A DNA stretch of 64,000 bases from Alphaproteobacteria bacterium (GCA_963555825.3 CAUVXB020000002.1:1088001-1152000); one strand, 5' to 3'. Shown: positions 1-64,000, counted from the first letter of the stretch. Notes: a model not told the origin generated them from the letters alone. Translations and numbers: made by a program.

Positions 1-1072
1 CGAAGCGCACGTCGTCGAAGGCGATCGCGCCGGCCTCGATCGCCAGCGGCCGCGCGTCGGCGCGGTCGACGATGCCGGGCGCGGTGTCGAGCAGCGCGTA
101 TATGCGCTGCGCCGCGGCGAGGCCTTCCTGCAAGTGGGCGTTGAGGTTGGCCAGCGTCTTCATCGGCTGATAGGCGAGCAGCAGCGCGGTGATGAACGAG
201 AAGAAGGCGCCCGTCGTCGTCGCGCCGTCGATGACCTGCCAGCCGCCGTAGAAGATCACGACCGCGATCGCGATGCCGCCCAGGTTCTCCATGATCGGCG
301 AGGCCAGCGCGCGCGCCCGAACCGCCTTCAAGATGAGCTTGTAGAGCTCCTCGACGACGGCCTTGGCGCGGCCCGTCTCGTAGGCCTCCATGCCGTATGC
401 CTTGACGTGGCGGGCACCCTGGAAGGTCTCATTGAGCAGCGCGGTAAAGCGGCCGACATGGGTCTGGGTGCGCGCCGAGACCTTGCGCATGCGCTTGCCG
501 ATCTTGACCACCGGCAGGATGGCGACCGGGAAGATGACGCAGGCGATCAGCGCCAGCGCCCAATCCTGGTAGATCATGACGCCGACCAGGAAGACCAGCG
601 TCAGGAGTTCCTTGACGATGCCGGTCAGCGCGGTCGAGACCGCGGCACGCAACAGGTTGACGTCGTTGGTGAAGCGCGAGATCAGCGTGCCCGTCGCGGT
701 GTCGTGATAGAACGCCAGGTCGGCGCGCATAAGGTGCGCGAACATGCGCGTCTGGAGGTCGGCGATGATGCGCTGGCCGATCTGGTTCATCAGCACCGCC
801 TGGCCGTAGTTGGCGAAGCCCTTGACGGCGAAGATGGCGATCACGATCAGCGGCAGAGCCACGAGCATGTCGCGGTTCTTGTTGGCGAACACCTCGTTGA
901 GCACCGGCTCCATCATATAGGCGTACGCCGCGGTCGCCGCGGCGACGACAATCATGCACGCCGCGGCGAGCGCGAGACGGCGGACATGGGGCCGCACCTC
1001 GTCGCGCACGAGGCGGTTCAATAGATAACGTGTGGACAGATGGGCCGGCGCTGGCGGCGTGACTGCAGTCAA
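1..1072 (-). CDS. ABC transporter permease/ATP-binding protein, MsbA-like (runs off the left edge of the window)
   Basis: Minus-strand frame from a probable TTG at 1072 has TM helices and ABC_membrane motifs (LISRFTNDV, KAYGME, FSFITALLLAYQPMK) leading to GAIAFDDVRF; start codon uncertain. Confidence 0.8.
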   Translation of the reverse strand, partial: MTAVTPPAPAHLSTRYLLNRLVRDEVRPHVRRLALAAACMIVVAAATAAYAYMMEPVLNEVFANKNRDMLVALPLIVIAIFAVKGFANYGQAVLMNQIGQRIIADLQTRMFAHLMRADLAFYHDTATGTLISRFTNDVNLLRAAVSTALTGIVKELLTLVFLVGVMIYQDWALALIACVIFPVAILPVVKIGKRMRKVSARTQTHVGRFTALLNETFQGARHVKAYGMEAYETGRAKAVVEELYKLILKAVRARALASPIMENLGGIAIAVVIFYGGWQVIDGATTTGAFFSFITALLLAYQPMKTLANLNAHLQEGLAAAQRIYALLDTAPGIVDRADARPLAIEAGAIAFDDVRF

Positions 1073-1497
1073 CGGCGTGGTGCCTTCGGGCTGACTCTTA
1101 CGGCCCGACCATACCACGGCCCCGCGAATCACGCCAAGGGGCGCTGGCGGTGGGTCGTGTCGCGGGTTGAAATGTCATCGAACGAACGCCCGGAACGCCG
1201 CCTTATCGGAGGATCATGACCGCTCTGCGACCGACGGCAGACCTTGGCGTCCGGTCACCGGTGCAGCCGCCGATGACCCTGAGCGGGCTCGTGCAGTGCT
1301 TTGGGCTACCATCGTGCACAACGACTATAGGGCCTTCAGTTGTAGCCGCCGCGCTAACGCGATAGCCTGCCGATACCATCAACTCATCCTGGTGATCTCG
1401 CTTCGAGAGGAGGGGTAGCGATGTTCGTCGCTCGCAGGGTTGCGCTCTTCCTGACCATCCTGTGGCTGTGGCCTTCAAGCCTGCACGCGCAGTCCGA

Positions 1498-2872
1498 GAG
1501 CTATAACCGAATCTTGTGTACGGCGTTGAAATGAAGGCGGCGTATCCTGGTGATTGTTGATGTCACCACTTGAGCTAAGCCAAGGAAGGATACGCCATGA
1601 AAGAGAATACCGTTGTTGCTTTTCAAAACCCATCTGATTTTCAGAAAGATCCGTTGACGGAAGTCCTACAAGCTGGAGCTCGCGAGTTGTTGGCCCAAGC
1701 CGTTGAGGCCGAGGTCTCCGTGTTTTTGGGTAGCCATGCGGCGCTTGTTGACGCCGCCGGCCGCCGCCGGGTTGTCCGCAATGGATATCTGCCGGAACGC
1801 TTCATCCAGACCGGGATCGGCCCGGTGAGCGTGCGCCAACCCCGTGTGCGGGACCGGGGGGACGGCGCCATCCGCTTCACGTCGGCGATCCTGCCGCGCT
1901 ATCTGCGCCGCGCCAAGAGCCTGGAAGACCTTTTGCCATGGCTGTATCTGAAGGGCATTTCCACCGGCGACTTCGGGGAAGCCTTGGCGGCGCTCCTGGG
2001 GAGCTCCGCGCCGGGGCTTTCGGCCTCCACGATCACCCGGCTGAAAGAGGTCTGGGGGGTTGAGGCGGAGCGCTGGCAACGGCGCGACCTCACGGCCAAG
2101 CGCTACGTCTATTTCTGGGTGGACGGCATCTATTTCAGCGCCCGCATGGAGGAAGAGAAGCAGTGCATCCTGGTGATCGTCGGGGCCACGGACAAGGGAC
2201 AGAAGGAACTGATCGCCATCGCCGACGGCTATCGCGAAAGTGAGCAGTCCTGGCTCGAAGTTCTGCTCGATCTCAAGCGGCGCGGCCTTGAAATGGGTCC
2301 GCAACTGGCGCTCGGCGACGGCGCGCTCGGCTTCTGGAAGGCGCTCCGCCAAGTCTACCCAGGCGCCCGCGAGCAACGCTGCTGGGTTCACAAGACGGGC
2401 AACGTCTTGAACAAGCTGCCCAAGGGTCTGCAAAAGAAAGCCAAGGGGCGCCTGCAAGACATCTGGATGGCCGAAACCAGGAAGGATGCCGAGAGCGCCT
2501 TCGACTTCTTCCTGGAAGCCTACGGGCCGAAGTACGACAAGGCCGCGGCCTGCCTGGCCAAGGACCGCGACGTCCTGCTGACGTTCTACGACTTCCCCGC
2601 CGAGCACTGGAAGCATGTACGCACGACCAACCCCATCGAGAGCACGTTCGCCACGGTTCGTCTGCGCACCTACCGGACCAAGGGCTGCCTGTCGCGCAAG
2701 ACGGCGATGGCCATGGTCTTCAAACTATGCCAGTGCGCTCAGAGAAAATGGAGAAAACTCGATGGATCGAACCATCTCGCCGAGATCATTCGCGGCGTCA
2801 AATTCGTAGATGGAGAACGCCAGGATCGCGCCGCCGCATGATCAGCCCATACACAACTTTTGACAATAGCTC
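1498..2872 (+). mobile_element. IS256-family insertion sequence
   Basis: Imperfect TIRs GAGCTATAACCGAATCTTGTGTACGG / GAGCTATTGTCAAAAGTTGTGTATGG; 9-bp TSD GCAGTCCGA at 1489-1497 and 2873-2881. Confidence 0.95.
1597..2841 (+). CDS. IS256-family (Mutator-type) transposase
   Basis: Motifs RNGY, YFWVDG, GDGALGF, QRCWVH, RTTNPIES. Confidence 0.95.
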   Translation: MKENTVVAFQNPSDFQKDPLTEVLQAGARELLAQAVEAEVSVFLGSHAALVDAAGRRRVVRNGYLPERFIQTGIGPVSVRQPRVRDRGDGAIRFTSAILPRYLRRAKSLEDLLPWLYLKGISTGDFGEALAALLGSSAPGLSASTITRLKEVWGVEAERWQRRDLTAKRYVYFWVDGIYFSARMEEEKQCILVIVGATDKGQKELIAIADGYRESEQSWLEVLLDLKRRGLEMGPQLALGDGALGFWKALRQVYPGAREQRCWVHKTGNVLNKLPKGLQKKAKGRLQDIWMAETRKDAESAFDFFLEAYGPKYDKAAACLAKDRDVLLTFYDFPAEHWKHVRTTNPIESTFATVRLRTYRTKGCLSRKTAMAMVFKLCQCAQRKWRKLDGSNHLAEIIRGVKFVDGERQDRAAA

Positions 2873-2989
2873 GCAGTCCGAGGCGTTGAAGGATGCCTAC
2901 CGCCAAGGTCTGACCCACTACGAGGCCGGTCGATACGAGCAGGCTATTCCGCATTGGCGAAAGGCGCTTGAACTCGGCGAGCGTGAGTT

Positions 2990-4930
2990 CGGCTCCGACC
3001 ATCCCAAGGCGGCGAACCTGCTCAACAACCTCGCCAGACTTTATCGCGCTCAGGGCCGATACGAGGCGGCGGAGCCGCTCCAAAAGCGGGCGCTGACGAT
3101 CCAGGAGAAGGTTCTCGGGCCGGAACATTCCGATGTCGCCACGAGCCTCAACAATCTCGCTAGGCTCTACGAAAGCCAAGGCCGCTACGAGGCAGCGGAG
3201 CCGCTCTACGAGTGGGCGCTGGCGATCTGGGAGAAGGCACACGGGCCTGAACATCCCTATGTCGCCACGGGCCTCAACAATCTCGCCGGGCTCTACAAAA
3301 GCCAAGGCCGTTACGAGGCAGCGGAGCCGCTCTACGAGCGGGCGCTGGCGATCTGGGAGAAGGCACACGGGCCTGAACATCCCTATGTCGCCACGGGCCT
3401 CAACAATCTCGCCGGGCTCTACAAAAGCCAAGGCCGCTACGAGGCAGCGGAGCCGCTCTACAAGCGGGCGCTGGCAGTCCTTGAGAAGCTGGACCATCCC
3501 AATGTCGCCCAGAGCCTCAACAATCTCGCCGGGCTCTACAAAAGCCAAGGCCGCTACGAGGCGGCGGAGCCACTCTACAAGCGGTCGCTGGCGATCCGGG
3601 AGAAGGCCCTCGGGCCGGATCATCTCGATGTCGCCCAGAGCCTCAATAATCTCGCCGAACTATACCGCGCTCAGGGCCGCTACGAGGCGGCGGAGCCGCT
3701 CAACAAGCGGTCGCTGGCGATCTGGGAGAAGTTGCTCGGTCCTGATCATCCCGATGTAGCCACGAGCCTCAACAACCTCGCCGCCCTATACCAAAATCAA
3801 GGCCGCTACGAGGCGGCGGAGCCTCTCCACAAGCGGGCACTGGCGATCAATGAGAAGGCGTTCGGGCCGGAACATCCGAATGTCGCCAGGAGCCTCAACG
3901 ACCTCGCCGAGCTGTACCGCGCTCAGGGCCGCTACGGGGCGGCGGAGCCGCTCTACAAGCGGTCGCTGGCGATCCGGGAGAAGGCCCTCGGGCCGGATCA
4001 TCCCGATGTCGCCCAGAGCCTCAATAATCTCGCCGAACTGTACCGCGCCCAGGGCCGCTACGAGGCGGCGGAGCCGCTCAACAAGCGGTCGCTGGCGATC
4101 TGGGAGAAGTCGCTCGGTCCTGACCATCCCTCGGTAGCCACGAGCCTCAACAACCTCGCCGGCCTGTACCAGCATCAAAGCCGCTACGAGGCGGCGGAAC
4201 CGCTCTACAAGCGGGCACTGGCGATTAACGAGAAGGCGTTCGGGCCGGAACATCCCAATGTCGCCAGGAGCCTCAACGACCTCGCCGAGCTTTACCGCGC
4301 TCAGGGCCGCTACGGGGCGGCGGAGCCGCTCTACAAGCGGTCGCTGGCGACCTACAAGAAGTTGCTCGGTCCTGATCATCCGTCGGTAGCCAACAGCCTC
4401 AACAACCTCGCCGGCCTGTACCAGCATCAAGGCCGCCACTGGGCGGCGGAACCACTCTACAAGCAAGCACTGGCGATTAACGAGAAGGCGTTCGGGCCGG
4501 AACATCCCGATGTCGCCAGGAGCCTCAACGACCTCGCCGAACTGTACCGCGCTCTGGGCCGCTACGAGGCGGCGGAACCGCTCTACGAGCGGGCGCTGGC
4601 GATCTGGGAAAAGTTGCTCGGTCCTGATCATCCCTCGGTAGCCAACAGCCTCAACAACCTCGCCGGCCTGTACCAGCATCAAGGCCGCTACTGGGCGGCG
4701 GAACCGCTCTACAAGCGGGCACTGGCGATTAACGAGAAGGCGTTCGGGCCGGAACATCCCGAAGTCGCCAGGAGCCTCAACGACCTCGCCGAATTGTACC
4801 GCGCTCGGCGCCGCTACGAGGCGGCGGAACCGCTCTACAAGCGGGCGCTGGCGATCTGGGAGAAGACGCTCGGGCCCGACCATCCCAATGTCGCCACGGG
4901 CCTGGAGAACTACGCCGCCTTGTTACGGGA
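2990..4930 (+). repeat. Coding tandem array of ~126-bp units (15 canonical TPR units plus a cap)
   Basis: Recurrent HPxVAxSLN(N/D)LAxLYxxQGRYxAAEPLYxRALAIxEK with near-identical DNA. Confidence 0.95.
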
Positions 4931-5151
4931 GACGGGTCGCCACGACGAGGCAGCGACATTGGTTGTCCGCGCCAAGGCGAGCCGAGCCAAGCATGGCGAG
5001 GAGAACCCATAGCACCCTTTTCTGCGCCAGAATCACGTTGAACCGATTTTCGATCTTGGCCAAACGCTGATTTCAAGAGAGCGACGCGTGCGGGTCGGCT
5101 TGCCGCCTGGAAGCGGGCATCGGTTCATCCGCCGATGACACCAACCGGACG

Positions 5152-6003
5152 TCAGTCTCGGTTTCCCGAAGAGCCACGATCGTAGCTGTCGATGATCCCA
5201 CGTATGCAGGCATTGACCACATCCGGCTTGTGACCGAAGAGAGAGAAGTGACCGAGGCCCTCAAGCAGGTGAAAATGGCCGTGCCTGGCGGCCTCGGCCA
5301 CGACCCGGCCGCGCGATGGCGGCGTTTGCAGATCCTGGGAGAATGCAACGACGTGGATCGGGACCTCGCAGTGCGGCAAGCGATCCAGAGCATCGTATTC
5401 GACGCAGGCTTGCCATTGTGCGGCCAGCATCTTTGAATCCCTCGCCTCGTAGGCGCCGGATACATAGGGCTTGCATCGCCGCCACAAGGCATCGTCACCA
5501 AGCACTTCGGATGGATATGTAAGCGCCGCATAATGCGCGACGGCGAAATCCGCGGGCAGGCTATGGCCGGCCGCGGCGAAGGCGATCTCGGCCTCCTCCC
5601 ATTCGCGGAAGAAGCCGGTCTTGCGTCCGCCGGTCCCCATGGCGATGGCGATCCGCACCAACTCGGGGTAAGTCAGGGCGACCTCCTGGACGATCAACGA
5701 GCCCATCGAGAGGCCTGTCAGGATGACTGGCGGATCACAGACCTGGCGGATGAGAGCGGCACAGTCCGCGGCATGGTCCGAGATCGGCCACGGCGGCGAG
5801 GTCTTCGATACCGTTCGCCCGACGCCCCGGGGATCGAAGCTCGTGCTCCGAAACCCGGGGCTGAAGGCGGCGAACTGGGTCGAATAGACGTCGCCTGTCT
5901 GATCGCCGCCAGGAACCCAGACGATGTCCGGCCCCTCACCCTCTTGCAGGTAGGATAACTCGCAAGTGGGCAGCTCGATGAGGGCTGCGTGCCGGTGCTC
6001 CAT
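5152..6003 (-). CDS. Alpha/beta hydrolase
   Basis: DPRGVG, nucleophile GLSMG, C-terminal GH. Confidence 0.85.
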   Translation of the reverse strand: MEHRHAALIELPTCELSYLQEGEGPDIVWVPGGDQTGDVYSTQFAAFSPGFRSTSFDPRGVGRTVSKTSPPWPISDHAADCAALIRQVCDPPVILTGLSMGSLIVQEVALTYPELVRIAIAMGTGGRKTGFFREWEEAEIAFAAAGHSLPADFAVAHYAALTYPSEVLGDDALWRRCKPYVSGAYEARDSKMLAAQWQACVEYDALDRLPHCEVPIHVVAFSQDLQTPPSRGRVVAEAARHGHFHLLEGLGHFSLFGHKPDVVNACIRGIIDSYDRGSSGNRD

Positions 6004-6313
6004 TGACGGTCCTCCCTATTTGCCGAGATTAACCAAGCCCAGAGGAAGAATCCATGCGCGGAGAAATCACTAGGATGTCGCCACTTGGCTGCCTCGGCTA
6101 TGAGGAGACCCCCAGCGGATCGGGCCGCGGCGCCCGCTTTTCGCTCGTAAGCGGAAGTTACCGCACTGAATTTCCAAGTCTGAGTCTTGGTGGTCCGCTA
6201 TCCGCTCCGAACCGGGCGCCGGAGACGGGCTCTCTCGAGGTCTGCAGCTGACCCAGACTGTGTAAAAACGTCGATGGTGTTATGATTCTCTCGTGCTTTG
6301 GCGGGAGGGTCTG

Positions 6314-7756
6314 ATGAAGCGTTTTGTCGAGGGTGTCGATCGCAGCCAGGGCACGTTGTTTCCGGAGCGCCTGGAAGACTGGATCGGCGACGACAACCCG
6401 GTTCGGGCGATCGACGTCTTCGTCGATGAGCTCGATCTTGGCGGCCTCGGGTTCGACCGGGTCGAGCCGCTGGCGACCGGCAGGCCGGCCTATCATCCTT
6501 GCGATTTGTTGAAGCTCTACATCTACGGCTATCTCAACCGGGTTCAGTCGAGCCGTCGGCTCGAGAGGGAGGCCGGGCGCAATGTGGAAGTGATGTGGCT
6601 GGTCGGCCGGCTGGCGCCGGATCACAAGACGATCGCCGACTTCCGCAAGGACAACGGCCGTGCGATCCGCAAGGTCTGCGCCCGGTTCGTCGCGCTGTGC
6701 CGGCAACTCGGGCTGTTCGCCGAGGCGAGCGTGGCGATCGATGGCTCGAAGTTCAAGGCGGTCAACAGCCGGGACAGGAACTTCACGCGGGCCAAGATGG
6801 CGCGGCGGGTGGCGCAGATCGAGGAGAGCGTTGCGCGCTATCTGGACCAGTTGGACAGCGCCGACCGGCAAGAGCCGTCGCTGGCGCGCACGACCAAGAC
6901 GACTCGTCTGGCCGACAAGATCGCGATCCTCAAGGAGGAGATGCGGCGCCTGAAGGCGCTTGAAGTCGAGCGGCGTGCGAGCCCGGACCAGCAGATCTCT
7001 CTGAGCGATCCCGATGCCCGCTCGATGGCGACGAGCGGCCGGGGTTCCGGCGTGGTCGGCTACAACGTTCAGGCCGCCGTCGACACCAAGCACCACCTGA
7101 TCGTCGCCCACGAGGTGACCAATCAGGGCACCGACCGCGCCCAGCTCTCAGCCATGGCGAAGCGGACCAAGGCGGCTCTGGAGACCGACGAGTTGGATGT
7201 CGTTGCCGATCGCGGCTACTACAACGGCAAGGAGATTCTGGCCTGCGATGAGGCCGGCATCACCGTCACATTGCCTAAGCCGCTGACCTCTGGAGCCAAG
7301 GCCAAGGGCCGCTTCGGCAAACAGGACTTCGTCTATCTGGCCGCCGACGATGTCTATCGCTGCCCGGCCGGCGAGCGTTTGGTCTACCGCTTCACCAGCC
7401 AGGAGAGGGGGCTGAGCATGCGGCGCTACTGGACCAACGCCTGTCAGGGATGCGCCATCAAGCATCGCTGCACCACGGCCAAGCAGCGCCGCATCACCCG
7501 CTGGCAGCACGAGCATGTTCTCGAGGCCGTCGAGAGGCGGCTCGACGAGCACCCGGAGGCGATGCGTCGGCGGCGCGAGACGGCCGAGCATCCCTTCGGC
7601 ACCATCAAGTCCTGGATGGGCGCGACGCATTTCCAGACGAAGACGCTGAAACGGGTGAGGACCGAGATGGCCCTGCACGTGCTGGCCTACAATCTCAAGC
7701 GCGTCATGAACATCACGGGCATCGACCCGCTGATCGCGGCGATGAGGACCGCATAG
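6314..7756 (+). CDS. IS1182-family transposase
   Basis: GRPAYHP, PDHKTIADFR, AIDGSKFKA, ADRGY, AEHPFGTIK. Confidence 0.95.
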   Translation: MKRFVEGVDRSQGTLFPERLEDWIGDDNPVRAIDVFVDELDLGGLGFDRVEPLATGRPAYHPCDLLKLYIYGYLNRVQSSRRLEREAGRNVEVMWLVGRLAPDHKTIADFRKDNGRAIRKVCARFVALCRQLGLFAEASVAIDGSKFKAVNSRDRNFTRAKMARRVAQIEESVARYLDQLDSADRQEPSLARTTKTTRLADKIAILKEEMRRLKALEVERRASPDQQISLSDPDARSMATSGRGSGVVGYNVQAAVDTKHHLIVAHEVTNQGTDRAQLSAMAKRTKAALETDELDVVADRGYYNGKEILACDEAGITVTLPKPLTSGAKAKGRFGKQDFVYLAADDVYRCPAGERLVYRFTSQERGLSMRRYWTNACQGCAIKHRCTTAKQRRITRWQHEHVLEAVERRLDEHPEAMRRRRETAEHPFGTIKSWMGATHFQTKTLKRVRTEMALHVLAYNLKRVMNITGIDPLIAAMRTA

Positions 7757-7928
7757 GCCTCTCTGCGCCGCAAATTGCGCCCATATCCGGCCAAATCGCA
7801 GCTCACACCGGCGCCAGCCGGCCGACAGGTCCGCACGAGTGGCGAAAATCCTTAATCCCGGAATACCCGCCGCGACGGATCATCGAAGCCAAAGACGCGC
7901 CGTACAGATCACGCAGCAAACGTTCTTA

Positions 7929-9103
7929 TACCAGTGAGCCTATGAAATCACCTTCATGATCCATGGATAGGCGCAGAGGGTTCGCATACGATCCGGTTCT
8001 GCGATGAGGTCGATCCATGCTTGGCAACAGGCGTCGATGATGGCCTCGGTGTCGTCGAGGACGCGGAGCGATAGGAAGCGTTCGCGTAGGTAGAGCCAAA
8101 CCCGCTCGACGGGGTTGAGTTCGGGACTGTAAGGCGGCAACAGCGCCAAGGTGACGTTGTCGGGGACGGTGAGGGCGCGCTCGTCGTGCCAACCGGCGCC
8201 GTCGCACATCATGACGGCGTGCGCATCCTGGTCCAGGGTATCGGCGAAGTGTGCGAGAAACAGGTCCATGACCTTGGCGTTGACGCTCGGCATCACCAGG
8301 GTGACGTCGTCGCCGGTGTCCGGGCGCACGGCGGAGAAGATGTAGGCCCACTGGTAGCCGATTTGACGCGTCCCGGGGGCACGCTCGCCCCTGCGCCACC
8401 ACCGGTGACACACCCGGCCCTTGTTGCCGACGCGCGCTTCATCCTGAAACCACAGCTGTAGGCGCTTGTCGGGATGCGCCGCGGCGGTCGCCTTCAGGAT
8501 GTCGCGAAGCCCCCTTTTTTGAAGCGCTCCTGCGCTTCGGCGTCCCTTCGCGGGTGGCTCGGGCGCGCCTTCTGGCGGGAAAATCCCATCCGCCGTAGAA
8601 CCCGGGTCATGCTCGAGGGGTGGTAGGTCTTGGCGAAGCGCTCCTCCAGCCAGCGGCACAGATCGGCCCGGGTCCAGGCGCAAACCCCGTCGCGCTCAGG
8701 CTCCGGCCCGGCGATGATGACCGCCGCCAGCGCCGCTTCCTCGTCTGCCGTCAGCCGCCGCGGCGAGTAGCCCTTTGGACGGTCGTGAAGCCCCTCCAAT
8801 CCCTTTGCATTGTAACGAACAACCGCGTCGCGAAGCGTTTGGCGATCCATCCCCGCAAGCCGCGCGGCATCAGCCCGGGGCATCTCCTCCAAAGCATTCG
8901 CGATCCCATAGGCCCGCGCCGCCGCTCGACCGTACGATTCCACGCGAGCCCAGCGCCGAAGCTCCAAAGGCGTCAAATCATCCCGTATCTTGAGTGCTGA
9001 TCCCATGACATCCCCCACATCTGGTGGGAGACCATAGAATCACAATCCGCCATCATCCGCCATCAATGAATATCCCGAGAGTCAATTCAGGCGCTCACTG
9101 GTA
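7929..9103 (-). mobile_element. IS630-family element (two-ORF type)
   Basis: TIRs TACCAGTGAGC...GCTCACTGGTA, flanked by duplicated TTA/TA. Confidence 0.9.
7940..9006 (-). CDS. IS630 transposase, HTH orfA plus DDE orfB, probably joined by a -1 frameshift
   Basis: orfB has WFQDEAR, DGAGWH, PPYSPELNPVE; slippery AAAAAAG at 8514-8520 in the overlap. Confidence 0.85.
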
Positions 9104-9142
9104 TTACACAGTCTGGACCCCGAGCCGACATTTGGACGTACA

Positions 9143-9730
9143 TCACCGATCGCGTTGCATTGCCAAGAGGTGCAATAGTAAATGAGCGTAACCCTTCGCA
9201 TCATCAATCGCTCGATGACTATGAGGCACATCGCCAAACCATTCCGTTGGGTACTCCGCGCGTCTGACATCCTCTGGGCCCATGTTGAGAACCGCCATCG
9301 CAAATGACGGCAGGTCCAAACCGGTATCTGAAAATAGACGCTTGCCGCTCATAGGGCCTCGAAAAAGCGGCATATCGAGAAACCGGCGCAAATACCAATC
9401 TATCCACATCCCGTCGAAGGTAATGGGATATGCCACAAACACCCGTTCGCCTGGATAGCCCTCGATCCAATCGACCCAACCCGCCATAGTCTCTTGGGCC
9501 AGTGACGGATTTTTTGTCACATAACTGAAGGCGTCGGGTTGCGTGCGCCACCAATCCATGACTTCAGGGTGCTCGGTCAGCTCAGCAAGCGGCGCAACAT
9601 TTTTTTCGAACTCACCGATGATCCCGTCACCCCGACGACAGGCAACAGAAGCAAATCCGAGCATAGAATGGACGCCGGGATGCGGCCCATTAGTTTCGAT
9701 ATCTGTAACGAAATATGTCGGCTCAGTCAT
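9143..9730 (-). CDS. DEDDh 3'-5' exonuclease (RNase AS-like)
   Basis: TDIETNGP, FD, HRAIDDA. Confidence 0.75.
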   Translation of the reverse strand: MTEPTYFVTDIETNGPHPGVHSMLGFASVACRRGDGIIGEFEKNVAPLAELTEHPEVMDWWRTQPDAFSYVTKNPSLAQETMAGWVDWIEGYPGERVFVAYPITFDGMWIDWYLRRFLDMPLFRGPMSGKRLFSDTGLDLPSFAMAVLNMGPEDVRRAEYPTEWFGDVPHSHRAIDDAKGYAHLLLHLLAMQRDR

Positions 9731-10193
9731 ATAGAGGGTCGGTGTTTTGGTGATTGAGGTGCTGCTCTACTAATTGGGCAAGGTCTTCAGGATAGACCGT
9801 TTCCGAGGTTCTTCGGATTTCAGTAAGTGGCCACCAGCGGTACGCCTTCATGACGTTGGCTTCCAGCGGTTCCTGCCCATCTTGATCGATGGCGTCGTCG
9901 GCAACGCGAACCAAAAAGTAGCGTTCGTCGGCGGTGACGTGGTCTCCGTCGGGGGTGACGAAATCGACATCCCTTTGAGCGATTTCTTCACCGATGTCCG
10001 CAACGATGCCGGTTTCTTCGAAGAGTTCGCGCCGCGCCGCGTCCCGGTAACTCTCGCCATGCCTGCGCGCGCCGCCCGGCGTCGCCCAAAACGCCTGCTC
10101 GGCCAGTGCGCCTTCATCGAACACAAATTGAAACAGCAAGATGCTGTCTTGCGGATTCAGGACAACGAGACGGGATGAAGGACGCTCGCGCAT
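9723..10193 (-). CDS. NUDIX hydrolase
   Basis: Nudix box GGARRHGESYRDAARRELFEETG. Confidence 0.9.
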   Translation of the reverse strand: MRERPSSRLVVLNPQDSILLFQFVFDEGALAEQAFWATPGGARRHGESYRDAARRELFEETGIVADIGEEIAQRDVDFVTPDGDHVTADERYFLVRVADDAIDQDGQEPLEANVMKAYRWWPLTEIRRTSETVYPEDLAQLVEQHLNHQNTDPLYD

Positions 10194-10290
10194 GACGAAG
10201 ATCTACCATGGATTTCGCATCGAAATTGAGGAATCCGAACGCCGCCCCGGGCCTTGTGCATGTCTTGGCGACGGTCCCGAAACGGGGCGC

Positions 10291-10463
10291 TAGCGCATAA
10301 TCCGATCGATCGGACTCGGTTGGATTATGCCAGCCCGCGCCAGTCTTGATTCCGACAAGAGGAGGGCCGTCGACCGTTCGACCAGTCCTTGTGGAATAAA
10401 GATTGGCATGCGCGGCGACTGAGTGCCGGTCACCTTCACGCAGTGAAGGTGACCGCACCAAAA
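10291..10463 (+). repeat. Dispersed structured repeat, copy A
   Basis: Core CGACCGTTCG...GGCATGCGCGGCGA..GAG...GGTCACC-loop-GGTGACCGCACCAA shared with four other loci. Confidence 0.85.
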
Positions 10464-10467
10464 GGCG

Positions 10468-11295
10468 CTAGCGGTCGCGCGGCTGGGTGACGTAGGCGCC
10501 GAGACGGTCGATCAGCGCGTCGTAGACGCCTTGCGCCGCGGCGACCACCGAGAGCCGGCGCGGCGACGCCGCGTTGTAGGCGAACGGGACGCCCGCCGAA
10601 TCACTCATCCGGCCACCCGCTTCACGCACCAGAAGGTCGCCGGCGACGATGTCCCACTCGCTCTTGGGCCACATCGTCGCGGTCGCGTCGAAGCGGCCGG
10701 CGGCGACCAGCGCCAGCTTGTAGGCCATCGAGCTGATCGGCGTCATGGCGCATTCGCCGAGCTCCTGCGGCCAGTCGGCGCGGCGCAGCTCGCTGCGGCT
10801 CATCAGCAGGCGCGCGCCGTCGAGGCCGTCGGCGTCGCTCGCCGTCACCCGCTCGCCGTTGAGCCGCGTGCCGCCGCCCGAAACGGCGTCGAACATCTCG
10901 TCGGTCGCCGGGTTGTAGACGGCCGCCGACACCGGCTGGCCGTCGACCGTCAGCGCCACCGCGATGGAGAATTCCTTGCGCCCGTCGAGGAAGGCGCGCG
11001 TGCCGTCGATCGGGTCGACGATCCAGACGCATTCGGCATCGAGCCGGGCGTCGGTGTCTTCGGTTTCCTCCGACAGCCAACCGTAGTCGGGCCGCGCGTC
11101 GCCGAGCCGCGCGAGCAGCAACCGGTTGACCGCGATGTCGGCCTCGGACACCGGGTCGCCCGGGCGCTTCTCCCAGTTCTCGGCGTCGTTTCGGAAGTAG
11201 TGCATGGCGAGCGGCCCGCATTCGCGCACCGCGTCGACCAGAATGCCGTGATCGTCGGCCAGCGTGCCGGCCAGCGCGGGCTCAGGCCCGCTCAC
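10468..11295 (-). CDS. cysQ: 3'(2'),5'-bisphosphate nucleotidase / inositol monophosphatase family
   Basis: LSEE, WIVDPIDGT, WDIVAG; lies downstream of pmbA. Confidence 0.8.
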   Translation of the reverse strand: MSGPEPALAGTLADDHGILVDAVRECGPLAMHYFRNDAENWEKRPGDPVSEADIAVNRLLLARLGDARPDYGWLSEETEDTDARLDAECVWIVDPIDGTRAFLDGRKEFSIAVALTVDGQPVSAAVYNPATDEMFDAVSGGGTRLNGERVTASDADGLDGARLLMSRSELRRADWPQELGECAMTPISSMAYKLALVAAGRFDATATMWPKSEWDIVAGDLLVREAGGRMSDSAGVPFAYNAASPRRLSVVAAAQGVYDALIDRLGAYVTQPRDR

Positions 11296-12647
11296 GTACC
11301 GGCCACGGTCATGCCGTCGATGCGAACCGTCGGCGCGTTTACGCCGTAGCGGAAGACCAGATCGTCGGCCGGCGTCAGATGGCGGAACATCTCGGCCAGA
11401 TTACCCGCCACGGTGACTTCGCTGACCGGATGCGTCCGCTGGCCGTTCTCGATCCAGAAGCCCGCGGCGCCCCGGCTATAATCGCCGGTCACCGCGTTGA
11501 CGCCGAAGCCGATCAGCTCGGTGACGTAGAAACCCTGGTCGATATCGGCGATCAAACCGTCGGGCGACAGCGTGCCGGGCGCCAGATATAGATTGGTCGA
11601 TTGCGGCGACGGCGGCGACGATGTGCCGCGCGCGGCGTGGCCCGTCGTGGCGAGGCCGAGCTGTCGCCCCGAGCGCGAATCGAGCAGCCAGCTGGTCAAC
11701 ACGCCGCCGTCGATGACATCGCGCGCCGCGGTCGCGACGCCCTCGCCGTCGAACGGCTTGGAGCGCAGGCCGCGCGGCCGGCGCGCATCGTCGGTGATGG
11801 TGACGCCGTCGGCGAACACCGCCTCGCCCATGCGGTCCTTGAGGAAACTCGTGCCGCGCGCGATCGCCGGGCCGCCGATCGCCGAGGCGAGGTGGCCCAA
11901 CAGGCCGCGCGAGACACGTGGATCGTAGACAACCGGCACCGTGCCCGACGGCGCCTTGCGCGGGCCGAGCCGGGCGACCGCGCGCTCGCCGGCGCTGCGA
12001 CCGATCGCGGCCGCATCGGCGAGGTCGGCGGCGAAACGCGCGCTCGCGTGATCGTGGTCGCGCTCCATCGCGGTGCCTTCGCCGACGATGACGCTCGCGC
12101 CGATGCTGAACTGCGTGACGCCGTAGCCGCCTCCGAAGCCGTCCGAGGTCACCAGCGCGACGCGCGCGCGGCTCCAGCTCGCCTCGGCGCCCTCCGAATT
12201 GGTCACGCCGGCGACGGCGCGGGCGGCGTCCTCGGCCGCCGCGGCCTGTGCGACCAGCGCCTCGGGCGTCGGCTCGGCGTCGTCGGCGAGGTCGAGGTCG
12301 GGGACGTCGGCGGCGAGCAGTGCCCGGTCGGCGAGGCCGCAAAAAGGATCCTCGGGCACCGCGCCGGCCATCGCCATGGCGCGCTCGATCAGACCGGCGA
12401 GCGCATCGGCCGAGACGTCGGTCGACGACACCACGGCCTGGCGGCGGCCACGGAAGACGCGCAGGCCGAGATCCTGGGATTCGGCGCGCTCGATGCCCTC
12501 CGACACGCCGAGGCGCTGGGCGACGCTGAGGCTGGCGCTTTCGAACATCACCGCGTCGGCGGCATCGGCGCCAGCTCGGACGGCGCGGCGCACGAGATCG
12601 TCGAGCCGCTCGCGCGGCTCGATCGACGGGGAGATGTCTTGCGGCAT
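11292..12647 (-). CDS. pmbA: TldE/PmbA metalloprotease family
   Basis: GTSFL, PFDGEG, TGDYSRGAAGFWIENG. Confidence 0.9.
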   Translation of the reverse strand: MPQDISPSIEPRERLDDLVRRAVRAGADAADAVMFESASLSVAQRLGVSEGIERAESQDLGLRVFRGRRQAVVSSTDVSADALAGLIERAMAMAGAVPEDPFCGLADRALLAADVPDLDLADDAEPTPEALVAQAAAAEDAARAVAGVTNSEGAEASWSRARVALVTSDGFGGGYGVTQFSIGASVIVGEGTAMERDHDHASARFAADLADAAAIGRSAGERAVARLGPRKAPSGTVPVVYDPRVSRGLLGHLASAIGGPAIARGTSFLKDRMGEAVFADGVTITDDARRPRGLRSKPFDGEGVATAARDVIDGGVLTSWLLDSRSGRQLGLATTGHAARGTSSPPSPQSTNLYLAPGTLSPDGLIADIDQGFYVTELIGFGVNAVTGDYSRGAAGFWIENGQRTHPVSEVTVAGNLAEMFRHLTPADDLVFRYGVNAPTVRIDGMTVAGT

Positions 12648-12741
12648 GGACCGGGAACCTCGGTGCAAAATCGGTGGCGGCAACCTTCGCCGCCCAAGGC
12701 TATATAGGCCGCGACGCCATGGGACGCCAGCTTCGGGTGAC

Positions 12742-12886
12742 TAACGCACGGTCCGATCGTTCGGAACCGGTCGGTTTACTTCAGCCCGCGACTGCGGCCC
12801 GCCGACCGTTCGGCGAGTCCTTGTGGGATAAAGAGTGGCATGCGCGGCGATTGAGCGCAGGTCACCTTTAGGTGACCGCACCAATG
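12742..12886 (+). repeat. Dispersed structured repeat, copy B
   Basis: Same core as copy A with the first optional stem shortened. Confidence 0.85.
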
Positions 12887-12887
12887 T

Positions 12888-13799
12888 CTAAGGAACGTCG
12901 AAGTCGCCTTCGCTGACCATCACCGAGGCGCCGCCCACGCGTATTTCGACGACCTGACCATCCCGCTTGTCGGCCTCGACCTCGATGATGCTCGGGCGGC
13001 CCATCGCGAAGCCCTGCTCGACGGTCCAGGCGAGCCGGGCGTCGCCACGTGGGTCGCGCAGCGCCAGATAGCCGCCCAACGCGGTGGCCGCGGCGCCGGT
13101 CGCCGGGTCCTCGGGGATGCCCCACAAGGGCGCGAACATGCGCGCCGAGATGTCCGAGCCGGGGCGCTCGCCGCCCATCGCGAAGACGAACAGCAACGAG
13201 CTGACGTAATCGGCGAAGGCGGCGTGCCAGCGCCCGGTGTCGACCACGATGCGCCCCAACGCGGCCACCTCTTGCAGCGGCACGAACAGGAAGGGCATTC
13301 CGCAGCTCACCACCTGGACCGCCATGTCACCGGCGCCCAGATCGGCCGCTTCGAGGCCCAACGCGGCGGCGATGACGTCGTCGGCCGGCGGCGGCGGGCC
13401 GACCTCGGGCGGCTGGGCGGCGGTCAACTGGGCGAAGACCGGCGCGCCGCCCTCGGCCCGGATTGTCACCGGCACCGGCCCGACGCCTTCTTCGAAGACG
13501 ATGCGCGTTTCCTCACCGCTTAGCGCGACCTCGCCGATCGCCGCCAGGACATGCGCCGTGCCGACCGTCGGGTGGCCGGCGAAGGGCACCTCGCCCACCG
13601 GCGTGAAGATGCGCAAGCGCCGGGTATGCGCGGCATCCTCGGGCGGCAGCACGAACACCGTGTCCGACAGGTTGAACTCGCGCGCGATCCGCTGCATCTG
13701 CCCATCGTCGAGCCCCCGGCCATCGGGGAACACGGCCAGAGGATTGCCGCCGAAGACGCTGTCGGTAAACACGTCGCAGGTATGAAAGTGGTATTTCAT
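12888..13799 (-). CDS. PhzF-family isomerase
   Basis: DVFT..FGGNPLAV, FAGHPTVG, EDPATG. Confidence 0.9.
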   Translation of the reverse strand: MKYHFHTCDVFTDSVFGGNPLAVFPDGRGLDDGQMQRIAREFNLSDTVFVLPPEDAAHTRRLRIFTPVGEVPFAGHPTVGTAHVLAAIGEVALSGEETRIVFEEGVGPVPVTIRAEGGAPVFAQLTAAQPPEVGPPPPADDVIAAALGLEAADLGAGDMAVQVVSCGMPFLFVPLQEVAALGRIVVDTGRWHAAFADYVSSLLFVFAMGGERPGSDISARMFAPLWGIPEDPATGAAATALGGYLALRDPRGDARLAWTVEQGFAMGRPSIIEVEADKRDGQVVEIRVGGASVMVSEGDFDVP

Positions 13800-13886
13800 G
13801 GCGGAGCTCCCAGGACGACCGGGTCAGGCGCTGAGCATAGCGCGCGCCGCCGGCCGCGACACCCCCCGGCCACGCATGGCAGCCGG

Positions 13887-14099
13887 TCACTCCCAGATCG
13901 GCTTACCGCTCCCCGGCAACCCATAGGCCGGCCATTTCTCGGTCACGGTGCGGACGATGCCTTCCGAAGCGCCGAAGCGCTGGGCGACCGAGAGGTTGGC
14001 GCTTTCGAACAACACCGCGTCGGCGGCGTCGAGGCCCGCCGCGACGGCGTGGCGCACGAGATCGTCAAGCAGGGCGAGGGGATCGAAGGGCTGGGGCAT
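13887..14099 (-). pseudogene. In-frame chimera of a pmbA 5' fragment and a ubiD 3' fragment (70 aa)
   Basis: LDDLVRHAVAAGLDAADAVLFESANLSVAQR matches the PmbA N-terminus; [22 protein letters not shown] matches the UbiD C-terminus. Confidence 0.85.
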
Positions 14100-14409
14100 C
14101 AGAAGACCGCTGGAACTGTGAATGTCGCCCGCCGTATATAAGAGAGTCTGCACCGATCAGCAACCAACCAATGCGGATTACGCTATTCCTTGTCTCGGGA
14201 TCGAAATCTTTGTGAAGCGACTCTTTCGCGAAGGTATCGCGGAAGGCTCTCGCGAATCTCCGGCGGCATGGCATCAAGAACCTTGGCACTCAAAGGCCGA
14301 GTGCGTTTCTCCTCGGGCAAATACTCTTGAGAAAGAATCAACCTGAAGTCATCAAGTCTCTTGGACAGCGAATCGATTCTCTCAAAGATTGAAGTGAGTT
14401 CCCGCTCTA

Positions 14410-15581
14410 GTGTCCCGATTCCGAAGTTCGCATGATTTTCGCCTGCTGTTCAGCGATTTCGATTGTTCGGAGGCAGGGCTGGATGGCGCTCGGATGTCAT
14501 CGGCGGATTTGGTCCATTTGAAGGGTTTGGGGTTCTGGTTTGCGTGTCGATGTAGTCGAGGATGGTGCGCTCCAACTCCTTGGTGGAGCGATGGACGCCG
14601 CGCCTGATCTGCTTGTCGGTCAGCAGCCCGAACCCGCTCGACCTGGTTCAGCCAGGAGGCGCTGGTGGGTGTGAAATGGGCCTGCCAGCGCGGCCGTTTG
14701 GCGAACCAGTCGCGGATCGCCTTGGTCTTGTGGGTCCCGTAGTTGTCCATGACGATGTGGATGTCGAGATCAGCAGGGACGTTCGCCTCGACGAGGTCGA
14801 GGAATTTGCGGAACTCTCGGGCCCGATGGCGCGGGAAACATTTGCCGATGATCTCTCCCGTGGCGATGTCGAGGGCCGCGAAGAGAGAGGTCGTGCCGTG
14901 GCGCTTGTAGTCGTGGCTGCGCCGCTCCGCCTGCCCGGGGCGCATCGGCAAGAGGGGCTGGGAACGGTCCAGGGCCTGGATCTGGCTCTTTTCGTCGACA
15001 CAGAGAACCAGGGCACGATCCGGCGGCGCCAAATACAGACCGACGATGTCGCGGACCTTCTCCACGAAGAAGGGATCGCTCGACAGCTTGAAGGTCTCCG
15101 AGCGATGCGGCTGCAAGCCGAAGGCCCGCCAGATGCGATGAATGGTCGAGGGCGCGTGGCCGCTCGCCCGCGCCATCGAGCGAAGGCTCCAATGGGTCGC
15201 GTCCGGCGGCGTCTCTTCCAGCGTCAGCCGGACCGCTTCCGCGATGGCGTCATCGCCGATTTGACGCGGCGCGCCGGGGCGGGGTTCGTCGTACAGACCG
15301 TCGAGGCCCTCCGCCGCATAGCGGCGACGCCACTTGCCCACGGTGTCCGCGCTCGCCTCGAGACGAACGGCGATCTCCTTGTTCTCCAACCCTTCCGCCG
15401 CCGCCAAGACGATCCGAGCCCGCCGCGCAAGCCCCTGCGACGTCTTGCGACGACGAGACAGCGCCTCCAATTCGGCGCGCTCGTCATCGCTCAAAGAGAT
15501 CGTCACCGCCACTCTCGCCATCAATCGCGCCTCCTAAAAACAAATAGAGACATAATCATATCAATTTATCGATCAGGACAC
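14410..15581 (-). mobile_element. IS630-family element (single-ORF type), copy 1, frameshifted near the transposase 3' end
   Basis: Ends GTGTCC...GGACAC with duplicated TA in CTAG; same element as 45487-46665 but about 7 bp shorter. Confidence 0.9.
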
Positions 15582-16383
15582 TAGCGTCGCTGAAGAGAGT
15601 TTCCCTCCTTTGAAATAGTTCTATTGTTGAGTCTTTGACAGACCCAGAAGCCAATAAAACTGTCCAGCAAATTTCTTTGAGCTCATTCTGGTCAAGTATC
15701 GCAAATTCACCGGTATGAAACTCCCTGATCTTATCAACGACCCGAACACCGATTTTCCCTCCTTTCTCAACATAGATACCTTCATCAAAATCTCCATCTA
15801 TAACGATGGGGTCACCTTCTTCTTGCTCGATAATTATTTCCATACCACGCCACTTAACGACCATCAGGTCATCGACTCCAATATCTTTCGAAGACACGAC
15901 ACCCAACCTGTGGGTGTAACAATTTCGTAACCTCACTAGAGATTGGATGTGATCTGAAAAATCGCACGATACATCGTAGCCAACACGCAATTCGTCAAGC
16001 TGTCTGGCAATCCCGTTGTAATCGAACTGATCCTTGAACTTTGGAAGATCAGCAGCAGCAAATTTTCCGGAAACAACATCCAGAATCAAACACACCCGAT
16101 ATATTTCTGACAAGAATACAGAAAACGTCTCTACAAGTTCTCGCAAGCCGTTCGACGTAACCCAGACGGCAAAATTATCTTTAAATTCATCAATATTGGC
16201 GTCAGTAACCTCTTCCGGCATTAGCTTGAGATTCATTCGGCTCTCCAAATGAAACTCTCGAAAATCTGGTCGCCTCGCTGCATTGAGTCCTAAACCGAGA
16301 AATACGTAGGTTCTTCGAACCCCACGCAACGCTATCTCGTGGATACGATCCATATTTATATGAATTTTGTGTTTATCGGTCAT
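15556..16383 (-). CDS. Low-GC hypothetical protein with HEPN-type RxxxxH motif; native last codons displaced by IS630
   Basis: LRNCYTHRLG; removing the IS gives the C-terminus ..[12 protein letters not shown] ending at 14382. Confidence 0.65.
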   Translation of the reverse strand: MTDKHKIHINMDRIHEIALRGVRRTYVFLGLGLNAARRPDFREFHLESRMNLKLMPEEVTDANIDEFKDNFAVWVTSNGLRELVETFSVFLSEIYRVCLILDVVSGKFAAADLPKFKDQFDYNGIARQLDELRVGYDVSCDFSDHIQSLVRLRNCYTHRLGVVSSKDIGVDDLMVVKWRGMEIIIEQEEGDPIVIDGDFDEGIYVEKGGKIGVRVVDKIREFHTGEFAILDQNELKEICWTVLLASGSVKDSTIELFQRRETLFSDASVLIDKLI

Positions 16384-16392
16384 GTACGGCCA

Positions 16393-17901
16393 TCACTCCC
16401 ACACCGGCTTGCCGCTCCCCGGCAGCCCCAGCCTTGGCCATTTTTCTGTCACCGTCCGCACCACCTCGTCGTCCATGCGGATTAGGCGGCCCCACTCGCG
16501 CTTGGTCTCGGGCGGCCATTTGGTGGTCGCGTCGAGGCCGATCTTTGAGCCCAGGCCGGCGACCGGGCTGGCGAAGTCGAGGTAGTCGATCGGCGTGTTC
16601 CGGATGATCGTGATGTCGCGCGCCGGGTCCATGCGAGTCGAGACCGCCCACATGACGTCGGCCCACGAGCGCGCGTCGATGTCGTCGTCCACCACGATGA
16701 CCCATTTGGTGTAGACGAACTGGCGCAGGAACGACCAGACGCCCATCATGACGCGCTTGGCGTGGCCGGCGTAGGCCTTCTTCATCGAGACCACGGCGAT
16801 GCGGTACGAGCAGCCCTCGGGCGGCAGCCAGAAATCGACGATCTCGGGGAACTGCTGGACCAAGAGCGGCACGAAGACCTCGTTGAGCGCCTCGCCCAAG
16901 ACCGAGGGCTCGTCGGGCGGCCGGCCGGTGTAGGTCGACAGATAGATCGGTGAGCGGCGCCGGGTGATCGCCGAGACGGTGAACACCGGGAACGGCTCGA
17001 CCGCGTTGTAATAGCCGGTGTGGTCGCCGAACGGGCCCTCGTCGGCGTAATCGCTCAGCGAGACATGGCCCTCGAGCACGATCTCGGCGGTGGCCGGCAC
17101 CTTGAGCGGCACCGTCTTGCAGCCGACCAGCTCGACCTTCTTGCCGCGCAGCAGGCCGGCGAACTGGTACTCCGACAGCGTGTCGGGCACAGGCGTCACG
17201 GCGGCGATGATGGTGCCCGGGTCGGCGCCGATGACGGCCGCCGCGGGCAGCGGCTCGCGCTTCGCTTGGCCCCAGCGGGCATGGTGCTGGGCGCCGCCGC
17301 GGTGCTTTAGCCAGCGCATCAGCGTGGTGTCGCGCCCGGTCACCTGCATGCGGTAGATACCGAGATTGTAATTGTCTTCGGGGCGCGTGCCGGGACCCTT
17401 GGTGACGACCAGCGGCCAGGTGATGAGGGGTGCGATGTCGCCCGGCCAGCAGGTCTGCACGGGCAGCGCGCCCAAGTCGATGTCGGCGCCTTCGAGCACG
17501 ACCTCCTGGCACGGCGCGGCGCCCACCGTCTTTGGCTTCATCGCCATCACGGTCCTGACCATCGGCAGCATGCCGACCGCCTCGCGCCAGCCGCCGGGCG
17601 GCTCGGGCTGCTTGAGGAAGGCGAGCGTCTCGCCGACGCCGCGCAGTTCGTGCGCCTCGCGGTCCATGCCCCAGGCGACGCGCTCGACGGTGCCGAACAG
17701 GTTGACCAGCACGGGCATGTCGTAGGCCGTGCCGTCGTCGCGCCGAACGTTCTCGAACAGCACGGCGGGGCCGCCTTCGGCGATCAGCCGGGTCTGGATC
17801 TCGGTCATCTCGAGCGCCGGCGAGACCGGCTCGGCGATGCGCACCAGCCGGCCCTCGCGCTCGAGCCGTTCGATGAAATCGCGCAAGCTGGCGTAGGGCA
17901 T
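16393..17901 (-). CDS. ubiD: UbiD-family decarboxylase
   Basis: [34 protein letters not shown]. Confidence 0.95.
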
Positions 17902-17941
17902 CGGCTAAACCGGATTCACGGCGCCGCGCGCGGATCGAGTG

Positions 17942-18403
17942 TCACGCGCCGGACGACGCGACCGGCGCGACCTTGAGGACGACGCTGTCGACACCGATCA
18001 CCGTGACCCGCGTGCCGGCCGGCATGTCGTCGCCCTCGACCTTCCAGGTCGTGTCGTCGACGCGGATCTTGCCCTGACCGTTGACGATCGGCTCGTCGAG
18101 CGTGAGCGTGCGGCCGACGTATTGCTCGCCGCGGCGGTTGAGCGACGGCTGGTCGGTCGCCGCCGGGTTGGCCCTCTGGAAGACCCGCCAGCCGACGATC
18201 GCCGAGATCGAAAGGGCGGCGAAGACGAGCATCTGAATCTGCCATGTCATCTCGGGCAGCACCAGCAGCAGGGCCCCGACGACGCCGGCCGAGACGCCGA
18301 GCCACAGGAAGATGGCGCCCGGCGCGAAGACCTCGATGACGACGAAGACGATGGCGGCTGCCCACCAGTGCCAGAAGACGATTTCCTCGATCACCGGAAT
18401 CAT
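17942..18403 (-). CDS. NfeD-family membrane protein (YbbJ-like)
   Basis: TM N-terminus, [10 protein letters not shown], adjacent to an SPFH gene. Confidence 0.9.
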
Positions 18404-19329
18404 GCGCGGTCCTTGCCGAAGGTCTCCCGCGCGATCTCGGCGATACCGGCGATCGAGCCGATCACGCTGGACGCCTCGAGCGGCAGCAGCAGGATCTTCT
18501 GGTTATCCGATTCGGCGAAGGCGCTCAGCGTCTCGATGTATTTCTGGGCGACGAAATAGTTGATCGCCTGGACGTTGCCGCTGCCGATCGCTTCCGAGAC
18601 CATGGTCGTCGCCCTGGCCTCGGCCTCGGCCTCGCGCTCGCGCGCCTCGGCGTCGCGGAAGGCGGCCTCGCGGCGGCCCTCGGCATCGAGGATGGCGGCC
18701 TGCTTCTCGCCCTCGGCCTTGAGGATCTCGGCCTGTCGGAAGCCCTCGGCTTCGAGAATGTTGGCGCGCTTCTCGCGCTCGGCCTTCATCTGCCGCGCCA
18801 TGGCTTCGACCAGGTCGCGCGGCGGCGCGATGTCCTTGATCTCGATGCGCGTCACCTTGACGCCCCAGGGCGTCGTCGCGTCGTCGACCACGGTGAGCAG
18901 CTGGGCGTTGATGGCATCGCGCTGCGACAGCAGCTGGTCGAGGTCCATCGAGCCCATCACCGTCCGGATGTTGGTCATCGTCAGGTTGATGATGGCGTTC
19001 TCCAGGTTGTTGACCTCGTAGGCCGACTTGGCGGCGTCGAGCACCTGGAAGAAGACGATGCCGTCGACCGCGACCATGGCGTTGTCGCGCGTGATGACCT
19101 CCTGGGTCGGCACTTCGAGCACGGTCTCCATCATGTTCAACTTGGCGCCGATCTGGTCGACGACCGGCGTGATCAGGTGCAGACCGGGGCGCAGCGTGCG
19201 CGTGTAGCGGCCGAAGCGTTCGATCGTGTACTCATAGCCCTGCGGCACCGTCTTGACGCCGGCGAAGACGATCACCACGGCGAAGATCAGCGCGGCGACG
19301 ACGAAGATCGAGAAAGCGGTGAATTCCAT
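18400..19329 (-). CDS. SPFH/band-7 stomatin-like protein (QmcA-like)
   Basis: [28 protein letters not shown]. Confidence 0.92.
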
Positions 19330-19462
19330 GATGCGTCCCTCCGATTTGGGCATCTGCCCGGACAGCTTGCCCTATTGTGCACAGCATCGACGCCGCGCCG
19401 TCAAGGACGCGCGTCGCGCACCCGGCGACAGCGCGCGGAGCGCGTGCTAGCTTTCCCGGCCG

Positions 19463-20293
19463 ATGACCGAGGATACGCAAATCGAAAAGCTCGCCCGCGC
19501 CACCGGCTACCCCTTTCCGGCGCCGCCGCACTCGTATCTCTTCGTCAACGGGGTGGCGCACGAGATCGTCGAGCCGGGCCGCGATCCGGTACACGACGGG
19601 CGGCTGCGCGACGGCGATGCGGTGGTGCCGGCGGCCGAGCTGCTGCGCCGCCTCGATATCGTGGGCGCCGCCGGGCTCGACGACCGGGTGCCGGTCATCG
19701 CGCACGGCTCGAACGCCTCGCCCGAGCAGCTCTGGCGCAAGTTCGGCCATATCGAGGGCGGCGTGGTGATCCCGGTGATCAAGGCGTGGCTCGCCGACCA
19801 CGACGTCGTCTACGCGACCCATTTCACGCGCTACGGCGCGATACCGGCGACGCTGGAGCGCTCGCCGGGCACCTCGGTCGAGCTCGCCGTGACCTTCCTC
19901 TCGGCGCCGCAGCTGGCGCTCATGCACGACACCGAGATCGCCGCCGTCAACTACGTCTATGGCCGGCTCGACCGTATCGCCCTCGCGCTCGACGGGCTCG
20001 GCGAGCGGGACGCGGCGTTCGTCTACCTCACGCTGCACGGCGCGTTGGCGCCCGGCGGCGCGCCGCTGGCGTTGGCGGCGCGCGCCGCGCGCGACCGCGC
20101 GTTCGAGCCGCGCACCATGCGCGCCATGCTCGGCTTCGCGCGCGACGAAGTGGCGCCCGGCATGGCGCTCGACGACTTCATCCTCGAGACCGTCGCCGAC
20201 GACGACTTGCGCAGCCAGCGCACGCAACGGCTGCGCGAGCGCCACGCCCGCGCCCCCGACTTCGCCGCCTTCGAGGTGCTCGCCGAGGGCTAG
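19463..20293 (+). CDS. Hypothetical protein, possibly gamma-glutamylcyclotransferase-like fold
   Basis: Host-like codon usage; VIAHGSNASP motif. Confidence 0.6.
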   Translation: MTEDTQIEKLARATGYPFPAPPHSYLFVNGVAHEIVEPGRDPVHDGRLRDGDAVVPAAELLRRLDIVGAAGLDDRVPVIAHGSNASPEQLWRKFGHIEGGVVIPVIKAWLADHDVVYATHFTRYGAIPATLERSPGTSVELAVTFLSAPQLALMHDTEIAAVNYVYGRLDRIALALDGLGERDAAFVYLTLHGALAPGGAPLALAARAARDRAFEPRTMRAMLGFARDEVAPGMALDDFILETVADDDLRSQRTQRLRERHARAPDFAAFEVLAEG

Positions 20294-20327
20294 GGCCTGG
20301 TTGGATCCATGACGATCGGTCGGTGCT

Positions 20328-21119
20328 CTAGTCGGTCAACTGAATCGCATCGCCCCGACGGACCACGCCTTCGCGAACGACCGCACCGTAAATCCCGGCC
20401 AACCCGCCGTGACCCCTTGCGACCTTCCGCAGCACCCGGGGATCGGCTTCGGCGGTGTCCGGGTCGAGCGTGATCATCTTGCAGCGCGGATCGCGCGCGA
20501 CGACGGTGAGCCGCACGTCGGAACCGATAGCGAGAGTTCGGCCGACGAGCCCGTCTTCGTCGAAACCCTCGCCAGACTCGAGGTTCATATAGACGTTCGC
20601 CCTGAAACGCCGGGGATCGAGCGCGGCGCTGATCTCGTCGCCAAGCTGGTCGACGGTTTGCGTGGCGATGAGCGAAACCGGGCGGCAGTCGGTCAAGGCG
20701 CGATCCGATCTCAAGAGGCTGACCTCGTGGGCGTCGTCGAGACCGTGGCGAAGCGCGGCGATCAGCGCGGGATCATCGATCGCCAGGACCTCTCCCGACG
20801 GCGTTTCGACATCGACGGCGAGATTGTCCGGATCGTCGAAGCAGGCGTTCAATCCAGGCGCCTCGTGTGCCGCTTCGGCCCAGTTGACCGGCTTCGCGGC
20901 GAGGTCCGGCTTGCGGAACCTAGGCTCGAACAGCAGCAACCGGGCCTGCTCGCGCCCGGTCAGATAAGGGAACACCTTCGCGCAAGCCGTGCTCTTGAAG
21001 GCGTAGATGCGGTCGCCGTAGATGCCGGAGAAACTCACATAGGCCTCGGCCAGCGCCTCGCCGCGCATGCTCTTGACCGGATAGCGCCACAGGCCGTCGA
21101 CCTTGCCGATCGTGCTCAT
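20328..21119 (-). CDS. MOSC-domain protein
   Basis: LWRYPVKSM, RRFRAN, RCKMITLD. Confidence 0.9.
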   Translation of the reverse strand: MSTIGKVDGLWRYPVKSMRGEALAEAYVSFSGIYGDRIYAFKSTACAKVFPYLTGREQARLLLFEPRFRKPDLAAKPVNWAEAAHEAPGLNACFDDPDNLAVDVETPSGEVLAIDDPALIAALRHGLDDAHEVSLLRSDRALTDCRPVSLIATQTVDQLGDEISAALDPRRFRANVYMNLESGEGFDEDGLVGRTLAIGSDVRLTVVARDPRCKMITLDPDTAEADPRVLRKVARGHGGLAGIYGAVVREGVVRRGDAIQLTD

Positions 21120-21222
21120 ATCCGCTGCTAACCCCTCACCTCGATGCCGCTGCGCGATGAGTATAGCGAACGTCGGTCCCAAAGACAGATTGCGATCAAT
21201 GGTGGCGTTCAACGAATGTAGG

Positions 21223-21956
21223 TCAGTCGCCGATATCGGGCGACATCGGCGCGGCGCCCAGATATTCGACGGCATAGGGGCCATCGCCGCGCGCGGCGAC
21301 GTGGCGCGCCATGTCGCCGCCGGCACGCGGCTCGCAGAGTTCGAGAACGTGGGGCCCGATCGCGAAGCTAGCGTCACGGCCTCCGCCGCCGCCACGCCGG
21401 GCGTTGGCTCGGTCCCGAGCAGCGCCGCGTAGTCGCGCGTCGCGCTGTCGAGGTCGGCGACCGCCAGGGTCAGGCGCGCCAAGCCGCGAACGCCGTTGGC
21501 GTGGACCCTGGCATTTCCCGCCGGCACGCGAACGGTGCGCTCAGTGACGTCCTCGATTAGAAAAGGCAGCGCGCCGCCGGCCGGCGCCGGGCCGTCCCGC
21601 CAGGCGACCTCGACGCCGTCGGGGCGGATGCGCGTACCCGCCACCGGCGCGCCGTAGTCGACGCCGCGCGCGTACGCGGCAGCAATGTCGGCCGCGACGT
21701 CATCCGAGGTCAGCATGAATTCCGAGAGGCCACCGCCCGCCTCGAGCATCGCCCAGCGGCGCGTTTCGGGCGCTGGCTCCCAGAACGCGAGCAGTTCGAT
21801 ATAGGCGCCGTCGGCGAACGGCACCAGCGCGTTGTGCGTCGCCCGCGCATGCCGGCCGCCGGGCGTCACCGTGAAGCCCAGCGCGCGGTACTCGGCCGTG
21901 AGCGCGTCGAGATCGCGGCCGATGACGATGACGTGGTCGATGCCCGTGATGGCCAT
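21223..21956 (-). pseudogene. VOC/glyoxalase-like protein with an apparent 1-bp frameshift near 21370
   Basis: IDHVIV, GGRH..THNALV, YIELL; the natural C-terminus (SFAIGPHVLEL..GDGPYAV) lies in another frame. Confidence 0.7.
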
Positions 21957-22067
21957 CGTCGGAGTATGGAATAGCTGGCCGATCGCCGGATACGACATTC
22001 ATTTGCCTTGTGCTAGCGTTGATGACCCATGGCAAATTTGTGCCGAAATTCTGTCGGGAGGAGCGCC

Positions 22068-22481
22068 ATGAGAATCGATGGCAATTGCTTGTGTGGCCAC
22101 GTCACATAGGAAGCCGAAGTCGATCCGGAAAGCGTGACCATCTGCCACTGCACCGACTGCCAAACGCACTCAGGGACGGCTTATGGCGTCGTTGTCGGCG
22201 TCGTCGACGAGAGTTTTCGCCTGTTGAGTGGCAATCTCAAGACTTACGAAAAGATTGCCGACAGCGGAACCGTGCGCGCCCTGGCGTTTTGCCCCGAATG
22301 CGGCACCAGGATACACGCCACCACCGTCGGTGAAGGCACGTCGTTCTTCGGCCTTCGCCTGGGCACCGTGCGCCAACGCGATAGCTTGAAACCCTGTCGA
22401 CAGGTTTGGTGCCGGTCCGCGCAGAATTGGGTCAGCGACCTGAGATCGATCCCACAGTTTGATACGCAATCGACGGGTTAG
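22068..22481 (+). pseudogene. GFA/CENP-V family protein with an in-frame TAG at 22107-22109
   Basis: GGAGGAG RBS; MRIDGNCLCGHVT*EAE..CHCTDCQ..FCPECG. Confidence 0.85.
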
Positions 22482-22508
22482 TCGGGGCGCGCCCTCGACT
22501 CGCCGAGT

Positions 22509-23260
22509 TCACTCAGGGTCCTCGAACAACTGCGGCCAGATGGCGTCGATATCGCGGTCGCCATGGCCATCGGCGATGCGCTTGGTCAGATGTGCCTTGA
22601 GCGGCTCATGAAATGCGTTGTCGACACCGAGCGCGTCCGCCTCGCGAAGCACCACGTCGAGCGCGGCGGCATAGATCGACAGCGTTGCGGCGACGTCCTT
22701 ATCTCTTTCGCGCAACATCTGTCCTCAGGCGTTCATCGACTCGACGGCGTCTTCGGCAGCGTAGCCGGTGAACAGCTCGATCGGTATGCCGCGCCTTTCG
22801 GCCATCGCCGCACCGTGGAAGTACGACATCACACAGCCGAAGAAACTCGAGATGACCGCCGCGCCGACTTGGGTCGAGAGAAACCCCGGCTCGGCGTCGA
22901 AGGCCTCGAAGATGCCGAGATGCGCGTCGAACAGCCGCTTGGGGCCGGCGTAGACCAGGTTGCCGGCGCCCTTCAGTACATACATCGGGTAAGTGAAGAT
23001 GAAGGCGCCCAGAAATCCGACGCCGTTCGCCGCCGCCCAGGCGGCCAGCGCCTCGACCTCCGCCGATGTCGTCATGGCGGTCTGCACGAGCGTCTTGCCG
23101 CGCAACGCCGCCGCCACGCCCTCGGTCTCAAGCACCGAGAGTGTCGCCGCGTGGTCCGTTAGATTGACGATCACCAGATCGGCGGCCTCGGCGACCTCGG
23201 CCGGCGACGACGCCACCATCGCGCCCAACGCCTCGAGCGGAGCCGCCTTGGACGGCGTCG
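22509..23260 (-). pseudogene. NAD(P)-dependent oxidoreductase (beta-hydroxyacid dehydrogenase/imine reductase-like), N-terminus lost, internal TGA at 22725
   Basis: Begins at TPSKAAPLEALGA with no GxGxMG; the frame continues past the TGA to RIADGHGDRD. Confidence 0.7.
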
Positions 23261-23317
23261 GTGGGGGTTCAAAACTGGACCCGACTGAAGTACCGTCGGC
23301 AACAAAGGACAAATGCC

Positions 23318-23698
23318 ATGACACGGATATTCGCGGCCGCCGCGCTGATGCTCGGGTTCGGATTGCCGGCGTTGGCTGGCTCGGACGCCGCCCTCGACGC
23401 CGAGATGGTGACGAGCGACGGGGACCTGCAAACGGCAATGAGGGCGATCTACGAGAGGGCCGGCATCTACAAGAGAGAGGGCGGCCTCGCCGGCGGCGTC
23501 TCGCAGGCCGTGATCGAATCCTTCGGCAACATCACCGTCTTGCATGTCGCCGGCAACATCGTGACGCTCGAGGCAAGCTTCCGTTGGACCCTCGACGACT
23601 CACAGAAGACCGGATCAGCCACCGGCATCTTCACCATGGAATCCGACGGCACGTCCTACAAGGCCCTCAAGCTCGAGACCGGCGGCAAGACCTACTAG
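23318..23698 (+). CDS. Secreted hypothetical protein
   Basis: AAGGA RBS; signal peptide MTRIFAAAALMLGFGLPALA. Confidence 0.7.
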   Translation: MTRIFAAAALMLGFGLPALAGSDAALDAEMVTSDGDLQTAMRAIYERAGIYKREGGLAGGVSQAVIESFGNITVLHVAGNIVTLEASFRWTLDDSQKTGSATGIFTMESDGTSYKALKLETGGKTY

Positions 23699-23712
23699 CC
23701 CGAGGATCGAGA

Positions 23713-24498
23713 TCAAAACGACGACAGAAAGTCCTCGGCCAATCGGTTGACGCGGTCGGGGAACTCCCAGGCCGGGAAACCGCCGGCGTCGGCGATGGTC
23801 GCGCGCCTCACGCGCGGCAGCAGCGTTTCGAGACGGTCGGCGGTGTCGTTGAAGTCGTCGACGTCGTGTTCGCCGTTGTAGAGCAGCACGGGCACCTCGA
23901 GCGACGCCAAGCGTCCGTCGATCGGCGCGACTGGCGCAGCTTGGCCGGCGTCGAGCCAGGGCGCGCCGGAGAACGACGCGACGATCGCCCAATGGGCCGC
24001 CGCGCGGCATTCCTCGGGGCGTGAGCGCATGACGTCGAACCAATCCGCCTCGTCGAACCACTGCCGGCGCGCCTCGGCGACCCCCGCCGTCCTGGCGGTG
24101 TCGCGGGCGCGTGCGAGTTCGCGATCGACGCTCGGCATGGCGTGGCCGGGCAGCACCGCGCCTTCGAGGATCATCGAGCGGAAGCGGCCCGCTCGCTCGG
24201 TGGCGAGCAGCAGGCCGAGCGCGGTGCCGGTATGCGTCGCCCAGTAATGGCACGTCTCGACCCCGGCGTTGGCTATAGCGCCGGCGACATGGGCGGCAAG
24301 TTCGCTGTGCCCGAATGGCCCGGGCACGTCGCTCGAGAGGCCGTGGCCGGGCAGGTCCACCAAGAGGATGCGGTAACGCGCCTTGAACGCCGCGACCTGG
24401 GCCGAAAACACCCGATGGTCGCCCGACATGCCGTGGACCATGACCAGCCACAGCGCTCCGTCGCGCGCCTCGAGGACCGTCTTGTAGCGCGCTGCCAC
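23713..24498 (-). CDS. Alpha/beta-fold protein with atypical catalytic motifs
   Basis: VHG, DLPGHG; ATHTG in place of GxSxG and AGGFP in place of AGH. Confidence 0.75.
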   Translation of the reverse strand: MAARYKTVLEARDGALWLVMVHGMSGDHRVFSAQVAAFKARYRILLVDLPGHGLSSDVPGPFGHSELAAHVAGAIANAGVETCHYWATHTGTALGLLLATERAGRFRSMILEGAVLPGHAMPSVDRELARARDTARTAGVAEARRQWFDEADWFDVMRSRPEECRAAAHWAIVASFSGAPWLDAGQAAPVAPIDGRLASLEVPVLLYNGEHDVDDFNDTADRLETLLPRVRRATIADAGGFPAWEFPDRVNRLAEDFLSSF

Positions 24499-24546
24499 GC
24501 TATTCAATTACCCGTCCGGCGACGATGTCGGTCTAGACGATCAGGC
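24488..24546 (-). repeat. Direct-repeat copy of the ubiA 3' end (partner at 25968-26026)
   Basis: About 52/59 nt identical by hand alignment. Confidence 0.9.
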
Positions 24547-24835
24547 ATAGAATTCGTCGAGTGCCAATCGGTGACATGGGCTACTTCAGACCCCAAAGCC
24601 TTCGTCTGATCTCAGAGCACAACGGTTCCCATCCGGATCAGAGAACTCAGCGGTCGTTCCCCATTCGTAGTGGCTTACTTCGATGGTCACACCTTTGCTC
24701 CTCAACTCGGTGCAAACCGCATCGACGTTCGGCACATTGAAGCGAAACTTTGTTGGGCATTGGTCGATGGGTTTAACATTTGAGTGCGAATAACCGCCAG
24801 TCTCGATCATCAGGTAGACGCCGCCCAGTTCAAAG

Positions 24836-25590
24836 CTTGCCTATCCGGTTATCACCCACACCCACTATATGTAGTGTGTCTCCTTGGACTGCAGGCAAGG
24901 GCCGGCGCAGGCGCATTGAGGAGGCGATCCGGCTAATTCTTGATTGTTCTGAAAACCGAACCGGAGTTTAATTCACGTCACGTACTTAACATCGGGGGAC
25001 GGAACGGTGGCGACCAAGGGAAAAACGAAGAAACCCACGGCCAGACGGGAAGCTGCTGATGAAACGACATCGTCTGAGCGATTGACGGCACTAGTCGAAG
25101 AAAGCGACGCGCTGGCACGAATCGTTGCGAAGAACCCGTCCGCGCCTGTTAGTCTCCTGCGCGTTTTGAGTCGCAGCGAAGACGAAGCGACACGCAAGAA
25201 CGTGATCCTCAATCCGTTTACTCCATATGACGTATTGAGCGAACTTGAAAACCAGTTCACAGAGCTATTTGTGAATAATCCGGCACTCGAATCCTACAAT
25301 TCAATGAAGCTCTGATTTCCTGGAATATTCCATCGGTGTCGTTCACCTCCGATTTCAGATAAATTTCAATGAAGTGACGGTCCTTTATGCAACGTGGCGT
25401 TTTGCCAAATCCGACTCAATGATTAGGATTTCCACCACGCTAAAGTGTCGCCTAAAAGCCGCTACAATGCCGTCCGAGTCCCTGCTCGGCATCGCCGGAG
25501 ATATCTCCGCTTCGACCTGCACCGAGCTTTACTCAGGAAAATGGGTGCACACTACATATAGTGGGTGTGGGTGATAACCGGATAGGCAAG
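24836..25590. mobile_element. Non-autonomous IS1595-type element (mobile insertion cassette) with a passenger gene
   Basis: Perfect 43-bp TIRs CTTGCCTATCCGGTTATCACCCACACCCACTATATGTAGTGTG; 8-bp TSD GTTCAAAG; no transposase. Confidence 0.9.
25007..25315 (+). CDS. Passenger protein with LRV/HEAT-like repeats
   Basis: VAKNPSAP..L..L, VILNPFTP..L..L, NNPAL periodicity. Confidence 0.6.
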   Translation: MATKGKTKKPTARREAADETTSSERLTALVEESDALARIVAKNPSAPVSLLRVLSRSEDEATRKNVILNPFTPYDVLSELENQFTELFVNNPALESYNSMKL

Positions 25591-25979
25591 GTTCAAAGCA
25601 CGTTAATTGCTCGCCAGGTCGATTTATCTCGAAGAGGAGATCCAATCCGAGAATGTCGCCGTAGAAATTTACGCATTCTGGATATTTCTCGGTGTAAAGA
25701 ATGAGTCCAGCCTTGGAGAAATCCATGAGTCTACTCCGGGTATCCTCGGACAAGTGAATACTTGATAAAATATGCGAGGCTTTTTAGTCAAGTGAAAACT
25801 TGGTATATTATGATGACACGGGCAACCGACGTTAAGACGGCTGGATGAAGTGCTAACCAGCGCTCATATGACGGAGTGCGAATAATTTCAGTGCGTTAGT
25901 ATTGCCGTATGCGGAAAGGATGTTCCCCCTAGGCGCAAAATCCATCCATCTGTCGGCAATTGGCGCACGCGCTGCCACG

Positions 25980-26903
25980 CTAACCAATCACCCGTCCGGC
26001 GACGATGGCGGCGAAGACGATCAGGCCGAGCCATTTGTTCGACTTGAATTTAGCCAGGCAGTCGGCCGGCGCGTCGATGTCGACCCGCGCCGCCTGCCAG
26101 GCGAGCTGGGCGGCGGCCAGGCCGAGGCCGATATAGAACGGCCAGGCGAGACCGGCCAACCAGCCGGCGACGCCGATCAGGGCGGCGGCGGCGCAATAAA
26201 AGGCGTAGAGCCAGGGCCGGGTCGCCTCGCCCAGCCTGCGGGCCGAGGACTTGACGCCGATCAGCGCGTCGTCCTCTTTGTCCTGATGCGCATAGATCGT
26301 GTCGTAGCCGAGCGTCCAGGCGATGCCCGCGGCGTAGAGCGCGATTGGCGGCGCATCGACGGTCCCGGTCACCGCCGCCCAGCCCACCAGCGCGCCCCAG
26401 TTGAAGGTCAGGCCGAGCCACGCCTGGGGCCACCAGGTGATGCGCTTCATGAAGGGATAGAAGCCGATCAGCGGCAGCGAGGCGATGCCGAGCCAGATCG
26501 CCACGGTGCCGAGCTGGACCAGGATGGCGAAGCCAATCGCGAGCAGAACGCCGAGCAAGACGAGGGCCTGGGTGAGCGAGACGTCGCCGCTCGGCAGCGG
26601 CCGTGTCGCGGTGCGCGCGACGCGGCCGTCGATGTCGCGGTCGGCGATGTCGTTGACCGTGCAGCCGGCGCCGCGCATGACCAGCGCGCCGACCGCGAAC
26701 AACGCCATGAGCCACGGGTCCGGCCAGCCGGGCGCGGCGAGCGCCAGGCTCCACCAGCACGGCCACAACAGCAGCCAGGTGCCGATCGGCCGGTCGAGCC
26801 GCATGAGCCGGGCATAGGGCCGTACCGGCGCCGGCGCGTAACGGTCGAGCCAGCCGCCGACCGCGATGTCGGTGCGCGCTGCTGCCTGGGCGATCTTGGG
26901 CAT
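25980..26903 (-). CDS. ubiA: 4-hydroxybenzoate polyprenyltransferase
   Basis: RLDRPIGTWLL, NDIADRDID, YDTIYAHQDKEDD. Confidence 0.95.
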   Translation of the reverse strand: MPKIAQAAARTDIAVGGWLDRYAPAPVRPYARLMRLDRPIGTWLLLWPCWWSLALAAPGWPDPWLMALFAVGALVMRGAGCTVNDIADRDIDGRVARTATRPLPSGDVSLTQALVLLGVLLAIGFAILVQLGTVAIWLGIASLPLIGFYPFMKRITWWPQAWLGLTFNWGALVGWAAVTGTVDAPPIALYAAGIAWTLGYDTIYAHQDKEDDALIGVKSSARRLGEATRPWLYAFYCAAAALIGVAGWLAGLAWPFYIGLGLAAAQLAWQAARVDIDAPADCLAKFKSNKWLGLIVFAAIVAGRVIG

Positions 26904-26916
26904 GGTAGGCTCCACT

Positions 26917-27675
26917 ATGCGAGACGTTCCGCCACGCCGTCAACGCGCGCCCCGCCTGTTCGTCGACGCGCCGCTCGCCGCCGGGGCGGCGCTCGCGCTC
27001 GCGCCGCCACAGGCGCATTACGTGACCCGGGTGATGCGCCGCAAGCCGGGCGATGCACTCATGCTGTTCAACGGTCGCGACGGCGAATGGCGCGCCGAGA
27101 TCGAGGCGGCGCGCAAGGGCTGCGCGGTGAACGTCGTCGAATGCAGCCGCGCGCAGGCCGCCGGCCCCGACGTCTGGCTCGTCTTCGCAGCCGTCAAGCG
27201 CGCGCCGATCGACCTGATCGCCACCAAGGCGACCGAGCTCGGCGTTGCCGCCCTGTGCCCCGTCACCACACGGCACACCGCGGTCGGCCGCGTCAACCTC
27301 GACCGATTGCGCGCCAACGCGGTCGAGGCGGCCGAGCAGTGCGGCCGCCTGGATGTGCCCGATTGCCGCGCCCCAGCCGCGTTCGACGACCTGATCGCCG
27401 GCTGGCCGGAAGGGCGCCGTGCCCTCGTGTGCGACGAGACCGGCGGCGGCGCGCCAATCGCCCAGGCGCTCGCCGAGGCCGCGCGCGAGCCCGCGACGCC
27501 CTGGGCGATCGTTTCCGGACCCGAAGGCGGTTTCGCCGACGATGAAATCCGCGCGCTCACCGCGTTGCCGGGCGCGCTTCGCGTCGGCCTCGGCCCGCGC
27601 ATTCTGCGCGCCGAAACCGCGGCGCTCGCCGCCCTCGCCTGCTGGCAGGCTGCGCTCGGCGATTGGTCCGCCTAA
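26917..27675 (+). CDS. rsmE: 16S rRNA m3U1498 methyltransferase
   Basis: KATELG, AAEQCGR, GPEGGF, LGPRILRAETA. Confidence 0.95.
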   Translation: MRDVPPRRQRAPRLFVDAPLAAGAALALAPPQAHYVTRVMRRKPGDALMLFNGRDGEWRAEIEAARKGCAVNVVECSRAQAAGPDVWLVFAAVKRAPIDLIATKATELGVAALCPVTTRHTAVGRVNLDRLRANAVEAAEQCGRLDVPDCRAPAAFDDLIAGWPEGRRALVCDETGGGAPIAQALAEAAREPATPWAIVSGPEGGFADDEIRALTALPGALRVGLGPRILRAETAALAALACWQAALGDWSA

Positions 27676-27698
27676 CGTGTCGCCGCGTCTATTAAACA

Positions 27699-27793
27699 TA
27701 AGCAGTATATATTTAATTCGCTCAATGGCCTTCGTCGGGGCGCTCCGGCTTGGACGCGACACGTCCAATCGGCAAGAAAATATATACTGCTTA
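27699..27793. repeat. AT-rich insert bounded by a perfect 16-bp inverted repeat, followed by a second copy of the rsmE 3' end (27811-27837)
   Basis: TAAGCAGTATATATTT / AAATATATACTGCTTA; GCTGCGCTCGGCGA(T/C)TGG is repeated. Confidence 0.8.
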
Positions 27794-27837
27794 CAATTAT
27801 CAGGGTGGCTGCTGCGCTCGGCGACTGGCGCGATTGA

Positions 27838-28308
27838 CTACAGATCGAATTCCAACCGGGGGCCGATCTCGGTGAAGCCATAGCGCTTGTAGAAGTCGAC
27901 CGTGCGCTGCCAGCGCGGCAGATCGGGCGCGCCGACTTCGATCATGCGCTAGCCGCGCGCGCGGCCGAACGCGGCGGCGGCGTCGGTCAGCTTGGCGGCG
28001 ACCCCGGCCGAGCGATGGTCGGGCCGGACGTAGAGCTCGGAGATCTCGCCGAATCGGCCACGCGCGTAGATCGCGGCGCATTCATTCAGCGTCAGCACGC
28101 CGATCGCCCGGCCGTCCCGGGTTTCCGCCAGATACGCCCAAACGTCGTCGCCGCCCAGCAGCCCGGCGGCGACCGGCATGAGCTCGTCGACGGTCAGGGT
28201 CCCGGCATAGGAGGGCACCAGCTCGAGCAGCAATTCGAACACCAGCGTGGCCACCGTCGCGGCATCCTCGGGCGTCGCCTGGCGGACGGCGATGTCGGGC
28301 GTGGTCAT
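27838..28308 (-). pseudogene. GNAT acetyltransferase with an in-frame TAG at 27949-27951
   Basis: ELYVRPDHRSAGVA; the frame resumes RMIEVGAP..FYKRYGF after the stop. Confidence 0.85.
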
Positions 28309-28319
28309 CGCCGGCCTCC

Positions 28320-29663
28320 TCAATACGGCCCCGGGACGATCTCGCTGCCGTCGAAGAAGCGCGCCGGGCGGAAGCGGGCGAGGTCGTGGCCGACTGGGCG
28401 GCCGGTCAGCAGGTCGGCCATGACGCGGCCGATCGCCGGGCCGATGCCGAAGCCGTGGCCGCTCAGGCCGGTCGCGTGGTAGAGCCCCGGCAAACCGGGT
28501 TCCTCGCCGAGGGTGGGCACCGCGTCGGGCGTCACGTCGATCATGCCGGCCCAGGCCTCGGCGAGCTTGACGCCGGCCAGCGCGGGAAAGCGCCGGGGCA
28601 GGCGGTCGACGATGCGCTTGACGACGAGCGGCGAAGGCGCCGGGTCGAGCACGCGCATGCGCTCGAACGGGCTCACGGCATCGGCCGACCAGCGGCGCGG
28701 CGTGCCCCAGGCGCCGGGATAGCCCTTGGGCGCGGCTGGGTGCAGATGCACGTCCTTGTCCGACGTCCTCATGACCTTGAGGAACTTGACGAAGTATTTG
28801 AACGAGTCGGGCGACAGATAGTGGTCGGCTCCGTCGCCGGTGGCGACCGTGTAGCCGCCGTCGGCCCGGCGCCGCAGCGCGAGGCCGGGGGTCGAGAGGT
28901 TGTTCTCGTAAGGCGCCGCCGGCGCCGGCTCGGTGCGCGCCGCGGTCGAGCGGACCGCGAGCTGCGGCAGGTCGACGCCGGCGTTGGCCGCGAAATGGCT
29001 CGACCAGACGCCGGCGGCAAGCAGCACGCGGTCGCAGCGCACCCGGCCCCGCTCGGTCACGACGCCGGCGACGCGGCCCGCGGAGACGTCGAGCGCGCGG
29101 ACCGCGCAGTCTTCGATGACGATGGCGCCCGACCCGCGCGCCGCCCGGGCGAGCGCCGGCACCGCGACCGATGGCTCGGCGCGGCCGTCGGTCGCGGTCA
29201 CCATGGCGGCGATCCAATCGCCGCCGAGACCGGGGAAGCGCGCCGCGACCTCTTCCTTGGTGAGCATCGCGGTGTCGAGCTGGTGCTGTTTGGCGAGCTC
29301 GTGCCAGCCCTCGTGTTTGCCGAGCTGCGCTTGGTCGTCGATCAGATAGATGCAGCCTGAGGCTGTGAAGGCGAGAACGGCCTCGCCGGTCTCGGCCGCC
29401 AGGCCGCGCCAGATACGGTTGGCCTCCATCATGATCGGCAGCTCGGCCCGGTCGCGGCCCTGCTGGCGCACCCAGCCCCAGTTGCGGCTCGACTGCTCGC
29501 CGGCCACGCGGCCCTTCTCGCAGAGCAGGACCTTGGTCCCGTGGCGCGCCAGGAAATAGGCGGTCGCGGTGCCGGCGATGCCGGCGCCGACGATAGCGAC
29601 GTCGACTGCCTCGGGCAGCGCGTCGGCGAAGGCGATGGGTGAGCGCTCGGTGATCGTCGGCAT
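28320..29663 (-). CDS. FAD-dependent oxidoreductase (D-amino acid oxidase family)
   Basis: GAGIAG, EQSSRNWGW, SGHGFGIGP. Confidence 0.9.
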   Translation of the reverse strand: MPTITERSPIAFADALPEAVDVAIVGAGIAGTATAYFLARHGTKVLLCEKGRVAGEQSSRNWGWVRQQGRDRAELPIMMEANRIWRGLAAETGEAVLAFTASGCIYLIDDQAQLGKHEGWHELAKQHQLDTAMLTKEEVAARFPGLGGDWIAAMVTATDGRAEPSVAVPALARAARGSGAIVIEDCAVRALDVSAGRVAGVVTERGRVRCDRVLLAAGVWSSHFAANAGVDLPQLAVRSTAARTEPAPAAPYENNLSTPGLALRRRADGGYTVATGDGADHYLSPDSFKYFVKFLKVMRTSDKDVHLHPAAPKGYPGAWGTPRRWSADAVSPFERMRVLDPAPSPLVVKRIVDRLPRRFPALAGVKLAEAWAGMIDVTPDAVPTLGEEPGLPGLYHATGLSGHGFGIGPAIGRVMADLLTGRPVGHDLARFRPARFFDGSEIVPGPY

Positions 29664-29729
29664 GCGGCCGTCTCGCGCCTTTCGGGAAGCTGACTGGGGT
29701 TGGGGTGTACCGCCGCCCGGGTCGGGCGG

Positions 29730-29798
29730 TCAACCTTCGCCGGTCTCGACGACGCCGTCGGCGGCCGGCCGGTTGACCTCGCCGGCGCCGTAACCGAA
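29730..29798 (-). repeat. Second copy of the CoA-transferase 3' end (partner from 31028)
   Basis: 27/28 nt identical at the stop end; encodes GYGAGEVNRPAADGVVETGEG* versus GYASEDVDRLVSAGVVETGEG*. Confidence 0.85.
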
Positions 29799-29952
29799 CG
29801 AGCGTCTTCGGATACCGGATTGCACCCTGGCCGGATCTCCGACGCACCGAGCGCCCCATCCCAAGACCCCGTGTAAGTTGTAGAATAAGAATTTAAATGA
29901 AACTACGGTCGTGCTACCGTCTTGGGCGCTTGGGAGGAATCATCTGGGAAAT

Positions 29953-30004
29953 CCCGGAGAAAGCCTCTCGCGCGAAGACCCGGAGAAAGCCTCTCGCGCG
30001 AAGA
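29953..30004 (+). repeat. Perfect 26-bp tandem duplication upstream of the GH18-like gene
   Basis: CCCGGAGAAAGCCTCTCGCGCGAAGA x2. Confidence 0.9.
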
Positions 30005-30017
30005 AAGGGGTATCGAC

Positions 30018-30917
30018 ATGAACGCAATCACATCAGGAATCTATGGCGGCGGGCCATTCTATTCGGGTGGATGCGCCGTCATCGACGATCTGAAAGGCTC
30101 GGGATATACCACGGTGGTCGCCTGGGCCGTCCATGTTAAAGCGTCGGGCGACCTCGTCTTCAATGACCCGACCATTGTCAGCCGCGGCCAGTACGTCGGC
30201 GATTCTGCCTGGCCGGGGCTCCTTGCGGCGCTCAAGCAGGGCGCCACGTCCGTGAACCGGCTTCTGATTTCCATCGGTGGGTGGGAAGTCGGGGACTTTC
30301 CCAACGTCAAAGCCCTGATTTTCCCCAACCCGGGCAATTATCCCGACAATCCTCAAATAGGTTCAAACACCATACTCTATCAGAACTTCCAGGCGCTGAA
30401 GAACGCCATCCCGACCATCGATGGCGTCGACTTCGACGACGAGACGCTCTACGACCAGCCAACCACCGTCGCGTTCAGCCAAATGCTGAACACGCTTGGT
30501 TACCAAGTGACATTCTGCCCGTACACCAACGTTTCCTTCTGGGTCGATTGCCTTTACCAACTCAACACCGCGACGCCAAACCTTGTAACCGGCTTCAACC
30601 TCCAGTGCTATGCCGGTGGAGCGGGGAATGATCCTCAGCATTGGATCACGGCCATTCAGGAAAAAATGGTCAGCGGTTTCGATGCCAAAGGGTTCGTCTA
30701 TCCGGGCCTCTGGTGCATCCATAACGGCTGCGATTCCGGCGACTGCCCCGACAGAATCTCCAGTCAGTTCAGCTCTTGGCGGCCCGACGGCATCCAAGGC
30801 GGGTGGATCTGGCTGTACGACGACATTCAGAAATGCGAGGACTCGGCAGCCTGTGGTTCGGGTGTCTCAATGAACGCCGCCGCTTACGCCAGCGCGATCG
30901 TGACCGGTCTAGGGTAA
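30018..30917 (+). CDS. GH18-like glycoside hydrolase
   Basis: SIGGW and catalytic DGVDFDDE (DxxDxDxE); AAAGGGG RBS. Confidence 0.75.
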   Translation: MNAITSGIYGGGPFYSGGCAVIDDLKGSGYTTVVAWAVHVKASGDLVFNDPTIVSRGQYVGDSAWPGLLAALKQGATSVNRLLISIGGWEVGDFPNVKALIFPNPGNYPDNPQIGSNTILYQNFQALKNAIPTIDGVDFDDETLYDQPTTVAFSQMLNTLGYQVTFCPYTNVSFWVDCLYQLNTATPNLVTGFNLQCYAGGAGNDPQHWITAIQEKMVSGFDAKGFVYPGLWCIHNGCDSGDCPDRISSQFSSWRPDGIQGGWIWLYDDIQKCEDSAACGSGVSMNAAAYASAIVTGLG

Positions 30918-31027
30918 ACGATCACATTGCCAGCGGCGCCGAACCAGTCGTTGCACCCGACCGGAGTTAGCGGTCGGAAGTGGTCCTGAAATCAACGTAA
31001 CTTGCCGCGCCTTTCCGGTCGCCGGCT

Positions 31028-32260
31028 TCAGCCTTCGCCGGTCTCGACGACGCCGGCGGAAACCAGGCGGTCGACGTCCTCGGACGCGTATCCCAACAGG
31101 CCCTCGAGGATCTCGCGGCTGTGCTGGCCCAGGTTCGGCGCCGGGTTGGCTGGCAGCTCGGGTGCCGCCGACATATGCGGCGCCGAGCGCGCGAAGCCGA
31201 AGCTGCCGAATTCGGGATCCTCGATCGGCATGATCATGCCGCGTGCCGCCACGTGCGGGTCGGCGAAGACGTCTTCGGCGTTGTAGATCGGGCCGCAGGG
31301 GATGCCTTGGGCGTTCAGCGTCTCGACCGCCTCGTCGCGGCTCAGCGTGCCGAGCCAGTCCTTGATGACCGGTTGCAGAAACTCGACGTTGGCCGAACGC
31401 GCGGTGCCCGAATCGGCGCGTTGGTCCTCGATCAGGTCGTCGCGCCCCATGGCGGTGCACAGCCGCGCCCAGATGATGTTGTCGGGGATGTTGATGGCGA
31501 TATAGCCGTCTTTGGCCCGGTAGGCGCCGCGCGGCCACAGGTTGCGCGGCTTGCCGCGTTCCGGGCTCTGGCCGGCGACCGAATAGAGCGCAATCATGCT
31601 TTCGTTGAGCGCCAGCATGTTGTCGAACATGGCGGAGTCGACCAATTGGCCCTGGCCGGTGCGTTCACGCATGAACAGCGCCTGCATGATGCCGTAGGCG
31701 GTGACCTGGCCCGAATAGATGTCGGCCATGCCGTAGATCGTCCAGGACGGCGGCTTGTCGGCGAAGCCGACCAGATTCATGATGCCGCTCATCGCCTCGG
31801 CGACGATGTCGAAGGCGGGCCGGTCGCTGTACGGGCCGCGGTAGCCCTCGAGCCGGCCGAAGCCCGAGATGATCGACCAGATCAGGCGCGGGTGCTTGGC
31901 GCGCATCTCCTTCTGGCCAAGGCCCATACGCGTCATCGAGCCGGGCCTCAGGTTCTCGACGACGACGTCGGCGGTGGCGGCCAGCCGGCGGAACACCTCC
32001 TGGCCGCCGTCGCTTCGGATGTTCAGCGCCAGGCTCTTCTTGTTGCGGTTATAGGACATGAAACCGGCCGCCTTGCGCTTGCCGTCGCGCTCGGCGAAGG
32101 GGGGCATGGCGCGGCGCGGATCGCCGGTGCCGGGGCGCTCGATCTTGATCACCTCGGCGCCGGCGTCGGCCAGCAGCATGGTGCAGTAGGGGCCCGCCAT
32201 GTACTGCTCGAGCCCGACCACCCGGATGCCCGAGAGCGGGCGCTGCACGTCGTCGGCCAT
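31028..32260 (-). CDS. CoA-transferase family III (CaiB/BaiF)
   Basis: AGPYCTMLLAD.GAEVIKIE, NRNKKS, ENLRPG, APNLGQH. Confidence 0.92.
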   Translation of the reverse strand: MADDVQRPLSGIRVVGLEQYMAGPYCTMLLADAGAEVIKIERPGTGDPRRAMPPFAERDGKRKAAGFMSYNRNKKSLALNIRSDGGQEVFRRLAATADVVVENLRPGSMTRMGLGQKEMRAKHPRLIWSIISGFGRLEGYRGPYSDRPAFDIVAEAMSGIMNLVGFADKPPSWTIYGMADIYSGQVTAYGIMQALFMRERTGQGQLVDSAMFDNMLALNESMIALYSVAGQSPERGKPRNLWPRGAYRAKDGYIAINIPDNIIWARLCTAMGRDDLIEDQRADSGTARSANVEFLQPVIKDWLGTLSRDEAVETLNAQGIPCGPIYNAEDVFADPHVAARGMIMPIEDPEFGSFGFARSAPHMSAAPELPANPAPNLGQHSREILEGLLGYASEDVDRLVSAGVVETGEG

Positions 32261-32262
32261 GC

Positions 32263-33513
<1,251 letters not shown>

Positions 33514-33641
33514 GACGCCTCCTGGAAACAAGCAGTTGCCTCGCGGCGAGCGCCGATGGTATTGGGTTTGAGCGGCCGAAGAAAGGGCGTCGGACGCCGC
33601 GTGATATTCGGGTAAACTGGCCAATATCGGGAGAGCATGCG

Positions 33642-34874
33642 ATGACGGCTGTGAACGAGGCAACGGTCGTGGACAACGGGCTGCACGACGTCGTCATCAC
33701 CGCCGACGCCCATGTCGGTGAGCCCGAGGACCTGCGACGCCGGCTGCCCGAGAAGTTCCGCGACCAGCTCGTCGAATTCGGCGTCGACGATGTCGGCAAC
33801 CTCAAATTCTCGCTCAAGGGTAAGCCGCTCGCCGACGGCCCCAAGGCCGTAAACAAGCCGACCGCCGAAGACCTCACGCGCGAATTCCGCACCGACCCGT
33901 CCCAGGGCACCGACATCGACCGGCGGCTGCACGACATGGCGATCGAGGGCGTCGACGGCCAGGTCATCTTTCCCAACATCGGGCTCGGCTGCTCGATGGG
34001 CAGCGCCAGCGCGGACTTCTACCACGCCTGGTCGGTCGCCTATAACGACTTCGTCTGGGACGCCTTCGCGGTCGACTCGGCGCGCTTCAAGCCGGCCGCC
34101 ATGCTCGCCGTCGACGACATCGCGCGCACCGTCGCCGAGGCCGAACGCTGCCTCGAGCGCGGCTTCTGCACGCTGTTCGTACCCGCCGTCGTGCCCTGGC
34201 AACCGTACCGTCTCGCGCTCTACGAGCCGCTGTGGCGGCTCGCCGAGGAAGCCGGCGTGCCGATCAATTTCCACATCTTCAGCGGCAACCTCGCGATACG
34301 TGGCGATTTCGCCAGCGTCGGCGACTTGAGCCAGGACCGCTACGACACGGCCCGTCAATTACAGAAGGGCGAGGAGGAAAAAAGCGAGGAGTTGCTCAAC
34401 ACCGTGCTTGGTCTCGCCGCCGGCATGTCACCGATCATCGATCTGACCGGATCGGGCGTCCTAGAGCGTCACCCCGATCTCAAGTTCGTCGTCACCGAAT
34501 CGGAATGCGGCTGGCTCGCCTGGGTGCTGCAGGCGATGGACCAGCTCCAGGAGCGCCGCTACCTGCGCATGCGCAAGCTGCCGTTGCGCGCCAGCGAGTA
34601 CTTCCTGCGCCAAGGCGCGATCACCATCTCCGACGATCCGGTCGCGCTCAACAACGTCGCGTTCACCGGCACGGACTGCTTGATGTGGGGCAACGACTAT
34701 CCCCACGACGAGGGCACCTTCCCGCATTCGCGCCGGCCGATCGCCGATATCCGCGCGCGCCTCGCGCCGGCCGAGGCGCACACCGTGCTGTGCGGCAACG
34801 CCGCCCGCCTCTACGGCTTCGACCTCGACCACTTGGCGGCGACCAAAGACGCGGTGGGGCGCCACCTGCACTAG
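33642..34874 (+). CDS. Amidohydrolase family 2 protein
   Basis: [17 protein letters not shown]. Confidence 0.85.
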
Positions 34875-34994
34875 CTCGGCATCGCTATTGCGCGTGCGGC
34901 CTTCTCGGCCGTTAATCGCCTTGGCAAACGGCGTCGAAAAAGGCATTGTGCGGCCGCCGCCGGCGGCCGCCGGCGGTGCAAGCGTGAGTGACGG

Positions 34995-36143
34995 ATGAAG
35001 ATCGGAATTCCCAGGGAACGGCGACATGGCGAGGCGCGCGTCGCGGCCTCGCTCGACATGGTCACGAAGCTGGTCGCCATGGGCCTCGAAGTGGTCATCG
35101 AGACCGGCGCCGGCGTGGCCGCGCTGATCCCCGACGACGCCTTCGCCGCCCTCGGCGCGACGATCGCGCCGGACCTCGCCGGCGTTTACGGCGACGCCGA
35201 CATCGTGCTCAAGGTGCGCCGCCCGCTGACCGTCGACGAGGGCCACGAGGACGAGGTCGACCTGATGAAGCATGGCGCCATCCTGATCGGCCTCTTGAAC
35301 CCGCTCGCCGACCGCGACCAGATCGACTATTACGCGGCGCAGAAGGTCACCGCCTTCGCGATGGATCTGATGCCGCGCATCAGCCGCGCCCAGGCGATGG
35401 ACGCGCTGTCGTCGCAGAGCAATATCGCCGGTTACAAGGCGGTGATCGACGCCGCCGCCTCGTACCGGCGCATCTTCCCGATGATGATGACCGCGGCCGG
35501 CTCGATCGCGCCGGCGCGCGCGCTGGTGCTGGGTGCCGGCGTCGCCGGGCTGCAGGCGATCGCCACGGCCAAGCGGCTCGGCGCCATCGTCTCGGCGTTC
35601 GACGTGCGCACCGCGGCGCGCCAGGAGGTCGAGAGCCTCGGCGCGAGCTTCGTCGAGGTGCCCAGCGAGGAGACCGGCGACGCGGCCGGCGGCTACGCCC
35701 GCGAGATGAGCGACGCGTATAAGGAAAAGCAGAAGCAGCTGATCCACGACACGCTCAAGAAGCAGGATATCGCGATCGCCACCGCGCTGATCCCGGGCCG
35801 ACCGGCGCCGCTGCTGATCACCGAGGCGATGGTCAGGGACATGAAGCCCGGCTCGGTGATCGTCGACCTCGCCGTCGAATCGGGCGGCAATTGCGAGCTG
35901 TCGAGGCGCGGCGAGGACGTCGAGGTATACGGCGTCACCATCCTGGGCCGCGGCAACCTGCCGTCGGCGCAGGCCGCAAACACCTCGACGCTGTATGCGC
36001 GCAACCTCTACAACGTGCTCGATCTGATGATCAACCGTGAGACCGGCCGGCTCGCCGTCGATTGGGACGACGAGATCATCCAGGGCATGATGCTGACGCG
36101 CGACGGCGAGGTCGTCCACCCGCAATTCACCAGCCAGGACTAA
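34995..36143 (+). CDS. pntA: NAD(P) transhydrogenase alpha subunit, part 1
   Basis: PRISRAQ, GAGVAGLQA, GGYA. Confidence 0.95.
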   Translation: MKIGIPRERRHGEARVAASLDMVTKLVAMGLEVVIETGAGVAALIPDDAFAALGATIAPDLAGVYGDADIVLKVRRPLTVDEGHEDEVDLMKHGAILIGLLNPLADRDQIDYYAAQKVTAFAMDLMPRISRAQAMDALSSQSNIAGYKAVIDAAASYRRIFPMMMTAAGSIAPARALVLGAGVAGLQAIATAKRLGAIVSAFDVRTAARQEVESLGASFVEVPSEETGDAAGGYAREMSDAYKEKQKQLIHDTLKKQDIAIATALIPGRPAPLLITEAMVRDMKPGSVIVDLAVESGGNCELSRRGEDVEVYGVTILGRGNLPSAQAANTSTLYARNLYNVLDLMINRETGRLAVDWDDEIIQGMMLTRDGEVVHPQFTSQD

Positions 36144-36178
36144 TCGATTCTAACCACTAGGGACGCGGAGCGAAAATC

Positions 36179-36472
36179 ATGGAAGTCGCCGTCATCGACC
36201 CGCTCATCTTCCGCTTCACCATCTTCGTGCTCGCCGTCTTCGTCGGTTACTACGTGGTGTGGAGCGTGACGCCGGCGTTGCACACGCCGCTGATGGCGGT
36301 GACCAACGCGATCTCGAGCGTCATCATCGTCGGCGCGCTGATCGCCGCCGGACCACCCGACATGAACCTCTCGAAGATCGCCGGCTTCGCCGCCGTGGCG
36401 CTCGCCTCGGTCAACATCTTCGGCGGCTTCATGGTGACCCAGCGCATGCTCCAGATGTTCAAGAAGAAGTAG
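36179..36472 (+). CDS. pntAB: NAD(P) transhydrogenase alpha subunit, part 2
   Basis: [14 protein letters not shown]. Confidence 0.95.
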
Positions 36473-36484
36473 GCAGGCCAGACC

Positions 36485-37876
36485 GTGTCAGCAGCGAACC
36501 TCTCCGCGATCGCCTATCTGATCGCCGCGATCTGCTTCATCATGGCGCTCAAGGGGCTGTCGTCGCCGACCTCGGCGCGCTCCGGCAACGTCATCGGCAT
36601 CGTCGGCATGGTGATCGCCGTGGTGACGACGCTGGCCGACCCGGGCGTGCTGTCCTATGTCGATATCCTGGCCGCCATGGTGGTCGGCGGCGCCATCGGC
36701 ACGGTCGTCGCGCGGCGCATCCAGATGGCCGCGATGCCGCAGCTCATCGCCGCCTTCCACAGCCTGGTCGGCATGGCCGCCGTGCTGGTCGCCGTGGCCG
36801 CGCTCTATGCGCCCGAGGCCTATGGCATCGGCAGCGCCGGCACCATCAAGCTGGCCAGTCGGATCGAGATGAGCCTCGGCCTGGTGATCGGCGCGATCAC
36901 CTTCTCGGGCTCGGTGATCGCCTTCACCAAGCTGCAGGGGCTGGTCTCGGGCAACCCGGTCAGCTTCGCCGGCCAGCACTGGCTCAACCTGGCGCTCGCG
37001 CTGGTCATCGTCGGTGTCGGCGCCTATTTCTGCGCGACAGAATCTTACCCCGCGTTTTGGACGATGACCGCGCTGGCGTTCCTGAGCGGCTTCCTGATCA
37101 TCATCCCGATCGGCGGCGCCGACATGCCGGTCGTCATCTCGATGCTCAACTCGTACTCGGGCTGGGCGGCGGCGGGCATCGGCTTCACGCTCGAGAACGA
37201 GTTGCTGATCATCACCGGCGCGCTGGTCGGCGCTTCGGGGGCGATCCTCAGCTACATCATGTGCAAGGCCATGAACCGCTCGTTCTTCAGCGTCATCCTG
37301 GGCGGCTTCGGCGCCGAATGCGCGACCGCGGTGGCGGGCGGCGGCGACGACCGCCCGGTCAAGAGCGGCTCGGCCGAGGACGCCGCCTTCATCATGAAGA
37401 ACGCATCCAAGGTGATCATCGTGCCCGGCTATGGCATGGCGGTCGCCCAGGCGCAGCACTCGCTGCGCGAGATGGCCGATCTCCTGAACAACGAGGGCGT
37501 CGACGTGCGCTATGCGATCCATCCGGTCGCCGGCCGCATGCCGGGCCACATGAACGTGCTGCTGGCCGAGGCCAACGTGTCCTACGACGATGTCTTCGAG
37601 CTCGAGGAGATCAACGCCGAATTCGCCAGCGCCGACGTCGCCTTCGTGATCGGCGCCAACGACATCACCAACCCGGCGGCCAAGACCGACCCGGCGAGCC
37701 CGATCGCCGGCATGCCGATCCTCGACGTCGAGAAGGCGAACACGGTGTTGTTCGTCAAGCGCTCGCTGTCGCCCGGCTACGCCGGCATCGACAACGACCT
37801 GTTCTACCGCGACAACACCATGATGCTGTTCGCCGACGCCAAGAAGATGGTCGATAACATCGTCAAGTCGCTGTAG
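36485..37876 (+). CDS. pntB: NAD(P) transhydrogenase beta subunit
   Basis: GGADMPVV, HPVAGRMPGHMNV. Confidence 0.97.
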   Translation: MSAANLSAIAYLIAAICFIMALKGLSSPTSARSGNVIGIVGMVIAVVTTLADPGVLSYVDILAAMVVGGAIGTVVARRIQMAAMPQLIAAFHSLVGMAAVLVAVAALYAPEAYGIGSAGTIKLASRIEMSLGLVIGAITFSGSVIAFTKLQGLVSGNPVSFAGQHWLNLALALVIVGVGAYFCATESYPAFWTMTALAFLSGFLIIIPIGGADMPVVISMLNSYSGWAAAGIGFTLENELLIITGALVGASGAILSYIMCKAMNRSFFSVILGGFGAECATAVAGGGDDRPVKSGSAEDAAFIMKNASKVIIVPGYGMAVAQAQHSLREMADLLNNEGVDVRYAIHPVAGRMPGHMNVLLAEANVSYDDVFELEEINAEFASADVAFVIGANDITNPAAKTDPASPIAGMPILDVEKANTVLFVKRSLSPGYAGIDNDLFYRDNTMMLFADAKKMVDNIVKSL

Positions 37877-37895
37877 GGACTGGAGTAAAGGCGAG

Positions 37896-38567
37896 ATGCT
37901 GGAGATTTGGGGGCGGCGCAATTCGAGCAATGTGATCCCGGCCATGTGGGCGGTTGGCGAGACCGGCGTTGCCTATCGCCGCTACGATGTCGGCGGTTCG
38001 TTCGGTGGACTGGATACGCCCGAATATCTCGCGATGAACCCCAATGGCCTTGTACCGACGCTCTCCGACGACGGCCATATACTTTGGGAATCGAACGCCA
38101 TCATCCGCTATCTCGCGGCGAAATACTGCGCGGACGACCTGTGGCAAGCCGACCCGGCTCGGCGTTCGCTGTCCGACAGATGGATGGAATGGGCCAAGTC
38201 TACGGGCGTCGTGGCGACCATGCGCGTGTTCTTCGCCACCGTGCGAACCGAGCCCGACAAGCGTGAGCCGGCCGCCATCGCGAGGTTCGCCGAGGTCGCC
38301 GCCAGAAATTGGCAGTTCCTCGACGCCCAGCTGAGCGGCCGGCCATATCTTGCTGGCGACAGCCTGACCATGGGCGACATTCCGCTCGGCGCTCTGATCC
38401 ACCGTTATTTCCATTTGGATGTGGCGCGGCCCGAGTTGCCCCATGTGAGGGCGTGGTATGACCGGCTCTCCGAACGCCCGGCCTATCGTGAGCATTGCAT
38501 GATCGACTTCGGCGCCAACCCGGCCGAATGGCATGCGCTGGAACGCGCTGGAGCGAACCCGACCTAA
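37896..38567 (+). CDS. Glutathione S-transferase (GstB-like)
   Basis: WGRRNSSNV, NPNGLVP, WESNAI. Confidence 0.92.
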   Translation: MLEIWGRRNSSNVIPAMWAVGETGVAYRRYDVGGSFGGLDTPEYLAMNPNGLVPTLSDDGHILWESNAIIRYLAAKYCADDLWQADPARRSLSDRWMEWAKSTGVVATMRVFFATVRTEPDKREPAAIARFAEVAARNWQFLDAQLSGRPYLAGDSLTMGDIPLGALIHRYFHLDVARPELPHVRAWYDRLSERPAYREHCMIDFGANPAEWHALERAGANPT

Positions 38568-38682
38568 TTGATCATCGCCTGGTCGACAGACTGGGCCGGT
38601 TGCCGCCGGCGCTCGAGATACGCTTCGCCGAACTCTCGCTGTCGGCCGGCTTCGCCGGCACAACCAAGGCCCACGAACAACG

Positions 38683-38709
38683 AAAACCGCCCCTCGTTAC
38701 AAGGGGCGG
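38683..38709 (-). terminator. Intrinsic terminator after rpsU
   Basis: CCGCCCCT/AGGGGCGG hairpin followed by a T-run on the minus strand. Confidence 0.65.
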
Positions 38710-38754
38710 CGCTGTGTCGAGGATTAAGGCGCGGGCGCGGCGCCCGCGCGTCGC

Positions 38755-38964
38755 TTAGAGGTTGCCTTCGCGCTGCGCGCGTTTGCGCGCCAGCTTGCGG
38801 GCGCGCCGAACGGCTTCGGCGGCCTGACGGACACGCCGCTCCGACGGCTTCTCATAAGCGCGGCGCATCTTCATCTCACGGAAAATACCCTCGCGCTGCA
38901 TCTTCTTCTTGAGCGCGCGCAGAGCCTGATCGACATTGTTGTCGCGGACGACGACCTGAACCAA
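38755..38964 (-). CDS. rpsU: 30S ribosomal protein S21
   Basis: [26 protein letters not shown]. Confidence 0.97.
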
Positions 38965-39073
38965 ATAACATCTCCCGGGTTAACGGTGCGCTTGATAGCA
39001 TAGGCGGACCGGCTTGTGAAGGCCCCAATGGCTGTGAAAAAGCGATAAATTCGAAGGTTTCGAGGGTGAGGAC

Positions 39074-39628
39074 ATGGCAATTCTGAAGATCGCCCGCATG
39101 GGCCACCCTGTGCTCGGCCGCCCGGCCGAGCCGGTCGCCGACCCGACCGCGCCCGAGATCCAGGAACTCGTCGCCGACATGATCGAGACCATGGAGGACG
39201 CCGAGGGCCTCGGCCTCGCCGCGCCCCAGGTCCATGTGCCCAAACGCGTCGTCATCTTCCTCGCGCCGCGCGACGCCGAGGAAGAAGAGAGCGGCGACTG
39301 GGGCGGCCTCACCGTGCTGGTCAATCCGGTCGTCGAGACGATCGGCGACGACCGCGTCGAGCGCTGGGAGGGCTGCCTCTCGGTGCCCGGCCTGCGCGGC
39401 CTGGTGCCGCGCTTCGCGCGGGTCCGCTATACCGGCGTGACGCCGATGGGCGAGGCGATCGAGCGCACCGTCGAGGGGCTGCATGCGACCGTCGTGCAGC
39501 ACGAATGCGACCATCTCGACGGTGTCCTCTATCCGATGCGCATGGACGACCTGACCAAGCTGATCTTCGAGTCCGAGATGCGCCACCGGCCGCGCCCGGC
39601 CGACGAGGAAGAGATCGCGGCGGCCTGA
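39074..39628 (+). CDS. def: Peptide deformylase, copy 1
   Basis: GLGLAAPQV, EGCLSV, QHECDHLDG. Confidence 0.95.
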   Translation: MAILKIARMGHPVLGRPAEPVADPTAPEIQELVADMIETMEDAEGLGLAAPQVHVPKRVVIFLAPRDAEEEESGDWGGLTVLVNPVVETIGDDRVERWEGCLSVPGLRGLVPRFARVRYTGVTPMGEAIERTVEGLHATVVQHECDHLDGVLYPMRMDDLTKLIFESEMRHRPRPADEEEIAAA

Positions 39629-39634
39629 TCGATA

Positions 39635-39768
39635 TGCGGTCATCTTTTTGTGCGGTCACCTTCGGTGACCTGCGCTCAATCGCCGCGCATGCTTCTGCCG
39701 AACGGTCGGCGGCCGGCAGTCGCCGGCTGGAAGATTCCGACCGATTTCGATTGGCCGGATTATGCGCT
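39635..39768 (-). repeat. Dispersed structured repeat, copy C (minimal form)
   Basis: Reverse-complement of the core; both optional stems reduced. Confidence 0.85.
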
Positions 39769-39806
39769 CGACCGGAATCTGCTATCATCGGTGTCGAGGT
39801 GATGTC

Positions 39807-40361
39807 ATGGCTATCTTGAAGATCGCCCGCATGGGCCACCCGGTGCTGAGCCGCCCGGCCGAGCCGGTCGCCGACCCGACCGCGCCCGAGATCGCCCGGC
39901 TCGTCGACGACATGCTCGAAACGCTGGACGACATCGGCGGCCGCGGCATCGCCGCGCCCCAGGTTCACGTCGCCAAGCGCGTCTTCATCTTCCGCGTGCC
40001 CAGCAACGAGAGCGAGGCCGAGAGCGGCGACTGGAGCGGGCTCGAGGCCCTGGTCAACCCGACCGTCGAGCCGCTCGGCGACGAACGCATCGAGGGCTGG
40101 GAGGGCTGCCTCTCGCTGCCCGGCCTGCGCGGCTGGGTGCAGCGTTTCGCCCGGGTACGCTACCGCGGCACGACGCCCGGCGGCGAGGCGGTCGAGCGCA
40201 CCGTCGAGGGCCGCGCGGCGCGCACCGTGCAGCACGAGTTCGACCACCTCGACGGCATTCTCTACCCGATGCGCATGGACGATCTCTCGAGACTGATCTT
40301 CGCTTCCGAGCTGCCGCACCACGGCGCGGCCTGGACCGGCTGGGACAGGGCGGTCGCATGA
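39807..40361 (+). CDS. def: Peptide deformylase, copy 2
   Basis: GRGIAAPQV, EGCLSL, QHEFDHLDG. Confidence 0.92.
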   Translation: MAILKIARMGHPVLSRPAEPVADPTAPEIARLVDDMLETLDDIGGRGIAAPQVHVAKRVFIFRVPSNESEAESGDWSGLEALVNPTVEPLGDERIEGWEGCLSLPGLRGWVQRFARVRYRGTTPGGEAVERTVEGRAARTVQHEFDHLDGILYPMRMDDLSRLIFASELPHHGAAWTGWDRAVA

Positions 40362-40993
40362 CCGACACCAAGCTCGACAAGTTGCGCCCCAAGCTGCTGG
40401 CGGCGATCCTCGCCCATGTGCCGTTCGACGGCTGGTCGGACCGGTCCTTGCGCGCCGGCACCGAGGACGCGGGCGCCGATCTCGCGACGCTGCGCCGCGC
40501 CTTCCCACGCGGCGTTGCCGGCGTGCTCGCCTTCTGGGCGGCCGAGAGCGACCGCGCCATGCTCGCCGCGCTCGAGGAACACGACCTCGCCGAGATGCGC
40601 GTGCGCGCGCGCATCGCGACCGCCGTGCGCGCGCGCATCGACGTTAACGCCGGCCACCGCGAGGCGCTGCGCCTGGCGCTCGGCCGCGCCGCGCTGCCGC
40701 GCCACGCACCCGACGCGTTGGCCGCGCTGTGGCGTTCGGTCGACGCCATGTGGCGCGCCGCGGGCGACACCGCAACCGACTTCAACTTCTACACCAAGCG
40801 CGGCCTGCTCGCCGGCGTCTACTCATCGACGCTGCTCTACTGGCTCAACGACAAGTCAGAGGGCTCGGCGGCGACCTGGGCGTTCCTCGAGCGCCGTATC
40901 TCCGACGTCATGCGCGTGCCCAAGGCGCTGGGCCGTCTGAGGGCCTGCCTGCCCGACCCCGAACGCATCATCCGCCGCGCCGCGCGGGGGTAG
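40358..40993 (+). CDS. COQ9-family ubiquinone biosynthesis protein
   Basis: HVPFDGW, AGDTATDFNFYTKR. Confidence 0.9.
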   Translation: MTDTKLDKLRPKLLAAILAHVPFDGWSDRSLRAGTEDAGADLATLRRAFPRGVAGVLAFWAAESDRAMLAALEEHDLAEMRVRARIATAVRARIDVNAGHREALRLALGRAALPRHAPDALAALWRSVDAMWRAAGDTATDFNFYTKRGLLAGVYSSTLLYWLNDKSEGSAATWAFLERRISDVMRVPKALGRLRACLPDPERIIRRAARG

Positions 40994-40996
40994 AGT

Positions 40997-41175
40997 ATTG
41001 GTGCGGTCACCTTTGGTGACCTGCGCTCAATCGCCGCGCATGCCAATCTTATGGGATCAAGCCGTTCTTGTGGGATCAAGACTGGCCGAACGGTCGGCGG
41101 CCCCCCTCTTGTCCCATATAGATTGGCGCGGGCTGGTAGTATCCGACCGATGCTGATCGATCGGAACATGCGTTA
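40997..41175 (-). repeat. Dispersed structured repeat, copy D
   Basis: Reverse-complement of the core, with an internally duplicated TGGGATCAAG. Confidence 0.85.
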
Positions 41176-41186
41176 AGCGAAGCAAC

Positions 41187-41669
41187 CTACTGCTCTGCCC
41201 TGACACGATCGAAATAGGCGAGATTTTCCAGGGTTTGCGCGCAGGCTTTGGCGGCTTCGGCGCCTTTGACCTTGAAGTGATCACGGAAAAAATTCGTATG
41301 CGCGTCGTGTTCGTGGAAGCGCTGCGGCGTCAGCACGATCGAGAGGATCGGCACCTCGGTGTCGAGTTGCACGCGCATCATGGCGTCGCTGACGCTCCTC
41401 GCGACGAAGTCGTGGCGGTAGATGCCGCCGTCGACGATCAGGCCGGCGGCGACGATCGCCCGATAGCGGCCGGACTCGGCCAGAAGTTTTGCCTGCAGGG
41501 GGATTTCGAGGCTTCCTGGAACCTCGAATACGTCGACGCTGTCGCGCGCGATGCCGAGCGCCGCGAGTTCGTCGATGAACGCGAGGCGCGCCTGATCGAC
41601 GATGTCCTTGTGCCACGTCGCCTGGACGAACGCGATGCGCGGCGTGGTGTGTGGGTGGCTCTGGTTCAT
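41187..41669 (-). CDS. ribH: 6,7-dimethyl-8-ribityllumazine synthase (type II-like)
   Basis: ATWH, VPGSLEIP, DGGIYRHDFV. Confidence 0.92.
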   Translation of the reverse strand: MNQSHPHTTPRIAFVQATWHKDIVDQARLAFIDELAALGIARDSVDVFEVPGSLEIPLQAKLLAESGRYRAIVAAGLIVDGGIYRHDFVARSVSDAMMRVQLDTEVPILSIVLTPQRFHEHDAHTNFFRDHFKVKGAEAAKACAQTLENLAYFDRVRAEQ

Positions 41670-41757
41670 GGTTGTGCCCTTGCGGTTTGCGACCAAAACC
41701 AGGGCGTACGGGAAACGAGGGCCGGCGGTGCAAGCGGCACGGCGCGACCGGCAGCAT

Positions 41758-41906
41758 CCCGTTCTCTTCCGTCCGGACTATGACCGTCGGCTTCGGAATC
41801 ACACCGAATCTGCTGACCCCGCCGATTGCATCGGTGGGCGCTCGCGGGCTGATGCATCGTAATGCAAATACCGCCGGTGGGGACTTCCACCCCGCCCCGA
41901 GAACGT
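41758..41906 (-). ncRNA. FMN riboswitch (RFN element)
   Basis: CTCGGGGCGGGGTGGAAGTCCCCACCGGCGGT..AGCCCGCGAGCG..GTCAGCAGATTCGGTGTGATTCCGAAGCCGACGGTCATAGTCCGGACGGAAGAG upstream of ribH. Confidence 0.97.
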
Positions 41907-41984
41907 TCGCCGTTCCAGGCCCGATGGGCGCGAAACGACAGGCGACAGTATAGGCCGCAACGCCCGCCGTGCGAGGGTTTTGTT

Positions 41985-42878
41985 TCAGCGCCCGGCGATC
42001 CAAATGCCGGCGAGGATGGCGACGGCGGACCCCGCCAGCGGCCACGTCAGGGGCTCGGCGAGGATGACGACGGCGAGCGCGAGGCTGACGATCGGCATGG
42101 CGAACTGCCAGGTGCCGACGCGGCCGATGCCGCCGGCGCCGAGCGCCCAATACCAGGTGACGTAGGCCAGGAGCGACGAGATGAAGGTGAGATAGCCGAT
42201 GGCGACGACGCCGGACGCACCGACCGCCGACCACTCGACACCGGCCGCCGCGAAGGGCAGCGCGGGCAGCAGCGCGACGCCGCCGATCGCGATGCCCCAG
42301 AGCGTCGTCGGCCAGGTGCCGAGGCTGCGCGACAGCCGGCCGCCGGTGACGTAGCCGACCGAGGCGGCGATGCAGGAGGCGACGATCAGGAGATCGCCAA
42401 ACAGCACGTCCTCGACCGTCTCGAAGCCGAAGCGGAAGCCGATCAGCAGCGCCTCGCCGATCAATGCGATGGCCGCGCCGAGCCACCAGCGGGCACGCGG
42501 TGCCGTGCGCTCGAAAAGCGCCGCGATGAGCCCGGTGAACACCGCCAGCGACGCCAGGATCAGCGCCGCATGCGACGCCGAGGTGTCGCGCAGTCCGAGT
42601 GAGAACAGCACGGGGAAGAGCACGAAGCCGCCGAGCGCCGAGGTCACCAGCAGGGCCCAGCCACCGCGCGTCGCGGGCAGCGCCAAACGCAGCGCGAGCG
42701 CCAGGGGTAGGGCGATCAACGCGGTCAACACCGTGCGCAGTAGGCCGACGACCAGCGCGTCGACCTCGACGACCGCGATCTTGGTGGCGATCGGCGTGCC
42801 TGCCCAGGCGACGATGGTGAAGGCCGCGGCGGCGAAGACGGCGGCGCGGGCGGCGCCCTTGGGCGGTGGCGGCGTCAG
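41985..42878 (-). CDS. DMT/EamA-family transporter
   Basis: About 10 TM helices in two EamA halves; start uncertain (CTG overlapping the purE stop). Confidence 0.85.
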
Positions 42879-43375
42879 CTCGGGTCGGTCGGGGTTTCGG
42901 GCACCGCGGCGGTCTGCGCGGCGCGCCGGCGGTCGACCGCGGCGGCGGCGTCCGCGTCGCCGATGCCGACGATGGCGGTGGCCAAGAGCGCGGCGTTGAT
43001 CGCGCCCGGCTTGCCGATCGCGAGCGTGCCGACCGGGATGCCGGCCGGCATCTGCACCATCGAGAGGAGCGCATCGAGGCCCTGCAGCGCCCAGCCGGTC
43101 ATCGGCACGCCGAGCACCGGCAGCGGCGTCAGCCCGGCGATCGCGCCGGGCAGCGCGGCGGCGCCGCCGGCGGCGGCGATGATGACCTTGACGCCGCGTT
43201 CGCGCAGGTCCGCGCAATAGGCGGTCATGCGGTCGGGTGTGCGGTGCGCCGAGATGATGCGCACCTCGTGCGCAATGCCGAGCTCGGCGAGGGTGTCGGC
43301 GCAGTGGCGCATGGTCTCCCAGTCGGATTGGGAACCCATGACGATGCCGACGGCGGGATTGGTATCACTGGTCAC
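42875..43375 (-). CDS. purE: N5-CAIR mutase
   Basis: [21 protein letters not shown]. Confidence 0.96.
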
Positions 43376-43458
43376 GATCTGCTCGCTGGCGAAGTTGCGG
43401 GACGCGCGGCGCGCATAGTAGGGCGGCGCGCCGACCCGGTCCAGAGATCGTCGGCGGT

Positions 43459-43659
43459 CTAAGCGATGATGTCGGGGATGATCGCGTTCTCGAGCACCGC
43501 GATCTCGTCCTTGAGCTGGAGCTTGCGCTTCTTGAGCCGCTGCACGTCGATCTGGTCGAACTCGGGGCTGGTCGCGAGTTCGGCGATTTGCCCATCGAGC
43601 TGGCGGTGCTCCTCGCGCAGCTCGGCCAATCGGTCTTCTGTCGTGCCCTCGTCTGCCAT
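43459..43659 (-). CDS. YdcH/DUF465 family protein
   Basis: [19 protein letters not shown]. Confidence 0.85.
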
Positions 43660-43754
43660 GCCGTCCAAATTCCCCTTTTGGTCGCACCGACAGTCTATCA
43701 AATTCCGTCCCAAAGGGGTAGTCGTAGGCAACCAACCGACGAAGGGGGGCGGCG

Positions 43755-44339
43755 ATGGCATCGGACGGCGACGACGGCTTTGCGGCGAGCGAGTTCTGGG
43801 ACTTCACGATCGCGCATTACGGTCGCGCGGGCCTGTCGCCCGCCGTCATCGCCCTGCAGGACCGGTTGGGCGTCGACGTCAACATGCTGCTGCTCTGCTG
43901 CTGGGCCGGATCGAGCGGGCGCGGCGCACTGGGGGCGGACGACATCGTGAGCGCGCTCGCCGTCGCGCGGCCCTGGCAGTCCGAGGTGGTCGAGCCGCTG
44001 CGGGCCGCGCGACGCCACCTCAAGCCGCCGCCCGCCGCGGCGCCCGATGGGCCTGCCGAGGCATTGCGCCGGCGCATCCTCGGCTGCGAGATCGACGGCG
44101 AGCACGTCGCCCAGCTGATGATGGAAGCGACCGTCACACGGGCACCCGACGCCGGCCGCGCGGCCGGCGACCGTCTGACCGACACGGCGGCCGGTCTCGG
44201 CTATTATCTAACGGCACTCGGCGTCGCCGTTGGCGACGCGGACCGGGCCGACCTCGCGACCCTGCTCGGCGCCGTCTTCGAGGATGCCGGGGCGGATGCG
44301 GTGACGGCGGCAGCGGCGGCGGCTAGTCTTTGCGGCTGA
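43755..44339 (+). CDS. TIGR02444-family protein
   Basis: [29 protein letters not shown]. Confidence 0.85.
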
Positions 44340-44931
44340 CCGCGCGGCGCTTGGCGGCGGGCACCGCCTCGCCCCAGCGCCGGACGACGCCGGCGTCGAT
44401 GTCGAACAGGTCGAGCGCGCGGCCCACCGTGTGGTCGACGATGTCGTCGACCGAGCGCGGCATCGAATAGAACGCCGGCACTGGCGGCGCGATGATCGCG
44501 CCGAGCTCGGCGAGCGCCGCCATGTTGCGCAAATGCCCCGCGTGCAGCGGGCTCTCGCGCACCATCAGCACCAGGCGGCGGCGTTCTTTCAGCATGACGT
44601 CGGCGGCGCGTGTCAACAGGCTGGTGGTCACGCCGGTGGCGATCTCCGACATCGAGCGGATCGAACACGGCGCGACGATCATGCCGAGCGTGGTGAACGA
44701 GCCACTCGCCGGCGCCGCGCCCAGATCGCCCGGCGCGTAAGCCGCGTCGGCCAGCGCGCGCACGGCGGCCGGTTTGTAGTCGGTCTCGTAGGCGAGCGTC
44801 AACTCGGCGGTCTTGCTCATCACCAGATGCGCCTCGATATCGAGCGGACGCAACAGCTCGAGCAAGCGCACGCCGTGGATCACGCCCGAGGCGCCGCTGA
44901 TGCCGATTATCAGTCGACTTGGTGTGGCCAT
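44323..44931 (-). CDS. ubiX: Flavin prenyltransferase
   Basis: GISGASG, ASGSF, RAADVMLKE, RESP. Confidence 0.95.
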   Translation of the reverse strand: MATPSRLIIGISGASGVIHGVRLLELLRPLDIEAHLVMSKTAELTLAYETDYKPAAVRALADAAYAPGDLGAAPASGSFTTLGMIVAPCSIRSMSEIATGVTTSLLTRAADVMLKERRRLVLMVRESPLHAGHLRNMAALAELGAIIAPPVPAFYSMPRSVDDIVDHTVGRALDLFDIDAGVVRRWGEAVPAAKRRAVSRKD

Positions 44932-45084
44932 CGTGTCATCACCGTGTCATACTGCGAATGCGTATCCGGGCACGCGATTTTTGCCGTCGTCGCATCGGAG
45001 AGCGACGCGACTACTCGGTATAGAATTGTTTTGGGAGCCGGTGACAACAGATTTTTCTCTCTCGCGAATGTAAGGAAGGGAAAC

Positions 45085-45252
45085 ATGGAACTCGAAGCTC
45101 GTGTCTCAGCGCTGACCAGCAAGCACACCGAACTTGAGCACGCCATCGAAGAAGAAACACAACATCCCCTGCCGGACAGCCTGCGAATCTCCGAGTGGAA
45201 ACGCGAAAAACTCCGAATAAAAGACGAAATATACCGACTTCAACACGCCTGA
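45085..45252 (+). CDS. YdcH/DUF465 family small protein
   Basis: AAGGAAGG RBS; KHTELE..KREKLRIKDEI. Confidence 0.85.
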   Translation: MELEARVSALTSKHTELEHAIEEETQHPLPDSLRISEWKREKLRIKDEIYRLQHA

Positions 45253-45486
45253 CGCCACCGCCGGGCGGCCCGCCGCCCGCGACATTGCCAACGGCCCGAT
45301 CAGGGCGTTCACCCGACATTCGATTTGTCGTAAGGTTCTGGCTATGGCCGCCGCCCGCTGCCATGCCGATAGCGGACCTCGGCTCGCGACGTGGCCGATG
45401 CCCGATTCTAGATCGATATCCGACGGCAAGGACCGGCGCGTAACCCAATCGACTCACATAGTAGACAGGCTGACGAACGGCACTTA

Positions 45487-46665
45487 GTGTCCTGATCGAT
45501 AAATTGATATGATTATGTCTCTATTTGTTTTTAGGAGGCGCGATTGATGGCGAGAGTGGCGGTGACGATCTCTTTGAGCGATGACGAGCGCGCCGAATTG
45601 GAGGCGCTGTCTCGTCGTCGCAAGACGTCGCAGGGGCTTGCGCGGCGGGCTCGGATCGTCTTGGCGGCGGCGGAAGGGTTGGAGAACAAGGAGATCGCCG
45701 TTCGTCTCGAGGCGAGCGCGGACACCGTGGGCAAGTGGCGTCGCCGCTATGCGGCGGAGGGCCTCGACGGTCTGTACGACGAACCCCGCCCCGGCGCGCC
45801 GCGTCAAATCGGCGATGACGCCATCGCGGAAGCGGTCCGGCTGACGCTGGAAGAGACGCCGCCGGACGCGACCCATTGGAGCCTTCGCTCGATGGCGCGG
45901 GCGAGCGGCCACGCGCCCTCGACCATTCATCGCATCTGGCGGGCCTTCGGCTTGCAGCCGCATCGCTCGGAGACCTTCAAGCTGTCGAGCGATCCCTTCT
46001 TCGTGGAGAAGGTCCGCGACATCGTCGGTCTGTATTTGGCGCCGCCGGATCGTGCCCTGGTTCTCTGTGTCGACGAAAAGAGCCAGATCCAGGCCCTGGA
46101 CCGTTCCCAGCCCCTCTTGCCGATGCGCCCCGGGCAGGCGGAGCGGCGCAGCCACGACTACAAGCGCCACGGCACGACCTCTCTCTTCGCGGCCCTCGAC
46201 ATCGCCACGGGAGAGATCATCGGCAAATGTTTCCCGCGCCATCGGGCCCGAGAGTTCCGCAAATTCCTCGACCTCGTCGAGGCGAACGTCCCTGCTGATC
46301 TCGACATCCACATCGTCATGGACAACTACGGGACCCACAAGACCAAGGCGATCCGCGACTGGTTCGCCAAACGGCCGCGCTGGCAGGCCCATTTCACACC
46401 CACCAGCGCCTCCTGGCTGAACCAGGTCGAGCGCTGGTTCGGGCTGCTGACCGACAAGCAGATCAGGCGCGGCGTCCATCGCTCCACCAAGGAGTTGGAG
46501 CGCACCATCCTCGACTACATCGACACGACAAACCAGAACCCCAAACCCTTCAAATGGACCAAATCCGCCGATGACATCCTCGGCGCCATCCAGCGCTTCT
46601 GCCTCCGAACAATCGAAATCGCTGAACAGCAGGCGAAAATCATGCGAACTTCGGAATCGGGACAC
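45487..46665 (+). mobile_element. IS630-family element (single-ORF type), copy 2, intact
   Basis: GTGTCC...GGACAC ends with TA duplication. Confidence 0.93.
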
Positions 46666-46668
46666 TAG
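45544..46668 (+). CDS. IS630 transposase
   Basis: [27 protein letters not shown]. Confidence 0.95.
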
Positions 46669-46701
46669 TGTCGAACAAAGCAGGCAGTGAAGGTAGGTAG
46701 A

Positions 46702-47283
46702 ATGTCGGCGGAGACCGCAACACCAGCCAATACGCGTCGGTTGGGCGTGCGGGGACGCCTGTTCCTGGCGTTCCTTGCGATAACGTCGTTCGTGGTCCTG
46801 GCCGCGGTCGCCGCCGTCATCTCGTTCGTCAAGATTGGCGATTCCCTCGATACGATCACCAAAGAGCGCGTGCCGGTCGCGTTGATCGCGCAGGAACTCT
46901 CCCGCGAGGCCGAGAGGATCCTGGCGGTCGGGCCGTCCATGCTGAGCTCGACGACGCTCGACGAGCAGAACGCGTTGTCCGACGAGATGTACGCGATCAG
47001 CGAGCGTCTCACCAATCTCCTGGGTGACCTGGAAGGCACCGACGTCGACGCCGATACGATCGCCACGATTAAAAATCTGGTCGAGTTGATGAGCTTCAAC
47101 GTCATCACCCTCGATGGCATCTTCTTTAACAATATCGACTATCTCGAGCGCAAGCAGCTGATGTTGCGCAAGCTTTCCGAGACCTATGACGCGACCCAAA
47201 ATTTGCTCGCATCGAAGGCCAATTATGCCAACGCCCAGATTTCAATCCTGCAGGGAAAGCTCAACAATCCCGGCATCTCGGAT
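46702..47283 (+). pseudogene. N-terminal fragment of a membrane sensor protein (TorS/MCP-like periplasmic domain), truncated by an IS
   Basis: LGVRGRLFLAF plus a TM helix and helical domain; ends exactly at the IS boundary. Confidence 0.7.
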
Positions 47284-47328
47284 TGAGTCGGACCCGATTT
47301 CCTTGGACACAGAATTGGCTTAATCGAA

Positions 47329-47760
47329 GTGTCCAAGGAGGACCGGAACATGACCGACAATTTTGAGAACAAAGTTGCTGTTGATGGGCCTGTGGTAAAC
47401 GAGGGCGAGCTTGGCTCGTCCACGTTTTCCCCGGGCCAGGTTTCGCCGGCAGGCCCGCTGGGACTTGGCCAGCGGTGGACGGTGACGCGCAAGCGTGAGG
47501 TTGCCCTGCGGCTTTTGCGTGGCGAGCCGGTGGAACTTTTGTCGCGGCAGTTGGGCGTGGAGATTTTCCGGCTCGAGCAGTGGCGTGAGAAGGCGATCGC
47601 CGGGATCGATGCCTCGCTCAAGGAACGCAAGGGCGATCCGGTGAAGGCGGAACTGGACATCGCCATGAAGCGGATCGGGGAGTTGATCATGCAGGTGGAA
47701 CTGCTGGAGGCCAAGACGGAGACGTCCGGCCCTTTGGGGCGGCGGAGGTCGCGGCGATGA
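47329..47760 (+). CDS. IS orfA (HTH protein)
   Basis: RKREVALRLLRGE..LSRQLGV; ATGA overlap with orfB. Confidence 0.8.
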   Translation: MSKEDRNMTDNFENKVAVDGPVVNEGELGSSTFSPGQVSPAGPLGLGQRWTVTRKREVALRLLRGEPVELLSRQLGVEIFRLEQWREKAIAGIDASLKERKGDPVKAELDIAMKRIGELIMQVELLEAKTETSGPLGRRRSRR

Positions 47761-48668
47761 GTGCCGCCACCTCTCCCGGCACGGGTTTGGCCTACGGCCT
47801 CCAGCGGGTCTGTGCGGCCTGGGGTTTTGCCCGTTCCTCGTTCTACGCCATGAAATCCCGGCAGCAGGCCACCGCTGAGCGCCCACCAGCAAAGCGCCGG
47901 GGACCGAAGCCCTCGATCTCGGACGAGGCTCTGCTGGTGGCCATCGAGGCCGACCTGGAGGCATCCCCCTGGGAGGGCGAGGGACACCGCAAGGTCTGGG
48001 CTCGGCTTCGGGTCTGTCGTGGCATCCGTGTTTCCCGCAAGCGGGGGCTCCGGGTGATGCGCGAGAACAACCTGCTCTCGCCCCATCGCTGCCGCCGCCG
48101 TGGCGGAAATCCCCATGTCGGTGAGATCATCACCCATGCCCCCAACCTCATGTGGGGCACGGACGGCGTTCGGGTGTTCACGGTGGACGACGGCTGGGGC
48201 TGGATATTCACCGCCATCGAGCATTGGAACGCCGAGTGCGTCGGCTGGCATGTGTGCAAGCGAGGCGACCGCTTCGCCGCCCTTCAGCCGATCTCCATGG
48301 GGCTTGCGAGGCTGTATGCCTCGACCTCCGCCGGTGCGGCGCGGGGGCTGGCCTTGCGGATGGATCACGGCTCCCAGTATCTGTCGGACCACTTCACCAA
48401 CCAGATCAAGTTCTGGGGCATCCAGCCGTCCTACGCCTTCGTCGAACAGCCCCAGACCAACGGCGTCGCCGAGAGGTTCAATCGCACGCTCAAGGAACAG
48501 ATCATCCATGGCCGCATCTACCGCAACATCGCGGAGCTGCGGAACGCCGTCCGCGGGTTCGTCGAACAGTACAATGCCCAGTGGATCGTGGAGAAGAACG
48601 GCTACCTGAGCCCCGCTCAAGCTCGTCAGGCGTGGCACACCGCGATGTCACTCAGGCCCGCCGCATGA
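47757..48668 (+). CDS. IS orfB (integrase-core DDE transposase)
   Basis: WGTD, DHGSQY, NGVAERFNRTLKE. Confidence 0.92.
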   Translation: MSAATSPGTGLAYGLQRVCAAWGFARSSFYAMKSRQQATAERPPAKRRGPKPSISDEALLVAIEADLEASPWEGEGHRKVWARLRVCRGIRVSRKRGLRVMRENNLLSPHRCRRRGGNPHVGEIITHAPNLMWGTDGVRVFTVDDGWGWIFTAIEHWNAECVGWHVCKRGDRFAALQPISMGLARLYASTSAGAARGLALRMDHGSQYLSDHFTNQIKFWGIQPSYAFVEQPQTNGVAERFNRTLKEQIIHGRIYRNIAELRNAVRGFVEQYNAQWIVEKNGYLSPAQARQAWHTAMSLRPAA

Positions 48669-48703
48669 GACAAACTTGTGTCCAAGGAACCGGGTGCGAT
48701 ACA

Positions 48704-48769
48704 CTTCGGCAACGCCAGAAGCTCGTCCTCGACGATTTCGTCTAGTGGCTCGACTGTCCACGAGGTCAT
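48704..48769 (-). pseudogene. 5' fragment of a probable RelE/ParE (Gp49-like) toxin gene cut by the IS
   Basis: MTSWTVEPLDEIVEDELLALPK resembles the N-terminus of this family; only 22 codons remain. Confidence 0.5.
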
Positions 48770-49475
48770 CGGAACTATACGATCTCATTTGGTATCGAAT
48801 GCGTTGATAGAATTCGTACGCCTATTCGATTGGCGGCGCTCAGTGAGCTTCACCAGTTTTCTTCGCAATTCGTCGACGGATCGTGTTTACGGAATCATCA
48901 ATTCCCAACTGTTGTCGAACAATCTCGGCGACAGACATTTTTGACAACTGCGAATTGCGTTCCCAAATTTGATTAGCGACTTGCTGCCAGTTCTCCCAGA
49001 ATTTCGCGCGACAAGATTTTCGCAGTTTGTTGTGGGTTTGCGCAGCTTCGCGTAGACACCGAGCGTTGTTTCTACCGCGAATCACGTCGGGTTCGAGGGA
49101 GTCAATCACCAGTGCTTTGGTGACATGGTCCTGCAAAGAGATTGCGGCATACGCGGCAGCGCTTGCATCGTTCTTTGAGATGTAGTGGCGGACAGAATCA
49201 CACCATTTGAGAATTTGCGCTGCGCGCCATTCCAGTGTTAGCGGTTTGTGGCGCACGAATTGTGTCACCAACGAAATTTGAACTGTTTCTCCCGACGACA
49301 GTTCAGATATGCGATCAAACTTCGCTCGCAATTCATCGGTGAACTCTTGCCAGGTTCCATCTTCATGAACCAAGAAGGGCCCCATATGATCGGGTAAACC
49401 AGCGTCCCTCAATATCTGTGATGCAGCTTCCTCATATCGATGTATCGCACCCGGTTCCTTGGACACAAGTTTGTC

Positions 49476-50387
49476 TCATGCGGCGGGCCTGAGTGACATC
49501 GCGGTGTGCCACGCCTGACGAGCTTGAGCGGGGCTCAGGTAGCCGTTCTTCTCCACGATCCACTGGGCATTGTACTGTTCGACGAACCCGCGGACGGCGT
49601 TCCGCAGCTCCGCGATGTTGCGGTAGATGCGGCCATGGATGATCTGTTCCTTGAGCGTGCGATTGAACCTCTCGGCGACGCCGTTGGTCTGGGGCTGTTC
49701 GACGAAGGCGTAGGACGGCTGGATGCCCCAGAACTTGATCTGGTTGGTGAAGTGGTCCGACAGATACTGGGAGCCGTGATCCATCCGCAAGGCCAGCCCC
49801 CGCGCCGCACCGGCGGAGGTCGAGGCATACAGCCTCGCAAGCCCCATGGAGATCGGCTGAAGGGCGGCGAAGCGGTCGCCTCGCTTGCACACATGCCAGC
49901 CGACGCACTCGGCGTTCCAATGCTCGATGGCGGTGAATATCCAGCCCCAGCCGTCGTCCACCGTGAACACCCGAACGCCGTCCGTGCCCCACATGAGGTT
50001 GGGGGCATGGGTGATGATCTCACCGACATGGGGATTTCCGCCACGGCGGCGGCAGCGATGGGGCGAGAGCAGGTTGTTCTCGCGCATCACCCGGAGCCCC
50101 CGCTTGCGGGAAACACGGATGCCACGACAGACCCGAAGCCGAGCCCAGACCTTGCGGTGTCCCTCGCCCTCCCAGGGGGATGCCTCCAGGTCGGCCTCGA
50201 TGGCCACCAGCAGAGCCTCGTCCGAGATCGAGGGCTTCGGTCCCCGGCGCTTTGCTGGTGGGCGCTCAGCGGTGGCCTGCTGCCGGGATTTCATGGCGTA
50301 GAACGAGGAACGGGCAAAACCCCAGGCCGCACAGACCCGCTGGAGGCCGTAGGCCAAACCCGTGCCGGGAGAGGTGGCGGCACTCAT
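49476..50387 (-). CDS. IS orfB transposase
   Basis: Identical to 47757-48668. Confidence 0.92.
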   Translation of the reverse strand: MSAATSPGTGLAYGLQRVCAAWGFARSSFYAMKSRQQATAERPPAKRRGPKPSISDEALLVAIEADLEASPWEGEGHRKVWARLRVCRGIRVSRKRGLRVMRENNLLSPHRCRRRGGNPHVGEIITHAPNLMWGTDGVRVFTVDDGWGWIFTAIEHWNAECVGWHVCKRGDRFAALQPISMGLARLYASTSAGAARGLALRMDHGSQYLSDHFTNQIKFWGIQPSYAFVEQPQTNGVAERFNRTLKEQIIHGRIYRNIAELRNAVRGFVEQYNAQWIVEKNGYLSPAQARQAWHTAMSLRPAA

Positions 50388-50815
50388 CGCCGCGACCTCC
50401 GCCGCCCCAAAGGGCCGGACGTCTCCGTCTTGGCCTCCAGCAGTTCCACCTGCATGATCAACTCCCCGATCCGCTTCATGGCGATGTCCAGTTCCGCCTT
50501 CACCGGATCGCCCTTGCGTTCCTTGAGCGAGGCATCGATCCCGGCGATCGCCTTCTCACGCCACTGCTCGAGCCGGAAAATCTCCACGCCCAACTGCCGC
50601 GACAAAAGTTCCACCGGCTCGCCACGCAAAAGCCGCAGGGCAACCTCACGCTTGCGCGTCACCGTCCACCGCTGGCCAAGTCCCAGCGGGCCTGCCGGCG
50701 AAACCTGGCCCGGGGAAAACGTGGACGAGCCAAGCTCGCCCTCGTTTACCACAGGCCCATCAACAGCAACTTTGTTCTCAAAATTGTCGGTCATGTTCCG
50801 GTCCTCCTTGGACAC
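50384..50815 (-). CDS. IS orfA
   Basis: Identical to 47329-47760. Confidence 0.8.
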   Translation of the reverse strand: MSKEDRNMTDNFENKVAVDGPVVNEGELGSSTFSPGQVSPAGPLGLGQRWTVTRKREVALRLLRGEPVELLSRQLGVEIFRLEQWREKAIAGIDASLKERKGDPVKAELDIAMKRIGELIMQVELLEAKTETSGPLGRRRSRR

Positions 50816-51049
50816 TTCGATTAAGCCAATTCTGTGTCCAAGGAAATCGGGTCCGACTCACTTCCTCATATCGATTTAGAATTGCGTTCAATGAATTGCT
50901 GTCGGCAATTCGTCCCAGCTCGTCCTTCTCATCTTGAGTTAAGGGAAACTCAAAGCTGGTCGTCTTGTAGAGCTGGATGCCTCGGCGAATCGTGGATGTG
51001 TGAATGGACATTTCAGTATTCCCAATGGAGTTACAATTTCTTGCTGTGA

Positions 51050-51340
51050 TTACCCAGTGGGCGCCTCGACCAGCTTGACAAGCGGGCGCGTGCCCGTCGC
51101 AGCGGCATAGCGGTGCAGCGTCTTCAGGCTGGGCAGTTGCCGGCCGCTTTCCATGCGTGCCACGGCCGACTGCGTCGTCCCCATGCGCTTCGCCAGTTCG
51201 GCTTGCGTCAACCCAGCCCGCGTGCGCGCCGCAATGAGTTCACGCGCCAACTCAAACTCCCCGGACATCGCGTCATAGGCTTCGCGCACTTCGCGGTCTG
51301 AAAGCATCCGCTTCTTCAGCGTGCTCATGCGTGCGCTCAT
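51050..51340 (-). CDS. XRE-family HTH protein (HigA-like antitoxin)
   Basis: ARTRAGLTQAELAKRMGTTQSAVARMESG. Confidence 0.88.
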   Translation of the reverse strand: MSARMSTLKKRMLSDREVREAYDAMSGEFELARELIAARTRAGLTQAELAKRMGTTQSAVARMESGRQLPSLKTLHRYAAATGTRPLVKLVEAPTG

Positions 51341-51373
51341 GGGTTCAACTCCAAAAATTGCCGCGTAACCTGG

Positions 51374-51395
51374 AATATAGCATTTTTGCTATATT
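51374..51395. promoter_or_regulatory. Palindromic operator upstream of the HTH gene
   Basis: AATATAGCA-TTTT-TGCTATATT perfect 9-bp inverted repeat. Confidence 0.65.
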
Positions 51396-51433
51396 TTTGA
51401 AGACAAATATTCGGCGGCTCTACAAATGTCGCG

Positions 51434-52531
51434 CTAGACGTTGAAGCGGAAGTGGATGACGTCGCCGTCCCTGACCCGGTAGCCACGGCCCTCGAGGCGC
51501 ATCCTACCGGCGTCCTTGGCGCCCTGCTCGCCGCCCAACCCGACATAATCGGCGTGGTCGATGATCTCGGCGCGGATGAAGCCGCGCGCGAAATCGGTGT
51601 GGATGACGCCCGCCGCCTCGGGCGCCGGCGCGCCCTTGCGCACGGTCCAGGCGCGGGCCTGCTTCGGCCCATTGGTGAAGAAGGTGATCAGGTCCAGGAG
51701 TTGGTAGCCGGCGTGGATGACCCGGTCAAGCCCGCGCTCTTCGAGGCCGAGCATGGCGAGGTAGGCGTCGCGCGCCTCGGCGTCGTCCATGTGCGAGAGC
51801 TGCGCCTCGATCTCGGCGGCGACGACCACCGCGACGGCGCCTTGCGTCCCGGCGCGTTCGGCGACCGCCGCCGAGTGAGCGTTGCCGGCGGCGGCCGCGT
51901 CCTCGTCGACGTTGCAGACGTACATGACCGGCTTGGCGGTCAGCAGATGGAGCCGCTTGAACGCCTTCGCCTCGCCCTGCGGGATCGCGGCGCGCGCCGG
52001 CCGGCCGTCGTTGAGCGCGGCCAGCGCGGGCTCGACCAGCGCGAGCTTTGCCTTAGCCTCCTTGTCGCCGCCGCGCGCCTGCTTGGTCAGCGGCTCGACG
52101 CGGCGCTCGAGGCTCTCCAGGTCGGCGAGCATCAGCTCGGTCTCGACGATCTCGATGTCGCGCAGCGGGTCGACGCCGCCCTCGACATGGGCGACGCCGC
52201 CGGCCTCGAAGCAGCGCACGACATGGACGATCGCGTCGACCTCGCGGATATGCTGCAGGAACTTGTTGCCCAGCCCCTCGCCGGCGCTCGCGCCGCGCAC
52301 CAGCCCGGCGATGTCGGCGAACTCGATCTGGGTCGGGATGACGCGCGCCGGCCTGGTGACCGCGGCGAGCGTGGTGAGCCGCGCATCGGGCACCGGGACG
52401 CGCGCGACGTTGGGCTCGATGGTGCAGAACGGATAATTCTCGGCCGCCGCCCGAGCGGTCGAGCAGAGTGCGTTGAAAAGCGTCGACTTGCCGACATTGG
52501 GCAGGCCGACGATGCCGCAGCTAAACCCCAT
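51434..52531 (-). CDS. ychF: Ribosome-binding ATPase YchF
   Basis: [25 protein letters not shown]. Confidence 0.97.
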
Positions 52532-53165
52532 CGCCGTCACCCGCGGGCGGTTTCGGCGCGCCGTCTTGGGCCGCCGCCGCGGTCTTCTTCTTTTCGGGCG
52601 GACGGGTCAGCAGCGCGACGCGCGTCATGAAGCCGCCCTCGTCGCCGCCGACGAGCAGCGGCAAGGCCTCGGCGATGGCGTCGATCAGCGGCTCGCGCCA
52701 GGCCTTGTCGGCCTTGGCGAAACCGTGCAGCACGTAGGACGTGACCCGGTCCTTGTCGCCGGGGTGGCCGATACCGATGCGCACGCGGCGGAAGTCGCGG
52801 CCGATGTGCTGGGCGATGCTGGCCAGCCCGTTGTGGCCGGCGATTCCGCCGCCGGTCTTGGCGCGCAGCTTGCCGGGCGCGAGATCGAGCTCGTCGTGGA
52901 TGACGATGACTTGCGCCGGGTCGAGTTTGTAGAAGCGGACGGCCTGGCCGACCGCGTCGCCCGAGCGGTTCATGAAGGTGATCGGCTTCAGCGCGAGCAG
53001 CTTTTCGCCACCGACGCTGCCTTCGAAGACGTCGCTCTGAAACCGCCGCCGGGCCGGGCCGAACGAATGGCGGCGGACGATTTCGTCGAGCGCCATGAAG
53101 CCGACATTGTGCCGGTCGTTCGCATGTTCCGGCCCCGGGTTGCCAAGGCCGATGACGAGAAACAT
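52521..53165 (-). CDS. pth: Peptidyl-tRNA hydrolase
   Basis: GLGNPG, RHNVGF, GHNGL. Confidence 0.97.
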
Positions 53166-53177
53166 CGAGTGCCGGGC

Positions 53178-53858
53178 TTAGCCCCCGTCCTCGTCGGGCT
53201 TGGCTTTGGCCTCGCCCTCTTCGCCTTCCTCGCCCTCTTCGCCTTCCTCGCCCTCGAGCTCCTCGTCCTCTTCCTCGACCTCCTCGACCACCACGGTTGG
53301 CGCGGCGATCGTGCAGATCGTGAAGTCACGGTCGGTGATCGTCGGCGTCACGTCGGCGGGCAGATCGATGCCGCTGATATGCACGCTGTCGCCGATGTCG
53401 AGGCCGGTGAGGTCGATGCGGATGGCGTCGGGGATCGCGGTCGCCGGGCACAACAGCTCGATCTCGTGGCGCACGATGTTGATCACGCCGCCGCGCGCGA
53501 GACCGGGCGATTCCTCTTCGTTCTCGAAGACCACCGCGACGTTGACCGCGATGCTGTCGCCCGCGCCGATGCGCAGGAAGTCGACGTGCAGCGGCGCGTC
53601 GGTCACCGGGTGGCGCTGGACGTCGCGCGGCAGCACCTGCTGCTTGCCGCCGTCGACCTCGATGCTGTAGAGCCGGCGGAAGAAGCCCGGCCGTTTCAAC
53701 TCGTTGCCGAGGTCGTGAGCCCTGACCGAGATCGACGTCGGGTCCCGCTTGTCGCCATAGATGATTGCCGGGACGCGGTCGGCGCGCCTGAGCGCGCGCG
53801 CCGGGCCCTTGCCCGCTTCGGCGCGCACCTCGGCGGCGAGTGTCGTAACGTCGCTCAT
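53178..53858 (-). CDS. rplY: 50S ribosomal protein L25/Ctc
   Basis: ARALRR..VPAIIYG, HVDF, acidic tail. Confidence 0.95.
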   Translation of the reverse strand: MSDVTTLAAEVRAEAGKGPARALRRADRVPAIIYGDKRDPTSISVRAHDLGNELKRPGFFRRLYSIEVDGGKQQVLPRDVQRHPVTDAPLHVDFLRIGAGDSIAVNVAVVFENEEESPGLARGGVINIVRHEIELLCPATAIPDAIRIDLTGLDIGDSVHISGIDLPADVTPTITDRDFTICTIAAPTVVVEEVEEEDEELEGEEGEEGEEGEEGEAKAKPDEDGG

Positions 53859-53913
53859 CTTTCCTCTCCTTCAACCCTGCCAAGCGCCCAAGGCGGCCCC
53901 GCCGCCGGGCGGC

Positions 53914-54846
53914 TCAGTCGAACAGGCTCGATACCGAGCTCTCGTCGGCGATCCGCCGCATCGCCTCGGCGATCAGCGGCGCGATCGAAATTACCCTCAC
54001 GTTCTGCGCCACGCGCATCGCCTCAGTCGGGCAGATGCTGTCGGTGACGGTCAGCACCTCCAATTCGGACGCGGTCACCCGCGCGACCGCGCCACCCGAC
54101 AGGACGCCATGCGTGATGTGCGCCTGAACCGACGTCGCGCCGACTTGCTTCAGCGCCGTCGCCGCGTTGCATAGCGTTCCCGCCGAATCGACGATGTCGT
54201 CGATGATGATGCAGCGCCGGCCCTCGACATCGCCGATGATGTTGAGAACCTCGGAATCGCCCGCCCGTTCGCGCCGCTTATCGACGATCGCGAGGTCCGC
54301 GTCAAGCCGTTTGGCGATCGCGCGCGCGCGCACGATGCCGCCCGCGTCGGGCGACACGATGACCAGATCGTCGCCGTTGAAATTCTCGTCGATGTCCTTG
54401 GCGAAGACCGGCCCGGCGAACAGGTTGTCGACGGGAATGTCGAAGAAGCCTTGAATCTGGCCGGAATGAAGGTCGAGAGTGAGCACGCGGTGGGTGCCGG
54501 CGATGGTGATCAGATTGGCCACCAGTTTGGCCGAGATCGGCGTACGCGGGCCGATCTTGCGGTCCTGGCGCGCGTAACCGTAATAGGGCAGGACGGCGGT
54601 GATGCGGCGGGCCGAGGCGCGCCGGAGCGCGTCCAGGCAGATCAGGAGTTCCATCAGGTTGTCGTTGGCCGGATACGAGGTCGACTGGATGATGAAGACA
54701 TCCTCGCCGCGCATGTTCTCGTCGATCTCGACGAACACCTCCATGTCGGAGAAACGGCGGATGCTCGCCTGCACCATCGGAAGATTGAGCGATGCCGCGA
54801 TGGCCTCGGCGAGTGGCCGATTGCTGTTGCCAGCCAGCACTTTCAT
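53914..54846 (-). CDS. prs: Ribose-phosphate pyrophosphokinase
   Basis: [19 protein letters not shown]. Confidence 0.97.
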
Positions 54847-55084
54847 GGGATTTCCTTCGCCGCGCCAATCGGTTCCGAAGTGGGCCGCTTCCCCCGAGGC
54901 GGGAACCCAGCCGACGGTGCGCCGGACTGTAACAAAGGGCCGAAAATCTGTAAACGCTAATGCGCCCGAACGGCGGCAATTTTCGAGTGGCTGCCGTTTC
55001 CCGCTAGAAAAAACAGCTGGCGAGCATGGCCAGCACCAAGAGCATGAGGAAGATTACCAGATGGGGCATCGGGCGCGCCGGGCC

Positions 55085-56236
55085 TCAGTTGACGACCAGA
55101 TCGGTCGTCGACCGCGACAGCCGCTCGCAGCCGGCCGCGGTCACACGCACCGATTCGCCGACCGCGATGCCGACACCGTTGTCGCTGTCCATCACCATCG
55201 GGTGCAGGAAGAACACCATGTCGGGCTCGGCGATCACCGGATTGCCGGTGTAGAACATCGGCCAGTCCATCCAGTTGGGCGCGAACGTTGTGCCCATCGA
55301 ATAGCCGCAGGCGTTCGGGCGGTGGTCTCGGTAGCCGGCGTCGTCGAGCACGCGGGCGTGGGCGTCGAACACCTCGCCGATCGGCCGACCCGGCCTGAGC
55401 GCGTCGCAGCCCGCGGCGAGCGCGTCGCGGCACGCCGCGTGCATGTCGCGCTGACGTTGGCTCGCCTTGCCAACGATGATGGTGCGCATCAGCGCGGCGT
55501 GGTAGTGGCGGTAGGCGCCGGCGAATTCGAGCATCAGCTGGTCTTGCGCGTCGAGGTGGCGGCGGCCCGAGAAGTAGCGGCACAGCACCACGTCGGCGCC
55601 CGAGCCGATGATGTATTCGTTGCCCGGATAGTCGCCGCCGCCCTTGAACACCGCGCCTTGCATGGCGGCCAGGATGTCGCCCTCGAAGGCGCCCGCGACG
55701 GCCAGCCGGTTGGCCGCATCGAGCGCGTCGTCGGCGAGTTCGGCGGCGCGCCGCACGTAGACCAGCTCGGCCGGGCTCTTGATCAGGCGCCCCTCGCTGA
55801 CCAGCTCGGAGGCGTCGTCGAGCGTGCAGAAGCCGTCGAGTGCCCGCTCGACCATGCGCCAGCTGCGCCCGGTCAGCCCATAGGCCTCGAGCTCGACGCC
55901 GAGGCGCGCGCCCTTGCAGCCGTGCTCGTCGAGGATGGCGCGCAGATCGCCGGCCGGCTCGGCGCCGGCGCGGTCGGCCCAGATGCGGATGTCCTCGATG
56001 GTCGAAGTGTGCTGCGCCTGGCGCAGATCGGGCGCCCGCGTGAGCAGCGTCAGCGTGCCGTCGGCGCCCAGATAGAGGCACTGGAAATAGACGAAGCCGA
56101 AGCTGTCGTAGCCGGTCAGGTAGTACATGCTCTCCTGGCGGAACATCAGCAACCCGTCGAGCCCGCGCTCGGCGAGCTTCGCCCGTGCGCGCGCCTGGCG
56201 CGCGGCGAACTCCTCGACCGTAAAATGCAGCGCCAT
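55085..56236 (-). CDS. Xaa-Pro peptidase (M24) family protein
   Basis: MYYLTGYD, RLIKSPAE, M24 fold. Confidence 0.85.
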   Translation of the reverse strand: MALHFTVEEFAARQARARAKLAERGLDGLLMFRQESMYYLTGYDSFGFVYFQCLYLGADGTLTLLTRAPDLRQAQHTSTIEDIRIWADRAGAEPAGDLRAILDEHGCKGARLGVELEAYGLTGRSWRMVERALDGFCTLDDASELVSEGRLIKSPAELVYVRRAAELADDALDAANRLAVAGAFEGDILAAMQGAVFKGGGDYPGNEYIIGSGADVVLCRYFSGRRHLDAQDQLMLEFAGAYRHYHAALMRTIIVGKASQRQRDMHAACRDALAAGCDALRPGRPIGEVFDAHARVLDDAGYRDHRPNACGYSMGTTFAPNWMDWPMFYTGNPVIAEPDMVFFLHPMVMDSDNGVGIAVGESVRVTAAGCERLSRSTTDLVVN

Positions 56237-56319
56237 GCGGTCCTCCCCGCCTCGGCCAACGAATGCCGATTATCGCCGCGAACGAGGGCCGCGGCAACGT
56301 CGCTGCCGGGTCGAGTCAT

Positions 56320-57090
56320 TCATGCTGTAAGCGCGATAATCGAGATCAGGCGGCCGTAGTCGCGCTCGTCGCGCAAGCAGGCGCGGCGGTAGCTGAAGAA
56401 CTGCTCGGCGTCGGCGCAGGTGTCGGGCGCCACCGCCGCGACCTCGGCGAGGCCGAGCGCGGCGAGCCGGTCGGCGACATGGCCCGGCAGGTCGAACATG
56501 TGGTGGCCGCCGCGGACAGCAGCCGTGAAGTAACGGTCGTTGGCCGGATCGGCCGCCACAAAGGCGTCGCGGAACTCGGGGCCGACCTGGTAGGAGCCCT
56601 GACCGATGCACGGCCCGACGGCCGCGACGATATCGCCGGGCGCCGAGCCGAGCGCCGCCATGCCCGCGACGGCGGCCTCGAGCACGCCGGCGAGCGCGCC
56701 GCGCCAGCCGGCATGCGCCGCGCCGATCACCCGGCGCTTTCTGTCAGCCAGCAGCACCGGCGCGCAATCGGCGGTCAGGATTCCGAGCGCGACGCCCGGC
56801 CGATCGGTGACCATGGCGTCGACTTGCGGTCCGGCGCCGTCCGGCCATGGCTCGGTGACGGTGACACAAAGCGCGGTGTGCCGTTGATAGGCCGTGCACA
56901 GCGTCGCGTCGGGCGCGCCGACACGGTCGAGCGCGATCGCCCGGTTGCGCGTGATACGCGCCGGGTCGTCGTCGGACCCGTAGCCGCAGTTGAGCGAGGC
57001 GAAGGCGCCCTCGCTGACACCGCCGGCGCGCGTCAGGAAGCCGTGGCGCAAGCCGCCGAGCGCCTCGAGCGGCGCGGCGTGGCGCGTCAC
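56320..57090 (-). CDS. pgeF: PgeF/YfiH family protein
   Basis: TRAGGVS, TADCAPVL, AHAGWRG, FFSYRR. Confidence 0.92.
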   Translation of the reverse strand: MTRHAAPLEALGGLRHGFLTRAGGVSEGAFASLNCGYGSDDDPARITRNRAIALDRVGAPDATLCTAYQRHTALCVTVTEPWPDGAGPQVDAMVTDRPGVALGILTADCAPVLLADRKRRVIGAAHAGWRGALAGVLEAAVAGMAALGSAPGDIVAAVGPCIGQGSYQVGPEFRDAFVAADPANDRYFTAAVRGGHHMFDLPGHVADRLAALGLAEVAAVAPDTCADAEQFFSYRRACLRDERDYGRLISIIALTA

Positions 57091-58178
57091 GCCACCGCCT
57101 CTTCGAAGCCGGCGGGCGCCGGCGCGTCCGCCGCGCCGATCGCGATCACCTTGAACAGCGCGCCCATCTCGCCCGGATCGACCAGCCGTCGGACCGCGCC
57201 GGCGATGTCGTCGCGCTGCACGGCCGTCGCGTTCTTGGCCAGCGCTTCGGCGCGCGCCTCGATGCCGAGCGCAAGCAGGAAGTCGCCCTGGTTGACCGGG
57301 CCGAAGACGTGCGCGCCGGCCTCACGCGCGACGCGCATCAGGGTCGGGAAGTCGACCCGCGCCGAGAGGTCGGCCGAGCCCGGATCGTCGAGCACCCCGT
57401 GGCGGCCGTGGCGGCGCACCGCCTGCAGCGTGTCGCCCAACGGGCCCTGCTCGGACGCGTAGTCGACGACCAGTGCGAGGCCGCCGAACGACACCACGCG
57501 CCGGGCGATCTCATGCGCCAGGCTGACGCATGCGGGCGAGACCTCGGCGACCGCGCCGGGCGGCGCCTCGATGTCGTCGGGCACCAGCGCCAATGCTGGC
57601 GTCGGCCCGGTGGCGAGCACGAAGCGGAAGCCGCCGTTCGCGCGGTCGACGTCGACCAGGCGCTCGCGCCAACCGCCCACCGTGCGCACGAACTGGTGGA
57701 TCGGCAGCGCGTCGAACAGTTCGTTGGCGACCAGCAGCAGGGGCGCCTCGGGCGCCGAGGCGAGCTGGTCGTGCCAGGCGACCGCGACACCGTCGAGCGC
57801 CCGGCGCTGGGCGTCGCGCAGGCTGGGGCTTGTCTCGACCATGTGGACGTCGAGCGCCGCGCGGCAGTCGGGCGCCACGGCCATGGCGCGCAGCGCGTCG
57901 GCCATCAGCGTGCCGCGGCCGGGGCCGAGCTCGACCAGCTGCACCGGCTTGGGCTGGCCGATCTGCCGCCAGCCGACGACACACCACAGGCCGATCAACT
58001 CGCCGAACAATTGGCTCACCTCGGGCGCGGTGATGAAGTCGCCCGCGCGGCCGAACGGGTCGCCCGACATGTAGTAGCCGTGGCGCGGATGGCCGAGCGC
58101 GGCGGCCATGTACTCGGCGACGGTGAGCGGACCGTGCGCGGCGATCTCGGCGGCGAGCTGGGCGCCGAGCGTCGTCAT
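57087..58178 (-). CDS. SAM-dependent methyltransferase, MidA/NDUFAF7 family
   Basis: GDFITAPE, ELGPGRGTL, ANELFDALP. Confidence 0.92.
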   Translation of the reverse strand: MTTLGAQLAAEIAAHGPLTVAEYMAAALGHPRHGYYMSGDPFGRAGDFITAPEVSQLFGELIGLWCVVGWRQIGQPKPVQLVELGPGRGTLMADALRAMAVAPDCRAALDVHMVETSPSLRDAQRRALDGVAVAWHDQLASAPEAPLLLVANELFDALPIHQFVRTVGGWRERLVDVDRANGGFRFVLATGPTPALALVPDDIEAPPGAVAEVSPACVSLAHEIARRVVSFGGLALVVDYASEQGPLGDTLQAVRRHGRHGVLDDPGSADLSARVDFPTLMRVAREAGAHVFGPVNQGDFLLALGIEARAEALAKNATAVQRDDIAGAVRRLVDPGEMGALFKVIAIGAADAPAPAGFEEAVA

Positions 58179-59026
58179 CGTTTGACGGCCGGGTCCTTGG
58201 CGCGCGCCGGCGACGGTGCATCGGCGGGCTTGGCGCGCAGCATCAACCACACCCCGATGGCGATCATCGGAGCCGACAAGAGCTGGCCCATGGTCGCGCC
58301 GGCGAACAGGAAGCCGAGATGAGCGTCGGGTTCGCGGAACAGCTCGACGAAGGCGCGCAAGCCACCGTAGCCGACGAGATAGACGCCGGTGAGGAATCCG
58401 GCCCGATGGCGCGCACCGGTGAAGCGCCAGACCGCGAGCATGACGAGCAACAGCAAGACGCCCTCGAGCCCCGCCTCGTACAACTGGCTCGGGTGGCGCG
58501 GCGAGGGGCCGGCGTGGGGGAACACCATGGCCCAAGGCACGTCGCTCGCCCGGCCCCAAAGCTCGCCGTTGATGAAGTTCGCGAGGCGCCCGAAGAACAA
58601 CCCGATGGGCACCGCGCAGGCGACCGCATCGCCGAGCGTCAGGAGGCGGATCTTGCGCTGGCGGGCGAACAGAAGGATCGCGCCGATAACGCCCAACATG
58701 CCGCCGTGGTACGACATGCCGCCCTGCCACACGAAGACGATCTCGGCCGGGTTGGCGAGATAGTAGCCGGGCTTGTAGAACAGCACATAGCCGAGCCGGC
58801 CGCCGAGGATGATGCCGAAGGTGATCCAGACGACGAAGTCGTCGATCGCGCGCGCATCGGGCGCGCCCGGCCAGGTTTTGGCAAGCCGCTTGACGACATA
58901 CCAGCAGCCGAGGATGCCGGCGACATAGGCGAGCGCGTACCAGCGGATCGCCAGGCTGATGCCGAAAATCGGCCCGATCTCGACCAGAACCGGGTCGATC
59001 ACCGGAAAGGGGATCGCCAGGATCAT
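58175..59026 (-). CDS. lgt: Prolipoprotein diacylglyceryl transferase
   Basis: GGRLGYVLFY, GGMSYHGG, GRLANFINGEL, HPSQLYE. Confidence 0.97.
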   Translation of the reverse strand: MILAIPFPVIDPVLVEIGPIFGISLAIRWYALAYVAGILGCWYVVKRLAKTWPGAPDARAIDDFVVWITFGIILGGRLGYVLFYKPGYYLANPAEIVFVWQGGMSYHGGMLGVIGAILLFARQRKIRLLTLGDAVACAVPIGLFFGRLANFINGELWGRASDVPWAMVFPHAGPSPRHPSQLYEAGLEGVLLLLVMLAVWRFTGARHRAGFLTGVYLVGYGGLRAFVELFREPDAHLGFLFAGATMGQLLSAPMIAIGVWLMLRAKPADAPSPARAKDPAVKR

Positions 59027-60009
59027 CGGTAGCGATCCTCGCGTTCCAGATAGCGCTGCACGTAGTCGGCGACACCGTCCTCGAGGCTGCGGAACGGCGC
59101 GCCGTAGCCGGCGGCCCGCGCGCGCGCCATCTCGGCCTGGGTGAAGTATTGGTACTTGTCGCGGATTTCGGCCGGCGTATCGACGTATTCGATGTCGGGT
59201 TCGCGGCCGATTGCGGCGAACACCGCGGCGGCCAGATCGGCGAAGCCGCGCGCCTGGCCGGTGCCCATGTTGAACAGGCCGCAAATATCCGGGTTGTCGT
59301 GAAGCCACAGCATCAGCGCGACGCAGTCGTCGACCGAGACGAAGTCGCGCAGCTGGCCGCCGTCGGCGTAGTCCGGGTGGTGCGAACGGAAAAGCCTGAC
59401 CGGGGCGCCGCGTTTCGCCGTCTCCCAGGCCTGCACGACGACGCTGCGCTGCGCCCCCTTGTGGTACTCGTTTGGGCCGTAAACGTTGAAGAACTTGAGG
59501 CCGGCCCACTGCGGCGGCCGCGCGCCATCGGCGGCGACGACCCGCGCCGCCCAGCGGTCGAACAGATGCTTGCTCCAACCGTAGAGGTTGAGCGGGCGCA
59601 ATCGGGCGAGCGCGGCCGGCGAACCATCGTCGTCGAAGCCCGCCGAGCCATCGCCGTAGGTCGCCGCCGATGAGGCGTAGATCAGGCGCTTGCCGTGCGC
59701 CGCGCACCAGCGCCACAGCGCGACGCTCCCACCGAAGTTGACGTCCATGATCCGATCGGCGTCGGTCTCGGTGGTCGACGAGATCGCGCCCATGTGGAAG
59801 ACCGTCGTGACGGCATCGCGGTTGTCGTCGAGAAAGGCGGCCAGCGCGTCGGGCGCGATCACGTCTGCGAGCTTGCGTTTGGCGATGTTTCGCGCCTTGT
59901 CACCGGCGCCCGGGTGGTCGCAGACGACGATCGCGTCCGCGCCGCGCGCCTCGAGCGCGGCGACCAGGTTCGAGCCGATGAATCCAGCGCCACCCGTAAC
60001 GACGATCAT
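59023..60009 (-). CDS. hldD: ADP-L-glycero-D-manno-heptose 6-epimerase
   Basis: TGGAGFIGSN, YASSAATYG, YGWSK, NVYGPNEYHKG, YQYFTQA. Confidence 0.93.
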   Translation of the reverse strand: MIVVTGGAGFIGSNLVAALEARGADAIVVCDHPGAGDKARNIAKRKLADVIAPDALAAFLDDNRDAVTTVFHMGAISSTTETDADRIMDVNFGGSVALWRWCAAHGKRLIYASSAATYGDGSAGFDDDGSPAALARLRPLNLYGWSKHLFDRWAARVVAADGARPPQWAGLKFFNVYGPNEYHKGAQRSVVVQAWETAKRGAPVRLFRSHHPDYADGGQLRDFVSVDDCVALMLWLHDNPDICGLFNMGTGQARGFADLAAAVFAAIGREPDIEYVDTPAEIRDKYQYFTQAEMARARAAGYGAPFRSLEDGVADYVQRYLEREDRYR

Positions 60010-60175
60010 ATGCCCTCGATCGGCCGACCGGTGGCGCTGGCAGCGCCCGCGGCGGCATGGTTGAAGTTTCGGTCGGCACCGTTATAGGTATGCGCCGGGT
60101 GCGCCGCAAGGCGCGCCGCTTGCCTGGCGACCGTCATCGGGCCATAGTCGGGCGCGAACGGCAGGAGAATTCGCC

Positions 60176-60469
60176 ATGCAGACCGATAACCGCTTGGCCG
60201 ACGATCTCGCCAAGGTCGCGGCGAGCGCGGTCGGCGTCATCGCCGGCGTCAAGGACGAGTTCGAGGGCCGGCTGCGCCAGGTGTTCGAGCGCATGCTCGA
60301 CGACATGGAACTGGTCAACCGCGACGAGTTCGAGGCGGTCAAGGCGATGGCCGCGAAAGCGCGCGCCGAGAACGAGCGCCTGGCGGCGCGCATCGCCGCG
60401 CTCGAGGGCACCGGCGAGACCGCGCCGAAACCGCGCAAACGACCGGCCAAGAGCGCGCGCAAGACTTAG
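60176..60469 (+). CDS. ubiK: Accessory factor UbiK family
   Basis: LVNRDEFEAVK..KARAEN. Confidence 0.85.
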   Translation: MQTDNRLADDLAKVAASAVGVIAGVKDEFEGRLRQVFERMLDDMELVNRDEFEAVKAMAAKARAENERLAARIAALEGTGETAPKPRKRPAKSARKT

Positions 60470-60649
60470 ATTCGCCGACACCGGAATAATTCGTGCCGAA
60501 CGTGCCGACGCAACGGTTGCGCTCGGGCATACTCTCTGGCAACCTACTACCAGTGGGGTCCGGTCAGAGACCTGACACAATATATTCTGCGAGAGGCGCG
60601 CCGCATTTTGTCATGCCCGCCTTCGGGCGGCCCGAGGGAGTGTTTTGCC

Positions 60650-61153
60650 ATGGCCTACGCAGTCGCCCACCCCGAGCCCCTCACCGCTAATCCGCTGGAC
60701 ATCGTCGAACAGATCGTGCTGGCCAACGACTGGCTGTTCGACCGCTTGAGCGACGACGAGATCGCCGCGGAAGTGTCCGGCTCCGGCTGCATCTATCACA
60801 TGTGGTTCGCCTGGCGCCCCGAGCGCGAGATGCTGCATTTCTCCTGCGCCTTCGACGTCAAGGTGCCGGACAACCGGCGCGAGGCGATCTACCCGCTGCT
60901 GTCGATGATCAACGAACGCATGCCGATCGGTCACTTCAACCTGTGGTCCGACGACGGCATGGTGATGTTCCGCGAGTCGTTGCTGCTGCGCGGCGGCTTC
61001 GGCGTCAGCGTCGAGCAGGTCCACGACCTGATCGAGCTCGCGCTCGAGGACTGCGAACGCTATTTCCCGCCATTCCAGTTCGTCATATGGGGCGGCAAGA
61101 CGCCGGCCGAGGCGATCGAGGCGGCGATCCTCGACACCGAGGGAGAGGCGTGA
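60650..61153 (+). CDS. YbjN-domain protein
   Basis: NPLDIVE, GHFNLW, FQFVIWGGK. Confidence 0.85.
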   Translation: MAYAVAHPEPLTANPLDIVEQIVLANDWLFDRLSDDEIAAEVSGSGCIYHMWFAWRPEREMLHFSCAFDVKVPDNRREAIYPLLSMINERMPIGHFNLWSDDGMVMFRESLLLRGGFGVSVEQVHDLIELALEDCERYFPPFQFVIWGGKTPAEAIEAAILDTEGEA

Positions 61154-61986
61154 GCGACGGCGCCCGCGCCATCACCGGGCCGATCCTGTTGGTCGGCTGC
61201 GGCAAGATGGGCGGTGCGCTGCTGGCCGGCTGGCTCGATCACGGACTGAGTGCCGCCGACGCAATCGTCGTCGAGCCGGCCGATGCGTTGGCCGAGGCGG
61301 TGCGCGCGCGCCACGGTGTCACGGTGCTCGGCGACGCCGCCGCGCTCGACGCCGGGCTCGTGCCGCGCGTCGTCGTGCTCGCGGTCAAACCCCAGGCGAT
61401 GGACGGCGTGGCGCCGGCCTACGCCCGCTTCGCGGCGCCCGGAACCGTCTTCCTGTCGATCGCGGCGGGCAAGACGATCGGCTATTTCACGCGCCATCTC
61501 GGCGACCGCGCCGCGATCGTGCGCGCCATGCCCAACACGCCCGCCGCGGTCGCCCGCGGCATCACCGTGATGTGCGCCAACCCGCTGGTCGACGACGGCC
61601 AGCGCGCCGCCTGCGAGACCCTGCTTGCCGCCGTCGGCGAGGTGCTGTGGTGCGACGACGAGGGCCTGCTCGATCCGGTCACCGCGGTCTCGGGCAGCGG
61701 CCCGGCCTACGTCTTCCTGCTGATCGAATGCCTGGCCGCCGCCGGCGTCGACGCCGGCCTGGCGCCCGAGATGGCGGCGCGGCTGGCGCGCGCCACGGTG
61801 TCGGGCGCCGGGGAACTCGCCCGCCTGGCCGACGAGCCCGCCGACCAACTGCGCCGCAACGTCACCAGCCCGGGCGGCACGACCGAGGCGGCGCTCGGCG
61901 TGCTGATGGCCGGCGACGGCCTCGGGCCGCTGATGTCACGCGCCGTCGCCGCCGCGACCCAACGCTCGCGCGAGCTCGCCGACTAG
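61150..61986 (+). CDS. proC: Pyrroline-5-carboxylate reductase
   Basis: GCGKMG, MPNTP, SGSGPAY, VTSPGGTT. Confidence 0.96.
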   Translation: MSDGARAITGPILLVGCGKMGGALLAGWLDHGLSAADAIVVEPADALAEAVRARHGVTVLGDAAALDAGLVPRVVVLAVKPQAMDGVAPAYARFAAPGTVFLSIAAGKTIGYFTRHLGDRAAIVRAMPNTPAAVARGITVMCANPLVDDGQRAACETLLAAVGEVLWCDDEGLLDPVTAVSGSGPAYVFLLIECLAAAGVDAGLAPEMAARLARATVSGAGELARLADEPADQLRRNVTSPGGTTEAALGVLMAGDGLGPLMSRAVAAATQRSRELAD

Positions 61987-62158
61987 CGCACAATCCGATT
62001 GGTTGGATTCAATGAATTTCTTCCAGGCCGCGCCAGTCTTATTGGGACAAGAGGGGGCCCGCCGACCGTTCGGCCAGTCTTGATACCATAAGATTGGCAT
62101 GCGCGGCGAGTGAGCGCAGGTCATCTTTAAGTGACCGCACAAAAAGGTCACCGCACAA
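61984..62158 (+). repeat. Dispersed structured repeat, copy E
   Basis: Full-length core; starts on the proC TAG stop. Confidence 0.85.
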
Positions 62159-62271
62159 TGATCTGGATCGCCCCCGGCTGTTGGCAAAGACGCCGTCGGT
62201 CCCTACATCTATACTCTAAGCAATGACGGACAACGGGCGCCGGCGTCGGCCGGTCCCGTCAGGAGGACCGT

Positions 62272-62886
62272 TTGGTCAAGAAAGCCGACATTCCGCGCCA
62301 CATCGTCGCCACCGCGATCGGGCTGGCGGCGACGCAGGGCTGGCGCGACACGACGCTCGGCGACATCGCGGCGGCCGCCAAACTGACGCTCGCCGAGGTC
62401 CACGGCCATTATCGCTCGAAGGCCGCGATCCTCGCCGCATTTTCGCGCCAGATCGACGCCGCAGTGCTCGCCGGCGACGACCCGGAGCTCGCCGACCAGC
62501 CGGCGCCCGACCGGCTTTTCGACGTGCTCATGCGACGTTTCGACGCGCTCAACCCGCACAAGGCTGGCGTGCGCGCGATCATCGGCGACAGCCTGGGTGA
62601 TCCGCTGGCGCTGGTCTCGGGCGCCTGCGCGCTCGAACGCTCGATGACCTGGATGCTGGCCGCGGCGCGCATCGAGAGTAGTGGCCTCGGCGGGCTGCTG
62701 CGCGTCAAGGGATTGGCGGCGATCTATCTCGCGGTGCTGCGCGTCTGGCTCGCCGACGAGACGGACGACATGGCGACCACCATGGCGGCGCTCGACAAGT
62801 GGCTGCGCCAGGCCGACGCGGCGCTGGCGACGCTCGGCCGCCTACCCTGCCCGGGCCGCGCGCGGGGCGCTACGGAGAGCGCCTGA
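62272..62886 (+). CDS. TetR-like regulator
   Basis: N-terminal HTH; DRLFDVLMRRFDAL. Confidence 0.8.
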   Translation: MVKKADIPRHIVATAIGLAATQGWRDTTLGDIAAAAKLTLAEVHGHYRSKAAILAAFSRQIDAAVLAGDDPELADQPAPDRLFDVLMRRFDALNPHKAGVRAIIGDSLGDPLALVSGACALERSMTWMLAAARIESSGLGGLLRVKGLAAIYLAVLRVWLADETDDMATTMAALDKWLRQADAALATLGRLPCPGRARGATESA

Positions 62887-62917
62887 GTCGGTTCATACCG
62901 CGGCACGATAAATTTTT

Positions 62918-63003
62918 TGTTGCAGTGCGCAATAATTCCTTGACGGTGGCGTGGTGGACCCTTACATAGGCCCCAATGGTGCAGTGCAGCATTGCAATGC
63001 AGC
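62918..63003 (+). promoter_or_regulatory. Probable PhaR-binding TGC-rich boxes upstream of phasin
   Basis: TTGCAGTGCGCAA and GTGCAGTGCAGCATTGCAATGCAGC. Confidence 0.6.
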
Positions 63004-63028
63004 TCCTCATGCCAAGGATGTAATCGAC

Positions 63029-63451
63029 ATGCCCAAGACCAATTCCACCACGTCGTTCGATCCGGCGGCCGCTTTCGCCGCTTTCAAGCTGCCGACGTTT
63101 GACGTCGATGCGCTCGTCGCGCTTCAGCGCCGCAACATCGAGGCGTTCTCGACCGTCCAGAAGATGGCCGCCGACAGCGTCAAGGTGCTGACCACCCGTC
63201 AGGCCGAGATCGCGCGCGGCGCGGTCGACGAGTATGTCGCCGCGGTCGGCGAGTTCTACAATGCCAAGGACCCCAAGGTCGGCGTCGCCAAGCAGGTCGC
63301 CTACACCAAGTCGGCGGTCGAGAGCTCGGTCGCCAATGCGCGCGAGCTGACCGAGATCGCGGTCAAAGCCAACGCCGAGGTGTTCGACGTCCTGACCAAG
63401 CGTGTCGTCGAGGGTCTCGACGAGGTCGGCGGCTTCGCCAAGAAGGCCTAA
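63029..63451 (+). CDS. phaP: Phasin (PHA granule protein)
   Basis: DALVALQRRNIEAF..RQAEI..KANAEVFDVL; AAGGA RBS. Confidence 0.85.
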   Translation: MPKTNSTTSFDPAAAFAAFKLPTFDVDALVALQRRNIEAFSTVQKMAADSVKVLTTRQAEIARGAVDEYVAAVGEFYNAKDPKVGVAKQVAYTKSAVESSVANARELTEIAVKANAEVFDVLTKRVVEGLDEVGGFAKKA

Positions 63452-63514
63452 CGCCAAAACGATCCAACCAGTTTAAACCCGACCCGGGCGCCTGGCGCCC
63501 GGGTCGATGAGTGC

Positions 63515-63546
63515 GAAAGGGGCCACCCATTGGGTGGCCCCTTTCT
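63515..63546 (+). terminator. Intrinsic terminator after phasin
   Basis: GAAAGGGGCCACCCA/TGGGTGGCCCCTTTC hairpin. Confidence 0.75.
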
Positions 63547-63626
63547 GCATGGCCTTGCGCGCACCGCCGGTTGACGCTGTAATCACGTCCCGCCGACCGG
63601 CATGCCAGACTTGTGGGACGAGCGCG

Positions 63627-63971
63627 ATGACCAGCGAGCAGATCAGCTTCGACGACTTCCTCAAGGTCGACATTCGCGTCGGCACCATCGTCGCCTGCGA
63701 TTATTTTTCCGAGGCGCGCAAGCCGGCCTACAAGCTGCGCATCGACTTCGGCCCCGAGATCGGCGTCAAGAAATTGTCGGCGCAGATGACCGAGCTTTAC
63801 GCGCGCGACGCGGTGATCGGCCGTCAGGTCGCCGCGGTGGTCAACTTCCCGCCGCGCCAGATCGGCCCGTTCATGTCGGAAGTGCTGGTGCTCGGCTTCC
63901 CGCGCGACGACGGCGCGGTGGCGATGATCACGGTCGATCCGCCGGTGCCCAACGGCGGCCGCATGTTCTAG
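63627..63971 (+). CDS. csaA: tRNA-binding/secretion chaperone CsaA
   Basis: DFLKVDIRVGTI, ARKPAYKL, VNFPPRQIG. Confidence 0.9.
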   Translation: MTSEQISFDDFLKVDIRVGTIVACDYFSEARKPAYKLRIDFGPEIGVKKLSAQMTELYARDAVIGRQVAAVVNFPPRQIGPFMSEVLVLGFPRDDGAVAMITVDPPVPNGGRMF

Positions 63972-64000
63972 CCTCTCCAACAAACGCAAGAAGAAACGTA

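Follow-up and report, generated by a model that had tools for sequence, protein, structure and literature searches.

Several conserved genes in the 64,000-nt window analysed here (the whole stretch of DNA; all coordinates are positions within it, counted from its first letter) carry a 3' tail that recurs as a direct repeat beyond a short, low-GC cargo. Each of these mini-islands is probably, at a probability of roughly 0.6, the scar of additive recombination, namely homology-facilitated illegitimate recombination (HFIR), with chromosomal DNA of a related lineage. The assignment is supported directly at ubiD and statistically genome-wide (37 cases vs 3-4 in controls). HFIR is a known mechanism, met here at housekeeping genes with what looks like an unusual density. 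The sequence-only reading had named it as one candidate route, and that suggestion gains both lines of support; evidence for a trans-acting recombinase, its other candidate, was not found. Its idea of an undescribed system gives way to published work, since the available passages of PMC5361080, PMC3240628 and PMC2884548 already contain HFIR and gene 3'-end displacement (T6SS/Rhs loci), with HFIR demonstrated in the laboratory.

Three tail duplications are real and non-random (59-70 nt, 77-88% identity). The ubiD tail at 16393-16461 recurs at 13887-13955 (70 columns, 80%; the stop codon starts both copies), the ubiA tail at 25968-26026 recurs at 24488-24546 (59 nt, 88%, including 12 identical nucleotides beyond the stop), and the CoA-transferase tail at 31028-31097 recurs at 29730-29799 (70 nt, 77%). 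Self-BLAST of positions 11000-33999 gives E values of 3e-9, 1e-14 and 1e-8, respectively, and the longest exact run in these repeats is about 14-24 nt. A fourth repeat, of 18 nt at rsmE, is marginal; the earlier claim of four tail repeats thus holds for three, and the four cases are not equally good. The full-length genes are intact, as Pfam bears out (gene calls here are a GC3-based heuristic, not annotation), and cargo GC is lower as had been stated (0.42-0.61 vs 0.65-0.77 in the backbone). The cargos had also been described as free of recombinase genes, which is incorrect: the ubiD cargo holds a DDE_3/IS630-type transposase belonging to a multi-copy IS. Tyrosine or serine recombinases (PF00589/PF00239) gave no match in the window cargos, and no common ends shared between cargos were found. 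Transposon or IS target-site duplication was considered as the origin of the repeats and rejected, because they measure 59-72 nt at 77-88%, whereas such duplications are short and identical when made. The tail fragments of ubiD, the CoA-transferase and rsmE keep frame and stop.

The ubiD island is the most complete. Intact ubiD (16393-17901, minus strand, 502 aa) matches Pfam UbiD_N, UbiD and UbiD_C over its full length and has orthologues in 12/12 family genomes. Nine nucleotides past its stop begins a low-GC HEPN-like gene (15589-16383, minus strand, GC 0.42-0.45), whose last 4 codons are cut off by an IS630-family insertion sequence (about 14404-15588, minus strand; DDE_3 and HTH domains in ORF 14382-15524) with 13 further genome copies at 99%. 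The rest of the low-GC cargo (14096-14403, GC about 0.51) contains a 75-codon open frame without a family match. The far end of the insert is a 5' fragment of pmbA (pmbA', 13946-14095, minus strand), a repeat of 12482-12631: the 141-nt piece 12482-12622 recurs at 13946-14086 (81%, E 5e-32) and adjoins the ubiD tail fragment. This pmbA repeat went unmentioned in the first account of the region. The displaced ubiD tail, its last 72 nt plus stop (13887-13958, minus strand), still has native downstream DNA attached, a block on the minus strand (11292-13799) comprising a PhzF-like gene (12888-13799) and pmbA (11292-12683), both identified by Pfam and by gene order in relatives.

Two metagenome relatives, L086 and L087, were used to polarise the ubiD copies. 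L087 aligns from 1 to 581 with ubiD 16973-16393 (90.2%) and from 511 to 2147 with 13957-12275, while L086 84-2128 aligns contiguously with 13958-11932 at 89.8%. Both relatives therefore read ubiD-PhzF-pmbA without the cargo. The same order occurs in G006, and ubiD and pmbA are adjacent, with gaps of 68-208 nt, in G001, G002, G005, G009, G011 and G012. The ubiD-pmbA slot is found empty, with PhzF, or with PhzF plus the HEPN-like gene. The downstream fragment matches the relatives' ubiD tails at 69/72 (L086) and 66/72 (L087) positions; the tail of the intact gene (-72 to -1) matches at 52/72 and 58/72. Judged by this identity pattern, the fragment is the native ubiD tail, and the intact gene ends in a foreign, donor-derived tract of about 112 nt (16393-16504, minus strand). 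Further upstream the intact gene again agrees closely with the relatives, with 41/43 identities to L086/L087 at -155 to -113. Positions -112 to -73 agree with both relatives at 30/40 (39/40 between L086 and L087), and the native version of this stretch is absent from both copies. Since -112 to -73 is diverged and -155 to -113 is near-identical, 40 native bases were replaced, as in an HFIR insertion coupled to a deletion.

The origin of pmbA' points the same way. Its identity is 114/141 to the genome's own pmbA, 121/141 to L086 and 123/141 to L087; the window's own pmbA matches L086 at 128/141 and L087 at 127/141. When the resident gene and the fragment are aligned together with L086 and L087, the illegitimate joint between pmbA' and native ubiD at -72 (13955-13958) shows a 4-nt microhomology, ATCG in gene orientation; the two repeats overlap there. 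Because foreign pmbA' is joined to native ubiD over ATCG, the donor would have been a chromosomal ubiD'-cargo-pmbA' segment. An empty site, a donor-type tract, a microhomology joint and replaced recipient DNA were all found at ubiD, the only locus where the homologous and illegitimate junctions were assessed. The topology of this island is that of HFIR with related-lineage DNA, and it misfits an integrase, a transposon or an in-situ duplication.

It is very improbable that the gene junction, comprising tail, spacer and head of the next gene, was duplicated in tandem in situ and that the two copies then diverged for a long time, each spacer receiving an insertion of its own. The joint between the pmbA 5' end and the ubiD 3' end is formally a tandem-duplication joint, mismatches in the pmbA fragment lack third-position bias (6/10/11), and the ubiA fragment looks decayed. 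This account requires two extra insertions, however, and predicts that both copies descend from the resident gene and that the functional one is native, the opposite of what is seen. For ubiD it is contradicted by the foreign functional tail and by the affinity of pmbA', which lies nearer to L086/L087 than to the genome's own pmbA.

Campbell-type single-crossover insertion of a circularised fragment carrying a short gene-tail copy is unlikely. With tail repeats on either side, an islet of this kind could be excised by host recombination and then enter relatives that lack it. In E. coli, 56/60 recombinants sought as HFIR products turned out to have the homologous end duplicated over 109-950 bp, the outcome of a single crossover with a molecule that had re-circularised (passages of PMC3240628). 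Two loci elsewhere in the genome (C1:540667/545905 and C2:1025643/1031739) fit such a crossover better than HFIR: their repeat units span the whole gene junction, that is, tail, spacer and the next gene's head or tail, on both cargo sides at 87-99%. At ubiD, crossing over at -112 should leave a fragment no shorter than 112 nt with a donor-type 5' part, whereas the actual one begins at -72 and is of native type along its whole length (69/72 to L086); a second deletion would therefore be needed. The window repeats, at 59-70 nt, 77-88% and exact runs of about 14-24 nt, are also poor RecA substrates. Pairing is a difficulty for HFIR as well, the donor ubiD tail being only about 75-80% identical to the native one.

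Under HFIR, the conserved gene would have been followed by a different accessory gene in the donor lineage. The incoming fragment would pair at one end by homology within the conserved gene, so that this gene ends in the donor tail followed by the donor cargo. The other end would be joined illegitimately, over a few bases of microhomology, to a point in the recipient's own gene tail; the native tail would therefore survive past the cargo, attached to its native neighbours. Neither an integrase nor a transposase would be required. Selection would presumably favour events that leave the upstream gene intact and do not disturb the DNA in front of the next one. The scheme also presupposes a route of DNA entry into the cell and dependence on RecA. 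A ComEC-type gene is present in the gene content of the genome; searches of the genome found no Ku and no match to GTA_TIM. The IS630 copy, like a 756-nt element in the ubiA cargo, looks like a secondary insertion that entered later. By analogy, ubiA, rsmE and the CoA-transferase, along with about 30 further loci, may have been shaped by the same route.

Some integrative elements restore the 3' end of the protein-coding gene they target; examples are prophages 21 and e14 at icd and streptococcal IMEs and CIMEs. Such elements carry, or derive from carriers of, a cognate integrase and a defined core. Decayed site-specific elements that brought their own target 3' end, with the integrase lost later or acting in trans, would leave the same topology: an intact gene with an imported tail, cargo, and beyond it the native tail, displaced and forming a direct repeat that is imperfect. 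This origin is nevertheless improbable for the islands here. Only 1 of 33 cargos from the first genome scan matches PF00589 (C1:2274019-2281323, a tyrosine recombinase with a 173-nt repeat at 78%) and 0/33 match PF00239, although the genome has 45 PF00589 matches; the nearest recombinase match lies 103 kb from the window islands. At ubiD the foreign tract begins near -112, 40 nt away from the start of the fragment (-72) and with no shared core, and the far end of the cargo is a piece of chromosomal pmbA. Gene heads are duplicated too, targets and cargos are unrelated, and tail repeats show no excess at the island-sized distances of 16-200 kb (laxer scan). In three genera glmS is followed by a duplicate of its own tail, each time with another cargo; this counts in favour of such elements and could also mean a site-specific hot spot.

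Other known systems share parts of the pattern. Neisseria minimal mobile elements (compare PMC3787668 and PMC1797815) resemble the islands here in that varied accessory genes occupy the same slot between conserved flanks and move by host recombination. Their exchange is via two homologous crossovers and is not known to leave duplicated gene ends, unlike the islands here. HFIR has been shown in Streptococcus pneumoniae, Acinetobacter baylyi, Pseudomonas stutzeri and also E. coli, where it is infrequent (passages of PMC3240628 and PMC2884548). It is described there and in part of PMC5361080 as one homologous and one illegitimate junction, the latter with 3-10 bp of microhomology, and an insertion coupled to a deletion. 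The homologous junction in a conserved gene, the microhomology joint, the short replaced recipient stretch and the lack of an element-encoded recombinase agree with those passages. Unlike the HFIR they describe, the present cases are scars that arose in nature, spread over many housekeeping genes in a single genome; the joint falls inside the recipient tail so that the tail is duplicated, and in this tail the donor differs by about 20-25%. For T6SS/Rhs arrays with displaced 3' ends, HFIR has also been proposed as the cause (passages of PMC5361080, citing Jackson et al. 2009 for rhs). In the Rhs/CDI/T6SS arrays covered there, a new 3' end and cargo are anchored on the conserved part and the old 3' end is kept downstream, as here. 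Those are polymorphic toxin genes, whose function changes with the new tail and whose orphaned old tail is accompanied by an immunity gene; the islands here have near-synonymous housekeeping tails and a cargo that is a separate gene.

The genome-wide pattern is strongly oriented. Under a strict filter, 37 gene-tail fragments lie direct-downstream within 16 kb, whereas the control arrangements yield 3 (direct, upstream), 3 (inverted, downstream) and 4 (inverted, upstream); a laxer scan gives 39 against 4, 2 and 2. The frequency asked about by the sequence-only reading is thus far above internal orientation and side controls, and relatives show empty sites and no integrase islands. A second empty-site locus is C2:2119709-2121031, where G002, G006, G009 and G011 lack the insertion. 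Gene 5' heads are duplicated upstream in 22 cases vs 4, 3 and 5 in controls, 4/22 being paralogous integrase pairs. The cargos in 20 loci are unrelated accessory genes and IS copies. Two control genome samples, both small at 0.4 Mb each, were also scanned; with 2 of these fragments in the same-family sample, the density in this genome may be ordinary. Mismatches by codon position total 200/164/341 over all 36 rows pooled and 29/19/66 in the 18 rows with at least 89% identity (58% third position, hand-summed), vs 43-66% third-position mismatches in true orthologues; for tail copies the codon-position test is not decisive.

At ubiA, the intact gene (25980-26915, minus strand, Pfam UbiA; repeat copy 25968-26026) precedes a cargo (24547-25967, minus strand) with a single VOC/glyoxalase gene running from about 25726 to 24586, as suggested by translations and a glyoxalase match on 24586-24810. 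The gene is split by the 756-nt multi-copy element (MITE; 24836-25591), which has 46-nt inverted ends, a 7-bp target duplication (TTCAAAG) and 6 further full-length genome copies at 96-100%. The ubiA fragment (24488-24546, minus strand, 88% to the gene copy) is decayed and carries an in-frame stop (CLIV*TDIVAGRVIE* vs GLIVFAAIVAGRVIG* in the gene). Its identities to relatives are 25/31, 25/31 and 28/33, vs 29/31, 29/31 and 32/33 for the gene copy, and of its 5 mismatches 1, 2 and 2 lie at the first, second and third codon positions. Here it is the fragment, not the gene copy, that is more diverged; it may be donor-derived or simply old. An alpha/beta hydrolase gene (23713-24507, minus strand; NCBIfam PcaD-like over residues 13-261) has its called start codon inside the fragment. 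In G002, G005 and G006 only about 22-60 nt separate ubiA from the gene convergent with it, an empty site, vs 5.7 kb here.

The rsmE duplication is marginal on sequence comparison. Intact rsmE (26866-27675, plus strand; Pfam Methyltrans_RNA and PUA_4; tail copy 27646-27675) is followed on the same strand (27676-27837) by an AT-rich doublet of a genome-wide REP-like palindrome (27676-27807) and a possible second tail (27808-27837). The 18-mer at 27649-27666 recurs at 27811-27828 with 1 mismatch, and 0/100 window shuffles gave 2 matches. The repeat is missing from the self-BLAST of 11000-33999 at E<1e-3, and 10/300 random genome positions reach its score when flank is tested against flank. In favour of a duplication, the possible second tail keeps frame and stop at the same offset (QAALGDWSA* vs AAALGDWRD*). 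Just 2 of the 34 genome clusters of the palindrome are flanked by repeats.

The intact family III CoA-transferase gene (31028-32278, minus strand; Pfam CoA_transf_3 and NCBIfam; tail copy 31028-31097) borders a cargo (29800-31027, plus strand, GC 0.54-0.61) with one ORF (29922-30917, 331 aa). This ORF has no Pfam, NCBIfam or PADLOC match; Atlas clusters with Glyco_hydro_18 (0.93-0.94) make a GH18/EndoS-like identity a lead only. The tail fragment (29730-29799, minus strand) is in frame with its stop kept, 77% over 70 nt (SFGYGAGEVNRPAADGVVETGEG* vs LLGYASEDVDRLVSAGVVETGEG*), and lies 66 nt upstream of a DAO gene (28320-29663). None of the relatives compared was close enough to tell the native copy.

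A bolder reading, decidedly unlikely, takes gene tails as portable attachment sites for integrase-free selfish mini-islets. If true, a cargo of 1-2 genes would travel with a copy of the last 50-300 nt of a conserved housekeeping gene, loop out and re-enter related genomes via host recombination alone, and spread by restoring its target gene while adding an addictive or defensive one. The cargo would often be toxin-antitoxin or defence-like, as with the HEPN-like gene and with MNT-HepT behind glmS in G007.

The HEPN superfamily has a helical fold and a conserved Rx4-6H motif. The HEPN-like cargo gene has no match in Pfam, NCBIfam or PADLOC, and Foldseek found none for its structure model (pLDDT 87) at E<=0.001. 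Seven of the 10 best VIA matches are titled HEPN proteins, with Z scores of 8.4-9.7, below the safe level for helical bundles, and an Atlas lead gives RiboL-PSP-HEPN (0.85). An intact 269-aa version of the protein, 100% identical, exists in cluster P0001. Across 12 homologues the residues R153, C155 and H158 never vary, and N154 hardly does (RNCxxH).

Three genes in the window have duplicated 3' ends: ubiD (16393-16461 vs 13887-13955, 80% identity over 70 columns), ubiA (25968-26026 vs 24488-24546, 88% over 59 nt) and the CoA-transferase gene (31028-31097 vs 29730-29799, 77% over 70 nt). These tails make up three of only seven repeat pairs with E<1e-3 in a self-BLAST of window 11000-33999. For ubiD and the CoA-transferase gene, both repeat copies begin exactly at the stop codon; the ubiA repeat extends 12 shared bases beyond it. 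The sequence-only reading had described four such tails, each belonging to an intact gene and bracketing lower-GC DNA. Three hold at their positions, the anchor genes are full-length by Pfam, and the DNA between the copies (the cargo) has a GC content of 0.42-0.61 vs 0.65-0.77. The fourth, at rsmE, is a weaker case: its 18-mer repeat is not expected from shuffles of the window, and the second copy stays in frame, with its stop at an unchanged offset; the repeat misses E<1e-3 in the same self-BLAST, and 10 of 300 random flank pairs equal its score.

The cargos had also been called recombinase-free. This is accurate for tyrosine and serine recombinases, with no match within 100 kb of the window islands, and inaccurate for the ubiD cargo, which carries an IS630-type transposase gene (Pfam). 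This insertion sequence has 13 more copies in the genome (99%) and removes the last four codons of the cargo gene. Elsewhere it forms head-to-tail tandem arrays of four (C1:235246-239979) and three copies (C1:1422085-1425633; C1 and C2 are the two contigs of the genome), with neighbours overlapping by about 8 nt. The ubiA cargo is a single VOC gene interrupted by a non-autonomous 756-nt element (24836-25591), which is bounded by 46-nt inverted ends and flanked by a 7-bp target duplication; six more full-length copies (96-100%) occur in the genome. An ORF inside this element (25007-25315) matches an LRV_2 leucine-rich-repeat-variant domain, not a transposase. Both mobile elements appear to be later insertions, and each cargo therefore originally held one gene. 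The CoA-transferase cargo is one ORF, with a GH18-like lead only. None of the three cargo ORFs has a PADLOC or NCBIfam match.

A 141-nt stretch that repeats the pmbA 5' region (pmbA') directly adjoins the ubiD tail fragment; the sequence-only reading had not recorded it. The joint lies in a predicted open chimeric frame of 88 codons (13887-14153, minus strand) with a gene-like GC3 of 0.82. ubiD and pmbA are neighbours in six family genomes; in G006 PhzF lies in between. Comparison with relatives for empty sites, as earlier proposed, proved productive: a metagenome scan using PhzF found two closer relatives, L086 and L087, with the order ubiD-PhzF-pmbA and no cargo. The downstream ubiD fragment in the window agrees with their tails at 69/72 and 66/72 positions, but the intact ubiD tail at only 52/72 and 58/72. 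Counting back from the ubiD 3' end, intact ubiD matches L086/L087 at 41/43 positions from -155 to -113 (43/43 between the two relatives) and at 30/40 from -112 to -73 (39/40 between them). The pmbA fragment shares 121 and 123 of 141 positions with the relatives' pmbA vs 114 of 141 with the genome's own, and it is joined at native ubiD -72 over four bases, ATCG.

These comparisons, together with the pmbA' joint, indicate the following event. The donor would have been a chromosomal segment consisting of a ubiD portion, a HEPN-like gene and pmbA', derived from a lineage whose ubiD tail differs by about 20-25%. A homologous crossover near ubiD -112 and an illegitimate joint from inside pmbA' to resident ubiD -72 would have replaced 40 resident bases, leaving the native ubiD tail, PhzF and pmbA intact downstream. 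As reconstructed from sequence, the event matches homology-facilitated illegitimate recombination (HFIR), described as one homologous and one illegitimate junction, with 3-10 bp of microhomology and an insertion coupled to a deletion (PMC3240628, PMC2884548). It likewise matches the displacement of old 3' ends that has been proposed for T6SS and Rhs arrays (PMC5361080). In-situ tandem duplication is highly improbable; the foreign origin of the functional ubiD tail contradicts it. A single crossover of a re-circularised fragment accounted for 56 of 60 recombinants in an E. coli HFIR screen (PMC3240628). At ubiD this route is unlikely: the fragment should then be longer and in part of donor type, and a further deletion would have to be invoked. 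The route is the better reading at loci with a repeat that covers the entire gene junction and flanks the cargo on either side. Two islets, C1:540667-547587 and C2:1025643-1032392, have tail, spacer and the neighbouring gene's end repeated on both sides, as single-crossover insertion of a circular molecule would leave them; one carries an FAD-oxidase gene and an IS256-type IS, the other an AsnC/decarboxylase/MFS/ArsR block.

Homologues of the HEPN-like protein of the ubiD cargo all share R153, C155 and H158, and almost all share N154. Among the 10 top structural matches of its predicted structure, 7 are titled HEPN, at Z scores (8.4-9.7) that are not secure for a helical bundle; a Foldseek search of the PDB gave nothing at E<=0.001. 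The search for a donor covered 400 other genomes of the class and found homologues in five (G052 included), all at 30% identity or less. In the species collection, homologues occur at 16 loci in many phyla at 45% identity or less, none of them beside ubiD, pmbA or PhzF.

The sequence-only reading had proposed counting duplicated gene ends across the genome, which comprises two contigs (6.04 Mb), the window's being 3.63 Mb. Genes were called by a GC3-based heuristic, and the ends of those of at least 450 nt were scanned for recurrence. A lax scan of 4207 genes (query, last 150 nt plus 15 nt) gave 39 direct-downstream hits within 16 kb vs 4 direct-upstream, 2 inverted-downstream and 2 inverted-upstream, with no excess at 16-200 kb (2 and 3 vs 2-6). 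Under a strict filter for fragments only, 37 fragments in 34 genes remain vs 3, 3 and 4 in controls, well above background. Median repeat length is 117 nt (45-346), spacing 2.2 kb (0.27-12 kb) and identity 90%; cargo GC is below genome GC in 28/37. Chance alone would rarely place three tail-repeat loci inside 17.2 kb (Poisson P = 1.4e-4). Gene 5' heads are likewise duplicated upstream (22 vs 4, 3 and 5 in controls; 4/22 are paralogous integrase pairs). Codon-position mismatches in 18 rows of at least 89% identity (29/19/66) do not discriminate the allelic origin of the fragments.

A decayed integrase element would leave a topology identical to that of HFIR. Its probability is low, given that the cargos lack integrases (of 33 in the first scan, one holds an integrase), tail repeats are not in excess at island-sized distances, the ubiD joint contains a chromosomal pmbA piece, the two ubiD boundaries are 40 nt apart, and gene heads are duplicated too. 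The cargos of 20 loci have no common backbone; their accessory genes are unrelated, and IS copies are numerous among them. A shared mobile backbone was rejected after an all-against-all BLAST of 33 cargos, which returned IS/MITE copies and a few short common stretches only. Small samples of 0.4 Mb each contained two such tail fragments in a same-family genome and one, beside an IS cluster, in a same-class genome; the displaced-tail pattern is therefore probably not confined to the genome under study. An apparently clean pair in another genome (G018) proved to be IS256-type transposase copies.

In three genera, glmS (GATase and two SIS domains, 607 aa) is followed by a duplicate of its own tail, with a different small cargo in each: two ORFs of unknown kind behind a 56-nt repeat in the genome under study (C1:2053855-2056587; L033, L190), an MNT-HepT toxin-antitoxin pair behind a 150-nt repeat (87%) in G007:C42 (L191), and an MBL-fold gene behind a 96-nt repeat (79%) in G004:C128 (L192). 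No integrase or Tn7-type gene is present among the ORFs scanned in these islets.

In laboratory measurements HFIR is a rare event, and it has been invoked at a few special loci. The ubiD locus shows every junction of such an event. The signature is an intact gene followed within a few kb by a displaced tail; it marks 34 genes of this 6-Mb genome, about 10 times control counts. A tail scan across many genomes would estimate the rate of integrase-free, homology-anchored gene capture, and would show which anchor genes are used (glmS recurs in three genera) and any preference for defence or toxin-antitoxin genes. For annotation, small 3' gene fragments beside low-GC genes are not necessarily decayed integrase islands. 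The earlier observation is largely correct, and HFIR, one of the options it offered, is supported by the ubiD junctions compared with L086/L087 and by the genome-wide scan. Its suggestion of an undescribed system does not stand: this is a known mechanism, described in PMC3240628 and PMC2884548, and seen here with unusual clarity and frequency. A limited literature search turned up no account of displaced housekeeping-gene tails at genome scale. Of the competence and GTA genes that the sequence-only reading had proposed seeking, ComEC is present and GTA_TIM gave no match; no Ku was found in the gene content of this genome, which serves as context only.

The other islands are less informative about their origin. 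In relatives, ubiA lies tail-to-tail with a homologue of the gene at 19463-20293, about 22-60 nt apart, so that the interval here is 5.7 kb longer. Of the two ubiA tail copies, the fragment has diverged more and contains a stop; it may have arrived with the hydrolase block or be old. In G004, another genome compared, the hydrolase homologue does not adjoin ubiA. No informative relative was found for the CoA-transferase locus: DAO homologues in relatives are 33-56% identical, with the CoA-transferase adjoining in none of seven loci checked. The rsmE palindrome (27676-27807) is a doublet of an AT-rich REP-like palindrome (core AAGCAGTATA / TATACTGCTT) that forms 34 clusters in the genome, this one included, mostly doublets 40-80 nt apart. 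One further cluster (C1:1325865-1326005) lies between copies of a 112-nt gene-tail repeat. The palindrome was rejected as the source of the duplications, with repeats flanking only 2/34 clusters.

Two further features were seen. Within the SPFH/Band 7 gene at 18400-19353, a 33-nt unit is repeated in tandem three to four times (18626-18776). Trios of adjacent tyrosine-recombinase genes recur in the genome (e.g. C2:601578-603959, C2:2326091-2329931 and C2:3600917-3603298); they account for many of its 45 PF00589 matches and presumably resemble recombinase-in-trio elements.
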